Origin: Bacillota bacterium
GTDB lineage: Bacteria > Bacillota > Proteinivoracia > UBA4975
Length of the DNA stretch: 64,000 nt
Direction: 5' to 3'
Assembly: GCA_050949165.1 (NCBI GenBank)
Contig: JBMNFF010000001.1
Coordinates: forward strand, 1,622-65,621
A program made the translations under genes and the position numbers. The notes below the pieces were generated by a model. The model worked only from the letters and a program-made list of their open reading frames with translations. It searched no databases and was not told the DNA's origin. How positions within the stretch are numbered: position 1 is the stretch's first letter; every line of letters begins with the position of its first letter. Below, piece by piece: positions 1 through 64,000 of this stretch.

Positions 1-518
1 TTGCAGAGAATATCCTGAACAGGGACTTCGCAGCTTCTGCTCCTAACCAAAAATGGGTTGCCGATGTAACTCAGCTGCGCTTTGGATGGAAGCCGTTGTA
101 TTTGTGCACGATACTTGATCTGTTTAACAATGAAGTAGTCGCATATACGGTAGGCAACCATAATAGCGCTGAATTTGTAATAGGTACCTTCAAGCACGCT
201 ATTGCTGGTAAGAAGATAGAGAAGCTTATATTCCATAGTGATAGAGGCGCCAACTTTACATCGAAAAGGTTCCAAGAAACACTGTTGGAATACGGGATCG
301 AGCCAAGCATGTCGAGAACGGGTAACTGCTGGGATAATGCTTGCATAGAGTCTTTTTTTAGCCATCTGAAAGCGGAAACCTTCTACCTGGAGAACTTGCA
401 GACAGAAGCCGAGATTAGGAAAGCGATCTCCAGATACATACATTGGTACAATAATGAACGTATTCAACTGAAACTAGGTAGCAGCCCGGTTGCATACCGC
501 CGCAGAAACGCAGCATAG
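1..518 (+). CDS. IS3-family transposase OrfB (integrase/rve core), 5'-partial; reading frame continues upstream of window
   Basis: Frame 1 from nt 1 is open and translates to ...WVADVTQLRFGWKPLYLCTILDLFNNEVVAYTVG...DRGANFTS...SMSRTGNCWDNACIESFF...PVAYRRR, a typical IS3 DDE integrase C-terminus. Confidence 0.8.
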   Translation, partial: AENILNRDFAASAPNQKWVADVTQLRFGWKPLYLCTILDLFNNEVVAYTVGNHNSAEFVIGTFKHAIAGKKIEKLIFHSDRGANFTSKRFQETLLEYGIEPSMSRTGNCWDNACIESFFSHLKAETFYLENLQTEAEIRKAISRYIHWYNNERIQLKLGSSPVAYRRRNAA

Positions 519-548
519 TGTTGCAGATATTTATTTGTCTACTTGACA
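1..548 (+). mobile_element. Right-hand end of an IS3-family element (partial); terminal repeat guessed to end near 548 (..tgtctacttgaca)
   Basis: Transposase tail plus a TG..CA-type terminal sequence after the stop. The boundary is inferred, not verified. Confidence 0.5.
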
Positions 549-578
549 GGGGTAAGTCCACCGTCCCCGGCGTCGCGG

Positions 579-2159
579 TCAGATCTTGCCCGAGCGGAGG
601 ATGGAGATCAGCAGCCACATTCCCATGAAGGCGGCGCCGATATAGCCCAGCAGGCCCAGGAGGGGGATGGTCATCAGCTTGGGACCCACGTCGGTGGTGA
701 CCACCAGGGATGAGCCGATGATCAGGGCAGAGACGATCATGGCAAAGACAATTCGGTTCACCGACTTTTTAAAGTCCGCCATGACATCTTTGAGGTGCAG
801 GGGCTCCAACTGGATGGTGGCCTTGCCGGCGGCGAATTTGTTGAGGACTTCCATGGCCTTGTCCGGCAGGCGCAGGCCGGTCCGGGTCAGGCGCTGCAGA
901 TGACCGGCAGTTCGCAGCAACTCCTGGCGGAAATTGCGGGAACGCAAGATCTGACCGCGGATAAAGGGAGCCATCAGCTCGATAATGGCCATTCCCGGCG
1001 CCAGGCCGTTGACCAGACCTTCCAGGACCAGGATACCCTTAATCAGCAAGGTGATGTCCCGGGGAAAGGCCAGCTTGTTCTGGCGGCAAATCCGGAAGAT
1101 CTCTTCAATGAGGCGGGGGATGTCCAGGTCTTCCACCGAGGCGCTGGCATAGTTATCGTATAGCTGTTCTATCTCTGAACGGAGGGGGGCCCGGTCGACC
1201 CGGCCCTTTTTTGTGCTGATGTTGACGATGGAGTTGACCATCTGCTCCAGGTCTCCCTCCACAATCCCCGCCAGCAGTTTGTTAAAGTGCCGGCGCAGGC
1301 CCTCGCCGAGATTGCCCACCAGGCCGAAATCCAGGTAGGCGATTTTCCGGGCGCTGATCAGGACATTACCCGGGTGCAGGTCGGCATGAAAGACCCCGTG
1401 TTCAAAGACCTGGGTCATAAAGTTGTAGATTATCTTGGCGCAGATTTCCTCCAGGTCATAGCCCGCTTCCACCAGTGCTATCTTTTCCGAAACCTTGATG
1501 CCCTCGATATATTCCATGACCAGCACGTTGCGGGTGGAGAATTCCGGGTAGACCCGGGGGATGGTGATGAACCGGATATCCCGGTGCAGCTCCTGGAAGC
1601 GCTGGATATTCTCGGCTTCCATGCAGAAGTTCAGTTCCAGTTCCAGGGCCTCCCAGAGCTCGTCCACCACTTCGCTGGGGTTCCAGACGCTGGTCTGGGG
1701 CAAGAACCTGGCCAGGAGGGCGAATTGCTTCAGCAGCCGCAGGTCGTTATAGATTTTGACTTCGATACCCGGGCGCTTGACCTTGATTACCACCCGGGTC
1801 CCATCCCTCAGTTGCCCCCGGTGGACCTGGGCGATGGATGCCGAGGCTATGGGCTTGGCCTCGAATTGGGCAAAAATCCTGTCCAGGCTATCCCCCAGCT
1901 CGGCCTCGACAATTTCCCGGACGGCCTGGAAGCCCACGGGCTTTACATCGTCCTGGAGCTTTTGAAATTCCTGGATATATTGGTCGGGTATGATGTCGGG
2001 CCGGGTGGAGAGGACCTGGGCGATTTTAACAAAGGTAGGCCCCAGTTCTTCCAGGGCCTGTCGCAATTGGGACGGGCTGGTAATGCCCTCTTTTAAACCG
2101 TACTTGGCCAAGACGCCGACGATCTGCTGGAATCGCTGGCGGGGACTCTGTCGCTTCAT
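579..2159 (-). CDS. ABC1/UbiB (AarF) family atypical protein kinase
   Basis: 526-aa ORF with the N-terminal MKRQSPRQRFQQIVGVLAKYG...FVKIAQVLSTRPDIIP signature, a kinase core (HADLHPGNVLI) and a C-terminal TM helix. Confidence 0.85.
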   Translation of the reverse strand: MKRQSPRQRFQQIVGVLAKYGLKEGITSPSQLRQALEELGPTFVKIAQVLSTRPDIIPDQYIQEFQKLQDDVKPVGFQAVREIVEAELGDSLDRIFAQFEAKPIASASIAQVHRGQLRDGTRVVIKVKRPGIEVKIYNDLRLLKQFALLARFLPQTSVWNPSEVVDELWEALELELNFCMEAENIQRFQELHRDIRFITIPRVYPEFSTRNVLVMEYIEGIKVSEKIALVEAGYDLEEICAKIIYNFMTQVFEHGVFHADLHPGNVLISARKIAYLDFGLVGNLGEGLRRHFNKLLAGIVEGDLEQMVNSIVNISTKKGRVDRAPLRSEIEQLYDNYASASVEDLDIPRLIEEIFRICRQNKLAFPRDITLLIKGILVLEGLVNGLAPGMAIIELMAPFIRGQILRSRNFRQELLRTAGHLQRLTRTGLRLPDKAMEVLNKFAAGKATIQLEPLHLKDVMADFKKSVNRIVFAMIVSALIIGSSLVVTTDVGPKLMTIPLLGLLGYIGAAFMGMWLLISILRSGKI

Positions 2160-2164
2160 TCCGG

Positions 2165-2452
2165 TCAGGGCAGCTGTTTTTCCAGCCTGCTGACCCGGGC
2201 TTCCAGGTTGTGAAAGTCCTCCTTGGTGGCCGGGTTTATGCTGGCGATAATCTCTTTGATCACGGCCTGGTCGGGTTGTGCTTGCTTGCCCTGAAACCGG
2301 TTGAGCAGCTCCCGATTGAGTTCCTTGCCCTGGTTGACGGTCAGCTCTCCCTTTTTCACCAGCTGATCCACCAGGTTCATGCCCTTTTCCATGGTGTAGG
2401 CCATGCTGCCGATTCCGGCCAGAACGAGATCGCGCAGACTGATGTTCTCCAT
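2165..2452 (-). CDS. Phasin-family (PHA-granule-associated-like) small coiled-coil protein
   Basis: Start trimmed to the ATG giving MENISLRDLVLAGIGSMAYTMEKG..., preceded by GGAGGGAATGTG. The family assignment is from the phasin-like N-terminal motif. Confidence 0.45.
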   Translation of the reverse strand: MENISLRDLVLAGIGSMAYTMEKGMNLVDQLVKKGELTVNQGKELNRELLNRFQGKQAQPDQAVIKEIIASINPATKEDFHNLEARVSRLEKQLP

Positions 2453-2585
2453 CACATTCCCTCCTGTCCTAATTAGCATGCCATCTTCGCCGGCATTCAA
2501 TGTATCCTTCTCTTTGCTGCAGGAAATCCGGCGCCGGATATGGAATCTACCTGGGTACGGGATAAGACGGAAAGGAGGCCTGATC

Positions 2586-3407
2586 TTGACCAGGGCAAAT
2601 CTGGGAGATATTGGCTGTTTTCTATTAGACATGGACGGGACCATCTACCTGGGCCGGCAACTGCTCCCCGGGGCGGACCGCTTCTTGGCGATTCTCGGGG
2701 AGCTGGGCAGGGAATACTTCTTCCTGACCAACAACTCTTCCCGGGACAAACTGGCCTATGTGGAGAAGCTGGAGAGTATGGGCATCGCGGTGGCGCCGGA
2801 AAGGGTCGTCACCTCCGGGGAAGCCACGGCCCTGTATCTGCAGAAAGCCAAGCCCGGGGCAAAACTCTTCCTCCTGGGCACCGAGGCTCTGGCCCGGGAA
2901 CTTGTCAGCCATGGCTTTTCCCTGGTGACAAAAAAAGAAAACCCGGATTACGTGGTCCTGGGTTTTGATACCACCCTTACCTATCAAAAATTGTGGGATG
3001 CCTGCGATTTGATCCGGGATGGTGTGGAATTCATCGCCACCCATCCCGACTTCAACTGCCCCCTGGAGGGGGGCAAGTACATGCCCGATGCCGGGGCCAT
3101 GGCCGCCTTTATCCAGGCCTCCACCGGGCGGACTCCTAAGGTCATCGGCAAGCCCCACCGGGAAATCGTCGATGCCGTCCTCTCCCGGACCCAGGTCCCC
3201 CGGGAACGGACCGCCATGGTGGGGGACCGCCTGTACACCGACATTGCCCTGGCCCAGGACGCAGGCCTGACCGGCATCCTGGTCCTCAGCGGGGAAAGCG
3301 GACCCCGGGATTTGGCGGAATCCCCCTACCGCCCCGACTATGTTTTCCCTTCGGTGGCCGAGCTGGGCGCTGCCTTGTTGGCAGGGGAGGAGAGGGAGGA
3401 TGGATAA
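2586..3407 (+). CDS. HAD-IIA family hydrolase (NagD/p-nitrophenylphosphatase-like)
   Basis: Has the DMDGT motif I, an FLTNNSS motif II region and GDRLYTDI motif IV. A TTG start at 2586 sits 7 nt after AAAGGAGG. Confidence 0.75.
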   Translation: MTRANLGDIGCFLLDMDGTIYLGRQLLPGADRFLAILGELGREYFFLTNNSSRDKLAYVEKLESMGIAVAPERVVTSGEATALYLQKAKPGAKLFLLGTEALARELVSHGFSLVTKKENPDYVVLGFDTTLTYQKLWDACDLIRDGVEFIATHPDFNCPLEGGKYMPDAGAMAAFIQASTGRTPKVIGKPHREIVDAVLSRTQVPRERTAMVGDRLYTDIALAQDAGLTGILVLSGESGPRDLAESPYRPDYVFPSVAELGAALLAGEEREDG

Positions 3408-4083
3408 GCGCATCTGGGAGATTGACCTGGCCAGAGCCCTGGCCATCGTCCTCATGGTGGTCTTTCACACCGTCTATGACTTGCGGGAATTTCTCAGTGT
3501 GGATGTCGACTACGCCAGCGGCTTCTGGTATTGGCTGGGCAAAGCCTCGGCCCTGCTCTTTATCTTTGTTTCCGGAATCAGCAGTGGTCTCAGCACCCGA
3601 ATCCTCAAGCGGGGCGTTGTGACTGTGACCATGGGCATGGTCATCACCGCCGTCACCTATGTGGTCCTGGGGGATATGTACATAAGATACGGCATCCTCC
3701 ACTTTCTGGGGACCTGCATGCTGATTGCCCCCCTGCTGCAGCGGCTTCCCCCGGGCGTCCTGGCCGTGCTTGCGACGGCCATCGGCCTTTCCGCCCGGCA
3801 TGTGGACGCTGCCAGGGTGGGGACCGGCCTGCTCCTTCCCTTAGGCGTAAGGTATCCCGGCTTTGCCTCGGCGGACTACTATCCCCTCATTCCCTATCTG
3901 GCTGTATTCTTGCTGGGCATAATCGCCTATAAACTCTACTATCGGCGGCGCCGGAGCCTGTTTCCCTTCGCCCTGGAGAGCCCCGTCATCGCCGCCCTGA
4001 GCAGAAACTCCCTCAAAATCTATCTCTTGCACCAGCCCATAATCGTGGGGCTGATTATGGTCTACAAGCACTTGTATCGCTAA
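3400..4083 (+). CDS. DUF1624/heparan-alpha-glucosaminide N-acetyltransferase-like polytopic membrane protein
   Basis: MDKRIWEIDLARALAIVLMVVFHTVYD...; a multi-TM protein. GGAGGGAGG RBS lies directly before the ATG at 3400. Confidence 0.6.
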   Translation: MDKRIWEIDLARALAIVLMVVFHTVYDLREFLSVDVDYASGFWYWLGKASALLFIFVSGISSGLSTRILKRGVVTVTMGMVITAVTYVVLGDMYIRYGILHFLGTCMLIAPLLQRLPPGVLAVLATAIGLSARHVDAARVGTGLLLPLGVRYPGFASADYYPLIPYLAVFLLGIIAYKLYYRRRRSLFPFALESPVIAALSRNSLKIYLLHQPIIVGLIMVYKHLYR

Positions 4084-4289
4084 TACTCGATGGCCGATAT
4101 GCGCTTGCCCTCCTGGATAAGGGCACATACTGTGGCCATTTGCTCCCGGGAAACGCGGCAACCGTTGAACACCATGCTGTACTTTCCCGAACTCCCCTGG
4201 ACGATAAAGGCCACGGGTCTGCCTGACTCCGACCCGGTGCCGTAACTGAGGGCTTCCACCGAAACCACCTCCTTGGATAGTCTATGCAC
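4080..4289 (-). CDS. Hypothetical 69-aa protein (GTG start, no RBS); doubtful
   Basis: ORF only. The 5' region is occupied by a plus-strand terminator hairpin. Confidence 0.15.
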   Translation of the reverse strand: MHRLSKEVVSVEALSYGTGSESGRPVAFIVQGSSGKYSMVFNGCRVSREQMATVCALIQEGKRISAIEY

Positions 4290-4305
4290 CGAGCTGTTGA
4301 AGATG

Positions 4306-4330
4306 AACCCCCTGCTAAGGGGGTTTTTCT
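4306..4330 (+). terminator. Rho-independent terminator hairpin CCCCCT-GCTA-AGGGGG followed by TTTTT
   Basis: Seen directly in the sequence. It sits immediately upstream of the truncated binding-protein fragment. Confidence 0.6.
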
Positions 4331-4366
4331 CTTATAGGGGCAATTAATTCTGCTTTTAAAAAAATA

Positions 4367-4603
4367 ATGGACCTGAAGCTGGGCCGGGTCGACCTGGTAA
4401 TCATCGACAAGCCCGTGGCTGAAAACTATATCCAGAAGCTGGGCGGGATGAAGATTTTGGGCGATCCCTTTACCAACGAGCAATACGGGATTGCCGTTCA
4501 GAAGGGCGAGACTGCCATGATGAACAAGATCAATGCCTCTCTGAAAAAGTTAATGGACACCGGGGAATACGACAGGATCTTTGCCAAGTGGTTTGGAGAA
4601 TAG
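4367..4603 (+). pseudogene. C-terminal ~78-aa remnant of a polar amino-acid (Gln/His-type) ABC-transporter substrate-binding protein
   Basis: ...DLVIIDKPVAENYIQKLGG..DPFTNEQYGIAVQKGETAMMNKINASLKKLMDTGEYDRIFAKWFGE is the last third of a family-3 binding protein. There is no N-terminal coding sequence or signal peptide upstream, only a terminator. The permease and ATPase genes follow. Confidence 0.7.
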
Positions 4604-4612
4604 GTTTTACCC

Positions 4613-5305
4613 ATGCGGCTAATAAAGTTTGACCTGATTATCAAGTCTCTGCCCTCCCTCCTGGAGGGGGCGCAGTTGTCCCTGTTGGTCAGTGCCTTGT
4701 CGGTTGCCTTTGGCATCAGCCTCGGCATCCTCATCGCCACTGCTCGCCTCTCAAAAGTCTGGCCCCTTCGGGCGCTGGCCGGGGCCTATGTCGCCTTCCT
4801 GCGGGGCACGCCCATGATCGTCCAGATCTTTATCGTCCACTTTGGCTTGAGTGAACTGGGCCTGACCCTGCCCGCCCTGGTTTCCGGGATCGTTGCCCTG
4901 AGCCTCAACAGCGGCGCCTACATGGGCGAGGTTTTCCGGGGCGGCATTCAATCCATCGACATCGGCCAGACCCAGGCGGGACTGTCCCTGGGCCTGACCA
5001 ACTTCCAAGTCTTTCGCTACATCGTCTTTCCCCAGGCCTTCCGCCGGGTCATTCCCTCCATGGGCAACGAGATGATTACCCTGACCAAGGACTCTTCCCT
5101 GGTCAGCTTTATCGCCATTACCGAGCTGACCTATAAGGCGACCCTCATCGCCTCCAGAACCTATGAGTACTTTACCATGTACATCGGCATCGCCATCGTC
5201 TACTTTGCCATCACCTACACCTTGTCGGTGCTCTTGGGCATGTTGGAAAGGAGGCTGGGACCATATGATTCGGATAGAGAACTTGAAGAAGGCCTTCGGC
5301 GCTAA
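4613..5305 (+). CDS. Polar amino-acid ABC transporter permease (His/Glu/Gln/Arg/opine family)
   Basis: 230 aa, about five TM segments, and the conserved EAA-like loop ([17 protein letters not shown]). Confidence 0.9.
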
Positions 5306-5987
5306 TGAAGTGCTCAAGGGGGTTTCGGTCCAGGTGGCCAAGGGCGAAGTGGTGGTGCTGATTGGAGCCAGCGGCTCCGGCAAGAGCACTTTGCTTCGGT
5401 GTGTAAACCTCCTGGAAGAGCCCGATGACGGCCAGATCTTCATCGACGGCGTGGAGGTCACCGCCCGGGACGTGGTCAGGCACGAGGTGCGCAAGGAGAC
5501 CGGCATGGTCTTTCAGCAGTTCAACCTCTTCCCCCACAAGCGGGTGATCGACAACATCACCCTGGCCCCCATCAAGGTGCGGGGCATGGCCCGGGAAGCG
5601 GCTGAAGAACTGGCTCTGGACCTCCTGGACAAGGTGGGACTGAGGGACCGGGCCAGGTCCTGGCCCCATCAGCTCTCCGGCGGCCAGCAGCAGCGGGTGG
5701 CCATCGCCCGGGCCCTGGCCATGCAGCCCAAAGTCATGCTCTTCGACGAGGTGACTTCGGCCCTGGATCCCGGCATGACCGGGGAAGTCCTCAACGTCAT
5801 GAAACAGCTGGCGGCCGACGGGGCCACCATGATTGTGGTCACCCACGAGATGGCCTTTGCCCGGGAAGCCGGGGACAAGATCATCTTCATGCACGACGGC
5901 GTCATCGTCGAGGAGGGGCCCCCCCAGGAGCTCCTCAACAACCCCCGGCATGAAGCGACCAAGGATTTCTTAAGCAAGGTATTATAA
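5265..5987 (+). CDS. Polar amino-acid ABC transporter ATP-binding protein (GlnQ-like)
   Basis: [11 protein letters not shown]...GASGSGKST (Walker A), [15 protein letters not shown] (signature) and [11 protein letters not shown] (Walker B). GGAAAGGAGG precedes the ATG at 5265. The gene overlaps the permease by 41 nt. Confidence 0.9.
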
Positions 5988-6046
5988 AGGCAAAACACCG
6001 GCGGAAAACCCGCCGGTGTTTGTTTATGACGTGGATGGGGCCGGAC

Positions 6047-7096
6047 TCAGGGTCCGGGCACCAACTTAATTTTGCCGGAATTGGTCAGGCAGGGGAGGAT
6101 GCCGATGTAGTCGGCGCTGACCTGGCCGATGACATTGACCCTCTCATCCTGGGGCAGGCTCCGGGCCAGAATCTGGATTTCTCCCGAGTACCTGCCGTAG
6201 AGGCGGTTGTCCATGGTTATCGCTCCCGCAGCCCTTTCCCCGCAGTTATCCGGCTCCATCAGGTCTCCGGGACAGGAATATTCCCGGGATTCATGGATGC
6301 GCTTGACCAGGAGGGGAGAGTCGGGTCGGATGGTGAAGACCTGATTATACAGGTAGCGGTACCTGGGCAGGAGCTGGCTGGGGACGGCGACGACCCCAGT
6401 CCTGCAGTGCCCGGCAATCAGCCGGCGCTGCCCTGAACTCAGTCCCAGGTCGCCCAGGAAGATTCCATCCAGGCCAAACTTAATCGCCATCTCCAGATAG
6501 GCCAGGTAGGGAGGGAGAGAGCGGTGGGCTTCCACCGTGGGCAACCCGGCATGGATGGGGCCCCGCTTCTCTTCATCCCCGGGGATAAAGGCCAGCACCT
6601 TGATGCCCAACCGCCGCAGCTCGGCATTGAGCCGGGCAAATTGGCAGGGATCCAGGCCGGTTTCCGGCCGGGGGTAGAAGTTGTGCATGGCGTAGACCTC
6701 TCCCCCCGCGGCGACGATTTTTTCAGCAGTAGCGGCGTCCACCGTGGAGGCGTTGAAGGCCAGGGGAAATTCTTCAGCCACCGCCAACATTTCTGCCAGG
6801 GAAAAGCCATAGTCCAGGCGGAGGATGTCCAGGCCCAGCTCCCGGGCGAAGCCCAGGATATCTTCGTGGCCAAAGACCTTCAATGTCTTGGGCGACACAT
6901 CGGCCAGAATCCGGAACCCCGAGCTTTTTAGCCAGTTGCTCATAGCCCGGGCAGCATCGACATAGTCGGCATCAAACTCTTCCTGGATGTGGAAAGAAGT
7001 GAAGACGAAGGTACCCGAGCCGGCCAGGGCCTCCAGGCTCTGCTTCTGGCGGGCGAAGGCCGACACGTATACCGAAAGTCCTAAATCCTTAAACAC
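6047..7096 (-). CDS. mupG: DUF871-family 6-phospho-N-acetylmuramidase (MupG-like)
   Basis: 349-aa DUF871 protein placed last in a murR-murQ-murP operon, as in Gram-positive MurNAc catabolism. Confidence 0.75.
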   Translation of the reverse strand: MFKDLGLSVYVSAFARQKQSLEALAGSGTFVFTSFHIQEEFDADYVDAARAMSNWLKSSGFRILADVSPKTLKVFGHEDILGFARELGLDILRLDYGFSLAEMLAVAEEFPLAFNASTVDAATAEKIVAAGGEVYAMHNFYPRPETGLDPCQFARLNAELRRLGIKVLAFIPGDEEKRGPIHAGLPTVEAHRSLPPYLAYLEMAIKFGLDGIFLGDLGLSSGQRRLIAGHCRTGVVAVPSQLLPRYRYLYNQVFTIRPDSPLLVKRIHESREYSCPGDLMEPDNCGERAAGAITMDNRLYGRYSGEIQILARSLPQDERVNVIGQVSADYIGILPCLTNSGKIKLVPGP

Positions 7097-8513
7097 TGGC
7101 TACTTCTGAGTCCTTGATGAACAGCGAGGTGATGATAAAGCCGAAGATATAGGAGATGACCAGACCCAGGAAGTAGTTGAGCATGGATGCAGGTTGCATG
7201 ACGGCGATGGCCACAACTCCCGAGGGACCCCAGGCCGAAGCCATGACCTTGGACAGCATCACAAAGGCGCCGCCAAAGCCTGCGCCGAGACCGGCGGTGA
7301 CAAAGGGCTTGCCCAGGGGCAGGGTGACGCCGTAGATCAGGGGCTCGCCTATCCCCAGCACGCCGGCGGGCAGCGCCCCGGCGATGACCTTTTTCATCCG
7401 CTCATTGCGGACCCTGTTGGCCTTGAGCCAGATGGCCAGGGCTGCGCCCACCTGGCCGGCGCCGGCCATGGCCAGGACGGGGAAGAGGGTCACGCCGCCC
7501 AGGGCCTCCAGCTGAATGGCGTAGATGGGAATCAGGCCATGGTGCAGGCCCAGGAGGACCATGGGCAGGAAGAGGGCTGCGAGGACATAGCCGGAAATTA
7601 CGCTGACCACGGCATTGTCGGAGTTAATCAGGACGTTGAGGCCCTTGACCAGCCAGTCGGAAGCGAAGCCGGAAACCGGCATGATCACAAAGACAAAGAG
7701 CAGTCCCACGATGAGCAGGGAAATCAGGGGAGTGAGGACCAGGTCCAGGACCTCGGGGACCACCTTGCGGACCCGCTTTTCCACCAGGGAGAGGATGTAG
7801 ACTCCGATGATGACGCCGATGATGCCTCCCTTGCCGGTGGTGAGAATGGACTTCAGGGGAGTTTCTGCATCGTAGAGGTTGAAGAGTTGAGAGATCTGGT
7901 TGATCTGGGCGGCGATGGACATGGCGCCGAGCATGCCGCCCAGGGCTTCGGTGGCGCCGAAGCGCTTGGCGGCATTGATGCCGGTGTAGATGGCAAAGTA
8001 GCCCAGGAAACCTGTCCCAATCAGGGAGAAGAGCAACTGGGTTGCCGTCCAGAAGGTCCCGGCCAGGGTCCCTTTGCTGAGCAAGGTTGAGAGCAGGGAG
8101 CCGAGCCCATTGAAAATACCCGCGGCTATGATTGCTGGAAGAAGAGGGATGAAAATACCGGCGATGGTTTCCAGGGCGGATTTCAGTGGGCTCTGCTTGC
8201 GGGCGCCTTTGATGGCGGCCTTATTGGCCTGCCAGTCGTCGGTGACCGTCTGATCCTTGGCGATGCCGTGCTCTTGGGCGAGGATGTCCATGAGTCTGTT
8301 GGCTTTGCCGGGGCCGACCACCACCTGCAGGGTTTCGGCATCGACGACGCCCATGACGCCTTCGGTTTCTTTCAGGGCATCCAAGTCGGCCTTTTCTTTG
8401 TCTTTCAGGCGCAGCCGCAGCCTGGTCATACAGTTGGTGACTGCCAGGACATTGTCCTTGCCGCCAACCAGTTCGAGAATCTTGCCTGCCAATTTTTCGT
8501 TGGTCATTGACAT
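7089..8513 (-). CDS. murP: PTS N-acetylmuramic-acid-specific EIIBC component
   Basis: N-terminal EIIB domain (NVLAVTNCMTRLRLRL) followed by a glucose-family EIIC membrane domain. Adjacent to murQ. Confidence 0.8.
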   Translation of the reverse strand: MSMTNEKLAGKILELVGGKDNVLAVTNCMTRLRLRLKDKEKADLDALKETEGVMGVVDAETLQVVVGPGKANRLMDILAQEHGIAKDQTVTDDWQANKAAIKGARKQSPLKSALETIAGIFIPLLPAIIAAGIFNGLGSLLSTLLSKGTLAGTFWTATQLLFSLIGTGFLGYFAIYTGINAAKRFGATEALGGMLGAMSIAAQINQISQLFNLYDAETPLKSILTTGKGGIIGVIIGVYILSLVEKRVRKVVPEVLDLVLTPLISLLIVGLLFVFVIMPVSGFASDWLVKGLNVLINSDNAVVSVISGYVLAALFLPMVLLGLHHGLIPIYAIQLEALGGVTLFPVLAMAGAGQVGAALAIWLKANRVRNERMKKVIAGALPAGVLGIGEPLIYGVTLPLGKPFVTAGLGAGFGGAFVMLSKVMASAWGPSGVVAIAVMQPASMLNYFLGLVISYIFGFIITSLFIKDSEVASV

Positions 8514-8522
8514 CAGCTCCTC

Positions 8523-9416
8523 TCAAATAATTGACTTGCGGATGTGGCCGTCGGCCGCATCCAGTTTCGCCCTTGCGGTATGGACGTCGCAATTGAGCAA
8601 AATCATTACAATGGCCAGTTTCACGCTCCCTTCTGCAAGTTTCAGGTGTTGGACGGCTTTTTCCTGAGTGCAGCCGGTGGCGCTCATGATGATGTTGACC
8701 GCCCGGGTTTCCAGCTTCTTATTGGTCGGTTGCACGTCCACCATCAGGTTCTTGAACACCTTGCCGATGCCCACCATGGAAACGGTGGAAATCATGTTCA
8801 GGACCAGCTTTTGAGCGGTGCCCGCCTTGAGCCGGGTGGAGCCGGTGAGGACTTCGGGCCCCACGATGACTTCGATGGGAATGTCTGCAACAGAACTGAT
8901 GGGAGAGTTTTCATTGCAGGATATGGAGGCGGTGGTGCAGCCCACTTCCCTGGCGTATTCCAAGGCTCCCAGGACGTAAGGGGTGCGGCCGCTGGCGGCA
9001 ATCCCGATCACCACGTCCCGGGCCTCGAGGCCGATGTCCTGCAGGTCCTTGGCGCCCATGGCGTAGTCGTCTTCGGCCCCTTCCACAGCCTGGGCAAAGG
9101 CCACGGTCCCGCCGGCCAACAGGGCCACCACCTGTTCAGGGGGAGTCCCGAAGGTGGGAGGGCACTCGGCGGCGTCCAAAAAGCCCAGCCGACCGCTGGT
9201 TCCGGCCCCCACATAGATCAGGCGGCCGCCGGATTTAAAGGCCCTGATCACAGCCTCAACGGCCTTCTCGATTTGAGGGATGGCCTTGCCAACGGCCGGG
9301 GCCACCTGGGCATCTTCCTGGTTCATGGCCTTGAGGGCTTCCAGGGGAGACATGAGGTCCAAATCCTGGGTCCTTTCATTGCGCTGTTCCGTTGACAATT
9401 GCGAGAGATCAAGCAT
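8523..9416 (-). CDS. murQ: N-acetylmuramic acid 6-phosphate etherase
   Basis: A SIS-domain protein with the MurQ hallmark ...LIYVGAGTSGRLG...AAECPPTFG. Confidence 0.9.
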   Translation of the reverse strand: MLDLSQLSTEQRNERTQDLDLMSPLEALKAMNQEDAQVAPAVGKAIPQIEKAVEAVIRAFKSGGRLIYVGAGTSGRLGFLDAAECPPTFGTPPEQVVALLAGGTVAFAQAVEGAEDDYAMGAKDLQDIGLEARDVVIGIAASGRTPYVLGALEYAREVGCTTASISCNENSPISSVADIPIEVIVGPEVLTGSTRLKAGTAQKLVLNMISTVSMVGIGKVFKNLMVDVQPTNKKLETRAVNIIMSATGCTQEKAVQHLKLAEGSVKLAIVMILLNCDVHTARAKLDAADGHIRKSII

Positions 9417-10278
9417 CGGTTATTACCCCATTTCCTTTTTGAATGTGCGTCTTGGCAATCTGGGCCAGGGACTTTTCATACTGGGTGTTCAGATAGCCGG
9501 TGTAGAGGAAGTCGATGATGTTGAGCTGGGATATCCGGGAAGACATGGCGCCGCTGCGGACGATGCCTTCGGTGGCCGAGACATAGAGGTGGAGATCGCT
9601 GTGCTCTGTTACCGGCGAACGGCCGTACCGGGTGATGGAGATTATTTTGACATTGTTGGCCCGCATGGCCTTGGCGCATTCCACCATCTCCCGGGTCTGG
9701 CCGGAATAGGAGAGGATTATGCCCACATCTCCTTCCCGCATATTGCGGGCGGTGAGCAGCTGGGTATGCCAGTCGTCGCTGACGGAGCAGCGCTTGTTCA
9801 GGCGCATAAACTTCAACTGGGCGTCCTTGGCCACCAGGAGGGAGGAGCCGATGCCGAAGAGGGCGACGTGGTCACAGGCATAGAGGAGCTGGATACATTG
9901 ATTGAGGACGGCATAATCCACCAGGTCCTTGGTGGCTTCCAGGGCAAGCATGTTCCTGTACGTTATTTTGTCGACGATCTCTTCCAGGCTGTCGGCAGGG
10001 CTTACTTCCTTCTGGGCCTCCAGACGGGTATTCTCCCGCATGGCCAGCTCGTAGATCAGGGCCTTGTTAAAGTCCCTGTACCCCTCAAAGCCGTTCTTCT
10101 TGCAGAGGCGGATGATGGAGGCCGGGGAAGAAAAGGCCTGTTCAGCCAGTTGGTGCACCGACATGGTGGCTGCTTCCTGGGGATGGTCCAGGATGAATTG
10201 AATTATCGCCCTTTCGGTGGTGCTGGCCCGTTCCAGGTACTCCCGCAGGCGCACACTGACAATTTTCATGGCAATCAC
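9409..10278 (-). CDS. murR: RpiR/MurR-family transcriptional regulator (HTH_6 + SIS)
   Basis: N-terminal HTH_6 and C-terminal SIS domains. First gene of the MurNAc operon. Confidence 0.8.
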   Translation of the reverse strand: MIAMKIVSVRLREYLERASTTERAIIQFILDHPQEAATMSVHQLAEQAFSSPASIIRLCKKNGFEGYRDFNKALIYELAMRENTRLEAQKEVSPADSLEEIVDKITYRNMLALEATKDLVDYAVLNQCIQLLYACDHVALFGIGSSLLVAKDAQLKFMRLNKRCSVSDDWHTQLLTARNMREGDVGIILSYSGQTREMVECAKAMRANNVKIISITRYGRSPVTEHSDLHLYVSATEGIVRSGAMSSRISQLNIIDFLYTGYLNTQYEKSLAQIAKTHIQKGNGVITDA

Positions 10279-10397
10279 CCTTATAATTTGAATGATACCG
10301 GTTTGAACTTATGTGTCAATAAATCTATCCGGTTATGAAATATTGTTTCACAAACTTGATATTTTGCAAGCATTTTTAGCCTTTGGGTGAAATTGGC

Positions 10398-10424
10398 AAA
10401 AAAACTGACCACTTCAGTGGTCAG
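10398..10424 (-). terminator. Intrinsic terminator of lysA (CTGACCACT-GAAGTGGTCAG followed by T7 on the minus strand)
   Basis: Hairpin plus T-run seen in the sequence; it overlaps the lysA stop codon. Confidence 0.6.
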
Positions 10425-11766
10425 TTGGGGTTGGCGCCGCGGGCTCGCCCTGCGCCGCCTTTCTCAGCATATGGGGAGGAATGAAGTCGCGCCTGACCAG
10501 GTCCGCATAATTTTCCCTGGCCACTACCAGTTCGGCCCGGCCGGCGTTGACAAAGACTGCGGCGGGGCGGGCAAAGTGATTGTAATTGCTGGCCAGGGAA
10601 TGGTGGTAGGCGCCGGTGGCCAGCATGGCCAGGATATCGCCGCGTCGGAGCGCAGGCAGTTCGACATCCCGAATCAGGATATCTCCCGACTCGCAGGCCT
10701 TGCCGGCTATGGTTACCAGTTTCCGGGCAGGCTCCAGGGCCCGATTGGCCACGACGAAGGTGTAGCGGGCTCCGTAGAGGGCCGGGCGGGGATCCGACAT
10801 CATGCCGCCATCCACCGCCACGTACTTGCGCACCCCCGGCACCACCTTGCAGCAACCCACCTGGAACAGGGTGGTCCCCGCCGGGCCCACGATGGACCGG
10901 CCCGGTTCGATCAGCAGCCGGGGCAGGGGGAGGCCGTATCTTGCCGCTTCGGCCTTCACCGTCCCGGTCAGCGCCCGCACATAATCTTCTATGGCCGGGG
11001 GCGAGTCTTCCCGCCGATAGCGGATGCCCAGGCCGCCGCCCAGGTCCAGCTCGGCCAGGGTCAGGCCCTGCTCCCGGCGGATCTTCGCCATCAGGCCCAC
11101 CATAACCTCTGCCGCCCTGCGAAAGGGGGCGAGGGAGAGGATCTGAGAACCGATATGACAGTGCAGGCCCCGCAGGTTTAAGCCCGGCAGCTTGACGGCC
11201 CGGGCGACGGCTTTTTGTACCTGGGTGTCCAGGCCGAAGCCAAATTTGGAATCGGCTTGCCCCGTCTGGATATAGGCATGGGTGGTGGGGGCGACAGCGG
11301 GGTTGACCCGCAGGTAGATATTCGCTTCCAGGCTCCGGGCGGCGGCAATCCGGCTCAGGAGGGCCAGCTCCGAAAAGCTGTCCACCACCAGGCGGCCCAC
11401 CCCGGCCCGCAATGCCAGGTCGATTTCCGCTTCGGATTTGTTGTTGCCGTGAAAGATAATCCTTTCCGCCGGAAACCCGGTCTGGAGGGCGGTGTAGATT
11501 TCTCCCCCCGAGACGGTATCCAGGCTCAGACCCTCTTCTTCCACCAGGCGGCAGATGGCGCTGGTCATAAAGGCTTTTCCCGCATAGGCCACCCGGGAGT
11601 CGGGGTAGCATTGGGCCAGGGCCTCCCGGTAGCGGGCGCAGTTCTGGCGGATCAGACTTTCATCCAGCACATAGAGGGGAGTGCCGAACCTCCGGGCGAG
11701 CTCCACTGTATCGCAGCCGCCCAGCTGCAAATGACCTCTTTCGTTGACTTCCAGTCCATTTATCAT
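10414..11766 (-). CDS. lysA: Diaminopimelate decarboxylase
   Basis: 450 aa with the PLP fold-III decarboxylase motifs (..YAGKAF.., GGGLGI, EPGRSIV.., CESGD). GGAGG precedes the ATG. Confidence 0.92.
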   Translation of the reverse strand: MINGLEVNERGHLQLGGCDTVELARRFGTPLYVLDESLIRQNCARYREALAQCYPDSRVAYAGKAFMTSAICRLVEEEGLSLDTVSGGEIYTALQTGFPAERIIFHGNNKSEAEIDLALRAGVGRLVVDSFSELALLSRIAAARSLEANIYLRVNPAVAPTTHAYIQTGQADSKFGFGLDTQVQKAVARAVKLPGLNLRGLHCHIGSQILSLAPFRRAAEVMVGLMAKIRREQGLTLAELDLGGGLGIRYRREDSPPAIEDYVRALTGTVKAEAARYGLPLPRLLIEPGRSIVGPAGTTLFQVGCCKVVPGVRKYVAVDGGMMSDPRPALYGARYTFVVANRALEPARKLVTIAGKACESGDILIRDVELPALRRGDILAMLATGAYHHSLASNYNHFARPAAVFVNAGRAELVVARENYADLVRRDFIPPHMLRKAAQGEPAAPTPTDH

Positions 11767-11867
11767 TTTTTATCCTCCACTTCCTTGGCGGAGCAATGGG
11801 AAGGCCGGAAAATAAAAGAGCGCCCGACGAAAGTCCGACGCAAAAAGGCAAAGACCCTCCTCATGCC

Positions 11868-12048
11868 CCCGATGAGATAGCTCTCCACACCGGCCCTGGG
11901 CACTGCCGGTGTGACAGCCCTGCACCTCTTCGGTGCAAGTCCAGCAGCGGACTTAGGTATCCGCCACTTCGGCGAAGGCTCCTTTCCCTGAGGTTCGCTG
12001 GCTTCCGGCCTCCCCCCAGGTACTCTTAGACTTCGCGCCTCTACCCCA
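11868..12048 (-). promoter_or_regulatory. Lysine riboswitch (L-box) in the lysA 5' leader
   Basis: The minus-strand RNA reads GGUAGAGGCGCGAAGUCUAAGAGUA...GGAGCCUUCGCCGAAG...GGCUGUCA...UGGAGAGCUAUCUCAUCG. All conserved L-box blocks are present, in the same order as the B. subtilis lysC leader. Confidence 0.75.
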
Positions 12049-12117
12049 CCCTGGTGTGAGTGAGGTGTGCTATGTTGTTTTACTTTTTTAAACTACCACC
12101 GGCAGGAAAAGTTGTCA

Positions 12118-12513
12118 ATGGAAAGTGCAGGATTTCCCCGGCTTGACCTGGAATACAGGTGGGAGTATACTTTCGGGCAAGGAGTGATTGGCTTGACAGA
12201 AACGGAACTGCGCTGTGAAAAATGCGGCGAGGCCATAGTTTTTCGCAAAGACCTGGTGGTGACCAATCGGATGTTCACCAGGTTTTCCACCTTTCACCGG
12301 GACTGCTTCCAGCAGGCTTTTCGCAAGGGGGAATATGTCGGCCGACCCGCCAATACCCTGACCGCCACCATCGCCCTGGCGATAATCCTGCTGGCAGCCC
12401 TGCTCTTTTATTTCAAAACCCGGGACAGTTTGGTGCTCCTGGTCCTGATCTTCAGCCCCCTCTACCGGCTCTGGATCTGGTTTAATTTTGAGAGGAAGGT
12501 TGGCAATAAGTAA
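12118..12513 (+). CDS. Hypothetical small protein with a CxxC (CEKCGEAIVF) zinc-ribbon-like motif and a C-terminal TM helix
   Basis: ORF only. The start is uncertain; a TTG at about 12196 with AAGGAG is an alternative. Confidence 0.35.
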   Translation: MESAGFPRLDLEYRWEYTFGQGVIGLTETELRCEKCGEAIVFRKDLVVTNRMFTRFSTFHRDCFQQAFRKGEYVGRPANTLTATIALAIILLAALLFYFKTRDSLVLLVLIFSPLYRLWIWFNFERKVGNK

Positions 12514-12545
12514 ATCCGGTTTGACGCCGGATTTATTTTTTTCCG
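12514..12545 (+). terminator. Rho-independent terminator AAATCCGG-TTTGACG-CCGGATTT followed by T7
   Basis: Seen directly in the sequence. Confidence 0.6.
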
Positions 12546-12656
12546 CCTGCTGCCAAGGACCGGGAAGACAGCAATAAATGGAAAGAAGCCGGCGGTCCCA
12601 ACTGGTAAAGTATGGATTAAGCAATGAGCTTTAACTAATTCATAGGAGTGGTCATA

Positions 12657-14291
12657 ATGGGCAGGAAGATTTTGGCGGTTACGGTTATTATTGCGGTCCT
12701 CTGTACACCGGGCTGTAAGATTCGCCTGAAAACCGGTGGCGGGGGCTATAAGGTCGGCGATTTTGTCGAGGTCCAGGAGAATGGAGAATGGTGGAATGCA
12801 GAAATCCTGGAATTGGACGGAGACCGGTACCATGTCTCCCTGAAGGGCTTCGACCAGTACAGCCGGTGGGTGGAGGCGGAGGATATTCGCCCCAAGGAAA
12901 TCCCCCTGCCGGTGGATCAGGAGGCTCCATATAAAATCGGCGATGCCGTCGCCATCGATTGGGGCGGAGAGTATTGGCCGGCGGAAATTCTCCATGTCGC
13001 TCAGGCAGAGTTCTACCTCATCAGCTACCCGGAAGTGGATTACGATTGGGCTGATGAGTGGCTGCCGGAGTACAGGCTAAAGGATAAAAAGGGATTAACG
13101 GAAGGAAGCAGGGTGGAGGTATGGTGGAACGATGCCTGGTGGCCCGGCGAGGTGGTCGAGGTCAGAAACGAGCGCCTTTACCTGGTAAACTACTGGGAGG
13201 AAAGCAGCCTCACAGAAGAGTGGCTGGAGGAGTGGCAGATCTACGGATACGCCCATGAGATTCCCCAAGAAGATCCCGAAGAGCCCCAGGACCCGGAAGA
13301 CCCTGAGGACCCCGGAGATGTGGGCAATATTCCCGATAACCTGGAATTCCCCGAAGGCTTCGATGCCGTCCTGCGCCGGGGCGAGGATACCCGGGCCGAG
13401 GGCTTGCTCTACTATACCCAGCACCGGGAGGGAAGCTGTTGCTACTACTTTGGCAACAGCATGGACGATATAACCCACGTGGTGGTGGAGGACAATGGAC
13501 AGTTCCTGGGCGCCATCATCTACGATGAGAATTTATACCCCGTGCACTGGCTGTTTGAGGAAGTGACCATGGCGGCCATGTGGAGCGAAGAGGAACCCTT
13601 TGCTCCGGAAAATGCCCTGATCAAGCTGGTCTTTGACGAGGATCAGCTGGACATGACCCTGGACATCAGCATGGATGTGCTGACCAAGGATCTGCTGGCC
13701 AAATTGCCCGGGCTCTATGGCGAAGAGTTCGGGGAAGTGGTCCCCGACCTCCTGGCCAAACTGGAGGCCATGGGCTGGAGCGAGCTGTCGGTGGCTCAGG
13801 CTGCGGAGCAGGCGGCCACTCCCCATGAGCTGGCCATGGCCTCCATGCTGACCACGGCCAGCGTCGTCACCACCATAGTCGAAAGCCTGCAAGCCGGGTC
13901 CAGCGCCGGCCTGGGTTCCGGCCTTGCCGGCAGGCAGGCCGGCGGCGCCATCCGCACCCTGTCCCTGTGGGGGGATTTGGGCGACGCCGCCGTCAAATCC
14001 ATGCTTCCCCCTGCGGCGGGCATGCTCTGGACAATTCTCCGCCACCTGCGGGGCCTGGCCGATGGCGCTTACGACGGCGCCGGTATCGCCGGTCCGACGG
14101 TGGGCATGCTGCTCTGTCGGGGCGCCTCCACGGTACCCAACTACTGCAACCACTTTTATCTCTACCACACCAATAAGAATCTGGGGCGCTGCGTGGCCAT
14201 GTGCGTCGCCACCCTGGGCTGTTTTACCGATATCTGCATGCCGGTGACCCTGTCGGTGGAAGAGGCCAACGGGTTCAGAACAGTGCGCTGA
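12657..14291 (+). CDS. Lipoprotein with three tandem Agenet/Tudor-like repeats, an acidic Pro/Glu/Asp linker and a Cys-rich C-terminal domain
   Basis: Lipobox LCTPGC. Repeats VGDFVEVQENGEWWNAEIL.., IGDAVAIDWGGEYWPAEIL.. and SRVEVWWNDAWWPGEVVEV..YLVNY. The C-terminus reads NYCNHFYLYHT..GRCVAMCVATLGCFTDICMP. AGGAG precedes the ATG at 12657. Confidence 0.7.
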   Translation: MGRKILAVTVIIAVLCTPGCKIRLKTGGGGYKVGDFVEVQENGEWWNAEILELDGDRYHVSLKGFDQYSRWVEAEDIRPKEIPLPVDQEAPYKIGDAVAIDWGGEYWPAEILHVAQAEFYLISYPEVDYDWADEWLPEYRLKDKKGLTEGSRVEVWWNDAWWPGEVVEVRNERLYLVNYWEESSLTEEWLEEWQIYGYAHEIPQEDPEEPQDPEDPEDPGDVGNIPDNLEFPEGFDAVLRRGEDTRAEGLLYYTQHREGSCCYYFGNSMDDITHVVVEDNGQFLGAIIYDENLYPVHWLFEEVTMAAMWSEEEPFAPENALIKLVFDEDQLDMTLDISMDVLTKDLLAKLPGLYGEEFGEVVPDLLAKLEAMGWSELSVAQAAEQAATPHELAMASMLTTASVVTTIVESLQAGSSAGLGSGLAGRQAGGAIRTLSLWGDLGDAAVKSMLPPAAGMLWTILRHLRGLADGAYDGAGIAGPTVGMLLCRGASTVPNYCNHFYLYHTNKNLGRCVAMCVATLGCFTDICMPVTLSVEEANGFRTVR

Positions 14292-14294
14292 GCC

Positions 14295-15503
14295 ATGCGG
14301 ACCGCGCTTGCGCTGCTTGGACTGTTCCTGATCCTCTTGCCCGCCGGCGCCGGCGCAGTTGAGGAGGATGTCCTCTGGTTCTTCTGGGGCGAGGGCTGCC
14401 CGGCCTGCCGGGAGGCCCTGACCTGGCTGGATGGGCTGGCCCGGAAATTCCCGGAGCTCACCATCCACCGGGGCGAAGTCTGGCAGGACCCGGAGCAGCG
14501 GGACCTTTACTTGAGCTTGCTGGCGGAAAGGGAGGTGGAGTCCTCCTGGGTCCCAGGCTTTATCCTGGATGCTTCCGTCTGGCAGGGCTTTAACGGTGAA
14601 ATTGCCCGGGAAATCGAGGCGGAGCTGGCGGCTCGCTTTCCCGGCACTCTCCGGCGGCCCCGGCGGGCTCCGCCGCCCGGGCCGGCGAAGGGCGGCTGGG
14701 GGCGGATGCCCCTGCTGGCAGCCACCGTCCTCATCGCCCTGGCCGACGGCTTTAATCCCTGCGCCCTCTGGGTGTTGACTATCCTCCTGGCCATGGTGCT
14801 CCACTGCCGCTCCCGGGGCAAGACCGCCGCTGTGGGGGTGACTTTTTTGGTGGTGTCCGGGGCCGTCTACGGGCTGTTTGTCGCCGGCGTCTTTGCCGTC
14901 CTCAGCCTGGCCGGGTCCCTGGTCTGGATTCGCTGGGCGGTGGCCATCCTGGCCCTGGTCATGGCCGCCCTCAATATCGCCGATTTCTTCCGCGGCCAGG
15001 GGGACTTCACCCTGGCCATTCCCCCGGCTGGCAAACCCGGGATAATCCGGAGGGGGAGGGAGTTGAGCAAAGACCGCCCCCTCCCGCTGGTGCTGGCCAT
15101 GACCGCCGTCTTTGCCGCCGGGGTGACTCTGCTGGAACTGCCTTGCACCGCTGGATTTCCCGTGGTCTGGACCAAGCTGGCAGCCGAGGCGGGGGTGGAG
15201 GGTCCTGCCTTTTGGGCCTTGCTGCTCCTCTATATACTGAGCTTCCTGGTCATGGAGGGGGTGGTGGTGGGCGTCGCCGTCCTCAGCCAGAGAGTGTTCC
15301 GGCTCCAGGAGCGCCATGGCCGCGATCTGAAACTGGTGGGGGGGATGATCTTGTTGACCACCGCCGGCGCCCTCCTGATCAAGCCGGCGATAATGGAGGG
15401 GCTGACTGGGGCCCTGCTGGTCCTGACTGCCGCCTTGCTGGCTGCAGGCGCCATCGGCCTTCGCCGCCTGCGGGCACGCTCCGGCGGCAGTATCCAGGGC
15501 TAG
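14295..15503 (+). CDS. Secreted thioredoxin-like domain (WGEGCPAC) fused to a CcdA/DsbD-type thiol-disulfide transmembrane domain
   Basis: Signal peptide, a CxxC thioredoxin fold, then the DsbD-beta/CcdA motifs DGFNPCALWVL and LPCTAGFP. The start lies 4 nt after the upstream stop. Confidence 0.8.
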   Translation: MRTALALLGLFLILLPAGAGAVEEDVLWFFWGEGCPACREALTWLDGLARKFPELTIHRGEVWQDPEQRDLYLSLLAEREVESSWVPGFILDASVWQGFNGEIAREIEAELAARFPGTLRRPRRAPPPGPAKGGWGRMPLLAATVLIALADGFNPCALWVLTILLAMVLHCRSRGKTAAVGVTFLVVSGAVYGLFVAGVFAVLSLAGSLVWIRWAVAILALVMAALNIADFFRGQGDFTLAIPPAGKPGIIRRGRELSKDRPLPLVLAMTAVFAAGVTLLELPCTAGFPVVWTKLAAEAGVEGPAFWALLLLYILSFLVMEGVVVGVAVLSQRVFRLQERHGRDLKLVGGMILLTTAGALLIKPAIMEGLTGALLVLTAALLAAGAIGLRRLRARSGGSIQG

Positions 15504-15627
15504 CATTCCGACCGGAAACAATTGGAAACGCAGTTTTATTTGCCAATAACTGTGTTGCCAAATATACTGGAATAGACTATTCTTTAATCCAGAGCGTCTA
15601 ATTCTTTTTGCAGCCCGGAGTGATAAC

Positions 15628-17581
15628 ATGAAGCAAAAAAAATTGAAGAACTACTCTCTCTTTTTCTACATCTCCGCCTCCGTATTTTTCATGGAGACTA
15701 TCCTCAGGATTGCCACGGTAGGCGGCAGTTTCTTTTCCCTGGGGGTGCTCATTTCCCTGCTCTTTTCCCTGGGAGCGGCAACCCTCTTCTTTATCATCTG
15801 CACATTTTTCCCGCCGGCCACCAATAGGCGCCTGGCTCTGGCCCTGCTCATCCTCATGGCCACCCTCTTCGGCTCCCAGCTGGTCTACTACGGCATCTTT
15901 ACCACCTTCTACACCGTGTACTCAGCCGGTCAGGCTGGCCAGGTCTTTCAATTCTGGCGGGAGGCGGTGGCTGGCATCGCTGCCAAGCCCATTCCCGTCG
16001 CCGCGCTCTTCCTGCCCGCCATCGCCCTGGGCCTCTTTGGCAAGAGGTTTTTCGCCTTCCCTAGCTTGCGCTGGTCGCGGCGGGGAATCCTGGCGGGGTT
16101 AATCCTGCTCTCCTACGGGTCCGGTCTGGCTGTGGTCCATGCCGGCGGGCGGGGACAAGCTTCGCCCTATGCACTCTATTATGATCGCGCTGTACCGGTG
16201 CAATCGGTGGCCAAGCTGGGGCTTCTCACCACCATGCGCCTGGATATCCAGCGCCAGCTGTCGGGCTGGACCCCCACCGTGGTTCTGCCGCCCCTTGAGG
16301 AAGCCCCGGTCTGGAGTCCTCCCGAACCCGAGGAAGAGCAGGTGGAGTACAATGTCCTGAACATCGACTTCGATTCCCTGCTCAGCGGCGAGGAGGATGA
16401 AACCCTGCGGGAAATGCACCGCTACTTTGCCGGCCTCAAACCCACGGAAAAGAACGAGTTCACCGGCAAGTACCAAGGCTATAACCTCATCCTCATCACC
16501 GCCGAGGGCTTTTCCCATCTGGCGGTGCGCCCCGATGTGACCCCCACTTTGTACAAGCTCTACCAGGAAGGGTATAAATTTACCAATTTCTACACACCCC
16601 TCTGGGGCGTCAGCACCTCCGACGGCGAGTACGTGGCCTGCACCGGCCTCATCCCCAAGACCGGGATCTGGAGCTTTAAGCGTTCCGCCCAGAACTCTCT
16701 GCCCCTGGTCATGGGCAATCAACTGAAGAAACTGGGCTACCAGACTGTGGCCTATCACAACCACTCGTACAAATATTACGGCCGGGACTCTCTCCCATCC
16801 CAATATGGGCTACGCGTACAAGGGCATCGGCAATGGCCTGGAGATCTCCAAGGCCTGGCCCCGCTCCGACCTGGAGATGATGGAGAAGTCCATCCCAGAA
16901 TACATCGGCGACCACCAGTTCCACGCCTATTACATGACCGTCAGCGGTCATCTCAACTACAATTTTTCCGGCAACAATATGGCCGCCAAGAACAGGAAGC
17001 ACGTCCAGGACCTGCCTTATTCCAAGACGGCCCAGGCCTACCTGGCAACCCAGATCGAATTTGACCGGGCCATGGAATACCTGCTGGGGGAATTGGAGAA
17101 GGCCGGCGTCGCCGACAGGACCCTGATCGCCATCAGCGCCGACCACTATCCCTACGGACTGGAGCGGTCGGCCATTGAAGAGCTGGCGGGGGAAAAGGTG
17201 GATAATAATTTCGACCTGTATCGCAACTCCTTCCTCCTCTGGACCAAGGGCATGGAGCCGGTGACCATCGACGAGCCCTGCTCCAGCCTGGATATAATCC
17301 CCACCCTTTCCAACCTCCTGGGCCTGGACTACGATTCTCGCCTCCTCATGGGCCGGGACATCCACTCCCAGGCCGATCCCCTGGTGATCTTTGCCGACGG
17401 CAGCTTCATCACCGACAAGGGCCGTTACGATGCCAATGCCGAAAGATTCGAACCCAATCCCGGGGTCAGCGTCGAGGAAGGCTATGTAGAATCCATCTGC
17501 AATATTGTGGCCTGCAAGACCTATTTCTCCGCCATGATCCTGGATACAGACTATTACGCCAAGGTCTTGCCCGATTGGTAA
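15628..17581 (+). pseudogene. LtaS-family sulfatase/phosphoglycerol transferase (LTA-synthase-like), interrupted by a +1 frameshift near 16789
   Basis: Five N-terminal TM helices plus an extracellular sulfatase domain. ORF 15628..17064 and ORF 16805..17581 join as ...YKYYGRD|LSHPNMGYAYKG... by skipping one base in the 'gactctctcc' run. Confidence 0.7.
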
Positions 17582-17596
17582 AGCATATCCGAAAAA

Positions 17597-17634
17597 GCAA
17601 GGGGTTGTCTCCGGCGGGAGACAACCCCTTTGGT
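17597..17634. terminator. Bidirectional terminator AAGGGGTTGTCTCC-GGCG-GGAGACAACCCCTT between convergent genes
   Basis: A perfect 14-bp stem flanked by A and T runs. Confidence 0.65.
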
Positions 17635-19506
17635 TTAGCGCCGATACCTGGGAATGTCGAACTTGAGGCTGTAGATATTGACCTGCTGGTAGAGTTGCCG
17701 GATAAAGCCGGTCTGCTTGCTGGCCCAGCCGATGTCGGTGGCGTACTGGTGCAGGCCAGGCCTGCCCGGATTCCAGCGAATCTTGTACAGGGTGTCCTGG
17801 CCGTAGGCGGCGTGGTTGACGTAGTTCTTGGCTACAAAGACGGCGCCGCCCCGGATGGCCGCCTCGGGGGTGAACCAGCCCTGGTTATAGGCAAATTCCG
17901 CTCCCTTGTAGAGGGGATTGGAGTCCACGGCATTGATGCCAAACATATTGTAGACCATCCGCGGTTCCAGATCGGGGTCTTCCGGGGTGAAGAGGATGCC
18001 GTTGGCCAGCTGACTGGTCCCGTTGCCGGTTTCATGCAGGGCCATGGAGGTGAGAAAGATTTCATTGATATTGTTTTCCCGGCTGGCCTGGAAGAAGACG
18101 GCTTCCATACCCAAGAGAATGCCCTTGCCGGCCAGGATTTTGCCCAGTTCCGCAGCGGTGATTCCGGAGCGCCCGGAAAGGGTTAAGAACTGGAACATCT
18201 GGGGAGTGTAGGTTTCCGTCACCCAGTCGGCGTAATTGCCGCACGCCCAGCCCTGAACATCGCCCAGGTCGATCAGGAACCAGTAGCCCAGCGAGTCGGG
18301 TGCGGTCCCCTCGGTGACTTCCACTGCTTCTGCGACGGGATAGATTTCCCCCTTGCGGACGGCGCCCACGCGGGTGCCGTGGCTGCTGGGGGTGTCCCGC
18401 AGGTTGAGAACATCTGCGGTAATGATGATTTCGGCAACGCTTTCTGCCAGGTCCCCGGGCAGGAAAGTGGAGGGGTTGACATAATGTTCCACCTCAGCCC
18501 GGGGAGCATCCTGCCAGCCCCTGCCGCTGACATGCCACTGGGGCTTACAGGTCATCTGGATGTCCACCATCTCCGCCAGCGTCAGCTGGTAGTCGGTAAA
18601 GCTGACGATAGCGTAGGAGCTGAGCACCGAAGCCACTGCCTCATCGAATCGTGTCCTCAGGGCTTCCGGAGAAGGATAGGGGGCGGCGGCATACAGGGGA
18701 GCGATAACCCGCTCCCGGCGGCTGCTGATGACCATGGTGTAGGGATTGAGATCAAGCCCCAGCTCCTGGCCGTGTTCCAAGAGCAGTTCGGCAAAGGCCT
18801 GCTGGTCGACGGCGGAATTTAGCGCCTCCAGGAGGTGGCCGATGTCCGCCAGGGCCCTTTCCACCTCCTGGGCGAAGACTGCCGCCAGCGCAATCGCATC
18901 CTGGTAGCCGCTGCCCCTCTGGGCCAGGACGCCCTGGGCCACGGCGTTCTTGCCGCCTTCAGAGAGCTGGGCGTACTCTTGCAGGGAAAGGCCCAGGATC
19001 TGGGCACGGGCTTCCAGGATCGCCCGCAGGCCGGGGGCATCGCCGGCCCCGTTCACTTCGGCCAGGGCCTGGTCCAGCGGGTCGGCCAGGACCTTTTCCC
19101 GAAATTTGAGCTGGCCCTGCTCCAGGCTGACCACCTGGACCCGGCTGATTTCTGCCGGCCTGGCCTGGGCGCCGGCGGTGTAGTCATCCAGGTCAAAGCT
19201 CTTTCCCGTCAGCAGGGCCAGGGCATAGGCGTCCAGGACGTCGGTATAGTCCACATACCCGTTGATATCGTCCCAGTAGGCGTACATATTCTTGCCGACA
19301 TAGTGGTCGAAGAGGGGGGAAGGGGAGTCCAGGAGGGAGAGGGCATAGGACTCCAGCAAATCCAGGTATCCGTATTCATAGAGTTCGCCGTCCGGCCCCT
19401 GAACCACGAAGGCGTCCATCTTGGCCTGGGCCGGGGTGGTGAGGAGCAGGAGGAGGGCTGTGACGGTCAGGGTCGCCAGGAGAAGGCGGGCAAAGATCCG
19501 CGGCAT
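17635..19506 (-). CDS. Secreted peptidoglycan hydrolase: SH3b domain plus a C-terminal GH73 N-acetylglucosaminidase (mannosyl-glycoprotein endo-beta-N-acetylglucosaminidase) domain
   Basis: Signal peptide MPRIFARLLLATLTVTALLLLLTTPAQA. SH3b region (VLNLRDTPSSHGTRVGAVRKGEIYPV). GH73 motifs FLTSMALHETGNGTSQLA and YNMFGINA. Confidence 0.8.
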   Translation of the reverse strand: MPRIFARLLLATLTVTALLLLLTTPAQAKMDAFVVQGPDGELYEYGYLDLLESYALSLLDSPSPLFDHYVGKNMYAYWDDINGYVDYTDVLDAYALALLTGKSFDLDDYTAGAQARPAEISRVQVVSLEQGQLKFREKVLADPLDQALAEVNGAGDAPGLRAILEARAQILGLSLQEYAQLSEGGKNAVAQGVLAQRGSGYQDAIALAAVFAQEVERALADIGHLLEALNSAVDQQAFAELLLEHGQELGLDLNPYTMVISSRRERVIAPLYAAAPYPSPEALRTRFDEAVASVLSSYAIVSFTDYQLTLAEMVDIQMTCKPQWHVSGRGWQDAPRAEVEHYVNPSTFLPGDLAESVAEIIITADVLNLRDTPSSHGTRVGAVRKGEIYPVAEAVEVTEGTAPDSLGYWFLIDLGDVQGWACGNYADWVTETYTPQMFQFLTLSGRSGITAAELGKILAGKGILLGMEAVFFQASRENNINEIFLTSMALHETGNGTSQLANGILFTPEDPDLEPRMVYNMFGINAVDSNPLYKGAEFAYNQGWFTPEAAIRGGAVFVAKNYVNHAAYGQDTLYKIRWNPGRPGLHQYATDIGWASKQTGFIRQLYQQVNIYSLKFDIPRYRR

Positions 19507-19508
19507 GG

Positions 19509-21065
19509 CTAATCCACCCTGACATTTTCTTTCTTGGCTTGGTCGGCGATGACCTCGCCGTAGAACTTTTTGCCCTCTGCCTGGTAAGAGAGGACCACGT
19601 CGCCGATCCTGACCCTACCCTCATACTTGCCGGGGTCGGGAGCGTACAGGGTCACAAACACGAAGACCTTGCCCGGGGATATGCCGTCCTTGACCTCGAA
19701 TTCCTTGACGGCGGTGGGGGCATGGACGGTGACCTTAAAGGCCCTGGTGGCGCCGGTATGGCCAGGACTGCTGCCCTTGACGGTGATGGTGGCGGTGCCG
19801 GCTCCCTTGGCGGTGACGGTTATTGTCTTGCCCGAAAGGGAGGCGGTGGCCACCCCGGTGTTGCTGGATGTGACGGTGAGCCCAGCGCTGGCGGGAGTCA
19901 CGTTGACCACCCGGGTGCCCGTTTCCCCTGCCACCAGGCTGAGATTCCCTATTCCCTTGATGCTTACCGCCTTCTGAGGGGGCTGGGGCTCCGGTTCCGG
20001 CTCCGGTTCAGGTTCCGGCTCCGGTTCCGGCTCTTCCCGGTATTCCTGGCCGCCGATGAGGGCTGTCAGGCCCGGGTCTATTTTCACCTGGGCTGGAGCT
20101 TGGTCCATGGTCACCCCGGAGTGGTGGATTGCCGCGGTGCCAATCTGCCCCTGCCCGGTGATGCCCGTCCGGCCATGGAGTTCTACGGTAGCCACATAGG
20201 TATCCCGGGCCAGGGCGATGCTGGTGGCCACAGGCAATTGGGGGACCAGCAAGTGCTCGATGTCGCCGGCCAGGAGTTCCAAAAACACGCCGTCGGCCCT
20301 GCAGCTCACCTGGCCCAGGCTGCCCTGCAACCGGGTCAGGCCGGGAGCGTTGAGCTCCACCTGGCCCACACTGCCGCTGCCGGTGAGGTTTATGGCCGCT
20401 TCCAGGACCAGGTTTGCAACCTGGACATCCCGGGCCAGCTCCAGGCCGGCGTTGGCGGCGCCGGTCCTGACGCTGACATTTTCCACGCCGCCCCGGAGCA
20501 CTTTGACATTGGCCGCCTTGGCCTCGATCTCCAGGCTCTGGTACTGGCCCATGATGATGACCTTCTTGTCGGTGAGGACCCGGACATTTTCAAAGCCCGG
20601 GGCGCCTTCCTGCAAGCCCTCTTCCTGCAGGTTGATTTCGGCCTTGGCCAGCACCGCCTGGATGCCGGCGGAGCCCTTGGCCAGGAGGGTGGCGCCCTGG
20701 GAAGTCTCCTGGACGCTGATTTTTGCTATGGTGGAATCCACCAGGAGCAGGTCAAAGCCGCCGCCGGCAATTACCACTTCGCCCTGCACTTCCACCTGGC
20801 GCAAGGCGATGGTGCCGCCGCCGATATCCTCGGTCAGGTATAGATTGCCGGTGATCAAGGTGTTTTGCAGGGTCAGTTCTGCCGTGCTGATGGTGGCGTC
20901 GCCGTCGATGACTTCCATGGTGGGGGGACCGTAGGTGCCGGGGTCGGTAAATAAATTTGTCGCCCCTGCCGCCGGCAGCCAATAGTTCCGGTACACCAAG
21001 AAGCCCCCCAGGAGTACGTTTAGAGTGAGGGAGAGGGCCAAGATTATTGAGTTGATTCGTTTCAA
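19509..21065 (-). CDS. Membrane-anchored cell-surface protein with a beta-helix-like repeat region, an (EP)8 linker and a Big_2 (bacterial Ig-like) domain
   Basis: N-terminal TM helix. EPEPEPEPEPEPEPEPQPPQ linker. Big_2 consensus (VVNVTPASAGLTVTSSNTGVATAS..GKTITVTAKGAGTATITV). The stop lies 2 nt before the autolysin start, suggesting an operon. Confidence 0.7.
   Translation of the reverse strand: MKRINSIILALSLTLNVLLGGFLVYRNYWLPAAGATNLFTDPGTYGPPTMEVIDGDATISTAELTLQNTLITGNLYLTEDIGGGTIALRQVEVQGEVVIAGGGFDLLLVDSTIAKISVQETSQGATLLAKGSAGIQAVLAKAEINLQEEGLQEGAPGFENVRVLTDKKVIIMGQYQSLEIEAKAANVKVLRGGVENVSVRTGAANAGLELARDVQVANLVLEAAINLTGSGSVGQVELNAPGLTRLQGSLGQVSCRADGVFLELLAGDIEHLLVPQLPVATSIALARDTYVATVELHGRTGITGQGQIGTAAIHHSGVTMDQAPAQVKIDPGLTALIGGQEYREEPEPEPEPEPEPEPEPQPPQKAVSIKGIGNLSLVAGETGTRVVNVTPASAGLTVTSSNTGVATASLSGKTITVTAKGAGTATITVKGSSPGHTGATRAFKVTVHAPTAVKEFEVKDGISPGKVFVFVTLYAPDPGKYEGRVRIGDVVLSYQAEGKKFYGEVIADQAKKENVRVD
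19987..20033 (-). repeat. Tandem 12-nt repeat (ggctccggttcc)n encoding the (EP)n linker
   Basis: Seen in the sequence; it lies inside a coding region. Confidence 0.8.
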
Positions 21066-21290
21066 GTAACCACCATCCTGTCGCGATATTTTACATCTTT
21101 AATTCTGTAAAGGAGGTGGTTTTCCTTTTTAAAGGGCGGTGGTAAATCTTTACATTCCCCGCGCTTTCCACCGGGGGCAGGAATCGCGGCTTGTCAACGA
21201 GAACTAAACATAGTCAGTGCGATTTGCCGGGCTGCACGCGAACCGAGGAGGAATGGACCGGCAAAATTTGCCAGCGAAGGAGAATGGAAA

Positions 21291-22232
21291 TTGGATCTCA
21301 GCAAATTTACTCAGTTTCGGGAGAAGGCCCTGGGCAATGTGACCCAGGTCATTGTGGGCAAGGAGAGGGAGATCGAGTTGATCCTCACCGCCTTCCTGGC
21401 CGGCGGCCACGTCCTCCTGGAAGATCTCCCCGGCATGGGCAAGACCATGCTGGTCAAGGCCCTGGCCAAGACCCTGGCCCTGGACTATAAGCGGATTCAG
21501 TTCACCCCCGACCTGCTGCCTGCCGACATCACCGGCATTAACTACTACAACCAGAAGCAGGGGGACTTTCAGTTCCGGGAAGGCCCCCTCTTCGCCAACC
21601 TGGTGCTGGCCGATGAAATTAACCGGGCCACCCCCCGCACCCAGTCGGCCCTCCTGGAGGCCATGGAAGAAAAGCAGATTACCGCCGATGGCGAGACCAG
21701 GGTCCTGGCCCGGCCCTTCATGGTCCTGGCCACCCAGAACCCTGTGGAATCCTTTGGCACCTTTCCCCTGCCTGAGGCCCAGCTGGACCGCTTTTTCATG
21801 CGCATCAGCCTGGGTTACCCCCGGCGGGAGGAGGAGAAGGCCATCATCGCCAAGAATATCGGCAATCCCCTGGACAGGATTGAGCCGGTCTTTGTGCCCG
21901 AAGAGCTGGACTATGTCCTGGGCCACGTCAGTGAGGTCGGCATCCAGGAGGATGTACTGGATTATCTCCTGGACATCACCGACGCCACCCGGGGATGGCA
22001 GGGGATCGAGTTGGGGGTCAGCCCCCGGGGCTCCATCGCCCTTTTCAAGGCGGCCCAGGCCTTCGCCGCCCTTCAGGGCAGGGATTATATCCTGCCTGAG
22101 GATGTCAAGGCCCTGGCTCCCCATGTCCTCAACCACCGGATAATCGCCAAGGGCGGACGGCGGATGGAGAAGGCGACGGCCATCATCGAAGAGATCCTCG
22201 CCGCCACCCCCGTCCCCTTAGAGGACCTGTAG
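21291..22232 (+). CDS. MoxR-family AAA+ ATPase
   Basis: GHVLLEDLPGMGKT (Walker A), VLADEINRA (Walker B) and a C-terminal AAA lid. TTG start with AAGGAG upstream. Confidence 0.9.
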   Translation: MDLSKFTQFREKALGNVTQVIVGKEREIELILTAFLAGGHVLLEDLPGMGKTMLVKALAKTLALDYKRIQFTPDLLPADITGINYYNQKQGDFQFREGPLFANLVLADEINRATPRTQSALLEAMEEKQITADGETRVLARPFMVLATQNPVESFGTFPLPEAQLDRFFMRISLGYPRREEEKAIIAKNIGNPLDRIEPVFVPEELDYVLGHVSEVGIQEDVLDYLLDITDATRGWQGIELGVSPRGSIALFKAAQAFAALQGRDYILPEDVKALAPHVLNHRIIAKGGRRMEKATAIIEEILAATPVPLEDL

Positions 22233-22242
22233 GGGAAGGCAA

Positions 22243-23322
22243 ATGCATTGGTACTTGCTGGCGCTACTGGTCCTTACCTATCTCTTCAACAATATCAGCC
22301 TGCACTACGGCTTTGACAATCTCTCCTACCGAATGGAACTCCCCGATGAGCTCTTTGAAATCGGGGCCGAGATCCCCATTTCCTCGGTGGTGGAAAACAG
22401 AAAGCCCCTGACGGTATCCTTCCTGCAGGTCAGGGAGTGGTTTCCTCCGTACTTCGATATCAAGCACAATACATACAGCCTCTTCATCATGCCCTTCCAG
22501 CGGGTGCGGCGGACCTATAAGGTAAGAGCCCTGAAGCGGGGCCTGTACAGCCTGGACAAGGTGGAGCTGAAGCTGGGGGACTTTATCGGCCTCAGGTCCG
22601 AGGAGAAGCGGATCCCCACCGGTCCCCGGCTCGTCGTCCTGCCGGCCCGGGCGAACCTGGACCGGGACATCGTCCCCCTGGGCGCCCTCAGCGGCGAGGT
22701 CACGGTGCGGCGCTGGCTGGTGGACGACCCCCTGATGACGGTGGGCATCCGGGAATACACCGGCGCCGAGCCCCGCAAATACCTGCACTGGCCTTCATCC
22801 CTGCGCCACGGGAAGCTGATGGTCAAGGAGTTTGACTACACCACCGACAACAGCGCCATGCTCCTCCTCAATATGGAGACCATGAAACCCAGTTGGAAGC
22901 CGGTGGAGGAAGAGTTGCTGGAGCAGGGCATTTCCCTGGCCCGCGCCGTCATGGAGCTGCTGGAGGAGGCCGGGATTCCCTACGGCTTTGCCAGCAATGC
23001 CTATAACGACTCCTTGGAGCGCCGGGGCTGGTACTACCCGCCGGGTTTGGGCCCCAACCACCTGCGGACCTTTTTAGAGACCCTGGGCAGGCTCCACTAC
23101 CGCATTCCTTCCTTCTTCGAGCTCACCCTGCGGGAAGTGCAGCAGCATCCCGGCAATTATTCCACAGTGGTGATTATCACACCTCGCATTCTGGAGAGCT
23201 ATATCGAGCCCATCAACGGGCTCAGCCGCCGTCTCAGCCGGACGCTGGTGATATCCCTGGAGGAAGAGCATCTGGACGCCCTGGACGCAAATATCATCAA
23301 GTACAGGGGGCGAGAGAGTTGA
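22243..23322 (+). CDS. DUF58 domain protein (MoxR partner)
   Basis: The motif REYTGAEPRKYLHWPSSLRHGKLMVKEF matches the DUF58 R.Y..GD..R.I.W..SAR signature. Located directly after moxR. Confidence 0.8.
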   Translation: MHWYLLALLVLTYLFNNISLHYGFDNLSYRMELPDELFEIGAEIPISSVVENRKPLTVSFLQVREWFPPYFDIKHNTYSLFIMPFQRVRRTYKVRALKRGLYSLDKVELKLGDFIGLRSEEKRIPTGPRLVVLPARANLDRDIVPLGALSGEVTVRRWLVDDPLMTVGIREYTGAEPRKYLHWPSSLRHGKLMVKEFDYTTDNSAMLLLNMETMKPSWKPVEEELLEQGISLARAVMELLEEAGIPYGFASNAYNDSLERRGWYYPPGLGPNHLRTFLETLGRLHYRIPSFFELTLREVQQHPGNYSTVVIITPRILESYIEPINGLSRRLSRTLVISLEEEHLDALDANIIKYRGRES

Positions 23323-24530
23323 CGATCCTGATTCTGGAACTCATGGCGGCGCTTTCCTTTGTCTACGCATTCTTTCTCCTCTTCATCGCCTTTGCCCCCG
23401 TCCCCCAGGTCTTGCTCCTCTTCCTCTGGCAGCTGGCCGCCGGCCTGATCTTTTACTGGCTGGCGGGAAAGCATAAAATCGGGCAGCTTGCCGCATTGCT
23501 GCTGCTCTTGCCCCTGTTCTGTTTTTCGGGGATTCTGGCCGCCTGCTTTATCCTGGCTGCAGCGGCCTATTGCTGCATCTATATCCGCACCACCCTCTTG
23601 CGGAGCAATGCCGAGCAATCCGCCAAGAACTTCAAGCGCACCCTGTTCATCTTCATCAGCGCCCTTGTCTTCCGCTACACCTGGCCCTTTATGCTGCCCA
23701 GCGGTTCCCTGGTCCAGGCGGCGCCCTTCTGGATAATTTACTTCCTGGCTTCGGTGTTCTTCGTCCGCTCCATCCGGCATCTGGAATCCGGCCTGGAGCC
23801 CGAGAAGATCCGCCGCGCCAACCTCCGGTACCTGGCCGGCATCTCAGTGCTCTCGGTGCTGACGGCCCTTTCGGGAGTCAGGGAATTCATTAACCGGGCC
23901 CTGCATCAGCTCCTGTATTGGCTGGCTTACGGCTTTGTCTACCTGGGCCAGTTGATCCTCTGGGTCTATCAGGCCCTGCCCCGAAGTTTTACCAATTTGC
24001 TGGAGTCCTGGGATTCCCGGAACGGTCAGGCATCCCCTGCCCCCGAAGGCCTGGAATCGGTGGGCCAGGCTGTGGAAGAACAGATGGCAGCCTGGGATAT
24101 GGCGGCGCTGGATCTGATAGTTCCCTTTATCCTGGCCGCCCTGGTAATCTACATCCTCTACCGGATAATCTTTACGGCGGGAAATCGGAGCTTTGTCGGT
24201 CGGGATTATGTGGAAGTGCGGGAATACATCAAGGCCGCCAAGCCCAAAAAGCCCCGGCGTCGCCGGGAGCGTTCCGCCTCCCGTAGCGGCCAGCAGATTC
24301 GCCTTCTCTACCGGCGCTTCCTCCAAAAACTGAGCCGCCAACAGGTGGAGCTCCAGGGCACCGACACATCCCTGGATGTCAAGCTAAAGGCGGACTCGGT
24401 CTTCAGCGGCGACACCCGGGGCATCCGGGAGCTTTACACCCGCAGCCGGTACGGGAACAAGCCTGCCGATCCCAAGGCGGTGGCCGCCATGGAGGCAAAG
24501 ATCAAGGAGCTGAATCCAAAGGAGACGTAG
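23319..24530 (+). CDS. Polytopic membrane protein with a C-terminal DUF4129-like domain (third gene of the MoxR operon)
   Basis: Six or more TM helices, then ...ELYTRSRYGNKPADPKAVAAMEAKIKEL, which is DUF4129-like. Overlaps the upstream stop by 4 nt. Confidence 0.55.
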   Translation: MTILILELMAALSFVYAFFLLFIAFAPVPQVLLLFLWQLAAGLIFYWLAGKHKIGQLAALLLLLPLFCFSGILAACFILAAAAYCCIYIRTTLLRSNAEQSAKNFKRTLFIFISALVFRYTWPFMLPSGSLVQAAPFWIIYFLASVFFVRSIRHLESGLEPEKIRRANLRYLAGISVLSVLTALSGVREFINRALHQLLYWLAYGFVYLGQLILWVYQALPRSFTNLLESWDSRNGQASPAPEGLESVGQAVEEQMAAWDMAALDLIVPFILAALVIYILYRIIFTAGNRSFVGRDYVEVREYIKAAKPKKPRRRRERSASRSGQQIRLLYRRFLQKLSRQQVELQGTDTSLDVKLKADSVFSGDTRGIRELYTRSRYGNKPADPKAVAAMEAKIKELNPKET

Positions 24531-24673
24531 GGGGCCACCTTGCCCCCTCCCACCACCGGCTCCGGCTGGACCCTCCACCACCAGCAAAGCCCTCTACCTG
24601 ATGGAGCTGGCGGGCATCCAGGTGGAAGAGTCGGGAGTGCCCTGGCTCTTTCCCGGGAATTTCCACAATTGCC

Positions 24674-24702
24674 CATCCCCCTGGGGGGATTTTTCGTTTA
24701 TA
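24674..24702 (+). terminator. Terminator CCATCCCCC-TGG-GGGGGAT followed by TTTTT, then a TATAAT box
   Basis: Seen in the sequence. It separates the MoxR operon from the yabE-like gene. Confidence 0.55.
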
Positions 24703-24752
24703 ATTGTAATAAATATCTTAGGGGACAGACTGCCAAGAAAAGGGGTGAGCAG

Positions 24753-25733
24753 GTGCCCAGAGCCAAAAGATTTCTCTCCGCCGCTGTTACTGTCCTCTTC
24801 AGTCTCGCCTTCGTCGTCATCAGTCCCGTCCACACCGCGCCGAGACCGGTTGCCATAATAACTCCGGACGGCGTTCGGGAAATCTGCACCGCCGAGAAGG
24901 TGGTGGCGGACATTCTCGCCCAGGCAGGCATCGTCCTGGACAGCCAATGCGAAATCACCTATCCGGCCCTGAAGGAAGAGCTGGAAGGGCACTATATCCA
25001 CATCAAGCGGGGCGCCCCGATCAGCCTCAAGGCCGACGGAGAGACCAGGGAGATCATCACCTGGGCCGGGACTGTCGAGGACTTCCTCAAGGAACAGGGT
25101 ATCTGCGTCCAGGATGCCCTGGTCAGCTATCCCTTGGAACAGAGCCTGCATGCCGGCATGGAGGTAGAGATCATCCGGGTGCAACGGGAAGTGGTCAGCG
25201 AGACCCAGGCCATTGCCGCCAAGACCACGTACAAGAAGGACTCTTCCCTGGACCTGGGCAAGGAAAAGGTGCTGACCCAGGCCCGGGACGGCATGAAGCT
25301 GCTGACCTATGAAGTCATCTATTTTGACGGCCGGGAAGTGGCCCGCACCCTTCTGGGCGAAGAAGCTCTCCTCCCGCCGGTCGCCGGCGTGGTCCTCAAG
25401 GGAACCAAGGCCAGCGCTTCCAGGAGCGGGGGGAGTAGCGGCGCTGCCCTTGAAGGTATAGCTTCATACTATGGCGCCGAATTGCACGGCAGGAAGACCG
25501 CCAGCGGCGTCCCCTTCGACATGAATGCCTTTACTGCCGCCCACCGGACTCTGCCCTTTGGAACCAAGGTCAGGGTCACCTACCAGGCCACCGGCAAATC
25601 GGTGGTGGTGGAGATCAACGACCGGGGGCCCCATGTGGCTGGCCGCATCATCGACCTCTCGGCCGCCGCCGCCAGGGAGATTGGCCTGTATGCCGACGGC
25701 ATCGGCAAGGTGAAAATTGAATTCTTGGATTAG
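24753..25733 (+). CDS. YabE-like cell-wall protein: DUF348 + G5 + RlpA-like '3D' double-psi beta-barrel domain
   Basis: GTG start after AAAGGGGTGA. N-terminal TM helix. G5-like region (TTYKKDSSLDLGKEKVLTQARDG). C-terminal 3D domain GIASYYG..GRKTASGVPFDMNAFTAAHRTLPFGTKVRVT..VVVEINDRGP. Confidence 0.75.
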   Translation: MPRAKRFLSAAVTVLFSLAFVVISPVHTAPRPVAIITPDGVREICTAEKVVADILAQAGIVLDSQCEITYPALKEELEGHYIHIKRGAPISLKADGETREIITWAGTVEDFLKEQGICVQDALVSYPLEQSLHAGMEVEIIRVQREVVSETQAIAAKTTYKKDSSLDLGKEKVLTQARDGMKLLTYEVIYFDGREVARTLLGEEALLPPVAGVVLKGTKASASRSGGSSGAALEGIASYYGAELHGRKTASGVPFDMNAFTAAHRTLPFGTKVRVTYQATGKSVVVEINDRGPHVAGRIIDLSAAAAREIGLYADGIGKVKIEFLD

Positions 25734-25736
25734 AAA

Positions 25737-25768
25737 GACCCAGGGAAGCCCCTGGTCTTTTTTACTTT
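25737..25768 (+). terminator. Terminator hairpin AGACCCAGGG-AAGC-CCCTGGTCT followed by T6
   Basis: Seen in the sequence. Confidence 0.6.
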
Positions 25769-25876
25769 TTATGCGAAAAATTAACACCCTGTTTCCAAAA
25801 ATTACATGCACATTTTACTTAACTAAAGGATTAAAGGAGACTATACTTTTCCCCATATCAAAAGTAGGAGGGGAAC

Positions 25877-26959
25877 TTGATGCTTAAAAAATTAACCGCA
25901 ATTGTTCTTGCAACAGTCCTGGTCTTTGCCCTGGCAGGTTGCCGGGGAGAGAGAACCGGGCAGGAAGAAGGCGGCGATTACAAGATCGGTATCATTACCG
26001 GGACGGTGTCCCAGGGTGAGGAAGAATTCCAGGCCGCCCAAAATATGGCCGCCAAATACGGCGACAAGATTGTAACTGCAACCTATCCGGATAATTTCGC
26101 CTCCGAAACCGAGACCGTCATCGCCCAGGTAGAGGCCTTGGCGGCCAACCCAGATGTCAAGGCCATCGTCTTTGTCCAGGCTGTCCCCGGCGCAGCCGCA
26201 GCCATCGACAAGGTGCGGGAAACCCGTCCCGACATGCTCTTCATCGCCGGCGTTGCCGCTGAGGACGGCTACCACGTCTGGCAGTTGATTGTAAACAAGC
26301 TGGCCCGGCGCCGCGCGGATTATGACCTGGCCAAGCCCCTGGTCTGCATCGGCCTGGCCGGCCTGGCCTTCGCAGCCACCTTCATCCCGGCGGTGGAGGA
26401 TATCCTCCTTTTCGTGCGGATTCCCGTGACCACCTACCTGGCCATTGCCGGCCTCTGCCTGTTCAACACCTGGCTGCTTCGCACCCGCCTGGGCCAGAAC
26501 ATGCGCACCGTCGGCCAGAGCCGCACCGTGGCCAATGCCGCAGGACTCAACGTCGACCGGATTCGCATCATCGCCATGATCCTCTCCACCGTCCTGGCCT
26601 GCTGGGGACAGCTCATCTATCTCCAGAACATCGGGACCTTCTCCACCTATGGCGCCCACACCCAGGTCGGCCAGTTCGCCATCGCCGCCCTCCTGGTGGG
26701 CGGGGCCTCGGTGCAAAGGGCCAATAACAAGCAGGCGGTGCTGGGGGTCATCCTCTTCCACACCTTGTTCATCGTCGCTCCCCAGGCCGGCAAGGAATTG
26801 TTCAACAACGCCCAGCTGGGCGAGTACTTCCGGGTCTTTGTGGCCTATGGTGTCATCGCCGTATCCCTGGCCATGCACGCATGGAAGACGGCAATTCGGC
26901 CCAAGCTGGGGGCAGCCGCGCCCATCAGTCAGGGTGGAGGCGGCAGTTGCTGCAGTTAA
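25877..26959 (+). pseudogene. Chimeric ORF: N-terminal ~140 aa of a DUF3798-type ABC-transporter lipoprotein fused in frame to the C-terminal half of a BMP/ribose-family ABC permease (deletion remnant)
   Basis: Lipobox LAGC plus DYKIGIITGTVSQGEEEF...IVTATYPDNF matches the DUF3798 N-terminus. From about residue 150 the sequence is permease (..RTRLGQNMRTVGQSRTVANAAGLNVDRIR.., TM helices). The rest of the binding protein, the ATPase and the first permease are absent. Confidence 0.6.
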
Positions 26960-26960
26960 A

Positions 26961-26996
26961 AAATACTAAATCCGCTGCTGGTCGGCGGATTTTTTT
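26961..26996 (+). terminator. Terminator AATCCGC-TGCTGGTC-GGCGGATT followed by T8
   Basis: Seen in the sequence. Confidence 0.55.
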
Positions 26997-27103
26997 TGCC
27001 CTTATATCCGGATTGGCAAGGGGAAGGGGCAGAAGCAGATGGCAGTCTGGCAGGACTTTTCTGCATCTTAAGGAAATATAGATATGAGCATTAATGAAGG
27101 AGG

Positions 27104-28755
27104 TTGAGGAGCATGAGTAAGCCGGTGCCGCCTCTCCCAAAGAACCTGGAATTAGTGCTTAAGGTTTCACAGCCGAAGAAGGCCAAGCCTTTCCTTACCC
27201 GGAAGACAAAAAGGTTAGTAGCAATCCTTGCCCCCCTGCTGGTAGTTTTCCTATTTTTCCAGCTGATTCTCTATTCCACCCGGGATATCCTCTACTATCC
27301 CAGAGTCGGCCCCTATCCCGGCGGTTCCATCTTGTACAAAGGAGATATCGCCGACAACCTCCCCAACGGCCAGGGGAAATTCTTCACCAGGGCGGGTCGA
27401 CTCATTGCCCAGGGTTCTTTTAAAGACGGCAAATTGCACGGCTCTGCCATTTTTTACGGCGAAGGCGGCCGGATCTATGAAGGTCAATGGCAGGACGGCA
27501 AGCGAAGCGGCCAGGGAACCTTGACCGTCCACGGCGTCAAGGTTTACGAAGGGCAGTGGGCCAACGACAAGCTCAACGGTTACGGGAGCCTGCACACCGT
27601 AAACAGCACTTATCAGGGAGAGTGGAAGGACAATAAGCGAGAAGGTCAAGGCGTCCTCGCCATGAGGGGGCAGAGGTATGAAGGTGAATTCAGCGATGAC
27701 CTGTTCCACGGCCAGGGAACCTTGTTCATCGATGAAAGAAAAGTGTACCAGGGGCAATGGCACAGGGGCCTGCCCCACGGAGAAGGGACCCTGTTTGCCC
27801 CAGTAACGGCGATATTATCTTCAGCGGCCATTGGGATAGTGGTTTTATCGAAGATGGGGACTTGTTGGGTCTGGACCCGGAAACATGGGAGTTCTTAAAT
27901 CTCCATATCTACCAACGGGGACTGGCTGCGGACTCGACTTGCCTGGACTTTATCAGAATTACCCAGGCCCTGTTGGGTGAAGGCCTGGATCAGGTCCTGC
28001 GGCTGAAGGCCGTGATTGACTCGGCCAGCGATGACCCCACCTTTCGCGAATTAATGTACCGCTTGATTGAATTGCCCCAGGAGCCCTATGAAGACCAGGT
28101 AATCAGGGAATGCATCCGCGCCCTGGAAAACGTGCCCTTGCCGATACTGCGGGACATCGTCGCCATAGGCAGCTCCTGTAAATTTTTTCCCGGCCTGATC
28201 GATGTCCCCGGTTACGTGGCCAATCCGAAATATGCCGGCGTCTACTATATAGACAAAAGATATCTGGTCGTCAGTTTGGGCAAGGGGTTGCCGGACATCG
28301 TCACCTTGCATGAAGTCGGCCATGAAGTGGACATTGCCCTGCTGTACTATAGCTCCTACAAACAGTTCTATTCAATCTGGCAGGCAGAGGCTGCCAGTGC
28401 CTTTACTCGCGATTACTATGTCGAGAACCCTGGCGAGTACTTCGCCCAGTTCTTTGCAAATTTCTATGCCGATGAGGAGGTCGTGGCGGCAGGTATTGAC
28501 TACGGATATTTCCAGTACCGGCGCAAAGAGTTAAAGGAAGTCGCCCCCCGCACCTATGAGTTTTTCGAGCAGTACGTCGACGGCTATCAGGGGCGGAATT
28601 ATGTCCACGTCCTCAAGCCCAGCACCCCCGATGCCGCCAGCGCCCACATATCCCTTAAATTACCCCAGCCAATCCCCCCGCGGGATTTTCTGGACAGAAT
28701 GGTCTACGGCCTTCGCAGTCTTTTCCGCCCCCCCCAAACCGGTGGAGCCCCCTGA
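27104..28755 (+). pseudogene. Membrane-anchored MORN-repeat protein with a C-terminal ATLF-like (anthrax-lethal-factor/PPEP-type) zinc-metalloprotease domain; -1 frameshift at a C4 run near 27797
   Basis: N-terminal TM helix. About seven MORN repeats (YEGQW.DGK..GQG). HEVGHEVD (HExxH) plus downstream YFAQFFANFY..E. ORFs 27104..27898 and 27757..28755 join as GEGTLFAP|SNGDIIFSGHWDSGF if one C is added to 'gccccag'. Confidence 0.65.
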
Positions 28756-28820
28756 CGCCGATAGTCAGTGAACCCCTGCCCAGCAATCTTCACTGGGGGG
28801 CTGCCCGTCATATGAATAAC

Positions 28821-28848
28821 AGATGGGGCCATTTGGCCCCCTTTTACA
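28821..28848 (+). terminator. Terminator GGGGCCA-TTT-GGCCCCC followed by TTTT
   Basis: Seen in the sequence, between convergent genes. Confidence 0.5.
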
Positions 28849-28903
28849 GTGTTTTCACCAGGCGATTTGCCCCGATATTCCTTTTTGCACAACTTGTTCC
28901 TAT

Positions 28904-29695
28904 CTATTTTACATAGAGCTTGCCCACCAGCCAGTTCACGAAGCTGTTGGGCAGCAGTTTGTTGAGGAAGGCGAAGAGCTTGTACTTGGCGCCGATGGTA
29001 TATATGGGCTTGATCCGGGACCTCAGCGCCGTCCTGTACACCGCCCGGGCAACGACCTCGGGCGGGTAGCCGCTTTGCTCATCTCGCTCCATGACGGCCA
29101 CGCTGCGGGCGATTGCACCCCCGTAAACGTCATCCCCCGCCAGGGACTTGGCCCGGGCGCCGGTAAATTCTGTCTTGACATCTCCCAGTTGCAGGGCGCA
29201 GATACTGACTCCAAAGGGCTTCAGCTCGTTGGCCAGGGCATTGACCAGGATGTTCAGCGCCGCCTTGGTGGCGGAGTAGAAGGATTGGAAGGGGATGGCG
29301 AATATGGCTGCCGCCGAGGAGATGCAGATGATCCGCCCCCGGCTCTCCCGGAGCAGGGGGAGGGAGGCCTGAATGCAGCTCACCACCCCGAAGAAGTTGA
29401 CGTCGAACTGGCGCTTGGCCTCGGCCAGTTGGCTAAATTCCACCGCTCCCGAGATGCCGAAGCCGGCATTGTTGATCAGCAGGTCCAGGCGGCCAGCCTC
29501 AGCTTCTATCCGGGCAAAGGCCGCCCGCACCGCCCCTTCATCGGTGACATCCACGGCGATATCGGCAACCCCCGGTTCTCCGGCGGGCCGGCGGCTGAGA
29601 TTGTACACCCGCCACCCCTGATTGGCAAAGAGCTTGGCCGTGGCCCGGCCGATGCCGCTGGAGGCGCCGGTGATGGCAACTACCTTGGCGGTCAT
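28904..29695 (-). CDS. Classical short-chain dehydrogenase/reductase (3-ketoacyl/3-ketosphinganine-reductase-like)
   Basis: MTAKVVAITGASSGIGRATA (TGxxxGIG), NNAG, and the S..YSATKAAL catalytic triad. The start overlaps the upstream stop by 4 nt. Confidence 0.85.
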   Translation of the reverse strand: MTAKVVAITGASSGIGRATAKLFANQGWRVYNLSRRPAGEPGVADIAVDVTDEGAVRAAFARIEAEAGRLDLLINNAGFGISGAVEFSQLAEAKRQFDVNFFGVVSCIQASLPLLRESRGRIICISSAAAIFAIPFQSFYSATKAALNILVNALANELKPFGVSICALQLGDVKTEFTGARAKSLAGDDVYGGAIARSVAVMERDEQSGYPPEVVARAVYRTALRSRIKPIYTIGAKYKLFAFLNKLLPNSFVNWLVGKLYVK

Positions 29696-30873
29696 ACCAA
29701 TCCAGCTTCCTTGAGGACAGCCTCGATGATGTCCACCGCCTCGTCGATCAAGGCTTCGGTGTGGGTGGCCATGAGGCTTACCCGGAGCAGGCATTCACTG
29801 GGCGGCGTGGCCGGCGGCAGGACGGGGTTGACATAGACCCCGGCCTCGAACAGCTTCTTGTTCACCGTCAGGGTGGTGATCATGTCCTTGGTGTAGATGG
29901 GGATGATGGGAGTGGGGGACTCCTTGATCTTTATATTGCGGCTGTTGAGGGCCCGCTTCATGTAAGCGGCCAGCTGGCCCAGCCTGTCCACCCGCTGGGG
30001 TTCGGTGCGCATGATTTCCAGGGATTTGATGGCGGCGGCGCAGGATGCCGGGGTGATGGAGGCCGAGAAGATAAAGGGCCGGGACTTGTGCCGGACATAA
30101 TCCGCCACCACCCGAGAAGAGGCCATGAACCCGCCCAGGCTGGCCAGGGACTTGGAGAAGGTGCCCATGATGATATCCACTTCGTCTTCCAGCCCGAAGT
30201 AGGATGCGGTGCCCCGACCGCCGACGCCGATTACCCCCAAGCCGTGGGCGTCATCCACCATCAGCCGGGCCTTGTACTTCTTCTTCAATTCGACGATTTC
30301 CGGGAGCAGACAGATATCCCCGCTCATGCTGAAGACGCCGTCGGTGACGATGAGCTTGCCGGCATCTTCGGGGATGTTGGCCAGCACCCTTTCCAGATCG
30401 GCCATATCCGAGTGGTTAAAGCGCAAATGCTTGGCATAACTGAGCTTGCAGCCATCGTAGATGCTGGCGTGGTTCTCCTTGTCGGAGATGATATAGTCCC
30501 CCCGCCCGCACAGGGAACTGATGATGCCCAGGTTGGACTGAAAGCCGGTGGAAAAGGTGATTACTGCTTCGGCATGCAGAAACTCGGCCAAATCCCTTTC
30601 CAACTGGGTGTGCAGGTTGAGGGTGCCGTTGAGAAAGCGGGATCCAGAACAGCCGCTGCCGTATTTCCTGGTGGCGGCTATGGCGGCTTCCTTCACCCTT
30701 TCATCTGCCGTCAGGCCCAGGTAGTTATTGGAGCCCAACATTATCCTGCGCTTGCCCTCCATGATAACTTCCACATCCTGTTGGGACTGGAGCTCATGGA
30801 AATAGGGATATAACCCCAGGGCCTGTACTTCTTTAGCCTCGGTAAACTTCTCACACTTAGTAAATAAAGACAT
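29692..30873 (-). CDS. PLP-dependent alpha-oxoamine synthase (Spt/Kbl/BioF family acyl-CoA:amino-acid C-acyltransferase)
   Basis: 393 aa with SNNYLGL, the HASIYDG, DDAHG and GTFSKSLASLGGF (PLP-Lys) motifs. Co-transcribed with the SDR. Confidence 0.85.
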   Translation of the reverse strand: MSLFTKCEKFTEAKEVQALGLYPYFHELQSQQDVEVIMEGKRRIMLGSNNYLGLTADERVKEAAIAATRKYGSGCSGSRFLNGTLNLHTQLERDLAEFLHAEAVITFSTGFQSNLGIISSLCGRGDYIISDKENHASIYDGCKLSYAKHLRFNHSDMADLERVLANIPEDAGKLIVTDGVFSMSGDICLLPEIVELKKKYKARLMVDDAHGLGVIGVGGRGTASYFGLEDEVDIIMGTFSKSLASLGGFMASSRVVADYVRHKSRPFIFSASITPASCAAAIKSLEIMRTEPQRVDRLGQLAAYMKRALNSRNIKIKESPTPIIPIYTKDMITTLTVNKKLFEAGVYVNPVLPPATPPSECLLRVSLMATHTEALIDEAVDIIEAVLKEAGLV

Positions 30874-31229
30874 TATGATTCCACTCCTTTACCAAACCAA
30901 TAACAAGTGAGAGCGGGGACCAATGTCCTCGCCAAGCCAACCCTCCTTTACCTTGGATTGTATGGGATATATTGCGTATATTATATACTCAATCCCCGCT
31001 ATTTTCTAGGCCGATTTGCACCAATCTGCTGCCGGCCCGGGAACCCGGGGCCGGGTCCTCCGGCCCGTTGCCTGTTTCTCAATCTTCGTGTCCAATGAAG
31101 GGAATCCCCCAATATCTTGAAATATAGCAATATTAGACCATAAGAGAGCAAGATTCTTGAAGAAGTCTTCTCCTGGCGAAATTATAATTACCAGTAATGC
31201 AGTAATGCTTAATGCGAGGAGGCTTTATT

Positions 31230-31685
31230 TTGAAAAAAGTAATTTTCCTGTTCTTGCTTGCCCTGGTCCTGACCTCTGCCGGCTGCGGCTTCAAGAACAG
31301 GACCCCCTTAACAGCTGATGAGTTTGTCACCAAGATGGAAGCGGAAGGATTCACTTTGGTGGACGCTACCGATCAGTTCGAACCCGGTATAGTGGAGGCC
31401 GTGCAACTGGCCGTGGGTGAAGACTACCAGATTGAGTTCTACGTCGTTCCCACCGTCGAACAGGCCCAGCGGGCCTTTGAACAAAACAAGGCTGACTTTG
31501 AAGCTGCTCAGGGCAGCTCGTCCAGCCACAAATCCGTCGAAGTGAAAAACTACAGCTACTATTCCCAGACTTCAGCGGGTCTCTATGCTGTGGTGTCCCG
31601 AACAGACAACACCTTCATCTATGTTGTCGCCGATGCTGAATACAAGAAGGAGATCAACGAGATACTTTCCGATCTGGGATATTAA
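31230..31685 (+). CDS. Small lipoprotein, function unknown
   Basis: A TTG start after GAGGAGG gives (M)KKVIFLFLLALVLTSAGC (lipobox). Confidence 0.5.
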   Translation: MKKVIFLFLLALVLTSAGCGFKNRTPLTADEFVTKMEAEGFTLVDATDQFEPGIVEAVQLAVGEDYQIEFYVVPTVEQAQRAFEQNKADFEAAQGSSSSHKSVEVKNYSYYSQTSAGLYAVVSRTDNTFIYVVADAEYKKEINEILSDLGY

Positions 31686-31708
31686 ACAGTCCTCCCCCAT
31701 GGTAAGAC

Positions 31709-31737
31709 CGCCGGCTTGGGCCGGCGGTTGTTTTATA
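31709..31737 (+). terminator. Terminator ACCGCCGGC-TTGG-GCCGGCGGT followed by a T-rich tail
   Basis: Seen in the sequence. A second hairpin (AGACCTGC-CCC-TGCAGGTCT+TTTT) lies at about 31866-31893. Confidence 0.55.
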
Positions 31738-31965
31738 CCTCATCGCTTTGGATGTACAGAATCTGGTCGCAGCTGGCAGGGATATGCTGGTAAATCGCAG
31801 CGTGCGCTGCATGACTTCTTTGCCAACTCAGAGGTGGTAGGATGCCGCTAGTCCTGGGCCAACCTAATAAAGACCTGCCCCTGCAGGTCTTTTTATGATA
31901 CAGTAGAGAAGAAAAATTATCTGCTATCGGTGAAAATTATTGCCGGGGAACAAGGAGGATGCATA

Positions 31966-32415
31966 ATGAAGATCAATCTTACGAAAAAGCAGTACCAACT
32001 CCTGATGGAGAAGTGTTATATTGCCGACTGGGTAATCCACGCTTATCGGCGCCCTGAGGATGGTATCGGGGAAGACTACCTGGAACTGCAGCAGTATTTG
32101 CTGGGCTTTGCCAAAGACTTTGGCTATGAGGACAATGTCTCCCATATTCGGGAAAACGACAGATATGTCTGGGCAGAAGACTATTTGGAAAAGAATCCCG
32201 ACGCCGGGGAATACATACTCCACTACGACTTTAACAGATATGCCGATATCCTGTCCGACCGGCTGGCGGACATGGCCATCAAAGAGCGCTACTCCCCGGA
32301 AGAGCTGGAAGCGAAGGATCCCCAGGAACTCTCCAAGGAGTTTTATGAGCTTAAGCTCGAAGCTCTAAAGACCACTTCATTGCTCCACGGCAACCAGGGC
32401 GAGAAAGAAGAATAG
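31966..32415 (+). CDS. Hypothetical acidic cytoplasmic protein
   Basis: AGGAGG RBS before MKINLTKKQYQLL...; no recognisable domain. Confidence 0.4.
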   Translation: MKINLTKKQYQLLMEKCYIADWVIHAYRRPEDGIGEDYLELQQYLLGFAKDFGYEDNVSHIRENDRYVWAEDYLEKNPDAGEYILHYDFNRYADILSDRLADMAIKERYSPEELEAKDPQELSKEFYELKLEALKTTSLLHGNQGEKEE

Positions 32416-32602
32416 CAATAATAGTATTCAAGATGCCGGAATCTGCGAATTGCGTAACCCGGTATCTTTTTTTGTCAATGCGCGAAGCTATGTTTTGGTT
32501 GGAACGCAAAAGGCGCAATATTTATAATGTCTCAATTATCGGGGTTATGCTATTCTCATATTGGGTTGGTGGCAACCCCAATAATTGCTTGGAGGTCGAA
32601 TT

Positions 32603-33469
32603 ATGAAGAAAATTTTTTCGGCCATCTTGGTTTTGCTTATACTCATATGCTTCGCAGGCTGTGGAAGGAGTCCCGTTGAAATCCCAAGGGAGGATACAGA
32701 GGGAGAAAATCAATCTCCTGAACCTTCTCCAGAGCAAGTGTCCATAGCTGAGGAAGTCGTCATCGATGAACAGGGGATTCGCATCCAGATCGCCGCCCTT
32801 GAAGAAGCCAGGATGGGACCGGAACTGAAAGTGCAGATTGAGAATTCCTCAGAAGTGTCCGTAACTGTCCAGGTGAGAAAAACGTCAGTCAACGGATTTA
32901 TGATTGAACCGATCTTTTCCTGTGATGTGGCTCCGGGAAAGAAGGCTGTTGATGGCATATCCTTCTATGAAAGCGACATGGAAAGACACAATATTGAGGT
33001 CATCACCAACATTGAACTGGTCTTCCATGTCTTTAATGCCACCACCTGGGAAACTGTATTCAGATCCCAGCCGGTGCAAATTATTACAACAGCTGCAGAT
33101 AAGCACAGCCAAACCTATGATTCCGCAGGGGATGTATTAATCGAAAGCGCAGGAATAAAAATCGTCTTTCAGGGGTTGAGTGAAGATTATCTGGGTCCGG
33201 TGGCCAAGTTGTACATCGAGAACAATACCGACGAGTTTGTTTCCGTCCAAGCTAAAGATACTTCTGTAAATGGCTTTATGATCAGTCCCGTCTTTTCCTG
33301 TGAAATCACGCCGGGTAAAAAGGTCATTGACGGATTGTCATTCTACGAAGATGATATTGCTGAGCACGGCATCGACGCCATACAAGAAATCGAGCTGAGG
33401 TTCATCATCTTCAACCCCGATTCCTGGAAAACTATTTTAGAAACCGAATACATTACCATAACTCCATAA
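32603..33469 (+). CDS. Lipoprotein with two tandem ~100-aa beta-rich repeat domains (DUF4352-like)
   Basis: Lipobox ICFAGCG. Internal repeat ..VSVTVQVRKTSVNGFMIEPIFSCDVAPGKKAVDGISFYE.. and ..FVSVQAKDTSVNGFMISPVFSCEITPGKKVIDGLSFYE... Confidence 0.6.
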   Translation: MKKIFSAILVLLILICFAGCGRSPVEIPREDTEGENQSPEPSPEQVSIAEEVVIDEQGIRIQIAALEEARMGPELKVQIENSSEVSVTVQVRKTSVNGFMIEPIFSCDVAPGKKAVDGISFYESDMERHNIEVITNIELVFHVFNATTWETVFRSQPVQIITTAADKHSQTYDSAGDVLIESAGIKIVFQGLSEDYLGPVAKLYIENNTDEFVSVQAKDTSVNGFMISPVFSCEITPGKKVIDGLSFYEDDIAEHGIDAIQEIELRFIIFNPDSWKTILETEYITITP

Positions 33470-33472
33470 CCC

Positions 33473-34195
33473 TTAATACCCCACCCACATGACCGTTCCT
33501 CTTTCTGCGAAGCCCAGTTTCCTGGCCAGGCTCAATGACTTGTGATTGTCGGGCTCGATATGCACAAAGGCAGGTTTTCCCAATTCCTGCAGTTGCCTGG
33601 CGACAGCCACTGTCACATCCCGGGCATAGCCCCGTCCACGGTATTCTTCCCGCACAAAGAGGAACCCGATTGCCCCGTCATCGTGGGTTATGGCCCAGGC
33701 CACGGGCTCATCTCCGTGGAAAATTGCCGCTGAGTGTCCCCGGGCAATGCGGTCGCGGGTGTAGGCCAATGTGGTCAGCTCTGCATAAGGCCAGAGACGG
33801 TAGATGGCATCGGCATGCGCCGGCAGAAGCTTGACAGGAGTGGTTCCCGGTTGGGGCAGGGCGGCGCCCTGGGGGAGTTGGAGCCGCAAAGATGCCATCT
33901 GCCAATTTATCCGGCGGCCCCTGGCCAGGAGGGGAAGCATCCAGGCCTGGACCAGGGCGAAGTTTTTATCCTGATCGGTCAGAGACCCTGTCATTTCCAG
34001 CAGCTCATCCCTGTTCTCGCTCTTGATGTATACCCAGTCCCAATCGCTGGTTCCCTTGAAAAGCAGCGAGGACCCACAACGCAGGAGTTCGGTAATGGGA
34101 TTGTTCTCCAGGAAATTAATGTAGGCGATATTGCCCTCTATGTCCCGGGCCAGGAAATCGATGGCTTCATGCTTACTGAGATTTTCCATCCTCAT
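33473..34195 (-). CDS. GNAT-family N-acetyltransferase
   Basis: The C-terminal ...GFLFVREEYRGRGYARDV...SLSLARKLGF block is a GNAT motif A/B region. Confidence 0.75.
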   Translation of the reverse strand: MRMENLSKHEAIDFLARDIEGNIAYINFLENNPITELLRCGSSLLFKGTSDWDWVYIKSENRDELLEMTGSLTDQDKNFALVQAWMLPLLARGRRINWQMASLRLQLPQGAALPQPGTTPVKLLPAHADAIYRLWPYAELTTLAYTRDRIARGHSAAIFHGDEPVAWAITHDDGAIGFLFVREEYRGRGYARDVTVAVARQLQELGKPAFVHIEPDNHKSLSLARKLGFAERGTVMWVGY

Positions 34196-34625
34196 ACTTG
34201 GTCTTCACCTTCCTTAGGCCATTTACCCGTATTGCACCCAAGCGGGCAAGCTACCGAAAGCCCTTGCTATGCATGCTAATTCCACGTGCTGCAATTCAAT
34301 TCCTCCAATTTCCACAGTCGATGCACCGGATTATATGGAGGCTGTGGGGTTTGAGGCCTGGCTGACAAGGCAGATGTTGTGTTGGCCAGAATTTATAGGG
34401 AGCCTGTGCCTAGGCTCCTTTTTTCTGGAATGTAATCCATATCTGCAACATTTAGACAAATTGAGCAATCCGGAATTACCGGCAGGATAAATAAGTGTAA
34501 TTGTAGAATATTGTCAGCAACTCTATTTTCTGGGGGAAATCACATTATTCCCAACTTAATTCGCCCACGCTTCCACCCAGGGGCGCTGGGCCTTTATTAC
34601 CACATACTTTTCTAGGGGGGGTAAG

Positions 34626-36843
34626 GTGAAAAAGTTAATCGTTTGGGGCCTTATATTTTCCTTCTTGTTCGGGATAACCGGTTGCTCGAAGTCAATAGAA
34701 TTGGAGTCAATCGTCCTTGACCCTGAGGAACTTGTCCTGGAGATCTCACAGTCGCGACAACTCAATATTTCTTTTGTTCCAGAAAGCGCCGAAGCCACAG
34801 ATATAACATGGTCGTCCAGCGACGGCAGTGTCGCCAGTGTAGATTGAGACCGGGATAGTAACAGCGGTTTCCCCGGGGACGGCAGTCATCACCGCAACCG
34901 GTCCCAATGGGGTTGCCGCTCACTGCACCGTTACGGTCCCGGTCATCCCGGTCACAGGCGTCTCTCTGGAAGGATCCCTTACCGTAACGACGAATACATC
35001 CCACCGGCTTTCTGCTACCCTGATCCCGGAGCACGCTTCCAACCCGGCGCTGTCCTGGACTTCCAGCGATACAGACGTGGCAATTGTCGAAGCCGATGGA
35101 ACTGTAGTCGCCCTCTCACCGGGAACCGTCATTATCACTGTTACAACTGAAGATGGCGGCCATACGGCAGAGTGTACTGTCGATGTAAAAAGCGCCGTTG
35201 AAAAGGTAGCTTTAGATAAACATACCCTTAACCTTGCAACCACCGAAACTGCACAGCTTTCTGCCGTTGTCAGTCCCCCGGACGCGCTTCAGGATGTCGT
35301 CTGGAGCTCCAGTGACGAAGGGGTAGCCACTGTGGACGATTCCGGACTTGTTTCCGCCAGGAACGAAGGCACTGCTGTTATTACCGTTACGACGCCTTGC
35401 GGACGTACCGACAGTTGCACCGTTACAGTGACCAGGGTAAAAGTCACCGGCGTCAAAATCAATCGCTCATCACTAAAACTCGCCACCGGGGATTTGGCGC
35501 AGTTATCCGCCACAGTGTCGCCGGCAAATGCCGCTGAAAAATCTGTATCCTGGCAGTCCAGCAATCCCGACGTTGCAACTGTAAACGCCTCTGGTAAATT
35601 GACAGCGGTCAGTCCCGGTCAATGCACTGTTACTGTCAAGACTGTGGACGGCGCCTACACCGCAACTTGCGCTGTTACAGTATTTGCTCCTACCGGTAAA
35701 CCCGGCAACTCCATCGGCAATCTCGTGAACCTGGGGACGTTCGCCTATCATGATGGCTGGATATATTTCTCGAATCCTTATGACGACCTCAAACTGTATA
35801 AAATCCGGGCCGACGGCGGCACCGCGTACAAATTAAGTAATGAATACGATACCAGTGGTATCAACATCGTTGATGGGTGGATATATTATCAGGCGGTTTC
35901 AGGCAGAAATCACAGGATTTTTAAAATCCGCCCTGATGGAAGCGGCAAGCAAATGCTTGTCACTCTGCCCCGGTCTGTCGATGCATACGGCAATGTAGGC
36001 GGACTAGGGAGAATGATGGTCATGGATGGTTGGATTTACATGGGAAATACAAATACAAGATATCGAATCGACGGCTCCGAAAAGCAGGAATGTCATGACC
36101 CGTTTCGGTCGGCCATCGTTGACGGATGGCTCTACACCTCATCGGAATCTGAAATTTACCGCATCCGAACCGATGGAGGCAAAAGGGAAATCTTATACCG
36201 AGGGAGAAAACATATTGTTTTCTTGCATATAATTGATGGATGGATGTATTTCGAGGATTGGAATAGTGTGAACCGTTTGAAGCTCGGCGGCACCCAGGTT
36301 GAAAAGCTGATAGAATTTGAAGGCAGATTTGAAAGTATGTTGGTAGATGAAGGCTGGATTTACATCTTGGAGCATACTGGCCCAGAAAAGATGAATATAC
36401 TGCGTATACGCACTGACGGAAGCACACCCCAAAAGTTAATTGCCGATGAAAATCTCCCCCCCATATCCTGGTTGCAGGTTGCCGACGGCTGGCTATATTA
36501 TCGGACCAGAGCCTACACCACCAGAGGGAGTAGCATAGGAGACTATATGCGCCTGCGCCTGACAAACAGCGATATCAAGGAGCCCTTTGCGGCCTACCCG
36601 GTCAGCGGCCAAATTGTCGACGCCAATAATCAACCTGTCTGGACTAGATATCTGGTAAAATATACCGGCAAAGACCTGGCAACCAATTCCAACAGGGATA
36701 TGTATGCCGAGAATGGAAATATCTATGTTCTCCTCTATCCCGGAACATACGTAATTCAAATTGAAGTGAGCTTTCTGGAATATTTTGAATATGAGTTTGT
36801 AGTCGACGGCCCGATTTCCGATTTGAGGATAGTATTGCCCTAG
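34626..36843 (+). pseudogene. Lipoprotein with four Big_2 Ig-like domains and a C-terminal DUF5050 (DGWIYY-repeat beta-propeller) domain; frameshift after the first Big_2 domain near 34845
   Basis: GTG start after G7. Lipobox ITGCS. ORFs 34626..34847 and 35077..36843 reconnect as ..SVASVD|ETGIVTAVSPGTAVITATGPNG.. if one T is removed from 'gattgag'. Confidence 0.7.
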
Positions 36844-36928
36844 CTTTTCCCACCACAGTCCATCACTGCAGACTGATCGCCTGGTAAAGAAGGCAAAAGC
36901 CGATGTGCGGTTCCCCGCATCGGCTTTT
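36822..36928. repeat. Copy A of a ~105-bp duplicated module (gene 3' end + palindromic terminator AAAAGCCGATG-N12-CATCGGCTTTT)
   Basis: Near-identical to 42882..42996: AGTATTGCC-TAGCTTT-CCCACCA-AGTCCAT ... AGAAGG-AAAAGCCGATG-GCGGTTCCCCGC-ATCGGCTTTT. Confidence 0.7.
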
Positions 36929-36979
36929 GCTTTTCATTATGCTCAGGATAAGCCAGGATTTTCTTTTTACCACCGTTTT

Positions 36980-38170
36980 CTACTTATTATTATGGTTATC
37001 CTCTGCCTGCTGAATGAAATAATGCTTACAGGCAAGGGTCAGCAACAGCTGTTTCTCATAATCGCTGATGTCGCCGATAATGCTCTCAATTTGCTTGACC
37101 CGATTATAAACGGTATTTCGGTGCAGGAATAGAGCTTGTCCTGTTGCGGAGATATTGTATGAGTTTTCGCTAAGGGCCATTAAAGTTGCCAATAGCTCGG
37201 TGTTCTGACGTGCATCTGCTTCTGCAAGAGGAGAGATAAGGGTCTGGCAAAGATGGTTCAGGACATAGTGGTTTTGATTGTCGTTCAGGAAAAAATCGAG
37301 GAAGTAATCTTCAAATAAAAATTCCTGTCGCTCCGGATATAATCTCATACCGAGATAGAGAAGCGTGGTAGTGTGAAAGGCTGCTTGATTTAAGTCTAAT
37401 AGGCTATGGCAGGGTGGGCTCATGGCTATTATTGTGTCGTCAAATCCAAGGCAGCGGCGAATAGTGGCAAAGATTACTTGCACAGCTGAAGGATACTCTA
37501 AGTTAAATGTCTCAGGATTACATATCCTGCAGAAAATTAATGTATTACCCTGCATGTCCGAACCTAAGCAACAAGTTTCAACATCTGCAGCACGATCAAT
37601 AGCGCTACTCAGTTCTGACAGCTTCTCCCGAGTAACAGGAGAACTGCTGCGGGCAACTATGATGTATCGCAGGCAGTTCAAGAGCACGCCAAATTTTGAA
37701 GCATTAACGCGAATATCCTTCTCATCGCTTAAATCTCCCCGGATAATTGCGCCAAAAAAACCGTCTAAGGAGCTAAAGCGAAATTTCGAGGAATCGCTGG
37801 CTGCCAGGGTATTTAGCAGTGGCCTTGATATTTCCCTATAACTAAAATGCATGGGAATGCGAATTATTGGGAAGGAATTTTCCTCTGCAATTCTGGCTAC
37901 CCGTTCCGGAATAGACTTTACATACCGACCTAATTTTATGCCGAGACCCGAGCAACCTCGGCGAATCAATGTGCGGACCAGCAGTTCGAGCAGGGCTTCA
38001 TCAGAAGCAAAACAGTAGCCCGTCGTTATTATAAAGTCATTGGCATTAGTCCAGTGCATACCTTCGGGAATCTCGACAACATCGATATAGGCGACGCGAC
38101 GGCTAATTCCTGTTTCTCCATGTAATACGGAAATTTGCTCGTCAAGGCGAAGGATATCTTCTACTATCAT
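36980..38170 (-). CDS. PucR-family transcriptional regulator (purine-catabolism-regulator-like; GGDEF-like middle domain plus C-terminal HTH)
   Basis: C-terminal PucR HTH (...ATGQALFLHRNTVYNRVKQIESI...). The second ATG was chosen because of an AAAGGGGG RBS. Divergent from the M20 hydrolase gene. Confidence 0.7.
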   Translation of the reverse strand: MIVEDILRLDEQISVLHGETGISRRVAYIDVVEIPEGMHWTNANDFIITTGYCFASDEALLELLVRTLIRRGCSGLGIKLGRYVKSIPERVARIAEENSFPIIRIPMHFSYREISRPLLNTLAASDSSKFRFSSLDGFFGAIIRGDLSDEKDIRVNASKFGVLLNCLRYIIVARSSSPVTREKLSELSSAIDRAADVETCCLGSDMQGNTLIFCRICNPETFNLEYPSAVQVIFATIRRCLGFDDTIIAMSPPCHSLLDLNQAAFHTTTLLYLGMRLYPERQEFLFEDYFLDFFLNDNQNHYVLNHLCQTLISPLAEADARQNTELLATLMALSENSYNISATGQALFLHRNTVYNRVKQIESIIGDISDYEKQLLLTLACKHYFIQQAEDNHNNK

Positions 38171-38622
38171 TGCTTTGCCCCCTTTGCCCATTCTATTGGA
38201 ATTATATCAGAGTTATTGTGCACCATGCACAATAAAACCAGCTTTTTTTGTGTTTACTTATCTTGTAAAGGTTTAAAGGCTTAAATTAAAATTTAAAGTA
38301 ACAATATTGTAATATTAGAGTAAGAATATTGCCAAACCTGGTCAGTGTGCTTGGACTTTTGCTGGAGAATTGAGCCAGTTGAAGGGAGGTATGGACTGAA
38401 TGGCCTGCTTACCACACGGCATAGTCTAGCACACCAAACCGCCCAACTTCTTTTGCCATTGTAGGAAAGATTTTGTATAGCTGCATGCCATGCAGGAGGT
38501 TCCAGTGCTCAAAGATGTTAGCGGTGGGCACCAAGTTGCTTGCTTTTTATTTGACTAATAGAAGAAAAGCCTTCTGTAAATTAATTACAGGCGAAAGACC
38601 TCATTACTGAAAGGGGCAAGCT

Positions 38623-39831
38623 ATGAAAAAACAGGATCTACTGGCGCTTGTAGATAAAAAGGCTCTCCGAGCAGTTGAATTGCGCAGGGATATCCACCAA
38701 TATCCCGAATTGAGTGGGCAGGAATGGCGGACAAGTGAGCTTGTGCGCAAAGAACTGGATCGGCTGGGTATCCAGTATCAATCTTGGCCGGACTATACCG
38801 GAGTTGTGGGTTTAATTCCCGGTGCTGGCCAGGGGCCAGTTATTGCCCTGCGTGCAGATATGGATGCTCTACCTATCCTGGAAAAAAGGACAGAACTGCC
38901 CTTTTGCTCAAAGATCCCTGGGGTTATGCACGCTTGCGGCCATGATGTCCATACCGCGATTTTGTTAGGTGCGGCAGCTGTGCTGAAGGAGCTGGCTCCT
39001 CGTCTCCACGGCACTGTGAAATTACTGTTTCAACCCAGCGAGGAAAGCGGAGATAATGGCGCCGCACGCATGGTGGACTTAGGTTGTATGGAGAACCCCA
39101 AAGTGGATAAGGTGTTTGGCATCCACGTGGATGATAGTCGCGAATGTGGGCAATTGGGCACCAAGGCTGGCGCCATCAATTCAGCTTCCGATCATTTTCA
39201 GGTTACGGTCTTGGGCAAATCTACCCATGGCACCAAACCCCAAAAGGGAGTAGATGCCATACATACTGCCTGCCAGATGATTATCAATCTATATACCATG
39301 ATGTCGCGCAGGCTCAGCGCCCTGGATACTGTGTCGGTTAATGTCGGGACCATCTGTGGTGGATCGGCAGATAACATCATTTGCGATAAAGTTGAATTCG
39401 GTATTTCCCTACGCACCGTCAGCAATGAAATTCGTTCTTACATGCATGAGGAAATACGTCAGCTGCTGAAGGATACTGCGCGTTTGAATCGCGCCAAGGT
39501 GGAGATCTCCTTGCGCGAAGGGGCAAGAAGCCAATTCAATGATGAAGGCTGCGTCCAATTGATTGAGAGTGTGGCTGACCTGTTGTACGGGAAAGGCGTT
39601 TACGAGACGAACCCTCACCCGTCTATGGGTTCTGAGGATTTTTCCGAATACTGCAGGGACGGCACGCCTGGAGCGTTGTGGGAACTGGGCGTTCGTAACA
39701 CAGAAAAGGGATGGACGGCAGGGCTGCACAATGATCAATTCTGTCCTGACGAAAGGGCAATACCCATTGGCATTGCAATGCAAAGTGCGATTGTGTACCA
39801 ACTGCTCAGCAAAGATGGACTTGAGGAGTAG
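38623..39831 (+). CDS. M20D-family amidohydrolase (N-acyl-L-amino-acid amidohydrolase/hippuricase/carboxypeptidase-like)
   Basis: [17 protein letters not shown], the metal-binding E..G/H pattern and a dimerisation insert. AAAGGGG RBS. Confidence 0.85.
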
Positions 39832-39886
39832 GTGCATTAGTGCACTCCAGTAAAGCATTAAGCAAGATAACATAACATGAGATAGA

Positions 39887-40973
39887 ATGCGGGTGTTAAA
39901 CATGATAATTAATCGAGAAACCGGGACTTGGGCTGTATACGGTGGAATGTTGTTGGGCGGTGGCGGCGGCGGAGATATCCAGGAGGGGTTGCGCATACTC
40001 GACCTGGCTCTTTCTTATGCCCAAGAAATACCCCTTCGCCCTCTGTCCGAGATTGACCCTCAGGCAATCATACTGACTGCCTCCCTGGTTGGTTCCCCGG
40101 CATCCAAGGAGCGGTATGTGGCTCCAGCCCATTACCAGCGAGTGTATCAGATATTCCGCCAGCAGTATCCCGGAGAAATTGGCGGGATCATCACCAACGA
40201 AATGGGGGCGCAAAGCAGTACCAATGGTTGGGTGCTGGCCGCCATGACCGGTCTGCCCCTAATCGACGCCCCTTGCAATGGCCGGGCCCATCCCACTGGA
40301 GTGATGGGCGCCCTGGGGCTCGCTGAGGAAAAGGGATACCGCTCCATTCAGGTCGGAGTCGGGGGAAGAGAGCACAGAGAGACAGAAATCTATGTCTCAG
40401 GCGATTTGGGTACAGCTTCTTCCCTAATCCGCAGCGCGGCATCGGCAGCAGGCGGATTTGTCACAGTGCTGCGCAATCCTGTAACTGCCGATTATGTGGC
40501 TAAACATGCGGCTGTTGGCGCCCTTTCCCACTCGATTAAAGTGGGACAAGTACTCTACCGGGAATTGGGTAATGCCGATGCAGTTGTAGAGGCCTTGGCA
40601 AACACCCTGGGGGTTCAAGAGATTTGCCGGGGTGTGATTTCAGACCATGACCTAAATATCACCGAAGGTTTTGATTTAGGAACCCTGACCATAGAGACCG
40701 ATGGCCTTCCCGTAGACAATCTCTTTCTGGAATGAATACATGACTGCCGAGCGAGGCGGGGTGCGGCTTGCCACTTTCCCCGACTTGATTGCAGTCCTGG
40801 ATGGCGAAAGCGGGCTGCCGCAAACCAGCGCCATGGTCCATGTCAATCAGGAGGTAATCCTGATTAAATTGGGATATGAACAGTTGCTGTTAGGGAGTAG
40901 CATGCGCAACCGCAGGTTATTCGAGGAAGCAGAGAGATATCTCAAAAGGGATCTGGTAAAGTATGTCTTCTAA
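39887..40973 (+). pseudogene. DUF917-family protein, split by a frameshift near 40733
   Basis: GGGGGGD motif near the N-terminus. ORFs 39887..40735 and 40740..40973 join as ..VDNLFLE|EYMTAERGGV.. by removing one T. The summed length of about 360 aa matches DUF917. Confidence 0.6.
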
Positions 40974-41652
40974 AGTCACCATCGGCTGTCTGACCATCGG
41001 GCAATCCCCCAGGCCGGAAATCATTAATGAATTAGCGGACCTGTTGCCCCGGAATTGTCGCTTGACGGAGCTGGGTGCGCTGGACGGGCAGAGCCCAACT
41101 CAGCTGTTGAAAGCAACCCCCGTCGGTAACGAAGCCTTTTATGTTACCCTCCTAAGCGACGGGACGGAAATTAAAGTTTCCAAGCTTGCCCTGGAGGGGC
41201 TGATTCGCAACAGTCTTGAAGAGCTACAGCGCCGGGGCGCAGATTTGGCGGTTCTATTGTGCACTGGTGAGTTTCCGCCTATGGCAACGAAAATTCCTTT
41301 TTTTCGAGGCAGTGAGATAACCAAGGCGCGGGTGAAGCAAGAATATTGCGGGCAGAAAATCGCCGTGGTGGTTCCCGATCCTGACCAAGCGGCCCACATG
41401 TCCCAGCGATGGCTAAATTTAGGCATTCAGCATGACATCTATGATTGCTCTCCCTATTATGAGACGGAGCAAAGCCAAAAGCTCTGTGCCCAGCTGCGTA
41501 AGAGCCAAGTTGACTTCATCGTGCTGGACTGCTTCGGCTTTACCCTGGAAATGGCAAACTGCTTCCGCCAACAGACTGGAAAGCATGTGCTGCTTCCTCG
41601 GGAGATAGTTGGAGAGTACATCACCAGCTATATAAAGACCAACATGAAGTAG
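40963..41652 (+). CDS. AroM-family protein (DUF1355)
   Basis: 229 aa. MSSKVTIGCLTIGQSPRPEI... matches the AroM N-terminus. Follows the DUF917 gene. Confidence 0.65.
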   Translation: MSSKVTIGCLTIGQSPRPEIINELADLLPRNCRLTELGALDGQSPTQLLKATPVGNEAFYVTLLSDGTEIKVSKLALEGLIRNSLEELQRRGADLAVLLCTGEFPPMATKIPFFRGSEITKARVKQEYCGQKIAVVVPDPDQAAHMSQRWLNLGIQHDIYDCSPYYETEQSQKLCAQLRKSQVDFIVLDCFGFTLEMANCFRQQTGKHVLLPREIVGEYITSYIKTNMK

Positions 41653-41751
41653 GTATCTAATATCTGGTGAGCATTCTTCTCAGTGATAGATATGTTCACA
41701 ATAGCTTGCCGGTACTATCTAATCCGGCGGGTTATAACCCCCTATCTAGCG

Positions 41752-41785
41752 ATATGCGGCAACGCCTAACGGTGTTGCCGCATAT
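41752..41785. repeat. Perfect 12-bp inverted repeat ATATGCGGCAAC-N10-GTTGCCGCATAT
   Basis: Seen in the sequence. It lies in the 400-nt intergenic region downstream of aroM. Confidence 0.5.
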
Positions 41786-42066
41786 TGCGTATTGCTGACA
41801 TCTTTTCCTCCTGGCTACCAATGTTCCCTCCTGTCATGCAGGCCTTGTACTGTGCTTTGCAACGAGCCCCGCAAAGACAGAAATCACCGGCTGAAGGCGG
41901 AGCTAATCAGCTGAAGCAGCGCAGGCCTATTCAGGAGGGGGGGGTAACAAGTAGGTCCACAGCACGACAAACAGTGCGATGAATGGGGCGAAATTATGCA
42001 AAATAACGTACGCATTTATTGCTTTGCATCGTGCTCCGTGATATTTTATGTTTAGGAGGTGTTAAT

Positions 42067-42831
42067 ATGACATCAGTTGATAGCACTGTAATAACCGCAA
42101 CTGAGTTCAAGCAGAATCTGGGAAAGTATTTTGCTTTCGTGGAAGAGCAGAATGAGGTTGTGATTACCAAGAACGGCAATAAAATTGCCAGGCTCACTCC
42201 TTATGTTACAGATATTGAGCAGTATTTTCTTTTAAGAGAAAAAGCCCTGGACTACCAATATGGTGGAAAAAAGGTTTCTTATGAAGAATTCCTGGAAATC
42301 AATGAAAAGAGCACTCTGAGAATGGAGCTTATCAATGGCGAGATCTATTTGCTGTCATCTCCGAACATCGTGCATCAGGAGCTTCTGGGCCGCTTGCACC
42401 TGCTATTTAACGAATACTTTACTGGCAAGAAATGCAGGGTTTTTCTTGCGCCCTTTGATGTCCATCTGAAAAAGAAGGGCATGAAAACCCCCGATGTCGT
42501 TCAGCCTGATGTGCTGGTAGCCTGTGACCTGGAAGACAAGGTAACTGAAAAGGGACGGTATATGGGAACGCCGGACTTGGTGGTTGAGATTCTCTCCGAA
42601 AGCACGAGGAACAAGGATATGATTGACAAGTTGAACTCGTACATGTTGTCCAAGGTCAGGGAATACTGGCTCGTCGACCCCAAGCAGGAGACAATCATAA
42701 TCTATAGCTTTGAGAATAATGAAATCGATAGGCTGAAGGTGTTTGAGAGAGGGAGTATTGCCCGCTCCATGATATTTGATGGGCTCTCAGCCGATATTGA
42801 TATCCTGTTCAGCGACCTGGTATGGCACTGA
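42067..42831 (+). CDS. Fusion protein: Phd/YefM-type antitoxin-like N-terminal domain plus a Uma2-family (DUF820) PD-(D/E)xK endonuclease domain
   Basis: AGGAGG RBS. The N-terminus ITATEFKQNLGKYFAFVEEQNEVVITKNGNKIARLTPY is Phd/YefM-like. The remainder (ELINGEIY...PDVVQPDVLV...PDLVVEILSEST...EYWLVDP) is Uma2. Confidence 0.65.
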   Translation: MTSVDSTVITATEFKQNLGKYFAFVEEQNEVVITKNGNKIARLTPYVTDIEQYFLLREKALDYQYGGKKVSYEEFLEINEKSTLRMELINGEIYLLSSPNIVHQELLGRLHLLFNEYFTGKKCRVFLAPFDVHLKKKGMKTPDVVQPDVLVACDLEDKVTEKGRYMGTPDLVVEILSESTRNKDMIDKLNSYMLSKVREYWLVDPKQETIIIYSFENNEIDRLKVFERGSIARSMIFDGLSADIDILFSDLVWH

Positions 42832-42881
42832 CAGCAAATATCTTTTGCTGCCCCGACAGGATATAAAAAGCGCGGCTGGAG

Positions 42882-42996
42882 GGATTGAGGACAGTATTGC
42901 CTTAGCTTTACCCACCAGAGTCCATGTAGACAGATTGTGTACTAAGCCTGTTCAAGAAGGTAAAAGCCGATGCGCGGTTCCCCGCCATCGGCTTTT
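42882..42996. repeat. Copy B of the duplicated gene-3'-end + terminator module
   Basis: See copy A at 36822..36928. Here it is not attached to a full-length gene. Confidence 0.7.
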
Positions 42997-43161
42997 ATTA
43001 TTATCTGCTTCGCAAGTAGTTTGCGATGAACTGTTCTACATCTCCCGGGGCAGAAGTACCCTCTTCCCCGTGGGCGAAAGTATCCCCCCTTCCAGCTAGA
43101 GCAGACGCAATCCGACATTGTCCTGTCTCGCCATAGAGCGGGCAATGGTAAAGCTTGTGTT

Positions 43162-44346
43162 CTATTTGCCGATTAGCTCAAACACGATGCCTGCCTGCAT
43201 CTTCATGCCGGTGGGAACTGTCTCGGGGTCGGCATCGTATTCCGAACTGTGGGTGGGCGCGGTAAATCCCAGTTCTTCATTGCGGCTGCCCAGCTTGTAA
43301 AAGGCGCCGGGCACTTCGGTGCAGTAGTAACAAAAGTCTTCGCAGCCCATGAAGGGACGCTCAACATAGCTGAAGGATTCCGGCCCCAACACCTGCTCGG
43401 CCACCGAGCGAATGATCTCGACGCATTCCGGAGAATTTTGCACGCTGTCATAGTCGGGTTTGCCCTCCACCTCGGCCTGGACGCCGTGCATGGCGCAGGC
43501 ATGCACAATAATGCCGCGCAGGGCGTCGTTGGCCCTTTGCCGGGCCTCGCGGGAGATGGTGCGCACTATTATCGAGAGGGTTGCCTCGTCGGCGATGACA
43601 TTGCTGGCGACGCCACCGGACAGTTTGCCCACCGTGATGACCACGCTGTCATGGGGGGAAACCCGGCGGCTGACCACCGTCTGCAGCTCCATGACAATAC
43701 TGGCCGCCGCCACGATGGCGTCATTGCCCAAGTGGGGCGCACAGCCGTGGGCCTTCTGGCCGCGGATCCTGACGTTGTATGTATCGCTACTGGCATATAA
43801 GGCGCCGGCCTTGGTGCGCAAGGTCCCGCAGGGAATGGCGTCGTCGACGTGCAGGCCGAAGACATAGTCGACATCGGGATTCTTCATGCATCCGGCGGCT
43901 ATCATCCGCTTGGCCCCGCCCCAGGTCTCCTCGGCTGGCTGAAAGAACAGCTTGACATTGCCCCGCAGGTGCTCCCGGGCATCCTGCAGCACCCGGGCGG
44001 TGCCCAGAAGGATTGCGGTATGGACGTCATGGCCACAGGCATGCATCACGCCCTCGTTCTGCGACCGATAGGGCTTGTCTGATCTTTCCGTAATGGGCAG
44101 GGCATCCATGTCGGCCCGCAGGGCGATGGTCTTGCCTGGGGTCGCACCCCGGATGATGCCCACCACTCCCGTCATGCCCGGCACCGGGTAATACTCGATG
44201 CCGGCTTCCTCTAAGCTGGCCTGAATGAATTTCGAGGTTTCAAATTCCTGGTCACTGAGCTCGGGATGGCGGTGCAGATGCTCCCGGGCCGCGATGGCAA
44301 AACTGCGGTGCTTTTCCACCAGTGAGTGCAACATACTGTTCCCCAT
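43162..44346 (-). CDS. M20D-family amidohydrolase (paralog of the 38623..39831 gene)
   Basis: [17 protein letters not shown]..., the same architecture, and convincing paralogy along the whole length. Confidence 0.85.
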   Translation of the reverse strand: MGNSMLHSLVEKHRSFAIAAREHLHRHPELSDQEFETSKFIQASLEEAGIEYYPVPGMTGVVGIIRGATPGKTIALRADMDALPITERSDKPYRSQNEGVMHACGHDVHTAILLGTARVLQDAREHLRGNVKLFFQPAEETWGGAKRMIAAGCMKNPDVDYVFGLHVDDAIPCGTLRTKAGALYASSDTYNVRIRGQKAHGCAPHLGNDAIVAAASIVMELQTVVSRRVSPHDSVVITVGKLSGGVASNVIADEATLSIIVRTISREARQRANDALRGIIVHACAMHGVQAEVEGKPDYDSVQNSPECVEIIRSVAEQVLGPESFSYVERPFMGCEDFCYYCTEVPGAFYKLGSRNEELGFTAPTHSSEYDADPETVPTGMKMQAGIVFELIGK

Positions 44347-44526
44347 GCTTCACCTCTCGCCTTTCTTCTGGTTAAGCACATTTTACCATAGATAGCTCTT
44401 GGCGGGTCAGATAACCCAAGATTTTCTCGCAAGGGGAAGAGGCACGCCGCATAAACCTTCCTAAAGCAGGGATTTGGTAAAATATTGTCGAATGTTGTAC
44501 TATCTCGGATTTCTGGAGGGGATTAT

Positions 44527-46968
44527 ATGCATCTCAACTTAGAGCAGAAGCGACTGATCACCGCCACCCCCAGCGGCGCCACGCTGGTGCGCGGGGTTGC
44601 GGGCTCCGGAAAGACCACTGTTGCCGTGCATCGCGCGGGCTATCTCCTGAATAATTACTGCCTGGGCGAATCCGACCGGGTGCTTTTGGTTACCTATAAC
44701 AAAACCCTGGTCAAGTACCTGCGTCATCTCTATGAGAAGGTCAATGTCGAGGAAGGGGCATATGTCAACCTCTTTGGCCCCAGCCAATCTCAGGTGGACA
44801 TCACGACCATTGACAGCATTTTCTACCGCTATTATTGCAGCCTCTTCCCAAAATCCCAGCGCCGGGAACAGCTGTACGGCAATAACAACAAGAAGTACCA
44901 GGTCATCAGGAACTGTATAGCCGAGTTGGCCAAGAAGTTTGAGGATACCAATATCTTGGACCCCAAGAATGCCAGCTTCCTCTTGGATGAGATAGATTGG
45001 ATTCGCTCCTGCAATTATATGGAGTTATCTGAGTACCAGAATGTCGACCGCCTGGGTCGCCAGAGCTTCACCCAATCTGAAGGTCCCCAGCGGTTGCGCA
45101 AGAATTCCAGAACCCGCCATGCCATCTTCGAGCTGATGCTGGCCTACGATGCCCGTCTGGAGGAAGAGGGGCTCATCGACCCTAAGACCAGGGACATCCT
45201 GGTCTTAAAGAAGGCCCAGGAGCGACCTGAGCCGAAGTACACCCATATCATCGTCGATGAGAGCCAGGACCTGACCCGGGTGCAGCTGGAGTTTCTCAAG
45301 CTGTTGTACAAGCCGGGAGATTATTCCAGCCTCTTCTTCGTGGCGGATACCGCCCAGAGCATCTATCCCCATTCCTGGTTGGTGCGGGGGCGGAGCTTCA
45401 CCAGCTTGGGCCTGGACCTGACGGGCCGTGGCAATGTGCTGAGCAAGAACTACCGGACCACCACCCAGATAGCCCAGGCAGCCTACAGCCTCATTGAGGA
45501 GAACACAGAGATTGTCGAGGACGAGTACTATGTGGAGCCGGCTCTCCTGGACAAGCAGGGCCAGTATCCGGTGTACACGCACTTTACCTCCGAGCAGGAA
45601 GAAGCGGAATATGTTGCCCGGGAAATACACCAATTGCTGAATACATACCGCCCCGGCGAAATCATCGTCATCGCCCGGCTCAATCGGCAGCTGGAAATGG
45701 TCCAGCACGTACTGGAGGAACAGGGCCTGACCTGCCAGCTCTTGAAGGATCGGGAGGCCAGTTTCGACGAAGACTGCATCAAGCTGTTGACCATCCATTC
45801 CATCAAGGGCCTGGAGTTCAAGGTCGTGTTCATCATCGGTCTCAATGATTCCGTCATTCCCCTCATCGCCTACACCGAGATGGACGAAGGTATGCAGGAG
45901 ATTACCGAGCGCAAACTCTTATATGTGGGGATGACCCGGGCTGCTGAGCTCCTGTACATGTCTTCCTGCGCCCAGCCCTCCCGCTTCCTAAAGAGCATCT
46001 CCCCCCAGTACCTGCGCCTGTCCAGCGGCAGCCGCTTCAGCCATCTGTACAATATCCGCCCCGATGAATACCAGTTCGCCGAAAAGATCCTGGACATCTA
46101 CAGCAAGGAAGAGAAGGTCAGGCAGTGGCTGCTCCGGGAGTTGCAGGAAAAGTACAACTATCCCCGGGCCCTGTTGTCGGTGGAGTACAAGGTCAACAAC
46201 ATGTCCCGCACCGGCTCGGTGGACATCTGTATCCAGGTAAGCCGGGACGGCAGGCTGGTGCCCTATATCTTCTGCGAGGTCAAGGCCCCCGGCAGCGGCA
46301 CAAGCCAGGCCCTGGACCAGCTCAAGAGCTATATGAGCAATGCTAAGCATTGCCAGTACGGCCTGGCCACCGACGGCAGGGATATGGTCATCATCGATGC
46401 CGACTTTAATCCCGTTGACGACATCCCGGCCTTTAACCGGTTCATGTTGCCCAGCACCATGGAAAGATACAGCTTCCACTGCTTCACCAGCAAGCGCAAG
46501 TTCAACCTGGTCAGGGACAGCAACCTGTCCCAGGAAGTGATAGTAGAAACCGCTGCCGGCAGCGAGGCCTACAGTGGAGACAAGTTGAAGCTCATTCCCA
46601 CCTATGAGGGGATTGCCGCCGGCCAGCCCATCTACATGCAGGGCAGGAGCGAGGCCAGGTTCTACCTGCCCAGCGAATGGCTGCGGGGCAGGGAGAACTG
46701 CTACCTCCTCCAGGTCAAGGGAGACAGCATGATCGAGGCCGGCATAGATGATCAGGACTATGTCCTTATTCAGCACCAGTCCACCGCCCAAAACAGGGAT
46801 ATCGTGGCCGTGGCCATTGACGATGAGGCCACCCTCAAGCGGTTCGTGCGCATGGGGGATTCGGTGTTGCTGATGCCGGAAAACCCCAAGTATGAGCCCA
46901 TCCAGCTCTCGGACAACCAGGCCAGAATTGTGGGCGTGGCCATTGGGCTGCTGAAGAAAGAGAGTTAA
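44527..46968 (+). CDS. Three-domain protein: UvrD-like SF1 helicase, an HsdR-N/Mrr-like PD-(D/E)xK nuclease module, and a C-terminal LexA-like S24 self-cleaving peptidase domain
   Basis: GGAGGGG RBS plus the ATG giving MHLNLEQKRL. Helicase motifs: GVAGSGKTT (I), IIVDESQDLT (II), NYRTTTQIAQAAYSLI (IV), IHSIKGLEFKVVFIIGL (VI region). Nuclease module: SVDICIQ...IFCEVKAPG...QALDQLKSY. S24 domain: IAAG|QP (Ala-Gly cleavage site), VKGDSM (Ser) and ATLKRF (Lys). Confidence 0.8.
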   Translation: MHLNLEQKRLITATPSGATLVRGVAGSGKTTVAVHRAGYLLNNYCLGESDRVLLVTYNKTLVKYLRHLYEKVNVEEGAYVNLFGPSQSQVDITTIDSIFYRYYCSLFPKSQRREQLYGNNNKKYQVIRNCIAELAKKFEDTNILDPKNASFLLDEIDWIRSCNYMELSEYQNVDRLGRQSFTQSEGPQRLRKNSRTRHAIFELMLAYDARLEEEGLIDPKTRDILVLKKAQERPEPKYTHIIVDESQDLTRVQLEFLKLLYKPGDYSSLFFVADTAQSIYPHSWLVRGRSFTSLGLDLTGRGNVLSKNYRTTTQIAQAAYSLIEENTEIVEDEYYVEPALLDKQGQYPVYTHFTSEQEEAEYVAREIHQLLNTYRPGEIIVIARLNRQLEMVQHVLEEQGLTCQLLKDREASFDEDCIKLLTIHSIKGLEFKVVFIIGLNDSVIPLIAYTEMDEGMQEITERKLLYVGMTRAAELLYMSSCAQPSRFLKSISPQYLRLSSGSRFSHLYNIRPDEYQFAEKILDIYSKEEKVRQWLLRELQEKYNYPRALLSVEYKVNNMSRTGSVDICIQVSRDGRLVPYIFCEVKAPGSGTSQALDQLKSYMSNAKHCQYGLATDGRDMVIIDADFNPVDDIPAFNRFMLPSTMERYSFHCFTSKRKFNLVRDSNLSQEVIVETAAGSEAYSGDKLKLIPTYEGIAAGQPIYMQGRSEARFYLPSEWLRGRENCYLLQVKGDSMIEAGIDDQDYVLIQHQSTAQNRDIVAVAIDDEATLKRFVRMGDSVLLMPENPKYEPIQLSDNQARIVGVAIGLLKKES

Positions 46969-47014
46969 AGAGCCCAGGACCAGTACAGCATGCAATAAAG
47001 GATGGGAAAGAGAT

Positions 47015-47863
47015 ATGAATAATTTTTGGCTTGCTTTTGCGCTGACAACCTTTGCCGGGTTGAGTACAGGTATAGGAAGCTTGCTCGCCTTTTTCACCAA
47101 GAAGAGCAATACCAAGTTCTTGGCGATCAGCCTCGGCTTTTCGGCAGGGGTCATGATCTATGTATCCATGATCGATATTTTCTTTAAAGCTCAGAGCAGC
47201 CTTATTAATGAACTGGGCCCTGAAAAAGGCCGATGGGTAACGGTACTTGCCTTCTTCGGCGGCATGTTCTTAATTGGCATCATCGACAGGCTGATCCCCA
47301 GCTCTGAAAACCCCCATGAGCTCCACTCGGTTGAAGAAATATGTGAAGATTGCCCGGAAGACAGTCACCATATTGAACAGATCAGGAAACGAGAAGAAGC
47401 GGAAAAAAACCAGAAGCTCCTGCGCATGGGCCTTTTCACCGCACTTGCCATTGCCATTCACAACTTCCCTGAAGGCCTGGCCACATTTGTCGCTGCCCTG
47501 CAAGAACCGAAAGTGGCAATTCCCATTGCCATAGCGATTGCGATTCATAACATTCCTGAAGGAATAGCAGTATCCGTCCCCATATTCTATGCCACCGGAA
47601 GCAGAAAGAAAGCCTTTTTCTATTCGTTCTTATCCGGGTTCTCCGAACCCATAGGCGCCCTGGTAGGCTACCTGATATTATTGCCCTTTATGAGCGACCT
47701 TTTAGTGGGGATTATCTTTGCCCTTGTGGCGGGCATCATGGTCTTTATTGCTCTGGATGAACTGCTCCCGTCGTCGCGGGAGTATGGCGAACATCATCTG
47801 TCCATCTATGGCCTGGTTGTTGGCATGATGGTAATGGCCGTCAGCTTGCTGATATTTGTCTAG
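47015..47863 (+). CDS. zupT: ZIP-family zinc/divalent-metal permease (ZupT-like)
   Basis: Two HNFPEGLA/HNIPEGIAV motifs, eight TM helices and a His-rich loop. Confidence 0.85.
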   Translation: MNNFWLAFALTTFAGLSTGIGSLLAFFTKKSNTKFLAISLGFSAGVMIYVSMIDIFFKAQSSLINELGPEKGRWVTVLAFFGGMFLIGIIDRLIPSSENPHELHSVEEICEDCPEDSHHIEQIRKREEAEKNQKLLRMGLFTALAIAIHNFPEGLATFVAALQEPKVAIPIAIAIAIHNIPEGIAVSVPIFYATGSRKKAFFYSFLSGFSEPIGALVGYLILLPFMSDLLVGIIFALVAGIMVFIALDELLPSSREYGEHHLSIYGLVVGMMVMAVSLLIFV

Positions 47864-47889
47864 GCATAAGCATGGCGATGTTGCAAAAA

Positions 47890-47938
47890 GGGAAGGCATC
47901 TTAGTTGAACAAGCCTTCCCCTTTGTTTTAGTTGAAGC
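47890..47938 (+). terminator. Terminator GGGAAGGC-N25-GCCTTCCC followed by CTTTGTTTT
   Basis: Seen in the sequence. Confidence 0.5.
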
Positions 47939-48131
47939 CCTGATAGAGATAGGGACATTGACTGTTCCATAGCACAGTGGGGCTGTGAGAAACATCGAAG
48001 ACTGCAAATTATCGGATTCCAGGGGCTGCTGAAGAAAGAGATAGGGTAGTTGTTATGCTCGCCCCAAAGCCGCATATCTAGAGTATGATTACATTAGAAC
48101 GAGTCAGCTAATGAGAGGGGCAGAACTTTTA

Positions 48132-48800
48132 ATGAAAGACTTTACCATTCGCTTGGCCCGTTTAATATTAGGGCTGCTCCTGTATGCCTTGGGGATTGCC
48201 AGCACTCTAAAAGCCCAGTTAGGCTATGCACCCTGGGATGTTTTCCATGTTGGTGTTGCCATGACCACGGGTATAAGCATTGGCACTGCCACAATTATCG
48301 TCGGAGTCGTTATTATAGCTACCGTCATGCTGCTAAAAGAAAAAATCGGCCTCGGAAGCCTGGCAAATATGCTATTGGTAGGCGTTTTCCTGGATGCAAT
48401 CCTTATGCTTAACATTTTACCTTCTGCAAACTATTTGTTTTCGGGGCTCCTTATGCTGATAGCCGGCTTATTCTCCATTGCGTTTGGTTCGTATTTCTAC
48501 ATCAGTTCAGCCTTTGGTGCTGGACCAAGGGACAGCCTCATGGTCGCTCTGGCCAGAAAGACCGGGTTGCCCATAGGGGTATGCCGTGCTGCTGTTGAAC
48601 TTGCTGCCTTGTTCTTTGGCTGGCGTCTAGGTGGGATGGTTGGCATTGGCACAGTCTTATCTGCCCTGCTAATTGGGTTTTGCGTCCAGTTGGTATTTAA
48701 GATATTAAAGTTTGATGCCACGGTAATCCGGCACCAGACCCTCAGGGAAACCTATAAAGCTATCCTATCGTCCCGGGTGCATAACAAGGGCAACGACTAA
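48132..48800 (+). CDS. YczE/YitT-like small polytopic membrane protein
   Basis: Six TM helices. The in-frame ATG at 48111 is an alternative start. Confidence 0.5.
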   Translation: MKDFTIRLARLILGLLLYALGIASTLKAQLGYAPWDVFHVGVAMTTGISIGTATIIVGVVIIATVMLLKEKIGLGSLANMLLVGVFLDAILMLNILPSANYLFSGLLMLIAGLFSIAFGSYFYISSAFGAGPRDSLMVALARKTGLPIGVCRAAVELAALFFGWRLGGMVGIGTVLSALLIGFCVQLVFKILKFDATVIRHQTLRETYKAILSSRVHNKGND

Positions 48801-49162
48801 TGTGCCAAGGGCACCTCGATTTAATGTGGAAATATGTATGCAGGAAATCATCTAATAGCAACTGCCCCTTGGGGGTCGTTGCTATTTCTGTACAGGGGGA
48901 GAGACCGTGATAACCCGCTTCGAGTCCATCAATAAACATAAAGTATGGCTGATGTGGCGCACAGCTATTTATCCTGACCCACAATCAACAAATCTCCTGG
49001 CAGGTCGGGGCCTGGTTTGAAAATGATATGAACATAGATACATCGGCCAGCTATTATAAGCCAAATTGCACCGCCACAAGCAGTGGTCGCAATTCAAAGT
49101 TGGTGATACTAGATGATTAGCCGTATTAGATGCAACCAACCTAACTAAAGGGAGGGAAGAAA

Positions 49163-49879
49163 GTGATATCTGTCGCCACCTGGAACATGGATTACTGGAA
49201 GCGCAAGAAGGAGCAGCGCCAAGCGGCCTGGACCTATTTAACTGAAGAAATTCGCCCCGACATTGCCTTACTCCAAGAGTGCAAGCCGCCTCCTGTCATG
49301 AATAGGGAGTATAATATTATTTACCATGAAATAGGTGGTGCTAGAAATTGGGGGTCGGCGGTGCTGGCCCGCAGTTATACCATAAAGGAGGTCGAATTTG
49401 AAAACAGCCACCCCGGTTGTGTGGTGGCTGCAGAAATAGAAATACTAGGTATCACTTTGACAGCAATCAGCGTATACGGGATGTTGTGCAAGCATAATTA
49501 CGCAACTACGACGATGCACAGAATCCTTTCCGACTTGACTCCTTTAATCCATGGCCAGCGGAATAGACGCACTTTCATAATGGGTGGCGATTACAACGTA
49601 AGCACTCAGTGGGACGAACGCTATAAGCACCGCGATCCTTCTCACCAGTTGGTTTTCGACAGGATTGAGGATTTCAGATTGGTGAACTGCACTCTTCAAT
49701 ACTTCGGAAAGCACGTTCAGACCAACCACCATGCTAGGAGCAATTATCCATGGCAGAATGACTATCTGCATGCTTCAAAAAAGCTCGCGGCCAAGTTGGT
49801 GTCATGCGAGGTATTTGGTGAGGAGGAGATAAGAGAGTTTAGTGATCATTTGCCCGTATTAGCTCATTTTGCTTTCTAG
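49163..49879 (+). CDS. Endonuclease/exonuclease/phosphatase (EEP) family protein, copy 1
   Basis: GTG start after AAGGGAGGGAAG. ATWNMDYW, ..IALLQE.. and a C-terminal SDHLPV hallmark. About 85% identical to the 59678..60394 product. Confidence 0.75.
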   Translation: MISVATWNMDYWKRKKEQRQAAWTYLTEEIRPDIALLQECKPPPVMNREYNIIYHEIGGARNWGSAVLARSYTIKEVEFENSHPGCVVAAEIEILGITLTAISVYGMLCKHNYATTTMHRILSDLTPLIHGQRNRRTFIMGGDYNVSTQWDERYKHRDPSHQLVFDRIEDFRLVNCTLQYFGKHVQTNHHARSNYPWQNDYLHASKKLAAKLVSCEVFGEEEIREFSDHLPVLAHFAF

Positions 49880-50049
49880 TTTTCAATTGCCTCTAAATCG
49901 AATTGAAAAGCCCCGGAGGTAAAGTAGGATGGAGGAATGCTATGGGTATTAAAGATGTTATTGTGAGGAATGAAGCTGCAATTAAACAGTACCTTGAACT
50001 TGGGTATGTAAATGAAAAGGATCTACTCAAACGTCAGTAGTGTGTGATA

Positions 50050-51395
50050 TTGTCTGTAAAAGTGGATCCTTAATTTAAAGGGCCATCGCCCTCTGGTAAA
50101 ATGGAAGTGTCAGAAACAACCAATTACTGGAGGGATTGCGATGACCCGTATTAATCTTACCTTATCCGAGGAAACTTTGCACCACCTAATTTCCGGGGAT
50201 GATAAAGGAATTTCTATGTTGCTGAGAGAGGCCCTGAACCAGATTCTAGAGCACCAAAGGACTGAGCAGATTGAGGCTGCCCGTTATGAGCGAACCGAAA
50301 CTCGTCGGGGTTTGCGGAACGGCTACAAGCCTAGAAAACTTAACACCCGGGTAGGGACCCTAAACCTTCGGGTTCCCCAAATACGGGATGGCGTTTTTTC
50401 TACCGAGCTGTTTAGAAGATACCAGCGTAGTGAGCAGGCTCTAGTGCTTGCCCTTATGGAAATGGTGGTTAATGGGGTATCTACCCGTAAGGTGGCAAGA
50501 ATCACCGAGGAGCTATGTGGAACTGAGTTCTCAGCTTCAACTGTGTCTAGCTTATGCAAGCAATTAGACCCCATCGTGGAGGGGTGGAAAAACCGCAGCT
50601 TGGCTGGACAAGCCTTCCCCTTTGTCCTGGTGGATGCCCTCGTCATAAAGCTTAGGGATAATGGCCGAGTTCGTCCTCATAGTACTATGTTGGCAATCGG
50701 GATAAACGCCGAGGGCAACAGAGAGATTTTGGGGTTTCAAGTAGGAGACAGTGAGTCAGAGTCCAGCTGGACAGACTTTTTTAATTCCCTAAAAAACCGA
50801 GGTCTATCTGGGATAGACCTGGTTGTCTCCGATGACCACAGAGGGCTTGTAAACGCCGTACAGACCTGTTTCCAGGGGGTAACCTGGCAAAGGTGCCAAA
50901 CTCACTTTACCAAGAACATACTGGATAAATGCCCAAAATCATTACAGGCTGAATTGAAAGCCAGGCTCCGTACAGTATTTGAGGCGAACGACACCGAAAC
51001 GGCACGGAAGTTGGCCAAGGGTATTCACGAAGAATATGCTGATAAAGCCGCTAGGGCTGTAGAGACTCTGGACCAGGGGTTTGAGGATGCCATTGCGGTG
51101 CTGGCACTACCTGAGTACTATCGGCGAAAACTAAGGACCACCAACAGCGTGGAGCGGCTCAACGAAGAGATCCGCCGCAGGGAAAGGGTCATAAGGATAT
51201 TTCCAAATCCTGAATCGGCAGTAAGGCTGATAGGAGCGGTACTGATGGAACACCATGAGGAGTGGAGCGAAGGACGACGATACTTTGACATGAGCTCGTA
51301 CTGGTCTTGGAAAAAAGAGCAAGAATCAGCCGGTAAAAACGATTGCCGGATAAGTGCATAGATACAGTTTTGCCAGAGGCAATTTTACAGACAAA
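50050..51395 (+). mobile_element. IS256-family insertion sequence (~1.35 kb)
   Basis: Imperfect terminal inverted repeats TTGTCTGTAAAAGTGG (left) and GCAATTTTACAGACAA (right) flank the transposase gene. No clean target-site duplication was seen. Confidence 0.7.
50141..51361 (+). CDS. IS256-family (mutator-type) transposase
   Basis: 406 aa with the D...D...E core (..VLVDALVIKLR.., SDDHRGL, ..NSVERLNEEIRRR..). Confidence 0.92.
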   Translation: MTRINLTLSEETLHHLISGDDKGISMLLREALNQILEHQRTEQIEAARYERTETRRGLRNGYKPRKLNTRVGTLNLRVPQIRDGVFSTELFRRYQRSEQALVLALMEMVVNGVSTRKVARITEELCGTEFSASTVSSLCKQLDPIVEGWKNRSLAGQAFPFVLVDALVIKLRDNGRVRPHSTMLAIGINAEGNREILGFQVGDSESESSWTDFFNSLKNRGLSGIDLVVSDDHRGLVNAVQTCFQGVTWQRCQTHFTKNILDKCPKSLQAELKARLRTVFEANDTETARKLAKGIHEEYADKAARAVETLDQGFEDAIAVLALPEYYRRKLRTTNSVERLNEEIRRRERVIRIFPNPESAVRLIGAVLMEHHEEWSEGRRYFDMSSYWSWKKEQESAGKNDCRISA

Positions 51396-51485
51396 ATTGG
51401 ACTTGACCGTAGCGAAGATACGCTCGGTATTGACTTATGATTAAATAAATGTTACTGTATATTCAATTTTACTTAGGAAGAAAAA

Positions 51486-52097
51486 TTGGAGGAACAAATG
51501 AATATTAAGAAGTATTTTTCTAATAACACTGCAATTTTAACTATTATTTGTATTAATCTGATTGTCTTTATCGCAATAAACGCTTTTCCCAATCTTCGTG
51601 AAATTCTTTTATTAAATGCTGATCCCAAAATAATGTTAGAAAAACCATGGACTTTATTTACGGTCTTTTTTTCTCATGAGCTGCTGATACATATTCTATT
51701 AAACATGGTTTTGGTTTTTATCTTTGGTACTGAGCTCTATAAAGAAACAAATGCAAAGGTAGTTTATCTTGTTTATATCCTTTGTGGATTTATTGGTAGT
51801 TTATCAATCTTTATATATGCTCCTTTAATCGGATATAATGGAGGATTAATCGCAGGAGCTTCTGCAGCAGCGTTTGGGATTGTTGCAACTTATGTTATAC
51901 TGCAGCCCAATACTATGATATTAGGATCAAAGGCAAAATACTGGTTGATAGCATTATTTATTGTGAATGCTATTTTAACCATAAGAGATCCCTTGGTTTC
52001 TGTTGGCGGCCCGGCTCATGCGGTAGGTATTATAGTAGGATTGCTTTTAGGCTTGCTGCTGAAGAAAAAGCAAGTCGCAAAGAGCGGCAATGAGTGA
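51486..52097 (+). CDS. Rhomboid-family intramembrane serine protease
   Basis: Six TM helices, a GASAAAFG (GxSG) catalytic Ser and a downstream AHAVGIIVG His. The region has very low GC. Confidence 0.8.
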   Translation: MEEQMNIKKYFSNNTAILTIICINLIVFIAINAFPNLREILLLNADPKIMLEKPWTLFTVFFSHELLIHILLNMVLVFIFGTELYKETNAKVVYLVYILCGFIGSLSIFIYAPLIGYNGGLIAGASAAAFGIVATYVILQPNTMILGSKAKYWLIALFIVNAILTIRDPLVSVGGPAHAVGIIVGLLLGLLLKKKQVAKSGNE

Positions 52098-52132
52098 CTT
52101 TCACATAATACAAGAGATGTAGAGGATAAAGC

Positions 52133-52876
52133 ATGAAAAATCATAGTACTAAAAGAACAACGATTTTGGCAGTACTGCTATCGGTATTCTTATTTCAACA
52201 AGCCGCCAGCAAAATTGGTAAATATGTTGCTAATATTTTTGATTACAGCTTAATAGATAGTTATAATGTTTTTGCCTGGATTTCTGTGCACCACATTGTA
52301 CAGACACTTTTAGCTTTGGTGCCCATTATCATACTATCAAAAATTTATAACATCGATTTTGGTTTCCGTTTAGGAGATAAAAAAACAGGTTTAAAACTTA
52401 TTAGGATATACACAATTGCGATGTTAGTATATATAACTTTTACATCTGTTATAACCTATTTTGGCAATCAAATTGTTCAATATGATTATCCGTTAACTAT
52501 GACAAACATTTTAGGCTCATTGGGATTTCAACTTTTCTTGACGGGCCCTTCTGAAGAAATTCTATTCCGTGCTCTGCCGATTTCAATATTCGCTTGCGTT
52601 ATATCGAGTGAAAAAGGCATAAAAACAGGGAAACTGCACATTTCATGGCCCAATATTATTGCTGCGATATTTTTTGCTCTCGCACATATCAAATGGACCA
52701 TAAGCCCATTTTCCGTAAGCTTTGAATATATGCAACTGCTATTTTCATTAGTTTTAGGAATAATGTATGGAATCGTATATGAGAAAAGTAAAAGTGTAAT
52801 CTATCCGATGATAATGCATAGTTTGACCAACGTGGCAGTCGTTGGGGCGGGATACATATTATCTATTCTCAAGTAA
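52133..52876 (+). CDS. CPBP-family intramembrane metalloprotease (CAAX protease/Abi, bacteriocin-immunity type)
   Basis: EEILFRALP (EExxxR), FALAHI and HSLTNV motifs. Eight TM helices. Confidence 0.8.
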   Translation: MKNHSTKRTTILAVLLSVFLFQQAASKIGKYVANIFDYSLIDSYNVFAWISVHHIVQTLLALVPIIILSKIYNIDFGFRLGDKKTGLKLIRIYTIAMLVYITFTSVITYFGNQIVQYDYPLTMTNILGSLGFQLFLTGPSEEILFRALPISIFACVISSEKGIKTGKLHISWPNIIAAIFFALAHIKWTISPFSVSFEYMQLLFSLVLGIMYGIVYEKSKSVIYPMIMHSLTNVAVVGAGYILSILK

Positions 52877-53100
52877 ATGCTTTTATTCGAATCACTAATG
52901 GTATCCGTCAGTCGCACAAAATTATAAAAGCCGCTATTTTAGCGGCTATTTTTATATAACGGAACTTATTGCTTAGTCGACGGTTTGAAAGAAACCTAAC
53001 CATAGTATATGTTCCCGCTTACTGATAGTGAAAAAGTGTCTCGGACATTTCCGAAAACGGGGGAGGGCAGGGGACATCTACACAATTCTATTAAAGTAAA

Positions 53101-53329
53101 TCAATCCCCCGAAACACGTACTTCTGCACCGGATTCACGTAGAATTTTTGTCCAATACTCAATAAATTCCTTGCCCGAAGGGATGTTATCATCGGTTTTG
53201 AGACCAAGTACTCTGCTTTTGCCCACTCCGAGATTATGATAGGGCATGATCTCTGCATAACGATAGCTGCCCATATGTTTTTTTAAAAAATCCCTGAGTG
53301 TTTGTTGTAGACTAGTTTTACCGGGAATT
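53101..53329 (-). pseudogene. C-terminal ~75-aa fragment of a glycyl-radical-enzyme activating (radical SAM, PflA-like) protein, truncated by the IS21 insertion
   Basis: ...IPGKTSLQQTLRDFLKKH....MPYHNLGVGKSRVLG...PSGKEFIEYWTKILRESGAEVRV matches the PflA/activase C-terminus. The upstream part of the ORF runs into IS21 terminal-repeat DNA. Confidence 0.6.
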
Positions 53330-53463
53330 GCATGATAGGTTCCCCGGAAATTGCAAAGTAAAATTCCCTGTTTTTGCAGATAGAGAAGGCCATTGCAGCA
53401 GCCCCATAGAAACCTACCCTTGTAACGCCAATCACGAGGGAGGTAATTAGGAGGATGCTGACA

Positions 53464-54984
53464 ATGGCGCAAATTAATTGTATCAGAGAAATGTACTTTG
53501 AGAAAGGCATGAATTATGCCAGCATAGCAAGAGCCACAGGACATGATGTAAAGACAGTTAAGAAATACATCAACATGAAAGACTTTACTCAACCGCTTCC
53601 CAAACCAGCTAAAAAACGCGGGTCTAAGTTGGACAAGTATAAAGAGGAGATAGATAGCTGGTTGGAAGCAGATAAGCAGGCCCGCAAGAAACAGCGCCAC
53701 ACTGCGCGCAGAGTCTTCGATCGGCTGGCTGGAATTTATGGTCCTGAATTCAACTGTTCTTACCGGCTGGTCGCTGCGTATGTAGCAGAACGTAAGAAGG
53801 CGCTATACAGTCAGGAAACCCAATTTTTTATGCCTCTGGAACATATCCCGGGAGAGGCGCAAGTAGACTTTGGCGAAGCAGATTTTTATGAGGGCAATGA
53901 ACTCTGCAACGGCTATTACTTGAATCTCTCTTTCCCCAATAGCAATGGCGGTTACCTGCAGCTGTTCAAAGGGCAGAACATGCAATGCCTGGCCGAAGGG
54001 CTGATGAACATCTTTGCCCACTTGGGCGGCGTACCAACCAGGCTCTGGTTCGATAACCTTTCTCCAGCAGTAAAGAAAATCCTGAAAAACCATGGGCGGG
54101 AACTGACAGATTCGTTCCTGCGTTTCAAGAATCACTACGGATTTATTGCTGCGTTTTGCAACCCCGAGAGCGGTCATGAAAAAGGCAATGTGGAGAACAA
54201 AGTGGGCTACCATCGGCGCAATCTGTTGGTGCCCATCCCCCGGATAGATGACCTAAGAGCATTTAATCGCCAACTGCTTGAGAAATGCGATCGAGATATG
54301 CAAAGGCCACATTACAAGAAGGCGCTGCTGATTCAAGAGCTGTTCTTTGAGGACCGAAAAGCGCTGCTGCCACTGCCCGCTGTCCCCTATGATGAATCCG
54401 AGATTAAGAAGGTGCGCACTAACAGTTACGCTAAGTTCACATTAAATGATGGGAAGCACACTTACTCCACCGCTCCCCGTTACGCCAACAGCGAAGTATT
54501 CGTAAGGTTGACCGCTCATGACGTCATTGTTCTGGACGAGAGCTACAGGGAGGCAATTAGGCACCCCCGCCTCTACGGTAAAGAGAACAAGGAATCCATG
54601 GACTGGCTGCCATATTTGGCCCAACTGGCCCGCCGACCTGCGGCCCTAAAATACACCGGTATCTATCCCATGCTCCCTGAACCTATACAGGATTTCCTGG
54701 ACAACTGCGACTACTCGAGCAAGAAGGAAGCCTTGACAGTCTTGGCCAAGCTCAGCGAGGCAAGTGGGTTTAACAAGGCTACTGAAGCCTTCTTGACGGC
54801 CTTGGAACACGGTGTAAGCGATGCCGACAGCATCATAGCTATGTTTAGTCGACTTAACTGCGAAGTCCTAGACCTGGATCCCCTAATCCTGCCGGCCAGT
54901 GTTCCCGACATGCCCCAAGTACAAGCTAACGTAGCTGAATATGACCGCTTGTTCTTGAGTGAAGGTGGTATTCATGAAAGCTGA
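53464..54984 (+). CDS. istA: IS21-family transposase IstA
   Basis: N-terminal HTH (MAQINCIREMYFEKGMNYASIARATGHDVKTVKKY) plus the DDE core. Confidence 0.92.
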   Translation: MAQINCIREMYFEKGMNYASIARATGHDVKTVKKYINMKDFTQPLPKPAKKRGSKLDKYKEEIDSWLEADKQARKKQRHTARRVFDRLAGIYGPEFNCSYRLVAAYVAERKKALYSQETQFFMPLEHIPGEAQVDFGEADFYEGNELCNGYYLNLSFPNSNGGYLQLFKGQNMQCLAEGLMNIFAHLGGVPTRLWFDNLSPAVKKILKNHGRELTDSFLRFKNHYGFIAAFCNPESGHEKGNVENKVGYHRRNLLVPIPRIDDLRAFNRQLLEKCDRDMQRPHYKKALLIQELFFEDRKALLPLPAVPYDESEIKKVRTNSYAKFTLNDGKHTYSTAPRYANSEVFVRLTAHDVIVLDESYREAIRHPRLYGKENKESMDWLPYLAQLARRPAALKYTGIYPMLPEPIQDFLDNCDYSSKKEALTVLAKLSEASGFNKATEAFLTALEHGVSDADSIIAMFSRLNCEVLDLDPLILPASVPDMPQVQANVAEYDRLFLSEGGIHES

Positions 54985-55702
54985 AATTGCTGAGTGCTGC
55001 CGCCGCCTTCGCTTAAGCAAGAACATAGCAGAAATCTCCGACCAAGTTGAAGCTGACAGCTACCAGGAGTACCTGCTTAAGGTCCTGAAGCAAGAGGTTG
55101 CATACAGGGAAACAACCCGCAAGAACCGTCTGGTAAAACAAGCTGGTTTCTACAACTTGAAAACCTTTGATGGTTACAGCTTTGACGAAATTCGGTTGCC
55201 AACAGAGCTCTCAATTGCCGATTTAAAAGAAGTGAACTTCGTCAGGCAACAGAAGAACCTCATCTTCTACGGCAATGTAGGCACCGGCAAGACCCACCTC
55301 GCCACGGCCATAGGGATTGAAGCATGCAATAGAGGTCTATCTGTTCGGTTCTTCCGCACAGCAGCCCTGGTCAACCAACTCAGCGATGCACAGAAAAAAG
55401 GCGAGCTCAATAAACTTCTGAAACAATTAGCAAAGGCTGATCTGTTAATCTGCGATGAATGGGGATATGTCCCCCTGGACCGAGACGGTTCCAAGCTCTT
55501 GTTCCAGGTAATTTCAGACCGCTACGAGCAAAGGAGTGTGATCATCACTACCAATCTTGAATTTAGCAAGTGGGTAAACATTTTCTATGATGAGCAGATG
55601 ACGGCTGCCATGATCGACCGCTTAGTTCACCACAGCTACCTGCTATTATTCGATGGACAGAGTTACCGGATTAGGAAATCATTGATGAAAGGCTACGCAT
55701 AA
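54959..55702 (+). CDS. istB: IS21-family helper ATPase IstB
   Basis: NLIFYGNVGTGKTHLA (Walker A) and DEWGY (Walker B). Overlaps istA. Confidence 0.92.
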   Translation: MKVVFMKAEIAECCRRLRLSKNIAEISDQVEADSYQEYLLKVLKQEVAYRETTRKNRLVKQAGFYNLKTFDGYSFDEIRLPTELSIADLKEVNFVRQQKNLIFYGNVGTGKTHLATAIGIEACNRGLSVRFFRTAALVNQLSDAQKKGELNKLLKQLAKADLLICDEWGYVPLDRDGSKLLFQVISDRYEQRSVIITTNLEFSKWVNIFYDEQMTAAMIDRLVHHSYLLLFDGQSYRIRKSLMKGYA

Positions 55703-55776
55703 ATTCCCTGGCGGGGTTGTTGCAAGGGAAGTTTGCAAACACAGGGAAAAAGAGCTTGCAAAAAACAACTATTTGA

Positions 55777-56613
55777 TTGTCCTGGAGGTAATCATAGTAC
55801 TCTCCCTCAGTTTCAAATTCCATGGGGCTGTGAAACTGCTTATAGTAGGAGAGGAAATAGGTTAACAGTATGTCCCTATATTTTTGCTCTTTACTTAGGG
55901 CTGTAAATTGCTCCTCGACAAACTGAGTTAAATCTATGTTGGTTACGGTAGGCTGTTTCCCTTCGACCTGGGCGATAATTTCTTTACCCAGTTTGTGAAA
56001 GGTCATGGCGTCAATATCTTTGCCAGTCTCTTTCTTGATCCGCTCAGACATTTCTGCAGCCGAGGCATTGGTGAAGGACAAAACCAGCAGTTCATTGGGC
56101 TGGTAGGAATATCTATCTAACAGATATTTGACCTTGCCGACTATGGTCGTGGTCTTGCCACTACCGGCGCCGGCTATGACGAGATTGTTTATTTCATCCT
56201 TAATTATGCATTCCCTCTGTTGGTTATCCAGTGACCTTCCTTCGATATTAGCGAAGAGGGCGTCATAACGCTTTTTTTCCCTGGATCGCGTTGTATTTTT
56301 TGCAGATATCATTCAGGGTGGCGCATGTTTGTTTAAACTGGTCAATCTTGAGTTTGTTTCCCGGGGGTAGTTTGCGATACCGCCTGGTTTTTCTGATTCT
56401 TTCCTTCAACTCATGGACCGAGGATTTCCAGTCTGCTATGTTTTGTTGATCCATATACCTGGAATAGTCCATAATGCGGCCCAGTGCCTCGAGGGCATCT
56501 CGGCATTCCATGGCAATCTCATCCCAGGAACGAATTAGGTCGAGCTTTCGCTGTTTTCTTTTTTGTTTATAGGTGCTGTACCAGGAGGCAATTCTTCTGA
56601 ACAATATACCCAC
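55777..56613 (-). pseudogene. N-terminal part of a HelD/UvrD-like SF1 helicase gene, frameshifted at an A7 run (~56285) and truncated by the right end of IS21
   Basis: ORF 56263..56613 (N-terminal coiled region) joins ORF 55671..56312 (..NNLVIAGAGSGKTTTIVGKVKYLL.. Walker A/Ia) if A7 is read as A6. The coding sequence stops at the IS21 boundary. Confidence 0.6.
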
Positions 56614-57112
56614 CCCTGATTGGTAAATTGCATCTACATTCTATCACATTCTTTATTTTATAACCATTTGCCATAACACCTGGGTAGAGGGGGAGGGCAG
56701 ACAGAATTGGGCAATATGGAAAGTCTGCACAAAGTGGTGCGAAAGGTTTTACTTTCCAGGCAGGACATTTTTTGAATACATTGAATAACATTAAAGAACC
56801 TTAATCTGGTAGGATTTTTCCTTAGAGTTATTTTGGGGTAGTTGCCCACTATTCGGGGCTAGCTTACAAGGGGCGTGCTTTGCCTAATACCTTGGGCATT
56901 TGCGCAGCAATAACAAAAGTTTATGTCAGGACTGTCTGATATTGTAATTACAGGGACTGGAGGGGGGATAGTATGTTTGGTGAGGCGGACAGGAATGGCC
57001 AGTTTATTGGTTGCGCTGGGTATCCCAAGTACAGGAATACTGCACAGGTAAAGTGAATCGCATGTTGCATATATTGTTATAAGTGTAAGTTTGGGGAAAG
57101 GGGAGGGAGCTT

Positions 57113-58933
57113 GTGGCAAGCACATTCAAGTCCAATGACGTACCTATCGCTGAGATTTTAAAGCAGATTGCGAAAGGGGAGACCCAGCTTCCAGATTTTC
57201 AACGGGGATGGGTATGGGATGAGGAGCGGATTATTGCTCTTATTGCCAGCATTTCTAATTCATATCCCGTAGGGGCTTTAATGTTCTTAGAGTATGGTGG
57301 GGATTCGGTCAGGTTTCACTACCGTAAATTTACGGGGGTAAAAGTGGATAATACTATCCCCAATATTTTAGTATTGGATGGCCAGCAGCGTCTCACATCG
57401 ATTTACAGTGCGATGTATTCCAGGGATGCGGTTGTCACTCGTACAGATAAAAACAAAGAAATTCAAAGGTTTTTTTATCTTGATATCGAAAAATGCCTGG
57501 ATACTTCCACTGATCGCGTTGATGCTATTATTTCAGTTCCGGAGGATAAAATAATCCGGTCAAATTTCGGGCGAGTTATCGATCTAGACGTAAGCACCAG
57601 GGATAAGGAGTTTGAAAACCACCTGTTTCCGCTGAATATAGTATTTGACTTCATTGAATGTGCTAAATGGCAGAATGAGTACCAGAAATATCACGGGTAC
57701 TCGCCTGAAATATTGGATCGCTATGCGAGATTTAATGCTGAGATACTGGTGCCAATCCAGACTTATAATGTTCCTGTCATAACTTTGGGTAGGGGGACCC
57801 CTAAGGAAGCAGTGTGCCAAGTTTTCGAGAACGTTAATACCGGCGGGGTATCCTTGACAGTGTTTGAACTAGTAACTGCTATGTTTGCAGCAGATGATTT
57901 TCGGCTGAGGGATGACTGGGAAGAAAGAAAGGAACGCCTTGTTAATGAATCTGCGCTTTCAGTTTCCAACCTGGATGCAGCCGTATTATCTGTAGTGTCA
58001 CCCACTGATTTCCTTGTGGCGGCTACCTTGCTTTCCAGATACTACATCAAAGCTCAGGGTGGAGAAGCCGTTAGTTGTAAGAAGAAGGACGTCCTGCGCC
58101 TCACGCTTGGTGAATATAAGAACTATAAAGAGCAACTAACTAACGGTTTTATCCAAGCTGCCAGTTTCCTTAAGGAGCAACGCATTTTTTCTGCAAGGGA
58201 TTTACCATACAGCACACAGTTAATTCCCCTGGCAGTTATATTTACCATTCTGGGCAAGCAGGCTCATGATGTTTTTATTAAAGATAAGATTGCCCGTTGG
58301 TACTGGTGCGGCGTATTGGGCGAGATGTACGGTGGCGCCAACGAAACCAGGTATGCCACTGATGTGACTGGTATGATGGATTGGATAAATGGCGGCGAGG
58401 AACCGGATACAATTCAAAGAGCATATTTCCAGCCCACCCGGTTGCTTACCTTGCAGACCAGGCTCAGCGCAGCATATAAGGGGATAATGGCTCTGATTTT
58501 AAAAACAGGATGCTTGGATTTCATTAGCGGCAGCGCTATGGACTTCACTGTTTTCCTTGATGAAAGCACTGATATTCATCATATATTCCCGAGAGCATAT
58601 TGCGAGAGCGTTGGGCTACCGAGATCGAGGTGGAATTCGATTGTTAATAAAACGCCGTTGTTCGCGAGGACTAATAGAATTATCGGGGGCAGTGCTCCCA
58701 GTGAATACTTGAAAAAAATTGAGAGAGATGGGCGTATCACTAAGGAGCAGCTAGACGATTATGTCGCTTCGCATCTTATCGACGTGTCATGCCTAAGGGA
58801 AGACGATTTTGACACTTACTTTATTAAACGGGCAAAAGCGCTTTTGAAAGAAATCAGCTGCGCCATGGGCAAACCCATTGCCAATTTAGGTGGGGATGAT
58901 GTAATAATCGGCTTTGGCAGCTCCTTGGAGTAG
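57113..58933 (+). CDS. GmrSD-like type IV (modification-dependent) restriction endonuclease: N-terminal DUF262 (ParB/Srx-like NTPase, DGQQR) plus C-terminal DUF1524 (His-Me finger)
   Basis: VLDGQQRLTSIY in the N-terminal half and DIHHIFPRAYC in the C-terminal half. GTG start after GGGGAGGGAG. Confidence 0.8.
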   Translation: MASTFKSNDVPIAEILKQIAKGETQLPDFQRGWVWDEERIIALIASISNSYPVGALMFLEYGGDSVRFHYRKFTGVKVDNTIPNILVLDGQQRLTSIYSAMYSRDAVVTRTDKNKEIQRFFYLDIEKCLDTSTDRVDAIISVPEDKIIRSNFGRVIDLDVSTRDKEFENHLFPLNIVFDFIECAKWQNEYQKYHGYSPEILDRYARFNAEILVPIQTYNVPVITLGRGTPKEAVCQVFENVNTGGVSLTVFELVTAMFAADDFRLRDDWEERKERLVNESALSVSNLDAAVLSVVSPTDFLVAATLLSRYYIKAQGGEAVSCKKKDVLRLTLGEYKNYKEQLTNGFIQAASFLKEQRIFSARDLPYSTQLIPLAVIFTILGKQAHDVFIKDKIARWYWCGVLGEMYGGANETRYATDVTGMMDWINGGEEPDTIQRAYFQPTRLLTLQTRLSAAYKGIMALILKTGCLDFISGSAMDFTVFLDESTDIHHIFPRAYCESVGLPRSRWNSIVNKTPLFARTNRIIGGSAPSEYLKKIERDGRITKEQLDDYVASHLIDVSCLREDDFDTYFIKRAKALLKEISCAMGKPIANLGGDDVIIGFGSSLE

Positions 58934-59139
58934 CGAGAATGGGGCCAGGTCCGACCAAGGCTTTTACTCAGATGAAGGAGGGTTGCTATAGGGAGGCCTG
59001 GTCGTATTAACCCTCGAGCTTATGCGGAATGTGTACCTAAGGTTTTGGGTGGCAAGGGGCTTATGCAACAGGGATTCAAATGTGTCCTAGAGTTAGCAAT
59101 GCCATGGCTACTAGAGGTATAGCAGCAGAGGCTGTGTAA

Positions 59140-59183
59140 TGCGGAATGGACGCCAGAGGGGGGTACTTACCTCCATGGCGTCC
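59140..59183. terminator. Strong palindrome AATGGACGCCA-N19-TGGCGTCCATT (possible bidirectional terminator)
   Basis: An 11-bp perfect stem, about 200 nt downstream of the GmrSD gene and at the stop of the minus-strand ORF. Confidence 0.4.
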
Positions 59184-59589
59184 ATTTGATATTTAGTTTA
59201 TTAGCATGCGTTCCTCCGACAAGGATTCTTGCCACTGGATATCGGAATAATGAGCCTTGCTGAGGGATAGCAGGACTGGGGTATATATTTGTTGAATATG
59301 TAAAAGATGCAACATTTGGTTTTGGAGGCAACTTAATGAAACGAAATCCTTCGACAATTTTATGGAATAAACGTGGAATATTAGCAGCAGTTTTACTTGT
59401 TCCGATTTTGCCATAAGTAATAATTTTTTTATCAGCATATTTAATAAGCTTATCACCGACCGGCACAGTAACTAACCTGCCATTATCACTTGCAGTGCCC
59501 TTAAGAACGCCAATGCCTAACTTCCCACAAAGGATGGGAGTATAGTCAGTTGTTGTAAACTGTATGCGGGTGGGTTGATGCTGCCACAT
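59167..59589 (-). CDS. Hypothetical 140-aa protein
   Basis: ORF only; no recognisable motif. Confidence 0.25.
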   Translation of the reverse strand: MWQHQPTRIQFTTTDYTPILCGKLGIGVLKGTASDNGRLVTVPVGDKLIKYADKKIITYGKIGTSKTAANIPRLFHKIVEGFRFIKLPPKPNVASFTYSTNIYPSPAIPQQGSLFRYPVARILVGGTHANKLNIKWTPWR

Positions 59590-59677
59590 TTATTTATGAA
59601 GCCTTTTGCTACAGGACACCTTGCGTCCAGTGTTTAAGCAACTTCAAAAGAATTATTGCAGGATGGGAGGGGAGTAT

Positions 59678-60394
59678 GTGATATCCATTGCCACCTGGAA
59701 CATGGATTATTGGAAACGCAACAAGGAGCAGCGACAAGCTGCCTGGGACTATTTAACTGATGAAATTCGCCCGGACATTGCCCTACTCCAGGAGTGTATG
59801 CCGCCTTCTGTCATTAGCAAAGGATATAATATTATTTACCGGGAAATTGGTGGTACTAGAAATTGGGGGTCTGCGGTGTTGGCTCGCGGTTATCCCATAA
59901 AGGAAATAGATTTTGAAAACAGCCATCCTGGTTGTGTGGTAGCTACAGAAGTGGAAGTACAAGGCGTCACCTTAACGGCAATCAGCGTTTACGGAATGCT
60001 GTGTAGGTATAATTACGCGACCACGACGATGCACAGAATCCTTTCCGACTTGACTCCGTTAATACATGGCCAGAGGAGAAGCCGCACTTTCATAATGGGC
60101 GGGGATTATAATGTTAGCCCTCAATGGGATGAGCGCTATAAACACCGCGACCCCTCCCACCAGTTGGTTTTTGACCGGATCGATGATTTCAGACTGGTGA
60201 ACTGTACCCTTCAATACTTCGGAAAACTTGTCCAGACCAACCACCATTCTAGAAGCAAATTCCCTTGGCAGAATGACTTTCTGCATGCATCAAAAAAACT
60301 TGCGGCAAAGCTGGTGTCATGCAGGGTATTTAATGAAGAACATGTAAGGGAGTTCAGTGACCACGATCCAGTAGTGGCTTATTTTGAGGATTAA
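59678..60394 (+). CDS. EEP (endonuclease/exonuclease/phosphatase) family protein, copy 2; immediately upstream of a UvrD-like helicase gene
   Basis: GTG start after GGGAGGGGAG, chosen by homology to copy 1. ATWNMDYW...ALLQE...SDHDPV. Confidence 0.7.
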   Translation: MISIATWNMDYWKRNKEQRQAAWDYLTDEIRPDIALLQECMPPSVISKGYNIIYREIGGTRNWGSAVLARGYPIKEIDFENSHPGCVVATEVEVQGVTLTAISVYGMLCRYNYATTTMHRILSDLTPLIHGQRRSRTFIMGGDYNVSPQWDERYKHRDPSHQLVFDRIDDFRLVNCTLQYFGKLVQTNHHSRSKFPWQNDFLHASKKLAAKLVSCRVFNEEHVREFSDHDPVVAYFED

Positions 60395-60561
60395 TAATAA
60401 AATGGGGCGGAGTTCGAAGACAAAAAAACGGCCGCTTGCTGTTAGGCCGCACCTGGGATGAAATGCCTGCGCTGAAAACCGGCAATTAGGATACCGGGCG
60501 GGCAGGTTTGTCACGGGAGCGTGCTATTGTATATATGTCAGCACAAAGGGAGGTAGATTGT

Positions 60562-62523
60562 ATGTCCCATCTGAAGATATGGCAGCAAGCTCAGAAAAAG
60601 GTGGAAGAAACCGTTGCCAGAGTGAAGTCATTCCTTGACAGCTTTTCCCGGGAGCGGGAAGAGTTGCAGCAGCGGATTGCCAAATATCGTGAGGACGTAA
60701 AGAATGCGGACAGCAAGGACAGGCAGTTCATGTTGTCCGACCTTTTATGCTGGAAGAAGAGGCCCGCCTGGGCAGACGCATTGAGGATATGAGCACCGGC
60801 CTGTTCAGCCCCTATTTCAGCAAAGTCGTTTCCGATGAGGCTATTTACATATCCAAGTACTTTTCGGACCCAGATCATAACCTGGTCAAATTTACATCGC
60901 CCGTCGCCGTCCTCAGATACAAAGACGTGGAACAAGTTGGCTATGTCAACGGCATAGCCCACAAAATCAAGGAGAAGCAGATTGTAGACATCGAGGAGGG
61001 TACCCTGAGGCGTTTGGAGCACGCCGAGGCCGACACCGTTTTTGTTTACGATTGCAACAGGGTAACCTTTCTCCACAAGCGGCCTGGGGAGCTGCCGGTG
61101 AGCAAGGCCAGTTTGGCCGCCCCGCAGCCGGAGAGCGCTGAGGCGGCCGAGCCCAAGAAATATGTGCTGGGCGAGATTATCGCGAAAATGCGGGAAGAGC
61201 AGGACCGCATCATGCGGGCGCCCTACCAGGGGGTGACCCTGGTCAAGGGGGCAGCAGGTTCCGGCAAGACCAACATTGCCTTCCACCGCATTGTTTACCT
61301 GCTCAGCGAGCATCCCAAGGAGTTCCGGCAACAGGCCATCGCAGTATTTTGTTACAACGTGGCTTTGAAGAAGTATTTGAGCAACATGCTCATCGAGCTG
61401 AATATCCCGCGGGTTCAGGTCTTCAGCATCGACGAGTGGCTTTACTCCATCCTCCGGAAGGTCACCAACATTAGCTGGCTAAATTACGATGAAGATACCT
61501 GGACCAAGATTGTCAAGACGCGCAAAGAAGTCCTGCCGATCTTGGACGTTTTTTACGCTGAGTACAAACCCCAGCTCCTCAAGACGATAACCGTGGAAGA
61601 GGTTGGCGAGGACAGCCTTCTGCGCATCGACGGGCTATGGATTCTCAATTTGCTCTATACCTACCGGCCCTTCTTAGAGCATATCAGCTGGCATGATTCC
61701 GGCGGCCCGGTCCGCTATGAGCCGGGGGAAAGGGTGGACCATTCAGATCAGTTTCTCCTTGCCTGGCTAATTCAGAAGCTGGCTCAAGACAGGAATCTCA
61801 ATGTCTTTGGCTATTACGACCACGTGGTGGTGGATGAGGTCCAGGACCTGATGCCCGTCCAGCTTGCCCTGCTGGACACCCTACACAACAATTCCATGAC
61901 CCTGGTGGGGGATGTGAGTCAAAGGATTTTCGCCCTGGGCGTGGACAGCTGGGACCAGCTCCCCGTTACCATCAATAGCACCTATGAACTTACTATGTGC
62001 CATCGGTCCACCCTGCAGACCCATCCTCTTTGCCAACGAACTGCTGGCAGACAAAGGGGACAATATATATTCAACAAAGGTGGGGAAACAAGGGGAAAAG
62101 CCGTGTCTCTTCAGGGCTGCAAACCGTACCGATGCCCTGGACAAGGTTGTTCAGTATGTAAAGGAAATCAAGGGGCGGGAACCCCTGGCCTCGGTGGCGG
62201 TCCTCAACTTCCGTAACAGGGATTTGAATTGGATTAATGACAACCTCTGGAAAGCGGGCATTGACAGCTACATTGCCACCAAAGGCGACTGGGAGTTTTC
62301 GCCCCGGGTGGCGGTTACCACGTATCACCAGGTCAAGGGTTTGGAATTTGACTACATCTTCATCCTGGGGCTTAACGATTACCAGCAGTTAAAAATCTCC
62401 AACATGGACAAGGTTATCTACACTGCGGTGACCCGGGCCCAGAAGCGGGTGTACATTGCTTATTGGCGGCACCTCCCGGATATCCTCAAAAAAGCGGACC
62501 CGGAGCTATATGTCCGGGTCTGA
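60562..62523 (+). pseudogene. UvrD/HelD-like SF1 helicase with a ~230-aa N-terminal extension; two frameshifts (T4 run ~60745; C3 run ~62010)
   Basis: AAGGGAGG RBS plus the ATG giving MSHLKIWQQ. Frames rejoin as ..FMLSDLL|(F)MLEEEARL.. and ..CHRSTLQT|ILFANELL.. (motif IV NYRST..IL.AAN). Motifs KGAAGSGKT, VVVDEVQDL and YHQVKGLEFDYIFILGL. Same subfamily as the 44527 helicase. Confidence 0.65.
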
Positions 62524-62718
62524 CAAGGGGCCTTTGCAATACTCAATTCTCCTGGCCGGATTTCCTGTTATCAGCACGGCGCCAACGGCCAGGGACAAGC
62601 TGGCAATCGTGAAAGCTGTTACGATTATCAACATTATGTAACATGCAATCTTGTTGGCTACAGAATAATGTACTATTAAACTGACAGAAAGGCTCATCGC
62701 CCCGAAAAAGGCACACAT
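62506..62718 (-). CDS. Possible 70-aa hydrophobic small membrane protein
   Basis: ORF with two predicted TM helices; no RBS was checked. Confidence 0.2.
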   Translation of the reverse strand: MCAFFGAMSLSVSLIVHYSVANKIACYIMLIIVTAFTIASLSLAVGAVLITGNPARRIEYCKGPLSDPDI

Positions 62719-62891
62719 TAAGGACAGTCTTTTTAAGAGCGTTATCCTGTCCGCCTTTCCCTCCCTGTTGAAGCTGTTGCGATTGCAACTATGGAACCCA
62801 GGCGTTCTGGCATAGAATGCTTTTTTACTGTATTATTTGGTTGCGGGCAAGGGTGCTGAGCGCGGCAGGGTATGTTTAAAGGGTAAAACGG

Positions 62892-62922
62892 GATGCTGGA
62901 AAAGCATCCTTGTTTTTTCATC
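62892..62922 (+). terminator. Orphan terminator GGATGCT-GGAAA-AGCATCC followed by TTGTTTTTTC in an intergenic region
   Basis: Seen in the sequence. Confidence 0.45.
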
Positions 62923-63028
62923 TGGCAATAGCAAAGGAATTGGGTGGAATTGCTGGTCATATTTTACAAGGATGTCACGATACTCGTGTAGAATTATTGT
63001 AACAATAATTGTTCGGGGAGGGGGCCCT

Positions 63029-64000
63029 ATGACCAGGAAGTGGAGTGAGAGTCCGTCGTTTTTTCTCAGACAGCCCTGGACTGGCCGCACTGATTTGCTA
63101 ACGGAAAGGGCTGCTGAGCTGGCGAAGGAATGGCTCAGGAGAAAAAAGGGTCCGGTTGTCGCCGGTTCCGAGGCTATAAACACAGCTTTGTGCGCAATTG
63201 AGGAGTTGAAGAAGGTCAATCAGTTCCTGCGCGTTGCCGTAGTTGTACCGAGCCGCCCGTTAGTTCACCAATGGTCGGAAAGAATCCAGGAGTTTTTCGG
63301 CTTCCCCGAAAGGGTAGTGGGCTTAGTTGACGGCGAGCGCAGCGATTTTTACTCCAAGTGGACAAGGATCCTTGTGTGTACTGCTACCCCGGGAATAAAC
63401 CTGCTTGCGGAAAAGTGCGATTCGTTCATTGGCCAAGACTTGCTTCTTATAGGGCATGATTTGAACCACAGTCAGCTTCATGCTTTGCTGGCAGCTCCCC
63501 ATGCTTACAGCCTTATTTTACTGGAGGACGACGCGGCGGTGACTGCGCACGATTACTATGGTTGCGAAGATGAAGATTCTGAACCAGTTGAACCATTAAA
63601 CGAAGAAAGTGCCAGGGCAAGGACAACCGCAACACGATTGCTCGACTGCACCAATTTACAGGACAGCGATGCCTATTTTTCGGCAATGCTCACCAAAGAC
63701 ATGTTAATCGGGGACATTGAGATTAGCGAAGAGGAATTGGACCATCTGGCCAACCTCATTACTGCAGAGTTAAAGAAACCATTTCCGCATATAAAAAGCT
63801 CCTTAAGCATTGCTGTATTTCTGGTATGGGCTGGAATCTTGTATTATCAGGAAGGCAATTATTGGGCCCCAATTTATGAAAAACTGGGCTTGCCATTATC
63901 CAGTAGTAAATGGCAAGCGATTCTCGGCAATGTTTTTTTAGACGTAATCAGAAATAATGGACTCCTGGAGATACGGGATGGGCAAACCTACGTTACCCCA
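63029..64000 (+). CDS. Hypothetical protein, 3'-partial (runs off the window); helicase-core-like fragments (..ILVCTATPG..) but no canonical Walker A
   Basis: GGGAGGGGG RBS plus ATG at 63029. The frame is open to the window end (at least 324 aa) and is absent from the ORF track because no stop codon is reached. Confidence 0.5.
   Translation, partial: MTRKWSESPSFFLRQPWTGRTDLLTERAAELAKEWLRRKKGPVVAGSEAINTALCAIEELKKVNQFLRVAVVVPSRPLVHQWSERIQEFFGFPERVVGLVDGERSDFYSKWTRILVCTATPGINLLAEKCDSFIGQDLLLIGHDLNHSQLHALLAAPHAYSLILLEDDAAVTAHDYYGCEDEDSEPVEPLNEESARARTTATRLLDCTNLQDSDAYFSAMLTKDMLIGDIEISEEELDHLANLITAELKKPFPHIKSSLSIAVFLVWAGILYYQEGNYWAPIYEKLGLPLSSSKWQAILGNVFLDVIRNNGLLEIRDGQTYVTP

Follow-up and report, generated by a model that had tools for sequence, protein, structure and literature searches.

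The 64,000-nucleotide window analysed here, which is the whole stretch of DNA and not a single feature, comes from an uncultured Bacillota bacterium and contains two adjacent genes, A and B. The same two genes are found paired in about ten related lineages, which makes them a promising candidate for a system dedicated to the handling of disulfides. Gene A (positions 12657..14291, forward strand; 544 aa from the ATG) encodes an exported protein that is probably a lipoprotein, and gene B (14295..15503, forward strand; 402 aa) encodes an exported thioredoxin-fold domain joined to a seven-helix membrane domain. A Shine-Dalgarno sequence (AGGAG, 12644..12648, forward strand) is directly readable 8 nt upstream of the ATG of A at 12657, and an intrinsic terminator of a small upstream open reading frame (12508..12545, forward strand; 13-bp hairpin with a U-run behind it, -15.4 kcal/mol, z=-3.5) delimits the transcription unit of A and B at its 5' end. 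The stop codon of A and the start of B lie on the same strand and are separated by 3 nt, rather than the 4 nt given in an earlier sequence-only reading of this DNA, which, together with the terminator upstream of A and the lack of any terminator-like site found between the genes, indicates that A and B form an operon. No paralogue of either gene was found elsewhere in the 64-kb window, and the NCBI entry for the exact B protein, from a Bacillota MAG, is annotated as 'hypothetical protein'.

The expectation that both genes are conserved as neighbours is borne out by the comparison of loci. A gene for B is located directly 3' of a gene encoding the C-terminal module of A in about ten distinct Bacillota lineages (the window, L001-7, L008, L009/40, L010, L013/41/42, L014, L027, L036/37, L038/39 and L045), with gaps of 8-28 nt at the loci other than the window. 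The genes flanking the pair differ among these loci, the identity of the A module between them is only 33-37%, and adjacency to B is kept where A is duplicated (L008 and L009). The N-terminal architecture of A varies as well, comprising three Tudor-like repeats in the window, FGE-sulfatase, Tudor and Big_4 domains in L008, and GYF_2, FGE, Tudor and Big_4 domains in L036/38. Adjacency thus extends well beyond trivial synteny, which supports a dedicated functional link between A and B, and what is conserved next to B is the entire ~300-aa six-Cys module and not the Tudor repeats. In a neighbour-joining tree of B, the A-linked B proteins all group into a single clade, so shared descent could be a partial cause of the adjacency, while the three known stand-alone B proteins are placed elsewhere. 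The A-linked clade accounts for only a minority of the B family, and the three members looked up outside it, from Halomonas and other taxa, have unrelated neighbours. Two loci (L011 and L012) contain A without B, and no B-like or thioredoxin-like neighbour of A was present in 228 kb of flanking sequence from two Clostridia loci and every non-Bacillota locus. A search for a third conserved partner showed a family of unknown ~360-aa paralogues that follows B in Halobacteroidaceae-type loci but does not do so in the window, L001, L036 or L038. Beta-propeller genes located upstream are not homologous between loci.

The C-terminal module of A (~300 aa; 13380..14288, forward strand) consists of a beta-meander, a helical bundle and a Cys-rich alpha/beta tail in an AF2 model (pLDDT 85.7, pTM 0.85). 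The tail (14094..14288, forward strand) contains six Cys (C487, C497, C512, C516, C522 and C527) within the motif LLCRG..C..FY...C-x3-C-x5-CFTDIC-x-P, one more than the five-Cys cluster previously described at this end of the protein, and all six are invariant in 26 of the 26 aligned family members. No other part of the module is as widely conserved as this tail, which is almost unchanged between A and an orthologue (P0002) that shares 55% identity by BLASTP and 59% in a MAFFT alignment. A word-indexed search of 5.8 billion proteins retrieved only two clusters for A, and 69 representatives of the module family were identified among 1.84 billion proteins (E<=1e-3), in which the module is joined to varied N-terminal domains. 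Foldseek returned no PDB match for the module, and the PDB sequence profile search yielded only designed helical bundles (E>0.1). Pfam and NCBIfam searches with the module, the tail alone and the 26 members gave only weak matches to single members (best E=0.002), and no family was common to more than one of them. The A module thus defines a small, unannotated family without a Pfam or PDB match. A role of the tail as a C-terminal sorting signal was considered and rejected; this part of A has neither a hydrophobic nor a basic character, and sortase- or exosortase-like features are missing from B.

The N-terminal part of B had been read as a signal peptide followed by a thioredoxin domain with a CPAC active site, and this assignment holds. 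The thioredoxin/glutaredoxin-like domain (14364..14639, forward strand) contains CPAC at 14397-14408 and a cis-proline, P87, and C35, C38 and P87 are invariant. The B family profile matches Grx1 (E=7.6e-5), half of the 32 family members examined (16/32) match Pfam Glutaredoxin, and residues 31-110 form a block with a pLDDT of ~92-97 in the AF2 model, for which Foldseek identified thioredoxins (probability 1.0, target TM 0.6-0.66). B thus has the marks of a thioredoxin-fold oxidoreductase: a CxxC with which helix 1 begins, the cis-proline loop and the beta-alpha-beta-alpha-beta-beta-alpha order of elements. The B family comprises more than 900 clusters and lacks a Pfam or NCBIfam model, and many of its members carry the JGI label 'cytochrome c biogenesis protein CcdA/glutaredoxin'.

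The membrane domain of B (14700..15482, forward strand) contains two invariant Cys, Cys156 (14760-14762, DGFNPC) and Cys284 (15144-15146, ELPCTAGFP). Both Pro-Cys motifs, NPC156 and LPC284, are located at breaks of transmembrane helices (residues 153-154 and 281-286 in the AF2 model), and the loop charges, as read from the protein sequence, agree with a topology of seven transmembrane helices with the N-terminus outside and the C-terminus inside. B therefore shows the DsbD/CcdA architecture of two Pro-Cys motifs, one midway along TM1 and one midway along TM4, with an external N-terminus. The proposal that B carries a fused CcdA/DsbD module stands as far as this architecture is concerned, whereas HMMER and hhalign lend it no support as homology. 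None of 32 B family members matched PF02683 or PF13386 in HMMER searches at E<=1, the PDB profile search with B turned up neither CcdA nor DsbD chains at E<=10, and hmmsearch with a profile of the DsbD beta domain was non-significant. Profile-profile comparison of B with DsbD-beta (hhalign) gave P=0.09-0.34 against a shallow profile of enterobacterial and Vibrio sequences only, built from E. coli DsbD and 120 homologues with 63-100% identity to the query, which is too close for depth. In the likewise non-significant hhalign alignment with E. coli-type DsbD-beta, ~197 columns are co-linear and the two membrane Cys of B fall onto DsbD C163 and C285. An internal 3+3 repeat was undetected in the membrane domain by sequence, where only the PC[ST] motif aligned; Foldseek with B returned thioredoxin matches only, from libraries that do not bear on the membrane domain, and tblastn against plasmids found a single member of the B family. 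B thus reproduces the DsbD/CcdA layout at the level of architecture only.

Surface thioredoxins fed by a membrane Cys pair are known from the CcdA-ResA/StoA systems of B. subtilis. Members of the DsbD superfamily (DsbD, CcdA and ScsB; PF02683 DsbD_TM and PF13386 DsbD_2) share with B two invariant, Pro-preceded Cys located centrally in TM1 and TM4, an external N-terminus and an exported CxxC thioredoxin domain; the defining trait of the superfamily is a pair of similarly placed, redox-active membrane Cys from which electrons pass to the exported domain (PMC3322552). In contrast to the C-terminal gamma domain of DsbD and ScsB, the thioredoxin domain of B precedes the membrane part; B also lacks an alpha domain, is predicted to have seven helices as opposed to six in CcdA and eight in DsbD, and shows no detectable HMM or profile-profile similarity to the superfamily. 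The CcdA-Etrx-MsrAB2 system of S. pneumoniae resembles the arrangement proposed for A and B, as an extracytoplasmic thioredoxin-fold reductase is fed by a membrane Cys pair and a specific exported client is encoded nearby (PMC3914529). Gram-positive CcdA systems, however, have separate CcdA and thioredoxin lipoproteins and act on MsrAB or apocytochromes, whereas B combines the thioredoxin and membrane parts in one polypeptide and its proposed client is the new six-Cys module.

We consider it an even chance that the operon encodes an extracytoplasmic client and its thiol-disulfide oxidoreductase, with a DsbD-style relay serving the six-Cys module. The C-terminal module of A would end in a small alpha/beta unit held by the six invariant Cys, and B, with its thioredoxin-fold CPAC domain predicted outside the membrane and fused to a polytopic domain with Cys in TM1 and TM4, would act like DsbD/CcdA together with a periplasmic thioredoxin. 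In this scheme the cytoplasm would supply reducing equivalents, and these would reach the CPAC domain via the two membrane Cys of B and enable it to reduce or isomerise Cys of the A tail. The domain anatomy, the invariance of all these Cys and the conserved operon arrangement are observed, whereas we infer the relay, its direction and the A tail as its substrate. The suggestion that B is a dedicated redox partner of A is thus strengthened by the conserved pairing and modified in that the partner is the C-terminal module; judged from sequence, B may make, isomerise or reduce disulfides. How disulfides are handled in the envelope of Bacillota, and of anaerobes especially, has been little charted, and natural pairs of a client and its enzyme are known in small number only; the A-B locus offers a compact, genetically linked candidate pair open to trapping and redox-shift experiments. 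A broader and more tentative proposal, to which we attach somewhat less than even weight, is that the B family adds a fourth class to the DsbD-type transmembrane relays, or else arose independently as a second invention of such a relay, characterized by an N-terminal thioredoxin and seven helices, with a Bacillota client that would be an undescribed ~300-aa module stabilised by six Cys and carried on interchangeable ligand-binding heads (Tudor, FGE-sulfatase, LamG and WD40). This large, unannotated family of DsbD-like architecture could extend the range of membrane electron transporters now recognised, and the A module is a new conserved extracellular unit whose function might be approachable via its redox partner.

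Alternatively, B might be a general housekeeping protein of extracytoplasmic thiol-disulfide exchange, presumably its role wherever it occurs without A, that has A as at most one of many clients or does not act on A at all, their adjacency in one Bacillota clade being an inherited ancestral order. Homologues of B in Halomonas and other taxa that have only unrelated genes around them, the excess of more than 900 B clusters over 69 A-module representatives and the occurrence of A without B in L011 and L012 agree with this, and the monophyly of the A-linked B proteins is also compatible with plain vertical inheritance. Gene order at such divergence is normally lost without selection, however, and here it is kept at 33-37% identity of the A module and outlasts the exchange of N-terminal domains, the duplication of A and a full turnover of the flanks, with gaps of only 3-28 nt; we regard general housekeeping as unlikely, though it is the most probable of the three alternatives considered. 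Less probable still is that B works in the opposite direction, as a fused DsbA/DsbB-like or VKOR-like oxidase that puts three disulfides into the A tail and passes the electrons to the membrane. The six invariant Cys on a compact alpha/beta unit do look structural, CPHC, the DsbA-type active site, is present in many members of the B family, and the host organisms may, as we suppose, lack classical DsbA/DsbB. DsbB and VKOR contain Cys pairs in loops or a CxxC together with quinone. B instead has two single Cys in separate helices, each preceded by Pro, which is the DsbD/CcdA pattern (PMC3322552), and Pfam searches of B and 32 members gave no match to a quinone-binding family.

A third possibility, which we consider very improbable, is that the A tail binds a cofactor (heme via CFTDIC[H/M/Q]P, a metal or Fe-S) and that B is a maturation reductase, in the way that CcdA/ResA act in the biogenesis of cytochrome c. 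The sequence CFTDICH, similar to a heme c site of the CX4CH type, is present in about half of the aligned members, and CcdA-type systems do serve cytochrome c maturation (PMC3322552). In c-type cytochromes a His directly follows the second Cys; the residue after the last Cys of the A tail is Met in the protein of the window and varies between H, M, Q and A across the family, leaving no invariant axial His. Furthermore, heme lyase genes (CcsBA/ResBC) are absent from every locus examined, and the signal peptide of A, by inspection, has no twin-arginine motif with which a cofactor protein could be exported in the folded state. The variable His position and the missing Tat signal led us to reject both heme c and Fe-S as explanations of the tail.

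The N-terminal part of A, which would place the six-Cys module in the envelope, begins with a signal peptide and lipobox region (MGRKILAVTVIIAVLCTPGC; 12657..12716, forward strand; aligned with the orthologue). The aligned orthologue has the canonical lipobox LAGC, as do several other members of the A-module family with canonical boxes of their own, whereas the box in the window (TPGC) is non-canonical at position -3 with respect to [LVI][ASTVI][GAS]C; A is an exported protein, probably with a lipid anchor. The region that follows had been proposed to contain three tandem Agenet/Tudor-like repeats, which several lines of evidence corroborate. The repeats, each ~53 aa long, are located at 12744..12902, 12927..13085 and 13092..13256 (forward strand) and align with one another with pairwise local scores of z=5-11 (repeat 2 with repeat 1, z=8.8; with repeat 3, z=10.9), which none of 500 shuffles reached. 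Whole A matches Pfam Agenet (PF05641, clan CL0049) with 40.1 bits, above the gathering score of 27. Repeat 1 alone exceeds this cut-off (31.5 bits), repeat 3 scores below it (21.8 bits) and matches the MORC2 chromo-like domain (20.2 bits) as well as KDM4A and plant Agenet structures, and repeat 2, which aligns to the KDM4A Tudor domain, has no Pfam match on its own. Over repeats 2-3, a profile built from A and its orthologue finds the double Tudor of KDM4A (E=1.5e-4), the chromo domain of MRG15 and an Agenet structure from a plant. Residues 28-200 of A contain 14 Trp and 13 Tyr, and an acidic Pro/Glu/Asp linker (13257..13322, forward strand), variable and longer in the orthologue, follows the third repeat.

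Secreted bacterial chromo-like/Tudor-like domains of the SH3 fold have been described as 2-6 tandem, aromatic-rich repeats combined with other extracellular domains and predicted to bind peptidoglycan or matrix peptides (Kaur, Iyer, Subramanian, Aravind 2018, PMC5906684). Following these proposals, the three aromatic-rich, predicted barrels most likely tether A to an envelope ligand such as a peptide of peptidoglycan or of the matrix. The earlier view that such repeats are rare in bacterial surface lipoproteins needs qualification, as secreted ones were already described, although the same survey reports their near absence from Firmicutes (PMC5906684). The present loci add Bacillota examples, in which the repeats recur in combination with FGE-sulfatase, Big_4 and the six-Cys module. 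In addition, the A repeats resemble the KDM4A/JMJD2A double Tudor and plant Agenet domains (clan CL0049) at the sequence level (40.1 bits; E=1.5e-4), although the latter are eukaryotic nuclear chromatin readers and the repeats of A are extracytoplasmic.

Gene A (12657..14291, + strand) encodes a probable Tudor-repeat lipoprotein of 544 aa, counted from its ATG, and is followed on the same strand by gene B (14295..15503), which encodes a 402-aa fusion of a thioredoxin fold to a membrane domain and whose exact protein is labelled 'hypothetical protein' from a Bacillota MAG in NCBI. An AGGAG lies 8 nt 5' of the ATG of A and is overlapped by an alternative GTG at 12648. Since only 3 nt separate the TGA of A from the ATG of B, no obvious ribosome-binding site was identified 5' of the latter, a terminator-type hairpin of the upstream small ORF (12508-12545; 13 bp and a U-run, -15.4 kcal/mol, z=-3.5) precedes A, and promoter-like hexamers (15540-15583) follow B, the two genes look like a single two-gene transcription unit, in agreement with the co-transcription proposed in the sequence-only reading. 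The neighbourhood, which includes MurQ/RpiR, lysA with a lysine riboswitch, an LtaS-like sulfatase, a glucosaminidase and a G5-DPBB lytic transglycosylase, is typical for Bacillota.

The signal peptide of A (residues 1-20) ends in TPGC. Lipidation is likely but not certain from sequence, because the corresponding residues of an orthologue (55% identical) are a canonical LAGC, and canonical lipoboxes recur in several distant members of the family. Further downstream are three repeats of ~53 aa (residues 30-82, 91-143 and 146-200), which resemble each other (z=8.8, 5.0 and 10.9; observed scores reached by 0/500 shuffles), followed by an acidic, Pro/Glu/Asp linker to the C-terminal part. Against Pfam Agenet, whole A scores 40.1 bits, above the threshold of 27, as does repeat 1 alone (31.5 bits), with 21.8 bits for repeat 3 and no score for repeat 2 alone. 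Furthermore, a two-sequence profile matches the KDM4A double Tudor (E=1.5e-4, spanning repeats 2-3), the MRG15 chromo domain and a plant Agenet structure, and thus the proposed Agenet/Tudor nature of the repeats holds at the sequence level. Secreted bacterial chromo-like domains, which have an aromatic cage and form tandem arrays of 2-6, are reported to be nearly absent from Firmicutes (PMC5906684). In line with what has been proposed for these domains, the repeats of A most likely anchor the protein to an envelope ligand.

The main novelty within A is its C-terminal module of ~300 aa. The final ~110 residues are nearly identical between A and its orthologue, with the remainder ~55% identical. 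When 1.84 billion representatives were searched exhaustively by HMMER with the C-terminal part as query, only 69 proteins were retrieved at E<=1e-3. These share the module but differ in their N-terminal partners, which comprise FGE-sulfatase, Tudor/Agenet and Big_4 domains (at times with GYF_2), WD40, LamG-like domains, the Fibrobacter major paralogous domain or Cys-rich regions. The C-terminal Cys cluster described in the sequence-only reading is present, but contains six rather than five cysteines (C487, 497, 512, 516, 522 and 527), which are invariant in a 26-member alignment with the pattern LLCRG-x(8-12)-C-x(9-14)-C-x3-C-x5-CFTDIC-x-P. The confident AlphaFold2 model (pLDDT 85.7, pTM 0.85) comprises a beta-meander of eight strands, a bundle of helices and a small alpha/beta unit rich in Cys, the C-x3-C pair being located on a helix. 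Nothing comparable was found in Pfam, by PDB sequence profile or by Foldseek against PDB (best E=0.02, TM ~0.2).

B encodes a signal peptide and a thioredoxin fold, whose CPAC cysteines (C35 and C38) and cis-Pro (P87) do not vary among 32 diverse homologues. The family profile matches glutaredoxin 1 (E=7.6e-5), 16 of the 32 members match Pfam Glutaredoxin, and Foldseek assigns this domain of the AF2 model (pLDDT 83) to thioredoxins with probability 1.0. A Pro/Arg linker leads to seven predicted membrane spans, with loop charges in agreement with an N-out, C-in topology and two invariant motifs, DGFNPC156 and ELPC284TAGFP, each where a helix breaks. This family, for which neither Pfam nor NCBIfam has a model, numbers >900 clusters at E<=1e-3. 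B shares the layout that defines DsbD, CcdA and ScsB, in which a pair of redox-active cysteines at similar positions in the membrane supplies an exported thioredoxin-like domain (PMC3322552), and JGI labels many family members 'CcdA/glutaredoxin'. The proposed thioredoxin fusion to a CcdA/DsbD module is thus borne out in the thioredoxin fold and the overall layout but not in homology: neither B nor the 32 family members match PF02683 or PF13386, the PDB profile search with the family retrieved no CcdA or DsbD chain, and comparison with a DsbD-beta profile made from E. coli DsbD plus 115 homologues yielded P=0.09-0.34 in hhalign. The sole alignment obtained is co-linear and pairs both membrane cysteines of B with C163 and C285 of DsbD. 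By analogy, B may work like a DsbD/CcdA-thioredoxin fusion, but on present evidence its membership in DsbD/CcdA is unproven.

Full synteny between the window and its nearest relative, L001, by itself proves little; therefore, GTDB genomes and JGI metagenomes were scanned with the A-module alignment, yielding 40 loci in which B was then placed by tblastn. B lies directly 3' of the A-module gene in the window and in L001-7, L008, L009/40, L010, L013/41/42, L014, L027 and L045, and reciprocal look-up from B added L036/37 and L038/39. The genes are kept as neighbours in ~10 distinct lineages (all Bacillota where the record names an organism, including Halobacteroidaceae and Clostridiales MAGs), with intergenic gaps of 3-28 nt, A-module identities of only 33-37%, varying N-terminal architectures of A and unrelated flanks, e.g. 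lysA and LtaS in the window, a PQQ propeller and hydantoinase in L008, and Germane/beta-propeller and adenylate cyclase genes in L036. All A-linked B proteins fall within one clade (NJ tree).

Two tandem A-type paralogues precede one B in the Halobacteroidaceae MAGs L008 (1304-3820 and 6531-8948, with a PQQ beta-propeller gene between them) and L009 (about 4681-6078 and up to 8939), and two or three paralogous ~360-aa genes of unknown function follow it. Both L008 paralogues contain FGE-sulfatase, Big_4 and the six-Cys module, with a Pfam Tudor/Agenet match in the first only. In L041 (7233-8675), L013 and L042, a degenerate second Cys-rich tail, probably the remnant of a deleted A paralogue, lies between the A-type gene and B as two short tblastn segments upstream of and in frame with the B ORF, so that the source annotates B as a 480-aa protein (P0032). 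A soda-lake sediment MAG of a Halobacteriales archaeon contains a six-Cys-module gene (L017, 22-831), which implies inter-domain transfer or bin contamination.

It is the six-Cys module, not the Tudor repeats, that is conserved as the partner of B. In the most economical reading, which is plausible, B would act as a relay in the style of DsbD and use its exported CPAC domain to reduce or isomerise the tail cysteines of A. That B is instead an oxidase appears distinctly improbable; by analogy, its Pro-Cys membrane pattern favours a reductive, DsbD-like direction. Cofactor attachment at the A tail is the least credible alternative, since the position of the would-be axial His is occupied by H, M, Q or A.

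B could also be a general housekeeping protein that inherited its adjacency to A, which we consider unlikely, though less so than an oxidase. Solitary loci of both genes argue against a strict one-to-one link: in Halomonas and two further lineages, B occurs without A and its neighbours are unrelated, and no B-like or related thioredoxin gene was found in 228 kb of flanks around the A module in L011 and L012 (Clostridia contigs), L043 and the Bacteroidales, Thermodesulfobacteriota, Chloroflexota, Rhodothermus and Halobacteriales loci. The observation behind the sequence-only reading is real, and its interpretation as a dedicated redox partner is partly right. Secreted Tudor-like repeats and DsbD-like logic are of kinds already known; no description of the B family, the six-Cys module or the A-B operon was found in Pfam, NCBIfam, PDB or the literature searched. 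A DUF4399 gene lies ~1 kb 3' of solitary B on the opposite strand in the gammaproteobacterial L029 (8088-8522) and L034 (8736-9179), which are mutually syntenic and therefore provide no independent evidence for a link.

The 5' end of the lysine riboswitch (11870-12051, - strand; Rfam RF00168, 112.9 bits), which lies upstream of lysA (10414..11766, - strand), abuts the point at which the small plus-strand ORF 12067..12513 is annotated to begin; this ORF therefore probably starts later. A single frameshift, near 16789, breaks the LtaS-like sulfatase gene (15628-17581, + strand) into the ORFs 15628..17064 and 16805..17581, which overlap, and reflects either a pseudogene or an assembly error; the L001 orthologue of this gene product is one intact 649-aa protein, residues 2-386 of which match window frame 1 and residues 387-647 frame 2. 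In the second half of the window (30000-64000), G+C drops to 0.40-0.53 from about 0.60, and this half, possibly a defence island or acquired region, encodes a UvrD-helicase/HSDR_N/S24-peptidase fusion (44485..46968) and a GmrSD-family endonuclease (57113..58933), both defence-type genes.

Follow-up and report, generated by a model that had tools for sequence, protein, structure and literature searches.

Frameshift pseudogenes in the accessory and defence islands of bacteria carry short indels in genes that are otherwise well preserved, and these lesions are common to strains by descent. In slipped-strand contingency loci, genes for surface or secreted proteins occur in on and off forms side by side, and the tract responsible, typically of at least seven units, lies inside the reading frame or a short way before it. 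Frames can also be broken during sequencing: homopolymer indels are a classical error of long reads and are recognized in long-read assemblies by the truncation of proteins, as in IDEEL-type tests (PMC9262707).

The window (the whole 64,000-nucleotide stretch of DNA analysed here) resembles defence-island pseudogenes in its short indels in well-preserved genes, and one of two UvrD/helicase-IV-type genes has also been struck by an insertion sequence; against this background nothing here is unusual. As in contingency loci, genes for surface or secreted proteins have both on and off alleles here and one poly-C tract varies, but the tracts at the segregating breaks are only 2–4 nt long, the alleles are discrete and look inherited, and the poly-C tract lies at the 3' end of its gene. 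As with long-read assembly indels, two single-base insertions truncate proteins (about two private truncating insertions per 63 kb) in an assembly that probably is a long-read MAG. These private lesions, however, appear to merge the alleles of strains rather than to be homopolymer miscalls, and the homopolymer lengths are all concordant with other assemblies, which suggests strain mixing rather than raw-read chemistry. Taken together, we consider it likely that five of the seven frame breaks in the window are true mutations of the organism, an uncultured Bacillota species that has turned up repeatedly in metagenomes, and that the two private ones are mixed-strain consensus artefacts.

Position and extent of the frame breaks

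Three-frame translation of the window shows a switch of frame at all seven positions (sites 1–7; Table 1). Pfam domains are divided between adjacent ORFs, Sulfatase at 2–112 and 162–300 in the LtaS-like gene and S-Me-THD_C at 6–100 and 120–164 in the DUF917 gene; MORN and ATLF fall in different ORFs, as do the N- and C-terminal UvrD domains, and a UvrD-helicase domain is found in the helicase-IV remnant. For all seven breaks, repair yields a protein that agrees with intact relatives in size and along its entire length.

Table 1. Coordinates of the frame breaks and neighbouring features in the window.
Feature	Position	Strand	Site	Repaired length (aa)	Lesion or remark
LtaS-like (Sulfatase-domain) gene	15628..17581	+	1	650	One extra base in GGGA[C]TCTCTCCC at 16788-16790; probably consensus artefact
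Chimeric ORF, DUF3798 N-terminus and BPD_transp_2 permease C-terminal half	25877..26959	+			Deletion of ~4 kb, junction near 26266
MORN-repeat/ATLF metalloprotease gene	27113..28755	+	2	546	+2 bp, C2 to C4, 27798-27801, TTTGCCAG to TTTGCCCCAG
Poly-C tract C8 near 3' end of ATLF gene	28728..28735	+			C9 in some assemblies
Big_2/DUF5050 surface-protein gene	34626..36843	+	3	739	-2 bp, GAGA to GA, 34843/34844, GTAGAGATTGAG to GTAGATTGAG
DUF917 (S-Me-THD) gene	39887..40973	+	4	361	One extra G at 40715, GTA[G]ACAATC; probably consensus artefact
IS21-type element, istA and istB	53455..55702	+			Right end adjoins truncated helicase-IV gene
Helicase-IV-type UvrD gene remnant	55768..56613	-	5	~838	A7 frameshift (T7 on + strand, 56272-56278); IS21 cut at ~55768
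Helicase 2 (HelD/helicase-IV-like)	60562..62523	+	6, 7	654	-4 bp at 60742/60743; extra C at 62020-62022 (C2 to C3)

The first-pass annotation had reported these seven breaks, each with a repair giving a continuous protein, and in this it was right. Its description of them as single-base shifts biased to homopolymers does not hold, as three of the seven events are of 2–4 bp (sites 2, 3 and 6) and homopolymers are involved at no more than three sites (2, 5 and 7), of which site 5 alone has a run of more than 4 nt. The shift that it placed near 40733 in the DUF917 gene is due to the lesion at site 4, 40733 being where the stop codon falls, and the T4 slip that it placed near 60745 in helicase 2 is a 4-bp deletion instead (GACCTGGCTTTTATG to GACCTTTTATG). 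It had left the choice between artefact and genome decay open: decay or polymorphism is supported at five sites and artefact only at sites 1 and 4, both of which lie outside the homopolymers on which its proposed mechanism depends.

Runs of at least 3 nt make up about 20% of the window. Other assemblies cover 75 of its homopolymer runs of at least 6 nt, and at none of these does the window have a length of its own. A length change of ±1 inside a homopolymer occurs only at site 7 and, presumably, at site 5. As a whole, the breaks show none of the three signs of homopolymer-type sequencing error that were considered (a ±1 change in a run, its absence elsewhere and errors at long runs).

Two further candidates, frameshifts in the overlapping ORF pairs at 2403–4083 and 4613–5987, were rejected; the Pfam domains there are complete and ten other assemblies show no indel. 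The deletion that produced the chimeric ORF (Pfam matches to DUF3798 1–100 of 271 and BPD_transp_2 135–260 of 269) had escaped the first-pass annotation. Contigs L012–L014 part from the window at its junction, and the 355-aa and 491-aa permease genes are kept in L032, L037, L038 and L039. Pattern scans of genome_contigs and metagenome_contigs, both with gapped patterns over all alleles and with plain conserved flanks, gave no match; the species is apparently absent from these collections.

Frame breaks common to other assemblies

At sites 2, 3, 5, 6 and 7 the identical lesion is present in 4 to at least 19 other contigs, where Logan and JGI contigs are taken as mutually independent and contig names in SPAdes or MEGAHIT style are the only pointer to short reads; the lesions private to the window are those of sites 1 and 4. 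Because the same lesion recurs in many independent assemblies, decay or polymorphism at these five sites is most simply read as real. Fragment proteins of the broken genes are on record from NCBI, JGI, ENA and Logan. Comparison with orthologues, which had been recommended in the first-pass annotation, found the fragments to be collinear with intact homologues at helicase 2, the helicase-IV remnant, MORN-ATLF and Big_2, as expected of pseudogenes with inherited lesions. The five frameshifts would inactivate their genes, although internal starts could still yield truncated products.

Two of the five segregate. The broken MORN-ATLF allele (TTTGCCCCAG) is carried, besides the window, by four contigs that include a SPAdes contig and two Logan contigs (L011/L031, L032, which is a SPAdes NODE, L033 and L039; a 1.1-Mb JGI contig is among the carriers), and five others (L034, L035, L037, L038 and L040) have kept the intact allele (TTTGCCAG). 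Records of the 261-aa and 296-aa fragments of the broken form come from NCBI, JGI and Logan. Judged from these assemblies, the CC insertion is a real allele segregating in the species beside the intact form. The poly-C tract further along the gene is C9 in L004/L036 and L039 and C8 elsewhere; the C9 product is 600 aa long instead of 546 (P0141 and P0143 are such products on record), and this change affects the C-terminus only and does not switch the gene off.

The window shares the broken Big_2/DUF5050 allele (GTAGATTGAG) with L001/L031, L004/L036 and L032 (four independent contigs, SPAdes included), and intact alleles occur in the same species, GTAGAGATTGAG in nine loci and a second, GTAGATGAG, in L006 and L038. 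The length of the broken allele lies between those of the two intact alleles. A merge artefact was nevertheless rejected, since the allele occurs in a SPAdes contig and in a separate JGI sample and its exact 73-aa product is found on at least 13 contigs. A second frameshift between 34847 and 35077 was likewise discarded; the frame is open from 34842 on. The GA deletion is, on this comparison, a real segregating allele, and the alleles of sites 2 and 3 occur in all four combinations among the assemblies.

The other three breaks were seen in every assembly retrieved (10–12 loci per site). Both helicase 2 lesions are identical in ten other loci, and JGI and Logan runs supply at least 19 contigs with the exact 489-aa middle fragment between sites 6 and 7. 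Among the assemblies retrieved (10–11 loci) the lineage showed no intact copy, and the intact 654-aa cluster members listed are all only ~93% identical. Alignment with the intact orthologue in L051 (93% nucleotide identity, 100% coverage) shows the 4-bp deletion and the 1-bp insertion in the window, a dN/dS of 0.13 and no stops beyond the two frameshifts. Helicase 2 is best described from these data as a real, young pseudogene in all retrieved assemblies of the lineage.

At the helicase-IV break the same T7 is present in 12 of 12 loci, again with no intact copy in the lineage among the assemblies retrieved. The 113-aa N-terminal ORF is found on 72 contigs and aligns with the N-termini of intact homologues, which are single ORFs of 825–840 aa that cover 97–99% of the repaired fusion. 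The A7 frameshift is thus read as a real mutation, present in every assembly retrieved. Most copies have been cut down further, to 213 or 253 aa, and one (L071) has the full 738-aa helicase body, still separate from the N-terminal ORF. Homology between the window and this full-length helicase stops at ~55768. The truncation by IS21 had been missed in the first-pass annotation; the gene pair of the element, encoding a 506-aa protein and IstB_IS21, is also found in L027, L028 and L061. The frameshift at A7 would have come first and the IS21 cut later.

The surroundings of the two helicase genes contain GmrSD, IS21 and IS256. A PADLOC search for a specific defence system gave only generic GajB-like and GmrSD-like matches. 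The three breaks seen in every assembly retrieved point to the decay of two helicase genes within an accessory region that is rich in IS elements and resembles a defence island.

Insertions private to the window

Over ~63 kb compared, no indel sets the window apart from every other assembly except the extra bases in the LtaS-like and DUF917 genes. The LtaS-like gene is intact in 14 of 14 other contigs, with allele GGGATCTCTCCC or GGGACTTCTCCC, and the DUF917 gene is intact in at least five, with allele GTAACAATC or GTTGAGATC. The 478-aa LtaS-like fragment was not found in a collection of 15 billion proteins, including by exact look-up of the N-terminal fragment, and the lesion is therefore regarded as private; the 282-aa DUF917 fragment was not found in the protein collection either. 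With one C deleted, the LtaS-like product agrees with the L011 or L012 protein at 100% identity, and the repaired DUF917 protein is 100% identical to that of L001.

At both insertions the window has a hybrid sequence (GGGACTCTCTCCC and GTAGACAATC), with CTC where the LtaS-like alleles have TC or CT and AGACA where the DUF917 alleles have AACA or TGAG. The insertions sit in clusters of multi-nucleotide polymorphism that make up 0.16% and 1.7% of the sequence under comparison, and the joint chance of this, multiplying the two fractions, is ~3e-5. A haplotype table of the DUF917 region shows isolated alleles of a divergent haplotype at 40129, 40135 and 40684, followed by the extra G at 40715, while ~35 sites keep the other haplotype; scattered alleles of this kind are not the pattern of recombination tracts. 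The sister long contig L001 has a lesion of the same type at 36211, where it reads GC and strains have C or G. Among the seven sites, only 1 and 4 are both private to one assembly and a combination of two alleles at a strain-variable position.

As the insertions fall on strain polymorphisms and combine both intact alleles, the LtaS-like and DUF917 lesions are probably artefacts of a mixed-strain consensus. A mixture of strains may have been assembled or polished into a consensus with bases of both alleles. At each private site, the window equals the allele of its near-identical sister contig with one base added, the base that is inserted when the other allele is aligned to it; the compensating deletion and substitutions of that other allele are missing.

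The same observations bear on the possibility that all seven breaks reflect genuine pseudogenisation by true mutation, with the two private ones as very recent insertions in the window strain. Such events would be in keeping with the demonstrably real status of five of the seven, with the real deletion at 26266 in the window strain and with other real frameshift polymorphisms in the population, for example that seen at 32622 in other strains. However, both recent insertions would have had to strike rare multi-nucleotide polymorphisms and to yield bases of both alleles. The single alleles of the other haplotype around the DUF917 insertion, the identity of the repaired proteins to those of sister contigs, the comparable lesion at a SNP in the other long contig and the intact LtaS-like gene in every other contig are also poorly explained, and we consider this reading unlikely.

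Alternative readings and consequences for annotation

The on and off frameshift alleles of secreted and surface proteins could be maintained as strain-level switching, for example under phage or predator pressure, rather than by neutral decay; we regard this as doubtful. The genes concerned would be MORN-ATLF, Big_2/DUF5050, the 288-aa protein at 32603, through its signal peptide, and the gene with the C8/C9 tract.

It is more doubtful still, and in our view very improbable, that some of the breaks are functional through programmed frameshifting or transcriptional slippage at the helicase-IV A7, or through phase variation of the surface-protein genes. Recoding would suit the conservation of A7 and the helicase body that is still open in L071, but the helicase-IV frame requires a +1 shift, a −1 slip at A7 gives the wrong frame and none of the known +1 signals can be made out. 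Members of the helicase-IV family are, moreover, ordinary single ORFs, and most copies here are shortened beyond the break. Phase variation would suit the C8/C9 difference between samples and the fact that MORN-ATLF and Big_2/DUF5050 both circulate in on and off forms. The C2/C4 and (GA)2/(GA)1 differences, however, fall far below known contingency tract lengths, each assembly has one discrete allele, and the C8/C9 tract alters only the C-terminus of its product. Slipped-strand phase variation, which had been raised in the first-pass annotation, finds no support at sites 1–7, since their tracts are either too short or, like the A7 of site 5 (12 loci), invariant. That all seven breaks are homopolymer-indel errors of noisy long reads, as would suit a window probably from a long-contig MAG, with three sites in C or A runs, is hardly credible given that five lesions recur base for base in many independent assemblies, k-mer and short-read ones included, that three events are of 2–4 bp, that the two private ones lie outside homopolymers and that the long runs of the window are concordant.

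The preferred reading, of five true mutations and two consensus artefacts, amounts to ordinary gene decay and assembly noise, a known kind of feature without new biology. Its value lies mainly in quality control and annotation. Comparison of assemblies from the same species separates inherited frameshifts from assembly noise, and in this case strain-mixture artefacts show up at multi-nucleotide polymorphisms and not at homopolymers. For the organism, annotation of the LtaS-like and DUF917 genes as intact is probably right, whereas the two helicases, together with MORN-ATLF and Big_2/DUF5050 in the window strain, would be genuine pseudogenes or split genes.

Seven broken frames and their counterparts in related assemblies

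The first-pass annotation had reported seven broken frames in the window, and three-frame translation bears this out, the coding frame switching cleanly at each reported position. Pfam assignments show the same breaks: the Sulfatase domain of the LtaS-like gene (site 1) is split over neighbouring ORFs (2-112 and 162-300), as is S-Me-THD_C in the DUF917 gene (site 4; 6-100 and 120-164). Adjacent ORFs carry MORN repeats and then an ATLF domain at site 2, and Big_2 and then Big_2 plus DUF5050 at site 3, and the UvrD N-terminal and C-terminal domains are found in different ORFs. Domains in the first 15 kb are complete. The split single domains, together with the frame switches, establish the seven breaks as real features of the window sequence.

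Same-species contigs (JGI, ENA, NCBI and Logan) were retrieved by exact-protein look-up of intact neighbour genes and are 99.3-99.99% identical to the window. The sister, a 1.1-Mb JGI contig (L001, L011, L021 and L031), is 99.96-99.99% identical and parts from the window structurally past ~52,991. Where sequencing artefact and genome decay had been offered as alternatives, the comparison supports real decay at five sites, while sites 1 and 4 are private to the window and artefact-like.

The lesions had also been described as single-base changes, mostly at homopolymers. Neither description held: three of the seven are 2-4 bp long, and three of the seven lie in homopolymers, when runs of at least 3 make up ~20% of the window anyway. 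Classical long-read errors cluster in long homopolymer runs (PMC9262707); at none of the 75 runs of at least 6 nt covered by other assemblies is the window length private. Homopolymer sequencing error was rejected on the size of the lesions, their scarcity in runs and this absence of private run lengths.

Positions of the lesions and of other features (window coordinates)
Feature	Position	Detail
Two long ORFs in one frame	12648-15503 (+)	called as 544 and 402 aa elsewhere; lone stop codon between at 14289-14291; unchanged in all assemblies
DUF3798-permease ORF	25877-26959	junction ~26266
Site 2, MORN/ATLF	27798	
Poly-C in ATLF gene	28728-28735	C8 in most assemblies; C9 in L004/L036 and L039
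N-terminal variant of 288-aa protein	32603-32640	intact form in window
Site 3, Big_2/DUF5050	34843	
Private lesions of sister contig in Big_2/DUF5050 gene	36211, 36375, 36386	L001 6527, 6693-7689, 7703
Site 4, DUF917	40715	
EEP (endonuclease/exonuclease/phosphatase) paralogues	49163-49879; 59665-60331	~84% nucleotide identity
Rhomboid/Rce1-like (CAAX protease) pair	51409-53298	between IS256 and IS21
Window-only substitutions	53333, 53340, 53342	A, A, T in L027, L028, L061
Helicase-IV remnant	55768-56613 (-)	
Site 5, A7 run	56272-56278	T7 as read
Helicase 2 (sites 6 and 7)	60562-62523 (+)	
Start of 1623-aa ORF	63029-64000	downstream of helicase 2

Sites 1 and 4

Over ~63 kb, sites 1 and 4 are the only positions at which the window differs by an indel from every other assembly; between 529 and 17097, comparison with ten other assemblies gave no indel besides site 1. 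At site 1 (16788-16790) the window reads GGGACTCTCTCCC, compared with GGGATCTCTCCC or GGGACTTCTCCC in 14 other contigs, in all of which the LtaS-like gene is intact (650 aa). At site 4 one additional G gives GTAGACAATC; in other contigs, with GTAACAATC or GTTGAGATC here, the gene is intact (361 aa). Exact look-up in the protein collection returned no record of the 478-aa LtaS-like fragment, and the collection likewise has none of the 282-aa DUF917 fragment.

Both sites lie in multi-nucleotide polymorphism clusters, which make up 0.16% and 1.7% of the sequence compared and give a joint chance of ~3e-5 (the product of the two). At each, the window carries the sister allele plus the base that an alignment with the alternative allele inserts, and the matching deletion and substitutions of the alternative allele are missing. 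The alleles TC and CT are thus merged to CTC at site 1, and AACA and TGAG to AGACA at site 4. Near site 4 the window has lone divergent-haplotype alleles at 40129, 40135 and 40684, with ~35 neighbouring sites staying with the other haplotype. This mosaic is what a column-by-column consensus over mixed reads would give, and it does not fit recombination tracts. Dropping the extra base at either site yields a protein 100% identical to that of the sister contig. As judged from the sequence pattern rather than from reads, sites 1 and 4 are probably strain-mixture consensus artefacts.

The sister contig has a similar private lesion at L001 6527 (GC, versus C or G in strains). Besides this merge, which falls on a C/G SNP, its private lesions in the Big_2/DUF5050 gene are a change from A4 to A5 and an insert of ~1 kb with no similarity to any other retrieved sequence.

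Lesions shared with other assemblies

The lesion at site 2 (27798-27801) is an insertion of 2 bp (TTTGCCAG to TTTGCCCCAG) that is also present in the sister contig, one SPAdes contig and two Logan contigs; MORN-ATLF is intact (546 aa) in five contigs. At site 3, GA is missing from GTAGAGATTGAG, as is also the case in the sister contig, a further JGI sample and the SPAdes contig, and the intact allele is long in nine loci and shorter (GTAGATGAG) in two. Broken and intact alleles at these sites, 7 kb apart, occur in all four combinations among L031-L040, which implies strain recombination, recurrent mutation or chimeric metagenome contigs. The poly-C run in the ATLF gene is the sole long simple repeat with between-sample variation, C9 altering the protein C-terminus (546 versus 600 aa).

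The A7 run at site 5 is the same in 12 loci. Helicase-IV homologues, each a single protein of 825-840 aa, cover the repaired fusion to 97-99%, and a 113-aa ORF aligns to their N-termini. L071, one of the 12 loci, has the whole helicase body (738 aa), yet still apart from this ORF. The gene is found in three stages of decay across assemblies, with the A7 frameshift in all three. The states, compared at window position 55768 and in L041, L046, L047 and L071, are a 213-aa form cut by IS21 at ~55768 (in the window, in L061 and in L064), one of 253 aa joined to a stretch that resembles the UvrD-S24 gene's 3' end (46836-46962) at 88%, and the full-length body of L071.

Relative to an intact helicase 2 orthologue of 654 aa, at 93% identity, the window is 4 bp short at site 6 (GACCTGGCTTTTATG to GACCTTTTATG) and has one C added at site 7 (CAGACCATCC to CAGACCCATCC). 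Ten other loci carry both lesions unchanged, and at least 19 contigs have the 489-aa fragment that lies between them. No intact copy was seen in the window lineage, as the intact cluster members listed are all only ~93% identical. Repaired helicase 2 has exactly 654 codons, no further stops and a dN/dS of 0.13 against the orthologue, which indicates a young pseudogene. In related loci (L061 10039-19226) a large DEAD/ResIII-YjiV_N-Helicase_C-MZB helicase comes after the 1623-aa ORF, and in other organisms the pair also lies downstream of the intact orthologue of helicase 2. This suggests that they form a conserved module, which may be related to defence; the only PADLOC hit was a weak one, to PbeA, over the first 323 aa of the ORF.

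Other variants and the accessory region

Several further variants were observed. In the DUF3798-permease ORF, ~100 residues from the start of a DUF3798 binding protein run on into a BPD_transp_2 permease, of which the C-terminal half is present. Since the operon is whole in other strains (permeases of 355 and 491 aa), the fusion reflects the loss of ~4 kb. The deletion is common to the window strain and the sister contig, which has an additional ~270-bp deletion and ~230-bp duplication, and its junction is the end point of many short-read contigs. In eight other assemblies the variant in the 288-aa protein is 1 bp longer (GGCCCAACTTGG versus GGCCATCTTGG); it falls in a signal-peptide-like N-terminus (MKKIFSAILVLL) and shifts the frame, so that gene callers begin the protein further downstream (280 or 243 aa). 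Opposite the two long ORFs, a 698-aa ORF has no Pfam match.

Sequences 99.6-100% identical to the Rhomboid/Rce1-like pair occur in unrelated settings, among them a 23-Mb NCBI record and phage-like contigs with genes for portal and ClpP; the IS flanks of the pair suggest that it behaves as mobile cargo. The three window-only substitutions, which fall within 10 bp of one another and lie upstream of the IS21 transposase gene, may be IS-copy variation or consensus mixing. Many short-read contigs stop inside the second EEP copy.

The fixed, real lesions sit in a lower-GC accessory region that contains the UvrD-HSDR_N-S24 helicase, IS256, the Rhomboid/Rce1 cassette, IS21, GmrSD, the two EEP paralogues and the start of the 1623-aa gene; its PADLOC matches are generic defence-type only. 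The seven breaks comprise ordinary inherited frameshift pseudogenes at five sites and probable strain-mixture consensus artefacts at two, and both phenomena are already known.

Follow-up and report, generated by a model that had tools for sequence, protein, structure and literature searches.

The operon described here probably directs the synthesis of a sphinganine-type base (a 2-amino-1,3-diol). It lies within the window, by which we mean the whole 64-kb stretch of DNA that was analyzed, and it pairs a gene for an alpha-oxoamine synthase (AOS) with one for a classical short-chain reductase (SDR). We predict that these are spt and kdsR, respectively, a reading that draws on sequence, structure models, and gene context. 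The enzymes are of known kind; it is the phylum that is unexpected, Clostridia not being known as sphingolipid makers.

The features of the operon are collected in Table 1. In the ORF list, the AOS reading frame includes IIMGTFSKSLASLGG, and the SDR reading frame is listed as 28904..29794 (minus strand), with the SDR domain beginning at Met34 (MTAKVVAITGASSGIGR). The gene junction reads ...GGATTGGTATGACCGCC. The SDR begins with ATG at 29695-29693 and the AOS ends with TGA at 29694-29692, so that the two genes overlap by four nucleotides, ATGA. Because of this overlap, we place the start of the SDR coding sequence there (263 aa). The SDR is predicted from the same overlap to be translationally coupled to the AOS. 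The first-pass annotation had described an AOS with a GTFSKS block overlapping a classical SDR by 4 nt, and this was borne out by the ORFs, by the ATGA at 29692-29695, and by Pfam, which assigns the AOS to Aminotran_1_2 (E 3e-56) and the SDR to adh_short (E 2e-43).

Table 1. Features of the operon and its flanks, in window coordinates
Feature	Position	Strand	Description
spt-like AOS gene	29692..30873	minus	393 aa; predicted serine (long-chain acyl) transferase; Schiff-base Lys241 in GTFSKS
kdsR-like SDR gene	28904..29695	minus	263 aa; predicted NADPH-dependent 3-keto reductase
Promoter-like site	30980..31008	minus	TAGAAA, 17-nt spacer, TATAAT; ~107 nt upstream of the AOS start codon
Ribosome-binding site AAGGAG	30884..30889	minus	10 nt upstream of the AOS ATG; read from sequence
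GC-rich hairpin GGGGCC-AAAT-GGCCCC	28825..28840	minus	64 nt past the SDR stop codon; T tract weak

The promoter-like site matches 10 of 12 consensus positions in a consensus scan, which is a pattern match alone. The hairpin is a possible terminator, but only a suggestive candidate, given that the number of hairpin-type sites is not above shuffled expectation. Since the ribosome-binding site, the promoter-like site, and the hairpin flank the genes, the pair looks like a self-contained unit. A scan of positions 28500-31400 with Rfam at permissive thresholds returned no riboswitch or T-box. The GC content around the operon is ~0.58. The host is a Gram-positive (monoderm) gut or digester Clostridium.

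Family models and sequence comparisons support the AOS as a homologue of Bacteroidota-type serine palmitoyltransferase (SPT), the activity that we predict for it. Among NCBIfam models it scores highest on NF047600 (serine palmitoyltransferase, CFB group, Bacteroidota), which at 553 bits leads the next AOS family by 146 bits. The score is under the equivalog cut-off of that model (640 bits), and the protein lies outside the curated Bacteroidota clade. The other models follow in the order beta-proteobacterial Spt (407 bits), Kbl-related (386), BioF (TIGR00858; 385), Kbl (381), a second Kbl model (296), ALAS (241), and CqsA (NF005526; 204). The nearest solved structure by sequence is the SPT of Sphingobacterium multivorum (SmSPT; 3A2B/8GUH) at 430 bits, with Sphingomonas SPTs at ~285 bits and non-SPT enzymes at 274 bits or less (Thermus BioF/Kbl 274, Kbl 230-248, cysteate acyltransferases 217-223, BioF 180-205, and CqsA 107). 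The AOS is 51% identical to SmSPT over its full length, 39-40% to the Sphingomonas SPTs, 35% to E. coli Kbl, and 30% to E. coli BioF. The first-pass annotation had proposed phylogenetic placement as a check and had named firm clustering of the AOS with Kbl or BioF as evidence against its reading. In a neighbor-joining tree with a small set of references (three SPTs, E. coli Kbl, and E. coli BioF), the Clostridial AOS clade is not with Kbl or BioF; it is sister to SmSPT, with a bootstrap value of 100. The AF2 model of the AOS matches 8GUH with a TM-score of 0.95 and an rmsd of 2.0. For both the AOS and the SDR, the fold searches agree on the folds and add no discrimination beyond the sequence evidence.

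These comparisons bear directly on three other assignments of the AOS. The first is a CqsA/LqsA-like autoinducer synthase, an enzyme of the AOS superfamily too, whose product would be a signal of the alpha-hydroxyketone or amino-ketone type. However, CqsA is the weakest AOS match among the models (cut-off of NF005526, 428 bits), the CqsA structures reach 107 bits, and there is no CqsS-type sensor kinase adjacent to the operon; we give this assignment almost no credence. In the second, the AOS would be the BioF of biotin synthesis (8-amino-7-oxononanoate synthase), and its SDR neighbor would be unrelated. This is the name given automatically by JGI and NCBI, and TIGR00858 scores 385 bits, below its cut-off of 426 bits. 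The E. coli enzyme has a GTFGKG-type motif, the genes bioA, bioB, bioD, and bioW are absent from the window and from related loci, and the conserved SDR coupling (see below) has no role in biotin synthesis. We regard a biotin function as highly improbable. The third assignment is to a sulfonolipid-type pathway, with the AOS acting as a SulA/CapB-like cysteate acyltransferase and the SDR converting 3-dehydrocapnine to capnine. Cysteate acyltransferases are SPT-related AOS enzymes and are among the PDB matches (7U7H, 28EH), and the sulfonolipid pathway likewise uses an SDR reductase. Nevertheless, they are only 31-32% identical to the AOS and score about half as high as SmSPT, and a gene for cysteate synthase is absent from the window and not conserved at related loci, leaving this pathway very unlikely.

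The active-site residues are also those of an SPT. The lysine motif GTFSKS is SPT-characteristic (PMC10196870), and it is invariant in an alignment of 16 Clostridial sequences (the window AOS and 15 homologues). Of the functional residues of SmSPT described in PMC10196870, the window AOS keeps Asn52, Tyr54, Gly80-Ser81, Phe83, His138, Ser185, Asp210, Ala212, and His213, as well as Thr241, Ser243, Lys244, Ser245, Phe272, Ala274, and Tyr27/Phe28 (SmSPT numbering). All of these are invariant in the 16 sequences, save one Tyr24-to-Phe substitution. Also invariant in the alignment is Arg364 of the AOS, which aligns with SmSPT Arg367 and which we take as the arginine that binds the carboxylate. The AOS, E. 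coli Kbl, and E. coli BioF all share the PLP-binding residues; one or both of the E. coli enzymes differ at Gly80-Ser81, Phe83, Ala212, Ser243, Ser245, Ala274, and Tyr27/Phe28.

Several of these positions bear on a role in threonine/glycine metabolism, in which the AOS would be a glycine C-acetyltransferase of the Kbl type, paired with the SDR as a threonine 3-dehydrogenase. The kbl-tdh operon of E. coli has the same architecture, with an AOS gene followed by a dehydrogenase gene, and the Kbl models still score 296-386 bits on the AOS. However, the two Kbl models are under their cut-offs (381 vs. 460 and 296 vs. 493 bits) and ~170 bits or more below the Spt model. E. coli Kbl has Ser-Val at Gly80-Ser81, GTLGKA for GTFSKS, Asn at Ala274, and Glu-Glu at Tyr27/Phe28, whereas the Clostridial proteins are SPT-type throughout. 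Further, E. coli Tdh is a Zn-dependent MDR that works in the oxidative direction with NAD+; the window SDR is a classical SDR, probably of the NADP type, and is neither such an enzyme nor an extended-SDR TDH. We consider a Kbl-type pair to have only the slightest chance of being correct.

The SDR is predicted to be the 3-ketodihydrosphingosine reductase KdsR, and this assignment is softer than that of the AOS as an SPT. Of 214 matching SDR families in NCBIfam, NF049977 (KdsR) ranks highest, with an end-to-end match (219 bits, E 7e-65). The score is under the model cut-off of 400 bits, and generic subfamilies follow closely (PRK06179 at 191 bits). For SDRs adjacent to the AOS in other Clostridia, the KdsR model comes first in nine of 10 cases (190-306 bits), and in one AOS-linked homologue a generic subfamily is ahead of it. 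Among the nearest 150 SDR representatives (clustered at 50% identity, exhaustive search), only three are bona fide KdsR, and more match PRK06182, PRK06914, and PRK06179. Because this neighborhood mixes KdsR and generic subfamilies, we have lower confidence in the SDR label taken alone. A search for a named Bacteroidota KdsR using the most KdsR-like Clostridial SDR returned only unnamed Clostridial SDRs.

The SDR has the motifs TGASSGIG (residues 9-16) and NNAG (75-78), together with Ser127 and Tyr140-x3-Lys144, all invariant or almost so in 30 homologues. Strand beta2 has no acidic residue (Asp) at its end and is followed by Ser34-Arg35-Arg36, with Arg35 invariant in the homologues. Under the established SDR coenzyme rules, the missing acidic residue together with Arg35-Arg36 is a signature of NADP(H). 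The SDR model (pLDDT 93) has its best TM-score, 0.91, to human 17beta-HSD1, an NADP-dependent reductase of lipophilic ketones, and its best structural matches are NADP enzymes. Overall, the logic of an SPT followed by a 3-ketodihydrosphingosine reductase, which the first-pass annotation had read into the pair, gains support from the first ranks of NF047600 and NF049977, from SmSPT as the nearest structure, from the SPT residues, and from the small neighbor-joining tree. As to the individual enzymes, the identification of the AOS as Spt-like stands, and that of the SDR as KdsR is held less firmly in view of its score and its generic SDR relatives.

The amino-acid and acyl specificity of the AOS is not readable with certainty from sequence. 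The same AOS and ketoreductase chemistry could be applied to other substrates (glycine, alanine, threonine, or a short/medium acyl chain), so that the product would be a 1-deoxy-type or other noncanonical base, a secondary metabolite, or a signal. Firmicutes often have only small pools of long-chain acyl-CoA, which would favor such substrates, as would the lack of a linked ceramide synthase gene and the fact that both enzymes score under their equivalog cut-offs (553 vs. 640 and 219 vs. 400 bits). There are also two near-substrate positions at which the AOS is unlike SmSPT (Ala79 is Ser76, and Ser53 is Asn50), and SPTs are known to take Ala and Gly at low efficiency (PMC10196870). On the other hand, the AOS keeps the serine hydroxyl/carboxylate network (Asn52, Gly80, Ser81, Ser243, and His138, with Arg364 by alignment) and the acyl-wall residues Tyr27 and Phe83. 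In addition, its identity to a true SPT (51%) is higher than that between SmSPT and a Sphingomonas SPT (37%). We judge other substrates to be unlikely, although worth keeping in mind, and favor serine and a long-chain acyl group.

The pairing of the two genes is conserved across Clostridia. Of 80 AOS-carrying Clostridia genomes at species level, 58 have an orthologous SDR directly downstream from the AOS and on its strand, and in four more an SDR is upstream or divergent; in the remaining 18 loci there is no SDR within 10 kb. The adjacent SDRs are 44-72% identical to the window SDR, and some close SDR homologues are not beside any AOS. When the ORFs of 81 loci were clustered (the 80 species loci and one of four identical-strain loci), the SDR was the sole conserved neighbor of the AOS, and a MarR-type gene recurred in six loci. 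The loci that lack the SDR have unrelated neighbors, for example, EamA, DAP dehydrogenase, and radical SAM genes. Given 58 of 80 adjacent pairs while the flanking genes are unrelated, the association is far beyond chance. The first-pass annotation had called such a pair unusual in a high-GC Firmicute. The operon is not peculiar to this genome: Many Clostridia genomes have it, and GTDB species representatives gave at least 587 hits. In automatic annotation, the first gene is named “BioF” or “aminotransferase” and the second “SDR oxidoreductase.”

Genes for later steps of sphingolipid synthesis were sought around the operon. No ceramide synthase, ACP, or other lipid genes were found in the 64-kb window, and none are conserved near the AOS loci; similarly, no bCerS or CerR gene is linked to the operon in the window or at related loci. 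The window also lacks an AMP-binding/FabH pair that a related JGI contig carries. A GNAT gene at 33473..34195 was considered as a ceramide synthase and rejected, as it has only a weak AAC(2′) NCBIfam match and is not conserved beside the operon.

The closest known system is that of Bacteroidota. Their SPTs (S. multivorum and the Bacteroides BT_0870 type) resemble the window AOS in length (~395 aa), in being of the soluble homodimer type, in the GTFSKS motif, and in the residues of the PLP, serine, and acyl sites; Bacteroidota are diderm, however, and the Clostridium that hosts the present operon is monoderm. Reduction by a BT_0972-type KdsR is experimentally established in Bacteroides (PMC9278070). 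Like BT_0972, with which it was compared via the NF049977 model, the window SDR is a classical SDR (~265 aa) with the Gly motif and Ser-Tyr-Lys; unlike it, the window SDR has the uncharacterized PRK06179, PRK06182, and PRK06914 subfamilies among its nearest neighbors. The gene arrangement also differs. BT_0870 and BT_0972 have well-separated locus tags in B. thetaiotaomicron, whereas the Clostridial AOS gene is coupled to that of its reductase. The Caulobacter/Sphingomonas-type ceramide pathway consists of Spt, ACP, bCerS, and CerR (Stankeviciute et al. 2022, as cited in PMC11087976, PMC10865984, and PMC12134224), and 3-KDS is N-acylated first, the keto-ceramide then being reduced by CerR (PMC10865984). 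The first step is likewise performed by an Spt-family AOS, but the alpha-proteobacterial SPTs are only 39-40% identical to the window AOS. Moreover, the direct partner of Spt in the window is a classical SDR, which corresponds to the eukaryote/Bacteroides route.

Gene anatomy, family placement, conserved residues, and the recurrent pairing in Clostridia are observed directly; for the spt–kdsR reading, what the enzymes use (serine, the length of the acyl chain, and the cofactor), what they make, and what becomes of it are inferred as follows. The AOS would form an external aldimine between PLP and L-serine and would then carry out a decarboxylative condensation with a long-chain acyl thioester (acyl-CoA or acyl-ACP), giving a 3-keto long-chain base of the 3-ketodihydrosphingosine type. 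The coupled classical SDR, with NADPH, would reduce the labile 3-keto group to yield a sphinganine-like 2-amino-1,3-diol. With no known ceramide synthase gene linked to the operon, the base may stay free or may receive an N-acyl group from some enzyme encoded elsewhere.

The literature searched, coverage of which is incomplete, yielded no account of either Spt or sphingolipids from Clostridia, and this is absence of evidence only. Reviews and surveys name Gram-negative producers and a few Actinobacteria and do not mention Clostridia. A gut lipidomics preprint reports abundant labeled sphingolipids that are left unexplained because serine palmitoyltransferase was detected only in E. coli and B. 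thetaiotaomicron. We put the chances at about even that monoderm Clostridia, among them widespread lineages of the gut, rumen, and digesters such as Oscillospiraceae and Christensenellales, synthesize sphingoid bases de novo, and perhaps sphingolipids as well, via the spt–kdsR operon. The cultured Christensenella sp. MSJ-20 (CP076563.1) has the same AOS–SDR operon, and thus the hypothesis is directly testable.

The operon offers independent genomic-context support for a KdsR-first route in bacteria, that is, reduction before N-acylation. The sphingolipids of gut Bacteroidota affect host immunity and lipid metabolism (PMC9278070, PMC10865984). If the predicted pathway is real, Bacteroidota would not be the sole gut bacterial source of host-active sphingolipids, and the Spt-like/KdsR-like operon, conserved as it is in hundreds of species of Clostridia, would be a candidate source of these lipids that has been overlooked.

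The gene pair, on the minus strand, consists of a PLP-dependent alpha-oxoamine synthase (AOS; Pfam Aminotran_1_2) and, downstream, a classical short-chain reductase (SDR; adh_short). The first-pass annotation had described these genes as overlapping by 4 nt and had singled out an active-site block in the AOS, and both observations hold: the ATG of the SDR (29695-29693) and the TGA of the AOS (29694-29692), read from the sequence, share an ATGA, and IIMGTFSKSLASLGG is present in the AOS. It is this overlap that fixes the SDR start and thus the coding sequence tabulated below. An Rfam scan detected no RNA element within or around the operon.

Features of the operon, its surroundings and the compared loci (window positions unless a contig is named)
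Feature	Position	Strand	Remark
AOS ORF	29692..30873	-	393 aa
ORF containing SDR	28904..29794	-	SDR domain begins at codon 34
SDR CDS	28904..29695	-	263 aa
Ribosome-binding site AAGGAG	10 nt before AOS start	-	pattern match
Promoter-like site	31008..30980	-	pattern match
GC-rich hairpin	28840..28825	-	pattern match
Chimeric ORF	25877..26959		DUF3798 lipoprotein N-terminus + BPD_transp_2 permease C-terminus; junction near 26259-26274
MORN-repeat ORF	27104..27898	+	overlaps ATLF-like ORF, other frame
ATLF-like ORF	27757..28755	+	anthrax lethal-factor-type metalloprotease; overlaps MORN-repeat ORF
Transposase_mut gene	50141..51361		
IS21-like IstA/IstB pair	53455..55702		
UvrD helicase fragment	55671..56312	-	
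GmrSD-type endonuclease	57113..58933		
UvrD helicase fragment	60747..62523	+	
Alternative SDR-AOS locus, contig L063	8925-9752	-	
Alternative SDR-AOS locus, contig L073	1013-2692		
Alternative SDR-AOS locus, contig L083	129-1793		

Among NCBIfam families, the AOS scores highest with NF047600, the Bacteroidota-type serine palmitoyltransferase (Spt) equivalog (553 bits, below its cut-off of 640), followed by the beta-proteobacterial Spt (407 bits) and Kbl-related (386 bits) models, with ALAS at 241 bits. The top match among all PDB sequences is the Sphingobacterium multivorum enzyme (SmSPT; 3A2B/8GUH; 430 bits); the Sphingomonas SPTs reach ~285 bits, Thermus BioF/Kbl 274, Kbl 230-248 and BioF at most 205. 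We aligned the window protein with 15 Clostridial homologues, three SPTs from PDB alignments, and Kbl and BioF of E. coli. The AOS has 51% identity with SmSPT, 39-40% with the Sphingomonas SPTs and 35% with Kbl, and because SmSPT and Sphingomonas SPT share only 37% identity, it falls well inside the range spanned by true SPTs. The first-pass annotation had proposed a phylogenetic placement; in a neighbor-joining tree with a small reference set, the Clostridial AOS clade is sister to SmSPT (bootstrap 100) rather than to Kbl or BioF, with the Sphingomonas SPTs next, then Kbl, and BioF as outgroup. The closest structural match to the AlphaFold model (pLDDT 87) is 8GUH (TM-score 0.95, 51% identity).

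Four other assignments fared worse in these comparisons and seem very unlikely. Glycine C-acetyltransferase acting with threonine dehydrogenase (Kbl/Tdh) has 381 bits for Kbl versus 553 for Spt, and no threonine dehydrogenase gene in the 64 kb; BioF has 385 versus 553 bits, 30% identity and no biotin gene in the same span. The autoinducer synthase CqsA scores 204 bits in NCBIfam and 107 in the PDB, again with no sensor-kinase gene in the 64 kb, and the cysteate acyltransferases reach 217-223 bits and 31-32% identity (the Alistipes cysteate acyl-ACP transferase, from structure-model matches) versus 430 bits and 51% for SmSPT.

The SmSPT structure paper lists the residues that form the acyl-site wall and those that hold PLP and the carboxylate and hydroxyl groups of serine, and gives G-T-F-S-K-S as the SPT-characteristic motif (PMC10196870). 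Nearly all of these residues are kept in the aligned window AOS, and they are invariant across the 16 Clostridial sequences, bar one Tyr24-to-Phe substitution; at Gly80-Ser81, Ala212, Ser243, Ser245, Ala274 and Tyr27/Phe28, E. coli Kbl, BioF or both deviate. Fixed differences of the Clostridial family from SmSPT are Ala79 to Ser and Ser53 to Asn.

The SDR carries the classical motifs (TGASSGIG, NNAG, Ser127, Tyr140-x3-Lys144). Strand beta2 ends without an acidic residue and is followed by Arg35-Arg36, and by established coenzyme rules the predicted coenzyme is NADP(H). Its top NCBIfam family, matched end-to-end, is NF049977, 3-ketodihydrosphingosine reductase KdsR (219 bits, below the cut-off of 400), with PRK06179 as runner-up (191 bits). 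The activity that gives NF049977 its name has been shown experimentally for BT_0972 of Bacteroides (PMC9278070); the likeness of the SDR to BT_0972-type enzymes is drawn through this family model, not a named sequence of that type. The SDR model (pLDDT 93) is closest in fold to human 17beta-HSD1 (TM-score 0.91), an NADP-dependent reductase acting on a lipophilic ketone. When 1.84 billion representatives were searched exhaustively, the neighborhood of the SDR proved mixed: three of the nearest 150 were bona fide KdsR (best E 1.6e-128), and PRK06182, PRK06914 and PRK06179 had eight, six and five strong members, respectively. Also among the nearest representatives, proteins of ~560-610 aa with two matched stretches each (P0482, P0488, P0517, P0529, P0538, P0546, P0554, P0588 and P0592), look like tandem double-SDR fusions.

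An identical AOS occurs on 20 contigs, one of which measures 1.1 Mb and is labelled Bacillota bacterium. When each GTDB species was scanned through a single genome, at least 587 relatives emerged. The top 80 of these (63-84% identical) are nearly all labelled Clostridia/Bacillota MAGs, a few just "bacterium", and include gut, rumen and digester members of Oscillospiraceae, Christensenellales and Lachnospiraceae. The AOS is followed immediately, on the same strand, by an orthologous SDR (44-72% identical) in 58 of the 80 loci, and in four the SDR is upstream or divergent; the other 18 have no SDR inside 10 kb, and two of those contigs end <400 bases from the AOS. The overlapping pair is also present in a cultured isolate, Christensenella sp. 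MSJ-20 (CP076563.1). KdsR is the top model for nine of 10 AOS-linked SDRs of other Clostridia (190-306 bits). In some Clostridiaceae/Acetivibrionales loci, the SDR belongs to a 277-aa subfamily and is placed upstream of the AOS or divergently to it, and two SDRs are sometimes present; the L063 member scores 306 bits for KdsR, above the window SDR. Clustering of all flanking ORFs revealed no other conserved neighbor; six loci share a MarR-type gene. Some very abundant SDR homologs (50-60% identical; one cluster of 1352 members) directly follow the ribosomal genes rplU-prp-rpmA and lack an AOS in the vicinity (L093-L096, gene at 4001-4780 or 4001-4924); the pairing is therefore common, not obligatory.

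From the class of each enzyme and the conserved pairing it follows that an amino-ketone would be made and then reduced. We consider it fairly probable that the AOS would join L-serine and a long-chain acyl thioester in a condensation yielding a 3-keto long-chain base, and that the co-translated SDR would use NADPH to turn this into a sphinganine-type 2-amino-1,3-diol. In this reading we infer the identities of the amino acid, acyl chain, acyl carrier and cofactor, and the downstream fate of the product. The first-pass annotation had suggested this Spt plus 3-ketodihydrosphingosine reductase logic, and at the sequence level NF047600 and NF049977, the top families although both below cut-off, support it. 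The main rival, in which the same AOS and ketoreductase chemistry would act on other substrates, seems unlikely. Reduction directly after the Spt step, as in this spt-kdsR scheme, is the order of eukaryotes and Bacteroides. The Caulobacter pathway differs, as the base is acylated first and reduced afterwards by CerR (PMC10865984). The window holds no ACP, ceramide synthase or CerR gene.

The operon's neighbors are unrelated (hypothetical lipoproteins, GNAT, an ATLF-like protease, an ABC remnant and an RlpA-like protein). About 4.1 kb of a 99.6%-identical metagenome contig (L002, 11201-15322; ABC permeases) is missing from the window, which accounts for the chimeric ORF and looks like a strain-level deletion. 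In L002 itself the SDR is in two pieces (7777-8564; a 146-aa call, tblastn matches 7777-8139 and 8199-8564), which points to a pseudogene or to faulty assembly. In contig L004, the MORN-repeat and ATLF-like parts form a single 546-aa gene, which makes a frameshift or misassembly in the window copy probable. GC falls from ~0.58 to 0.45-0.52 immediately right of the operon (31000-40000), mobile and defense genes lie further right (50000-62500), and beyond ~53 kb the window diverges from a related JGI contig.

The closest known relatives of the AOS and SDR are Bacteroidota Spt and BT_0972-type KdsR, and the two proteins would work in the same way. Because both miss the curated equivalog thresholds, we regard them as probable new members from a new phylum, not as established orthologs. 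The full-text literature searched, whose coverage is incomplete, yielded no account of Spt or sphingolipids in Clostridia, so that an earlier mention is possible; the sphingolipid literature found names Gram-negative groups and some Actinobacteria, and a gut lipidomics preprint detected Spt in E. coli and B. thetaiotaomicron only. The enzymology of the operon is ordinary; its taxonomic setting is notable, and directly testable.

What the first reader, a model, noticed from the sequence alone, without database searches (positions are those of the whole stretch)
44527..46968. One polypeptide fuses an SF1 helicase, a PD-(D/E)xK nuclease and a complete LexA-type self-cleavage module
The 813-aa product carries a full UvrD-like helicase core (motifs I, II, IV and VI). 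After it comes an HsdR-N/Mrr-like nuclease signature (D-ICI...CEVK...QALDQLKSY). The C-terminus is an S24 peptidase domain that keeps every element needed for RecA*-stimulated autoproteolysis. It has an Ala-Gly scissile bond in IAAG|QP (compare LexA VAAG|EP), the nucleophile in VKGDSM and the general base in ATLKRF. This resembles a DNA-damage or phage-infection sensor in which SOS-type self-cleavage detaches a C-terminal domain from a helicase-nuclease. I am not aware of a described defence or repair system with this architecture. It sits at the start of an accessory, mobile-element-rich region that also encodes a GmrSD-like enzyme and EEP nucleases.
Basis: partly seen in the sequence, partly recalled or inferred. 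Interest (0 to 1): 0.85.

Follow-up and report, generated by a model that had tools for sequence, protein, structure and literature searches.

The report
Helicase-nuclease with built-in LexA-type self-cleavage switch
One 813-residue protein joins a DNA-unwinding motor, a restriction-type DNA-cutting domain and the self-cutting module of the SOS repressor LexA; the combination is conserved in many bacteria, often lies among anti-phage genes, is mislabelled "LexA" in databases and appears undescribed.

Summary

In 116 full-length homologues (47-99% identity), the helicase motifs, nuclease D566/E584/K586, the A698-G699 site, Ser734 and Lys771 are invariant or nearly so. There is no DNA-binding domain, so the database name "LexA repressor" is wrong.

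The gene stands alone with no conserved partner. It is patchily spread across Bacillota, Desulfobacterota and Fusobacteriota. In roughly a third of the loci surveyed it sits beside restriction, defence or toxin genes. No SOS box precedes it in 33 loci.

A sister family has only the helicase N-half plus the same linker and S24. Natural S24-less forms also exist.

Best reading: an accessory DNA-surveillance or defence enzyme whose motor-nuclease (80 kDa) is cut from its dimerising S24 domain (13 kDa) by a DNA-damage or ssDNA signal. The trigger (RecA* or other) and the direction of the switch are unresolved; I lean to off. I found no prior description.

The parts
44515..44519 (+). Ribosome-binding site GGAGG, 7 nt before the ATG start
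   Evidence: Read directly from the sequence.
44527..46968 (+). Whole gene: 813-aa (93.3 kDa) helicase-nuclease-S24 fusion, stop codon TAA included
   Evidence: ORF list. Pfam. More than 115 full-length homologues.
44527..46011 (+). Compact UvrD/PcrA/Rep-type SF1A helicase core, residues 1-495, with short accessory (1B/2B) regions
   Evidence: Pfam UvrD-helicase and UvrD_C. Foldseek top hits UvrD 2is4, PcrA 1pjr and Rep 1uaa at E ~1e-27 to 1e-23. The core is about 495 residues against 620-650 in UvrD/PcrA/Rep.
44593..44619 (+). Helicase motif I / Walker A, GVAGSGKTT (residues 23-31)
   Evidence: G23, G26, G28 and K29 are invariant in 116 sequences.
45247..45273 (+). Helicase motif II, IIVDESQDL (residues 241-249)
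   Evidence: D244, E245, Q247 and D248 are invariant.
45916..45942 (+). Helicase motif VI, LLYVGMTRA (residues 464-472; arginine finger R471)
   Evidence: Y466-R471 is invariant.
46105..46428 (+). PD-(D/E)xK nuclease of the HsdR N-terminal type (residues 527-634); catalytic D566, E584, K586; also E528, E529 and Q598
46450..46596 (+). Beta linker (residues 642-690): four predicted strands. It is shared with the short-form helicase-S24 family; LexA matches start downstream of it.
   Evidence: AF2 strands 645-652, 657-664, 667-675 and 678-683. Short-form proteins match from query residue about 148 (protein residue about 642) onward, whereas solved LexA chains match from about 184-205 (protein about 678-699).
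46618..46623 (+). Predicted scissile bond Ala698-Gly699 within YEGIAA|GQPI. Cleavage would give an 80.3-kDa fragment ending in -GIAA and a 13.0-kDa fragment.
   Evidence: Aligns with E. coli LexA Ala84-Gly85. A 115/116 and G 114/116. The loop has low pLDDT (54-67), as expected for a mobile cleavage loop.
46600..46944 (+). S24 (LexA/UmuD/cI-type) self-cleaving serine peptidase domain, residues 692-806; nucleophile Ser734 (nt 46726-46728), general base Lys771 (nt 46837-46839)

Best explanation
This is a stand-alone, horizontally mobile DNA-surveillance or defence enzyme. It is an ATP-driven UvrD-like motor carrying a restriction-type PD-(D/E)xK nuclease. A LexA-type S24 domain at the C-terminus provides a one-shot proteolytic switch and, by analogy with LexA, lambda cI and UmuD, holds the protein as a dimer.

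A DNA-damage or ssDNA signal moves the Ala698-Gly699 loop into the Ser734/Lys771 site. The signal is most simply RecA*, the RecA-ssDNA-ATP filament. The protein then cuts itself, separating the 80-kDa motor-nuclease (ending in -IAA) from the 13-kDa S24 domain.

I lean (about 55:45) to cleavage switching the enzyme off, for three reasons:
- The topology matches LexA and cI, where cleavage inactivates.
- UvrD-type motors need to dimerise to unwind DNA.
- The new -IAA end resembles the latent ClpX degron of cleaved LexA.
On this reading the switch is a built-in restriction alleviation that spares a damaged host chromosome.

Shown: the architecture, the folds, conservation of all catalytic residues, the lack of a partner gene, the patchy cross-phylum distribution and the frequent defence-island context.

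Inferred: that cleavage occurs at all, what triggers it, dimerisation, the direction of the switch and the defence role.

My sub-probabilities: self-cleavage occurs in vivo 0.8; defence or invader-DNA role 0.6; RecA* is the trigger 0.5.
For: - All four Pfam domains pass their cut-offs and the folds are confirmed.
- Helicase motifs I, II and VI, nuclease D566/E584/K586, and A698-G699, S734 and K771 are invariant or nearly so in 116 homologues down to 47% identity. The same Ala-Gly/Ser/Lys set is 56/56 in the short-form sister family. A domain used only for dimerisation would not need it.
- The S24 part is closest to LexA C-domains.
- The LexA pocket that receives RecA F203 (V79, V82, F111, L113, V146, V153) maps to conserved hydrophobic residues Y/F693, I696, F/Y726, L728, A/V761 and A768.
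- No partner gene is conserved: 225 neighbours from 29 loci give no cluster larger than 6, and those clusters are generic.
- No LexA box lies upstream in 33 loci, so control would be post-translational.
- Defence or restriction neighbours are frequent: Mrr, GmrSD and SNF2; HNH, PLD-DEAD-DUF3427 and MmeI; an E1-JAB-PycTM cluster; GIY-YIG and JetD; SIR2, Schlafen-type helicase, SIR2-STAND, zeta toxin and HNH; Lamassu, ThsA and PDC candidates.
- Spread across Bacillota, Desulfobacterota and Fusobacteriota, with two copies in one MAG.
- For the off direction: S24-less helicase-nuclease genes end exactly at the domain boundary and keep the helicase motifs, and half of them keep the nuclease triad. 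UvrD1 dimerisation activates unwinding (abstract listed). Proteolytic shut-off of a nuclease-motor is an established logic for HsdR (abstracts listed).
Against: - No experiment exists; cleavage itself is inferred.
- RecA* docking may be sterically blocked. MBP (42 kDa) in place of the LexA N-domain prevents RecA*-dependent cleavage, with partial rescue by a longer linker. Here the cargo is 80 kDa and the adjoining linker is a folded beta unit.
- The pocket residues are also fold-core residues, so their conservation is weak evidence for RecA binding.
- The defence association is partial and was not tested statistically. Many neighbours are housekeeping genes, and the Ilyobacter locus is entirely ordinary.
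- RecQ-like, DprA-like and NERD-HRDC neighbours fit a recombination or repair role equally well.
- The off direction rests on analogy. It does not explain the short form, which has no nuclease.
Confidence: 0.45

Rival explanations
1. Activation switch. In the intact protein the S24 domain and beta linker hold the helicase-nuclease inactive. Phage replication or DNA damage produces RecA*/ssDNA, self-cleavage removes the brake, and the freed 80-kDa enzyme degrades phage DNA (or all DNA).
For: The evidence for architecture, conservation and defence context is the same as for the best explanation. Sensor-to-effector activation is the common logic of defence systems. DNA damage or phage SSB activates AbpAB, and phage SSB is thought to activate Nhi and Hachiman. 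UmuD is a precedent for activating S24 cleavage (established knowledge). The full-length AF2 model has pTM 0.75, which suggests defined inter-domain packing that could be inhibitory.
Against: The topology (cargo N-terminal to the Ala-Gly site) is that of LexA and cI, where cleavage inactivates. Natural S24-less helicase-nuclease genes with intact motifs persist in several species, so the free enzyme is not intrinsically lethal and would need no brake. No immunity or antitoxin partner is present. I could not inspect the model coordinates for occlusion of an active site.
Confidence: 0.3
2. A recombination or repair factor rather than a defence gene. The S24 domain serves as a RecA*-filament docking module that brings a UvrD/PcrA-like translocase-nuclease to RecA filaments, either to strip them or to process intermediates. 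Self-cleavage acts as a timer that releases or retires the enzyme.
For: UvrD, PcrA and Srs2 dismantle RecA/Rad51 filaments (established knowledge). S24 proteins bind in the RecA filament groove. RecQ-family helicases lie within four genes in 4 loci, a DprA-like gene in 1, and a NERD-HRDC gene abuts the family gene in 4. Some loci have only housekeeping neighbours. Synteny is partly kept among related Planococcus and Clostridium species.
Against: It crosses phyla. It is not in the SOS regulon by LexA-box test. Its nuclease is of the restriction-enzyme HsdR/type IIG kind. It often lies next to Mrr, GmrSD, MmeI, SIR2, STAND or Lamassu genes. The RecQ-like neighbours themselves sit in defence-island-like clusters.
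Confidence: 0.13
3. The S24 domain is only a dimerisation module or a relic. No regulated cleavage takes place, and the protein is simply a dimeric helicase-nuclease.
For: S24 domains of LexA, cI and UmuD do dimerise (established knowledge). S24-less variants exist, so the domain is dispensable for the enzyme core.
Against: The scissile Ala-Gly, Ser and Lys are kept in 114-116 of 116 long-form sequences and 56 of 56 short-form sequences, across families that have diverged to about 40% identity in this module. Dimerisation alone does not need these residues.
Confidence: 0.07
4. It is a LexA repressor, as many database entries say.
For: Source names such as 'repressor LexA' and 'SOS regulatory protein LexA'. 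The NCBIfam lexA model scores 107.1 bits.
Against: That score is below the 110.95 cut-off and covers only model positions 78-201, the C-terminal half. There is no LexA_DNA_bind or any HTH hit. Residues 1-640 are a helicase and a nuclease.
Confidence: 0.01

Closest known systems
LexA, lambda cI and UmuD (MEROPS S24 self-cleaving proteins)
   Different: The cargo is an 80-kDa ATPase-nuclease rather than a 7-12-kDa DNA-binding domain (LexA, cI) or a 24-residue arm (UmuD). An extra conserved beta unit precedes the site. There is no HTH. The lexA equivalog cut-off is not reached.
AddA / RecB / AdnB (UvrD-like SF1A helicase followed by a PD-(D/E)xK nuclease in one chain)
   Same: Same domain order, helicase then nuclease, on one polypeptide. 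They appear among the structural matches (Foldseek E 1e-20 to 1e-15).
   Different: The motor is much shorter, with short accessory regions. The nuclease is of the HsdR-N/type IIG kind, not the RecB kind. No partner subunit gene is present. NCBIfam scores are far below the cut-offs (56 against 708; 46 against 696). Those enzymes have no S24 domain.
HsdR of type I restriction enzymes, and its restriction alleviation
   Different: The motor here is SF1A (UvrD-like), not SF2, and the nuclease is C-terminal to the motor. There are no HsdM/HsdS genes. Proteolysis would be self-inflicted rather than by ClpXP.
Single-gene or two-gene nuclease-helicase defence systems: Nhi, Gabija GajB, Hachiman, AbpAB and the PADLOC candidate 'C3a187 NERD+UvrD'
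   Same: A UvrD-like helicase paired with a nuclease in defence islands. The best PADLOC hits are C3a187 (5.3e-42) and GajB (3.4e-38) over the helicase part. A NERD-HRDC gene abuts the family gene in 4 loci. Several of these systems respond to phage SSB or DNA damage.
   Different: The PADLOC models listed (best 25 of 50) match only within the helicase region. No GajA partner is present. None of these systems is reported to have an S24 or any self-cleaving module; a 2026 review of anti-phage nuclease control has no occurrence of LexA, SOS or self-cleavage.
Short-form helicase-N-half + S24 proteins (e.g. WP_021285551.1, Clostridium punense, annotated LexA)
   Same: The same helicase lineage (family HMM positions 1 to about 310), the same beta linker and an S24 module 40-48% identical to this one. 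Ala-Gly/Ser/Lys are 56/56.
   Different: They lack helicase domain 2A and the nuclease, and motif II is degenerate, so they have no evident enzymatic output. They are also uncharacterised.

Membership tests
Peptidase S24 (LexA/UmuD/cI self-cleaving family; Pfam PF00717) | S24 domain profile match above the curated threshold | tested here: met
Peptidase S24 (LexA/UmuD/cI self-cleaving family; Pfam PF00717) | Ser nucleophile and Lys general base | tested here: met
   S734 and K771 align with LexA S119 and K156 and are 116/116 conserved.
Peptidase S24 (LexA/UmuD/cI self-cleaving family; Pfam PF00717) | Ala-Gly (or Cys-Gly) scissile bond in a mobile loop N-terminal to the catalytic core | tested here: met
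   A698-G699 aligns with LexA A84-G85. A 115/116, G 114/116. The loop has pLDDT 54-67.
Peptidase S24 (LexA/UmuD/cI self-cleaving family; Pfam PF00717) | Actual self-cleavage, stimulated by RecA* or high pH | not testable with these tools
   Needs purified protein. The steric argument from MBP-LexA chimeras makes RecA* dependence uncertain.
LexA repressor (NCBIfam TIGR00498 equivalog) | Full-length match above the equivalog cut-off, with the N-terminal winged-helix DNA-binding domain | tested here: not met
   107.1 bits against a 110.95 cut-off; only model positions 78-201 match. No LexA_DNA_bind hit.
UvrD/PcrA/Rep SF1A helicases | Conserved SF1 motifs (I, Ia, II, III, IV, V, VI) and the fold | tested here: met
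   Pfam UvrD-helicase and UvrD_C are above their cut-offs. The motifs are present and conserved. Foldseek UvrD E 3e-27.
UvrD/PcrA/Rep SF1A helicases | Orthology to PcrA, UvrD, Rep, HelD or helicase IV (equivalog cut-offs) | tested here: not met
   pcrA 137 against 911; uvrD 123 against 1144; rep 113 against 951; HelD 104 against 419; helicase IV 71 against 543.
PD-(D/E)xK nuclease, HsdR N-terminal type (Pfam PF13588) | Profile match above threshold, the D...(D/E)-x-K catalytic signature, and the restriction-endonuclease fold | tested here: met
Type I restriction R subunit (HsdR) | SF2 motor (ResIII/Helicase_C) and linked hsdM/hsdS genes | tested here: not met
   The motor is SF1A. ResIII is only 17 bits, below its cut-off. 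No methyltransferase or specificity gene lies next to it in the window.
AddA/RecB helicase-nucleases | Equivalog-level match, RecB-type nuclease and a partner subunit (AddB or RecC/RecD) | tested here: not met
   addA 56 against 708; recB 46 against 696. The nuclease is the HSDR_N_2 type. No partner gene is conserved.
Gabija (GajA + GajB) | A GajB-type helicase encoded next to the GajA OLD-type ATPase-TOPRIM nuclease | tested here: not met
   GajB models match only the helicase part. No GajA-like neighbour in the window, and none listed among the most frequent PADLOC families for 150 neighbours of homologues.

The most novel reading that the evidence does not exclude
The protein is a fully self-contained ssDNA sensor-effector. 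Its own SF1 motor has two RecA-like domains. When loaded on ssDNA with ATP, the motor would take the place of the RecA* filament as co-protease for its own S24 domain, in cis or across the dimer. Cleavage would then report 'this motor has engaged abnormal DNA' without any need for host RecA.

This reading would explain three things:
- The S24 module is always tied to the helicase N-half plus a dedicated beta linker, in both the long and the short forms.
- An 80-kDa cargo is tolerated even though bulky cargo blocks RecA*-dependent LexA cleavage.
- No SOS box is present.

More broadly, S24-gated enzymes (long form, short form, and a caspase-S24 fusion) would form an unrecognised class of proteolytically triggered immune or stress proteins.
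Probability: 0.2. Interest if true: 0.9.

Novelty: new variant of a known kind. Interest (0 to 1): 0.74.

Why it matters
In the characterised S24 proteins, the self-cleaving module controls DNA-binding repressors (LexA, phage cI-type, SetR-type) or the small UmuD subunit. Here the same switch, with every catalytic element conserved, is wired directly to an ATP-driven nuclease machine.

If cleavage is confirmed, three consequences follow:
- This would be the first enzyme whose activity is set post-translationally by the SOS-type signal itself.
- It would give a simple, genetically tractable model for how a defence or surveillance nuclease is kept from attacking a damaged host chromosome, or is armed by infection.
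- It would test whether S24 cleavage can be driven by something other than RecA*, a long-standing question about the co-protease mechanism.

There is also a practical gain. Many database entries named "LexA repressor" or "S24 family peptidase" in Clostridia, Planococcaceae and other groups are this protein or its short-form relative. They should be re-annotated, because they can distort counts of LexA genes and inferences about SOS regulons.

Tried and rejected
- **SOS box.** GAAC-N4-GTTC has no match in the whole window. In the 250 nt upstream of 33 family genes there were no perfect matches and one with a single mismatch, below the background rate. Transcriptional SOS control is rejected.
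- **Conserved partner gene.** Both L005 and L009 have a 185-aa ORF just downstream, but the two are unrelated. All-against-all clustering of 225 neighbours found no universal partner. NERD-HRDC abuts the family gene in only 4 loci.
- **ZIP transporter as operon partner.** The transporter gene 47 nt downstream in the window recurs in none of the other 28 loci clustered, so it is not part of the system.
- **Phage carriage.** tblastn against 50,697 phage records found no full-length copy. Two of the hits starting near residue 651-654 (H18, H20) were inspected and are ordinary wHTH-LexA genes in unverified phage records.
- **Plasmid carriage.** Only one full-length hit, on the 962-kb Ilyobacter replicon, with housekeeping neighbours.
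- **Literature.** Nine full-text searches and four papers consulted found no description of a helicase or nuclease fused to S24. The library lacks most subscription-journal papers, so absence is not proof.
- **PADLOC.** The models listed (best 25 of 50) match only within the helicase region.
- **AFDB fold search.** The library was not available.
- **Model geometry.** I could not read model coordinates or PAE. So I could not check whether the cleavage loop sits in the active site, or whether S24 occludes the nuclease or the DNA groove.
- **A second 'AAG' at residues 675-677.** It is not conserved in the family, so it is rejected as a second cleavage site.
Full report

Yes. The + strand carries an ORF from 44485 (TTG) to 46968.

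Pfam finds four domains, all above the curated cut-offs:
- UvrD-helicase, residues 3-280, 1.1e-23.
- UvrD_C, residues 406-482, 5.8e-30.
- HSDR_N_2, residues 527-634, 4.9e-22.
- Peptidase_S24, residues 692-806, 3.1e-31.

NCBIfam's lexA model matches only its positions 78-201 and stays just under its cut-off (107.1 against 110.95). All PcrA, UvrD, Rep, HelD, AddA and RecB equivalogs are far below theirs.

**2. Structure.**

With 115 homologues as alignment, AlphaFold2 gives a confident full-length model (mean pLDDT 85.7, pTM 0.75). Foldseek against the PDB puts UvrD, PcrA and Rep on top (E about 1e-27 to 1e-23), followed by AddA, AdnB and RecB. The motor is compact: about 495 residues against 620-650 in UvrD, PcrA and Rep.

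- Nuclease matches: HsdR fragment 3h1t 10.2, type IIG enzyme BpuSI 9.9, DrdV 8.5, EcoR124I HsdR 7.2, Cas4 7.0.

By sequence, the S24 part is closest to LexA C-domains (M. tuberculosis 4.7e-21), then UmuD (1e-11), then cI (8e-3).

The loop holding Ala698-Gly699 has low confidence (54-67). That fits the mobile cleavage loop known from LexA.

**3. Conservation.**

A search of 5.8 billion proteins returned at least 115 full-length proteins (about 805-840 aa, 47-99% identity) with the same Pfam architecture. They come from Clostridium, Heliomicrobium, Carboxydocella, Syntrophocurvum, Defluviitalea, Tepidanaerobacteraceae and many metagenomes. Their sources name them variously 'repressor LexA', 'S24 family peptidase', 'UvrD-helicase domain-containing protein' or 'DNA helicase PcrA'.

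In the 116-sequence alignment the following hold:
- Invariant in the helicase: G23, G26, G28, K29 (Walker A); D244, E245, Q247, D248 (motif II); Y466-R471 (motif VI).
- Invariant in the nuclease: E528, E529, D566, K586, Q598. E584 is conserved in at least 90%.
- Invariant in S24: S734 and K771.
- The scissile pair: A698 is 115/116 and G699 is 114/116.

All three activities are therefore under selection. In particular the self-cleavage chemistry is retained, which a mere dimerisation domain would not need.

**4. A wider family.**

I ran an exhaustive HMMER search of 1.84 billion cluster representatives with residues 495-813 only. It gave 82 hits at E <= 1e-30. Classified with family-specific HMMs, the pooled set of 160 proteins (the best 150 plus ten cluster members fetched) contains:
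- 33 long-form entries (helicase + nuclease + S24; some are fragments).
- 61 helicase + S24 entries. Of these, 56 are 'short-form' proteins of about 440-580 aa. They carry only the first ~310 positions of this same helicase (the Walker A and motif II region), the same beta linker and an S24 module 40-48% identical to ours.
- A few full helicase + S24 proteins without a nuclease (P0229, P0213).
- Seven helicase + nuclease entries without S24.

In the 56 short-form sequences, Ala-Gly, Ser and Lys are 56/56. The Walker A Lys is 52/56, but motif II is degenerate. The short forms are also stand-alone genes.

The S24-less variants end exactly at the nuclease domain boundary (query residue about 640). 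They keep all helicase motifs, and three of six keep the nuclease triad. The S24 unit is therefore a modular regulatory add-on that travels with the helicase N-half and its own linker.

One metagenomic protein joins a caspase domain to S24 and then to a complete LexA.

**5. Genomic context.**

In the window the gene lies between a divergently transcribed M20 peptidase and a ZIP transporter. It is at the edge of a lower-GC region holding an IS256-type transposase, IS21 IstB next to a Mu-type transposase-like ORF, a GmrSD-N protein, two EEP nucleases and UvrD-like fragments.

Across homologues nothing is conserved next to it. Among 225 neighbours from 29 loci, the largest homologous clusters (six members) are generic ABC ATPases and AAA-ATPase/PDDEXK_9 proteins. 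150 further neighbours hit 177 different Pfam families.

Defence or restriction genes are frequent:
- Syntrophocurvum: Mrr, GmrSD and an SNF2 helicase.
- C. bovifaecis: HNH, PLD-DEAD-DUF3427 and an MmeI-type enzyme.
- Heliomicrobium: an E1-JAB-PycTM cluster.
- One metagenome contig: GIY-YIG, PLD-DEAD-DUF3427 and JetD.
- C. zeae: SIR2, a GIY-YIG-Schlafen helicase and NERD-HRDC. C. tagluense: SIR2-STAND and NERD-HRDC. C. uliginosum: a zeta toxin. Desulfosarcina: RecQ-PRTase, a DprA-like gene and HNH.
- Other loci: Lamassu, ThsA, JetD and several PADLOC candidate systems.

By my count roughly a third or more of the loci have such neighbours. I could not run a proper enrichment test. Other loci look ordinary, such as the Ilyobacter megaplasmid, and many neighbours are housekeeping genes.

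**6. Distribution.**

They span Clostridium, Lachnospiraceae, Tissierellales, Planococcus, Planomicrobium, Paenisporosarcina and Halalkalibacillus. They also include Desulfosarcina alkanivorans and a Desulfosarcinaceae MAG (about 46% identity), and one MAG carries two copies.

A 42%-identical copy is on the Ilyobacter polytropus megaplasmid, in Fusobacteriota. No full-length copy is in 50,697 phage records.

Synteny is strong only between very close species and erodes quickly. This is the pattern of an accessory gene that is occasionally transferred, not of a core repair gene.

No Firmicute LexA box precedes any of the 33 family genes (for the window). The protein is therefore not an SOS-induced product. 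If it senses damage, it does so as a pre-made protein.

**7. Mechanism.**

What is shown: a motor, a nuclease and a complete self-cleavage apparatus are all conserved on one chain with no partner.

What follows from established knowledge of S24 proteins: cleavage at Ala698-Gly699 by Ser734/Lys771 would give an 80.3-kDa helicase-nuclease ending in -GIAA and a 13.0-kDa S24 fragment.

*Trigger.* RecA* is the simplest candidate. The six LexA residues that form the pocket for RecA F203 correspond to conserved hydrophobic residues here. Two points weaken this:
- Those positions are also fold-core positions.
- The same study shows that replacing the LexA N-domain with 42-kDa MBP blocks RecA*-dependent (but not alkaline) cleavage, with partial rescue by a longer linker.

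With an 80-kDa cargo and a folded linker, docking in the RecA groove is doubtful. I put RecA* at about 0.5. I keep open the possibility that the protein's own ssDNA- and ATP-bound motor supplies the activating contact.

*Direction.* I lean to 'off' (about 55:45), for these reasons:
- The order cargo, Ala-Gly, S24 is that of LexA and cI, where cleavage separates the working domain from the dimerisation domain.
- UvrD-type motors unwind DNA as dimers (UvrD1 abstract).
- The new -IAA terminus resembles the -VAA end of cleaved LexA, which is a ClpX signal. I cite this from memory (Neher et al. 2003) and did not check it here.
- S24-less helicase-nucleases persist in nature, so the freed enzyme is not an indiscriminate toxin.
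- Proteolytic shut-off of a nuclease-motor when host DNA is at risk is already known for HsdR.

It remains quite possible and is the usual defence logic. Neither reading explains the nuclease-less short form.

**8. Comparison and novelty.**

The protein works like a LexA/cI-type switch bolted onto an AddA/RecB-like helicase-nuclease layout, with an HsdR-type nuclease. On membership:
- It is a member of the S24, SF1A and PD-(D/E)xK superfamilies.
- It is not LexA: there is no DNA-binding domain and the score is below the cut-off.
- It is not PcrA, UvrD, Rep, AddA, RecB, HsdR or GajB, as the membership table shows.

PADLOC (2023) models listed match only within the helicase region. Nine full-text searches and four papers, including a 2026 review of anti-phage nuclease control, turned up no helicase or nuclease fused to an S24 module.

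I rate it a new variant of known kinds. All the parts are familiar. The wiring is new: a self-cleaving SOS-type switch set directly on an enzyme.

**9. Limits.**

- Nothing here shows cleavage, dimerisation, nuclease activity or a phenotype.
- The defence association is descriptive.
- I could not inspect model coordinates.
- The paper library omits most subscription journals.

Noticed in passing
P0150, P0154, P0163, P0278 (WP_021285551.1, Clostridium punense); loci L090, L091: A larger sister family of about 440-580-aa proteins, with 56 cluster representatives (50% identity) found here. Each has the N-terminal ~310 residues of the same helicase, the same beta linker and S24. Ala-Gly/Ser/Lys are 56/56, the Walker A Lys is mostly kept, motif II is degenerate and there is no nuclease. 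They are stand-alone genes, some also annotated 'LexA'. Their output is unknown.
   Followed up: partly
L032, L035, L037, L039; P0179, P0208, P0217: Natural variants of the family lack S24. Most of the helicase + nuclease forms stop exactly at the nuclease domain boundary (query residue about 640) with helicase motifs intact. L039 (Clostridium aquiflavi) is helicase only, 517 aa.
   Followed up: partly
P0225 / P0280 (733 aa, JGI metagenome): A caspase (Peptidase_C14) domain followed by an S24 domain, then a LexA DNA-binding domain and a second S24 domain. It is either another effector-S24 fusion joined to a LexA, or a gene-call fusion.
   Followed up: no
L014 8906-9985, L015 8918-9988, L016 8855-9964, L022 6863-7930: A ~360-aa NERD + HRDC protein is encoded 12-36 nt from the family gene on the same strand, upstream in three Clostridium species and downstream in one Bacillota MAG. 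It may be a lineage-specific partner. It echoes the PADLOC candidate 'NERD+UvrD'.
   Followed up: partly
window 42019-42831 (+): A single ORF fuses a Phd/YefM antitoxin domain to a Uma2 (putative restriction endonuclease) domain. Homologues lie near the family gene in L005 and L015.
   Followed up: no
window 53455-56312: A 509-aa ORF with weak Mu-transposase/TnsD matches (53455-54984) is followed by IS21 IstB (54959-55702). A 213-aa N-terminal fragment of a UvrD-like helicase on the minus strand (55671-56312) overlaps the end of the IstB ORF. This looks like a helicase gene broken by the insertion. Another UvrD-like ORF of 489 aa lies at 60747-62216.
   Followed up: no
window 47000-62500: An accessory region with lower GC (0.37-0.48 against about 0.59 in the first 30 kb). 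It holds an IS256-type transposase (50141-51361), rhomboid and CAAX proteases, a GmrSD_N protein (57113-58933) and two EEP nucleases (49163-49879, 59606-60394).
   Followed up: partly
window 38623-39831 (+) and 43162-44346 (-): Two M20 peptidase paralogues bracket an S-Me-THD-like gene, an AroM gene and the Phd-Uma2 gene. A PucR-type regulator lies at 36980-38191 (-).
   Followed up: no
L017 (Desulfosarcina alkanivorans chromosome), L018, L093 (Ilyobacter polytropus pILYOP01, WP_013389202.1): Full-length family members at 42-46% identity occur in Desulfobacterota and Fusobacteriota, which points to transfer between phyla. In Desulfosarcina the gene follows a RecQ-like-PRTase gene and a DprA/SLOG-like gene and precedes an HNH gene.
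   Followed up: partly
MT835640.1 (L094) and OR846651.1 (L095) in the phage collection: Records labelled as phage (marked UNVERIFIED) carry ordinary bacterial-type wHTH-LexA genes. In L095 the neighbouring ORF is a large Cys-rich protein with no obvious phage character, so this is probably bacterial DNA in phage bins.
   Followed up: partly
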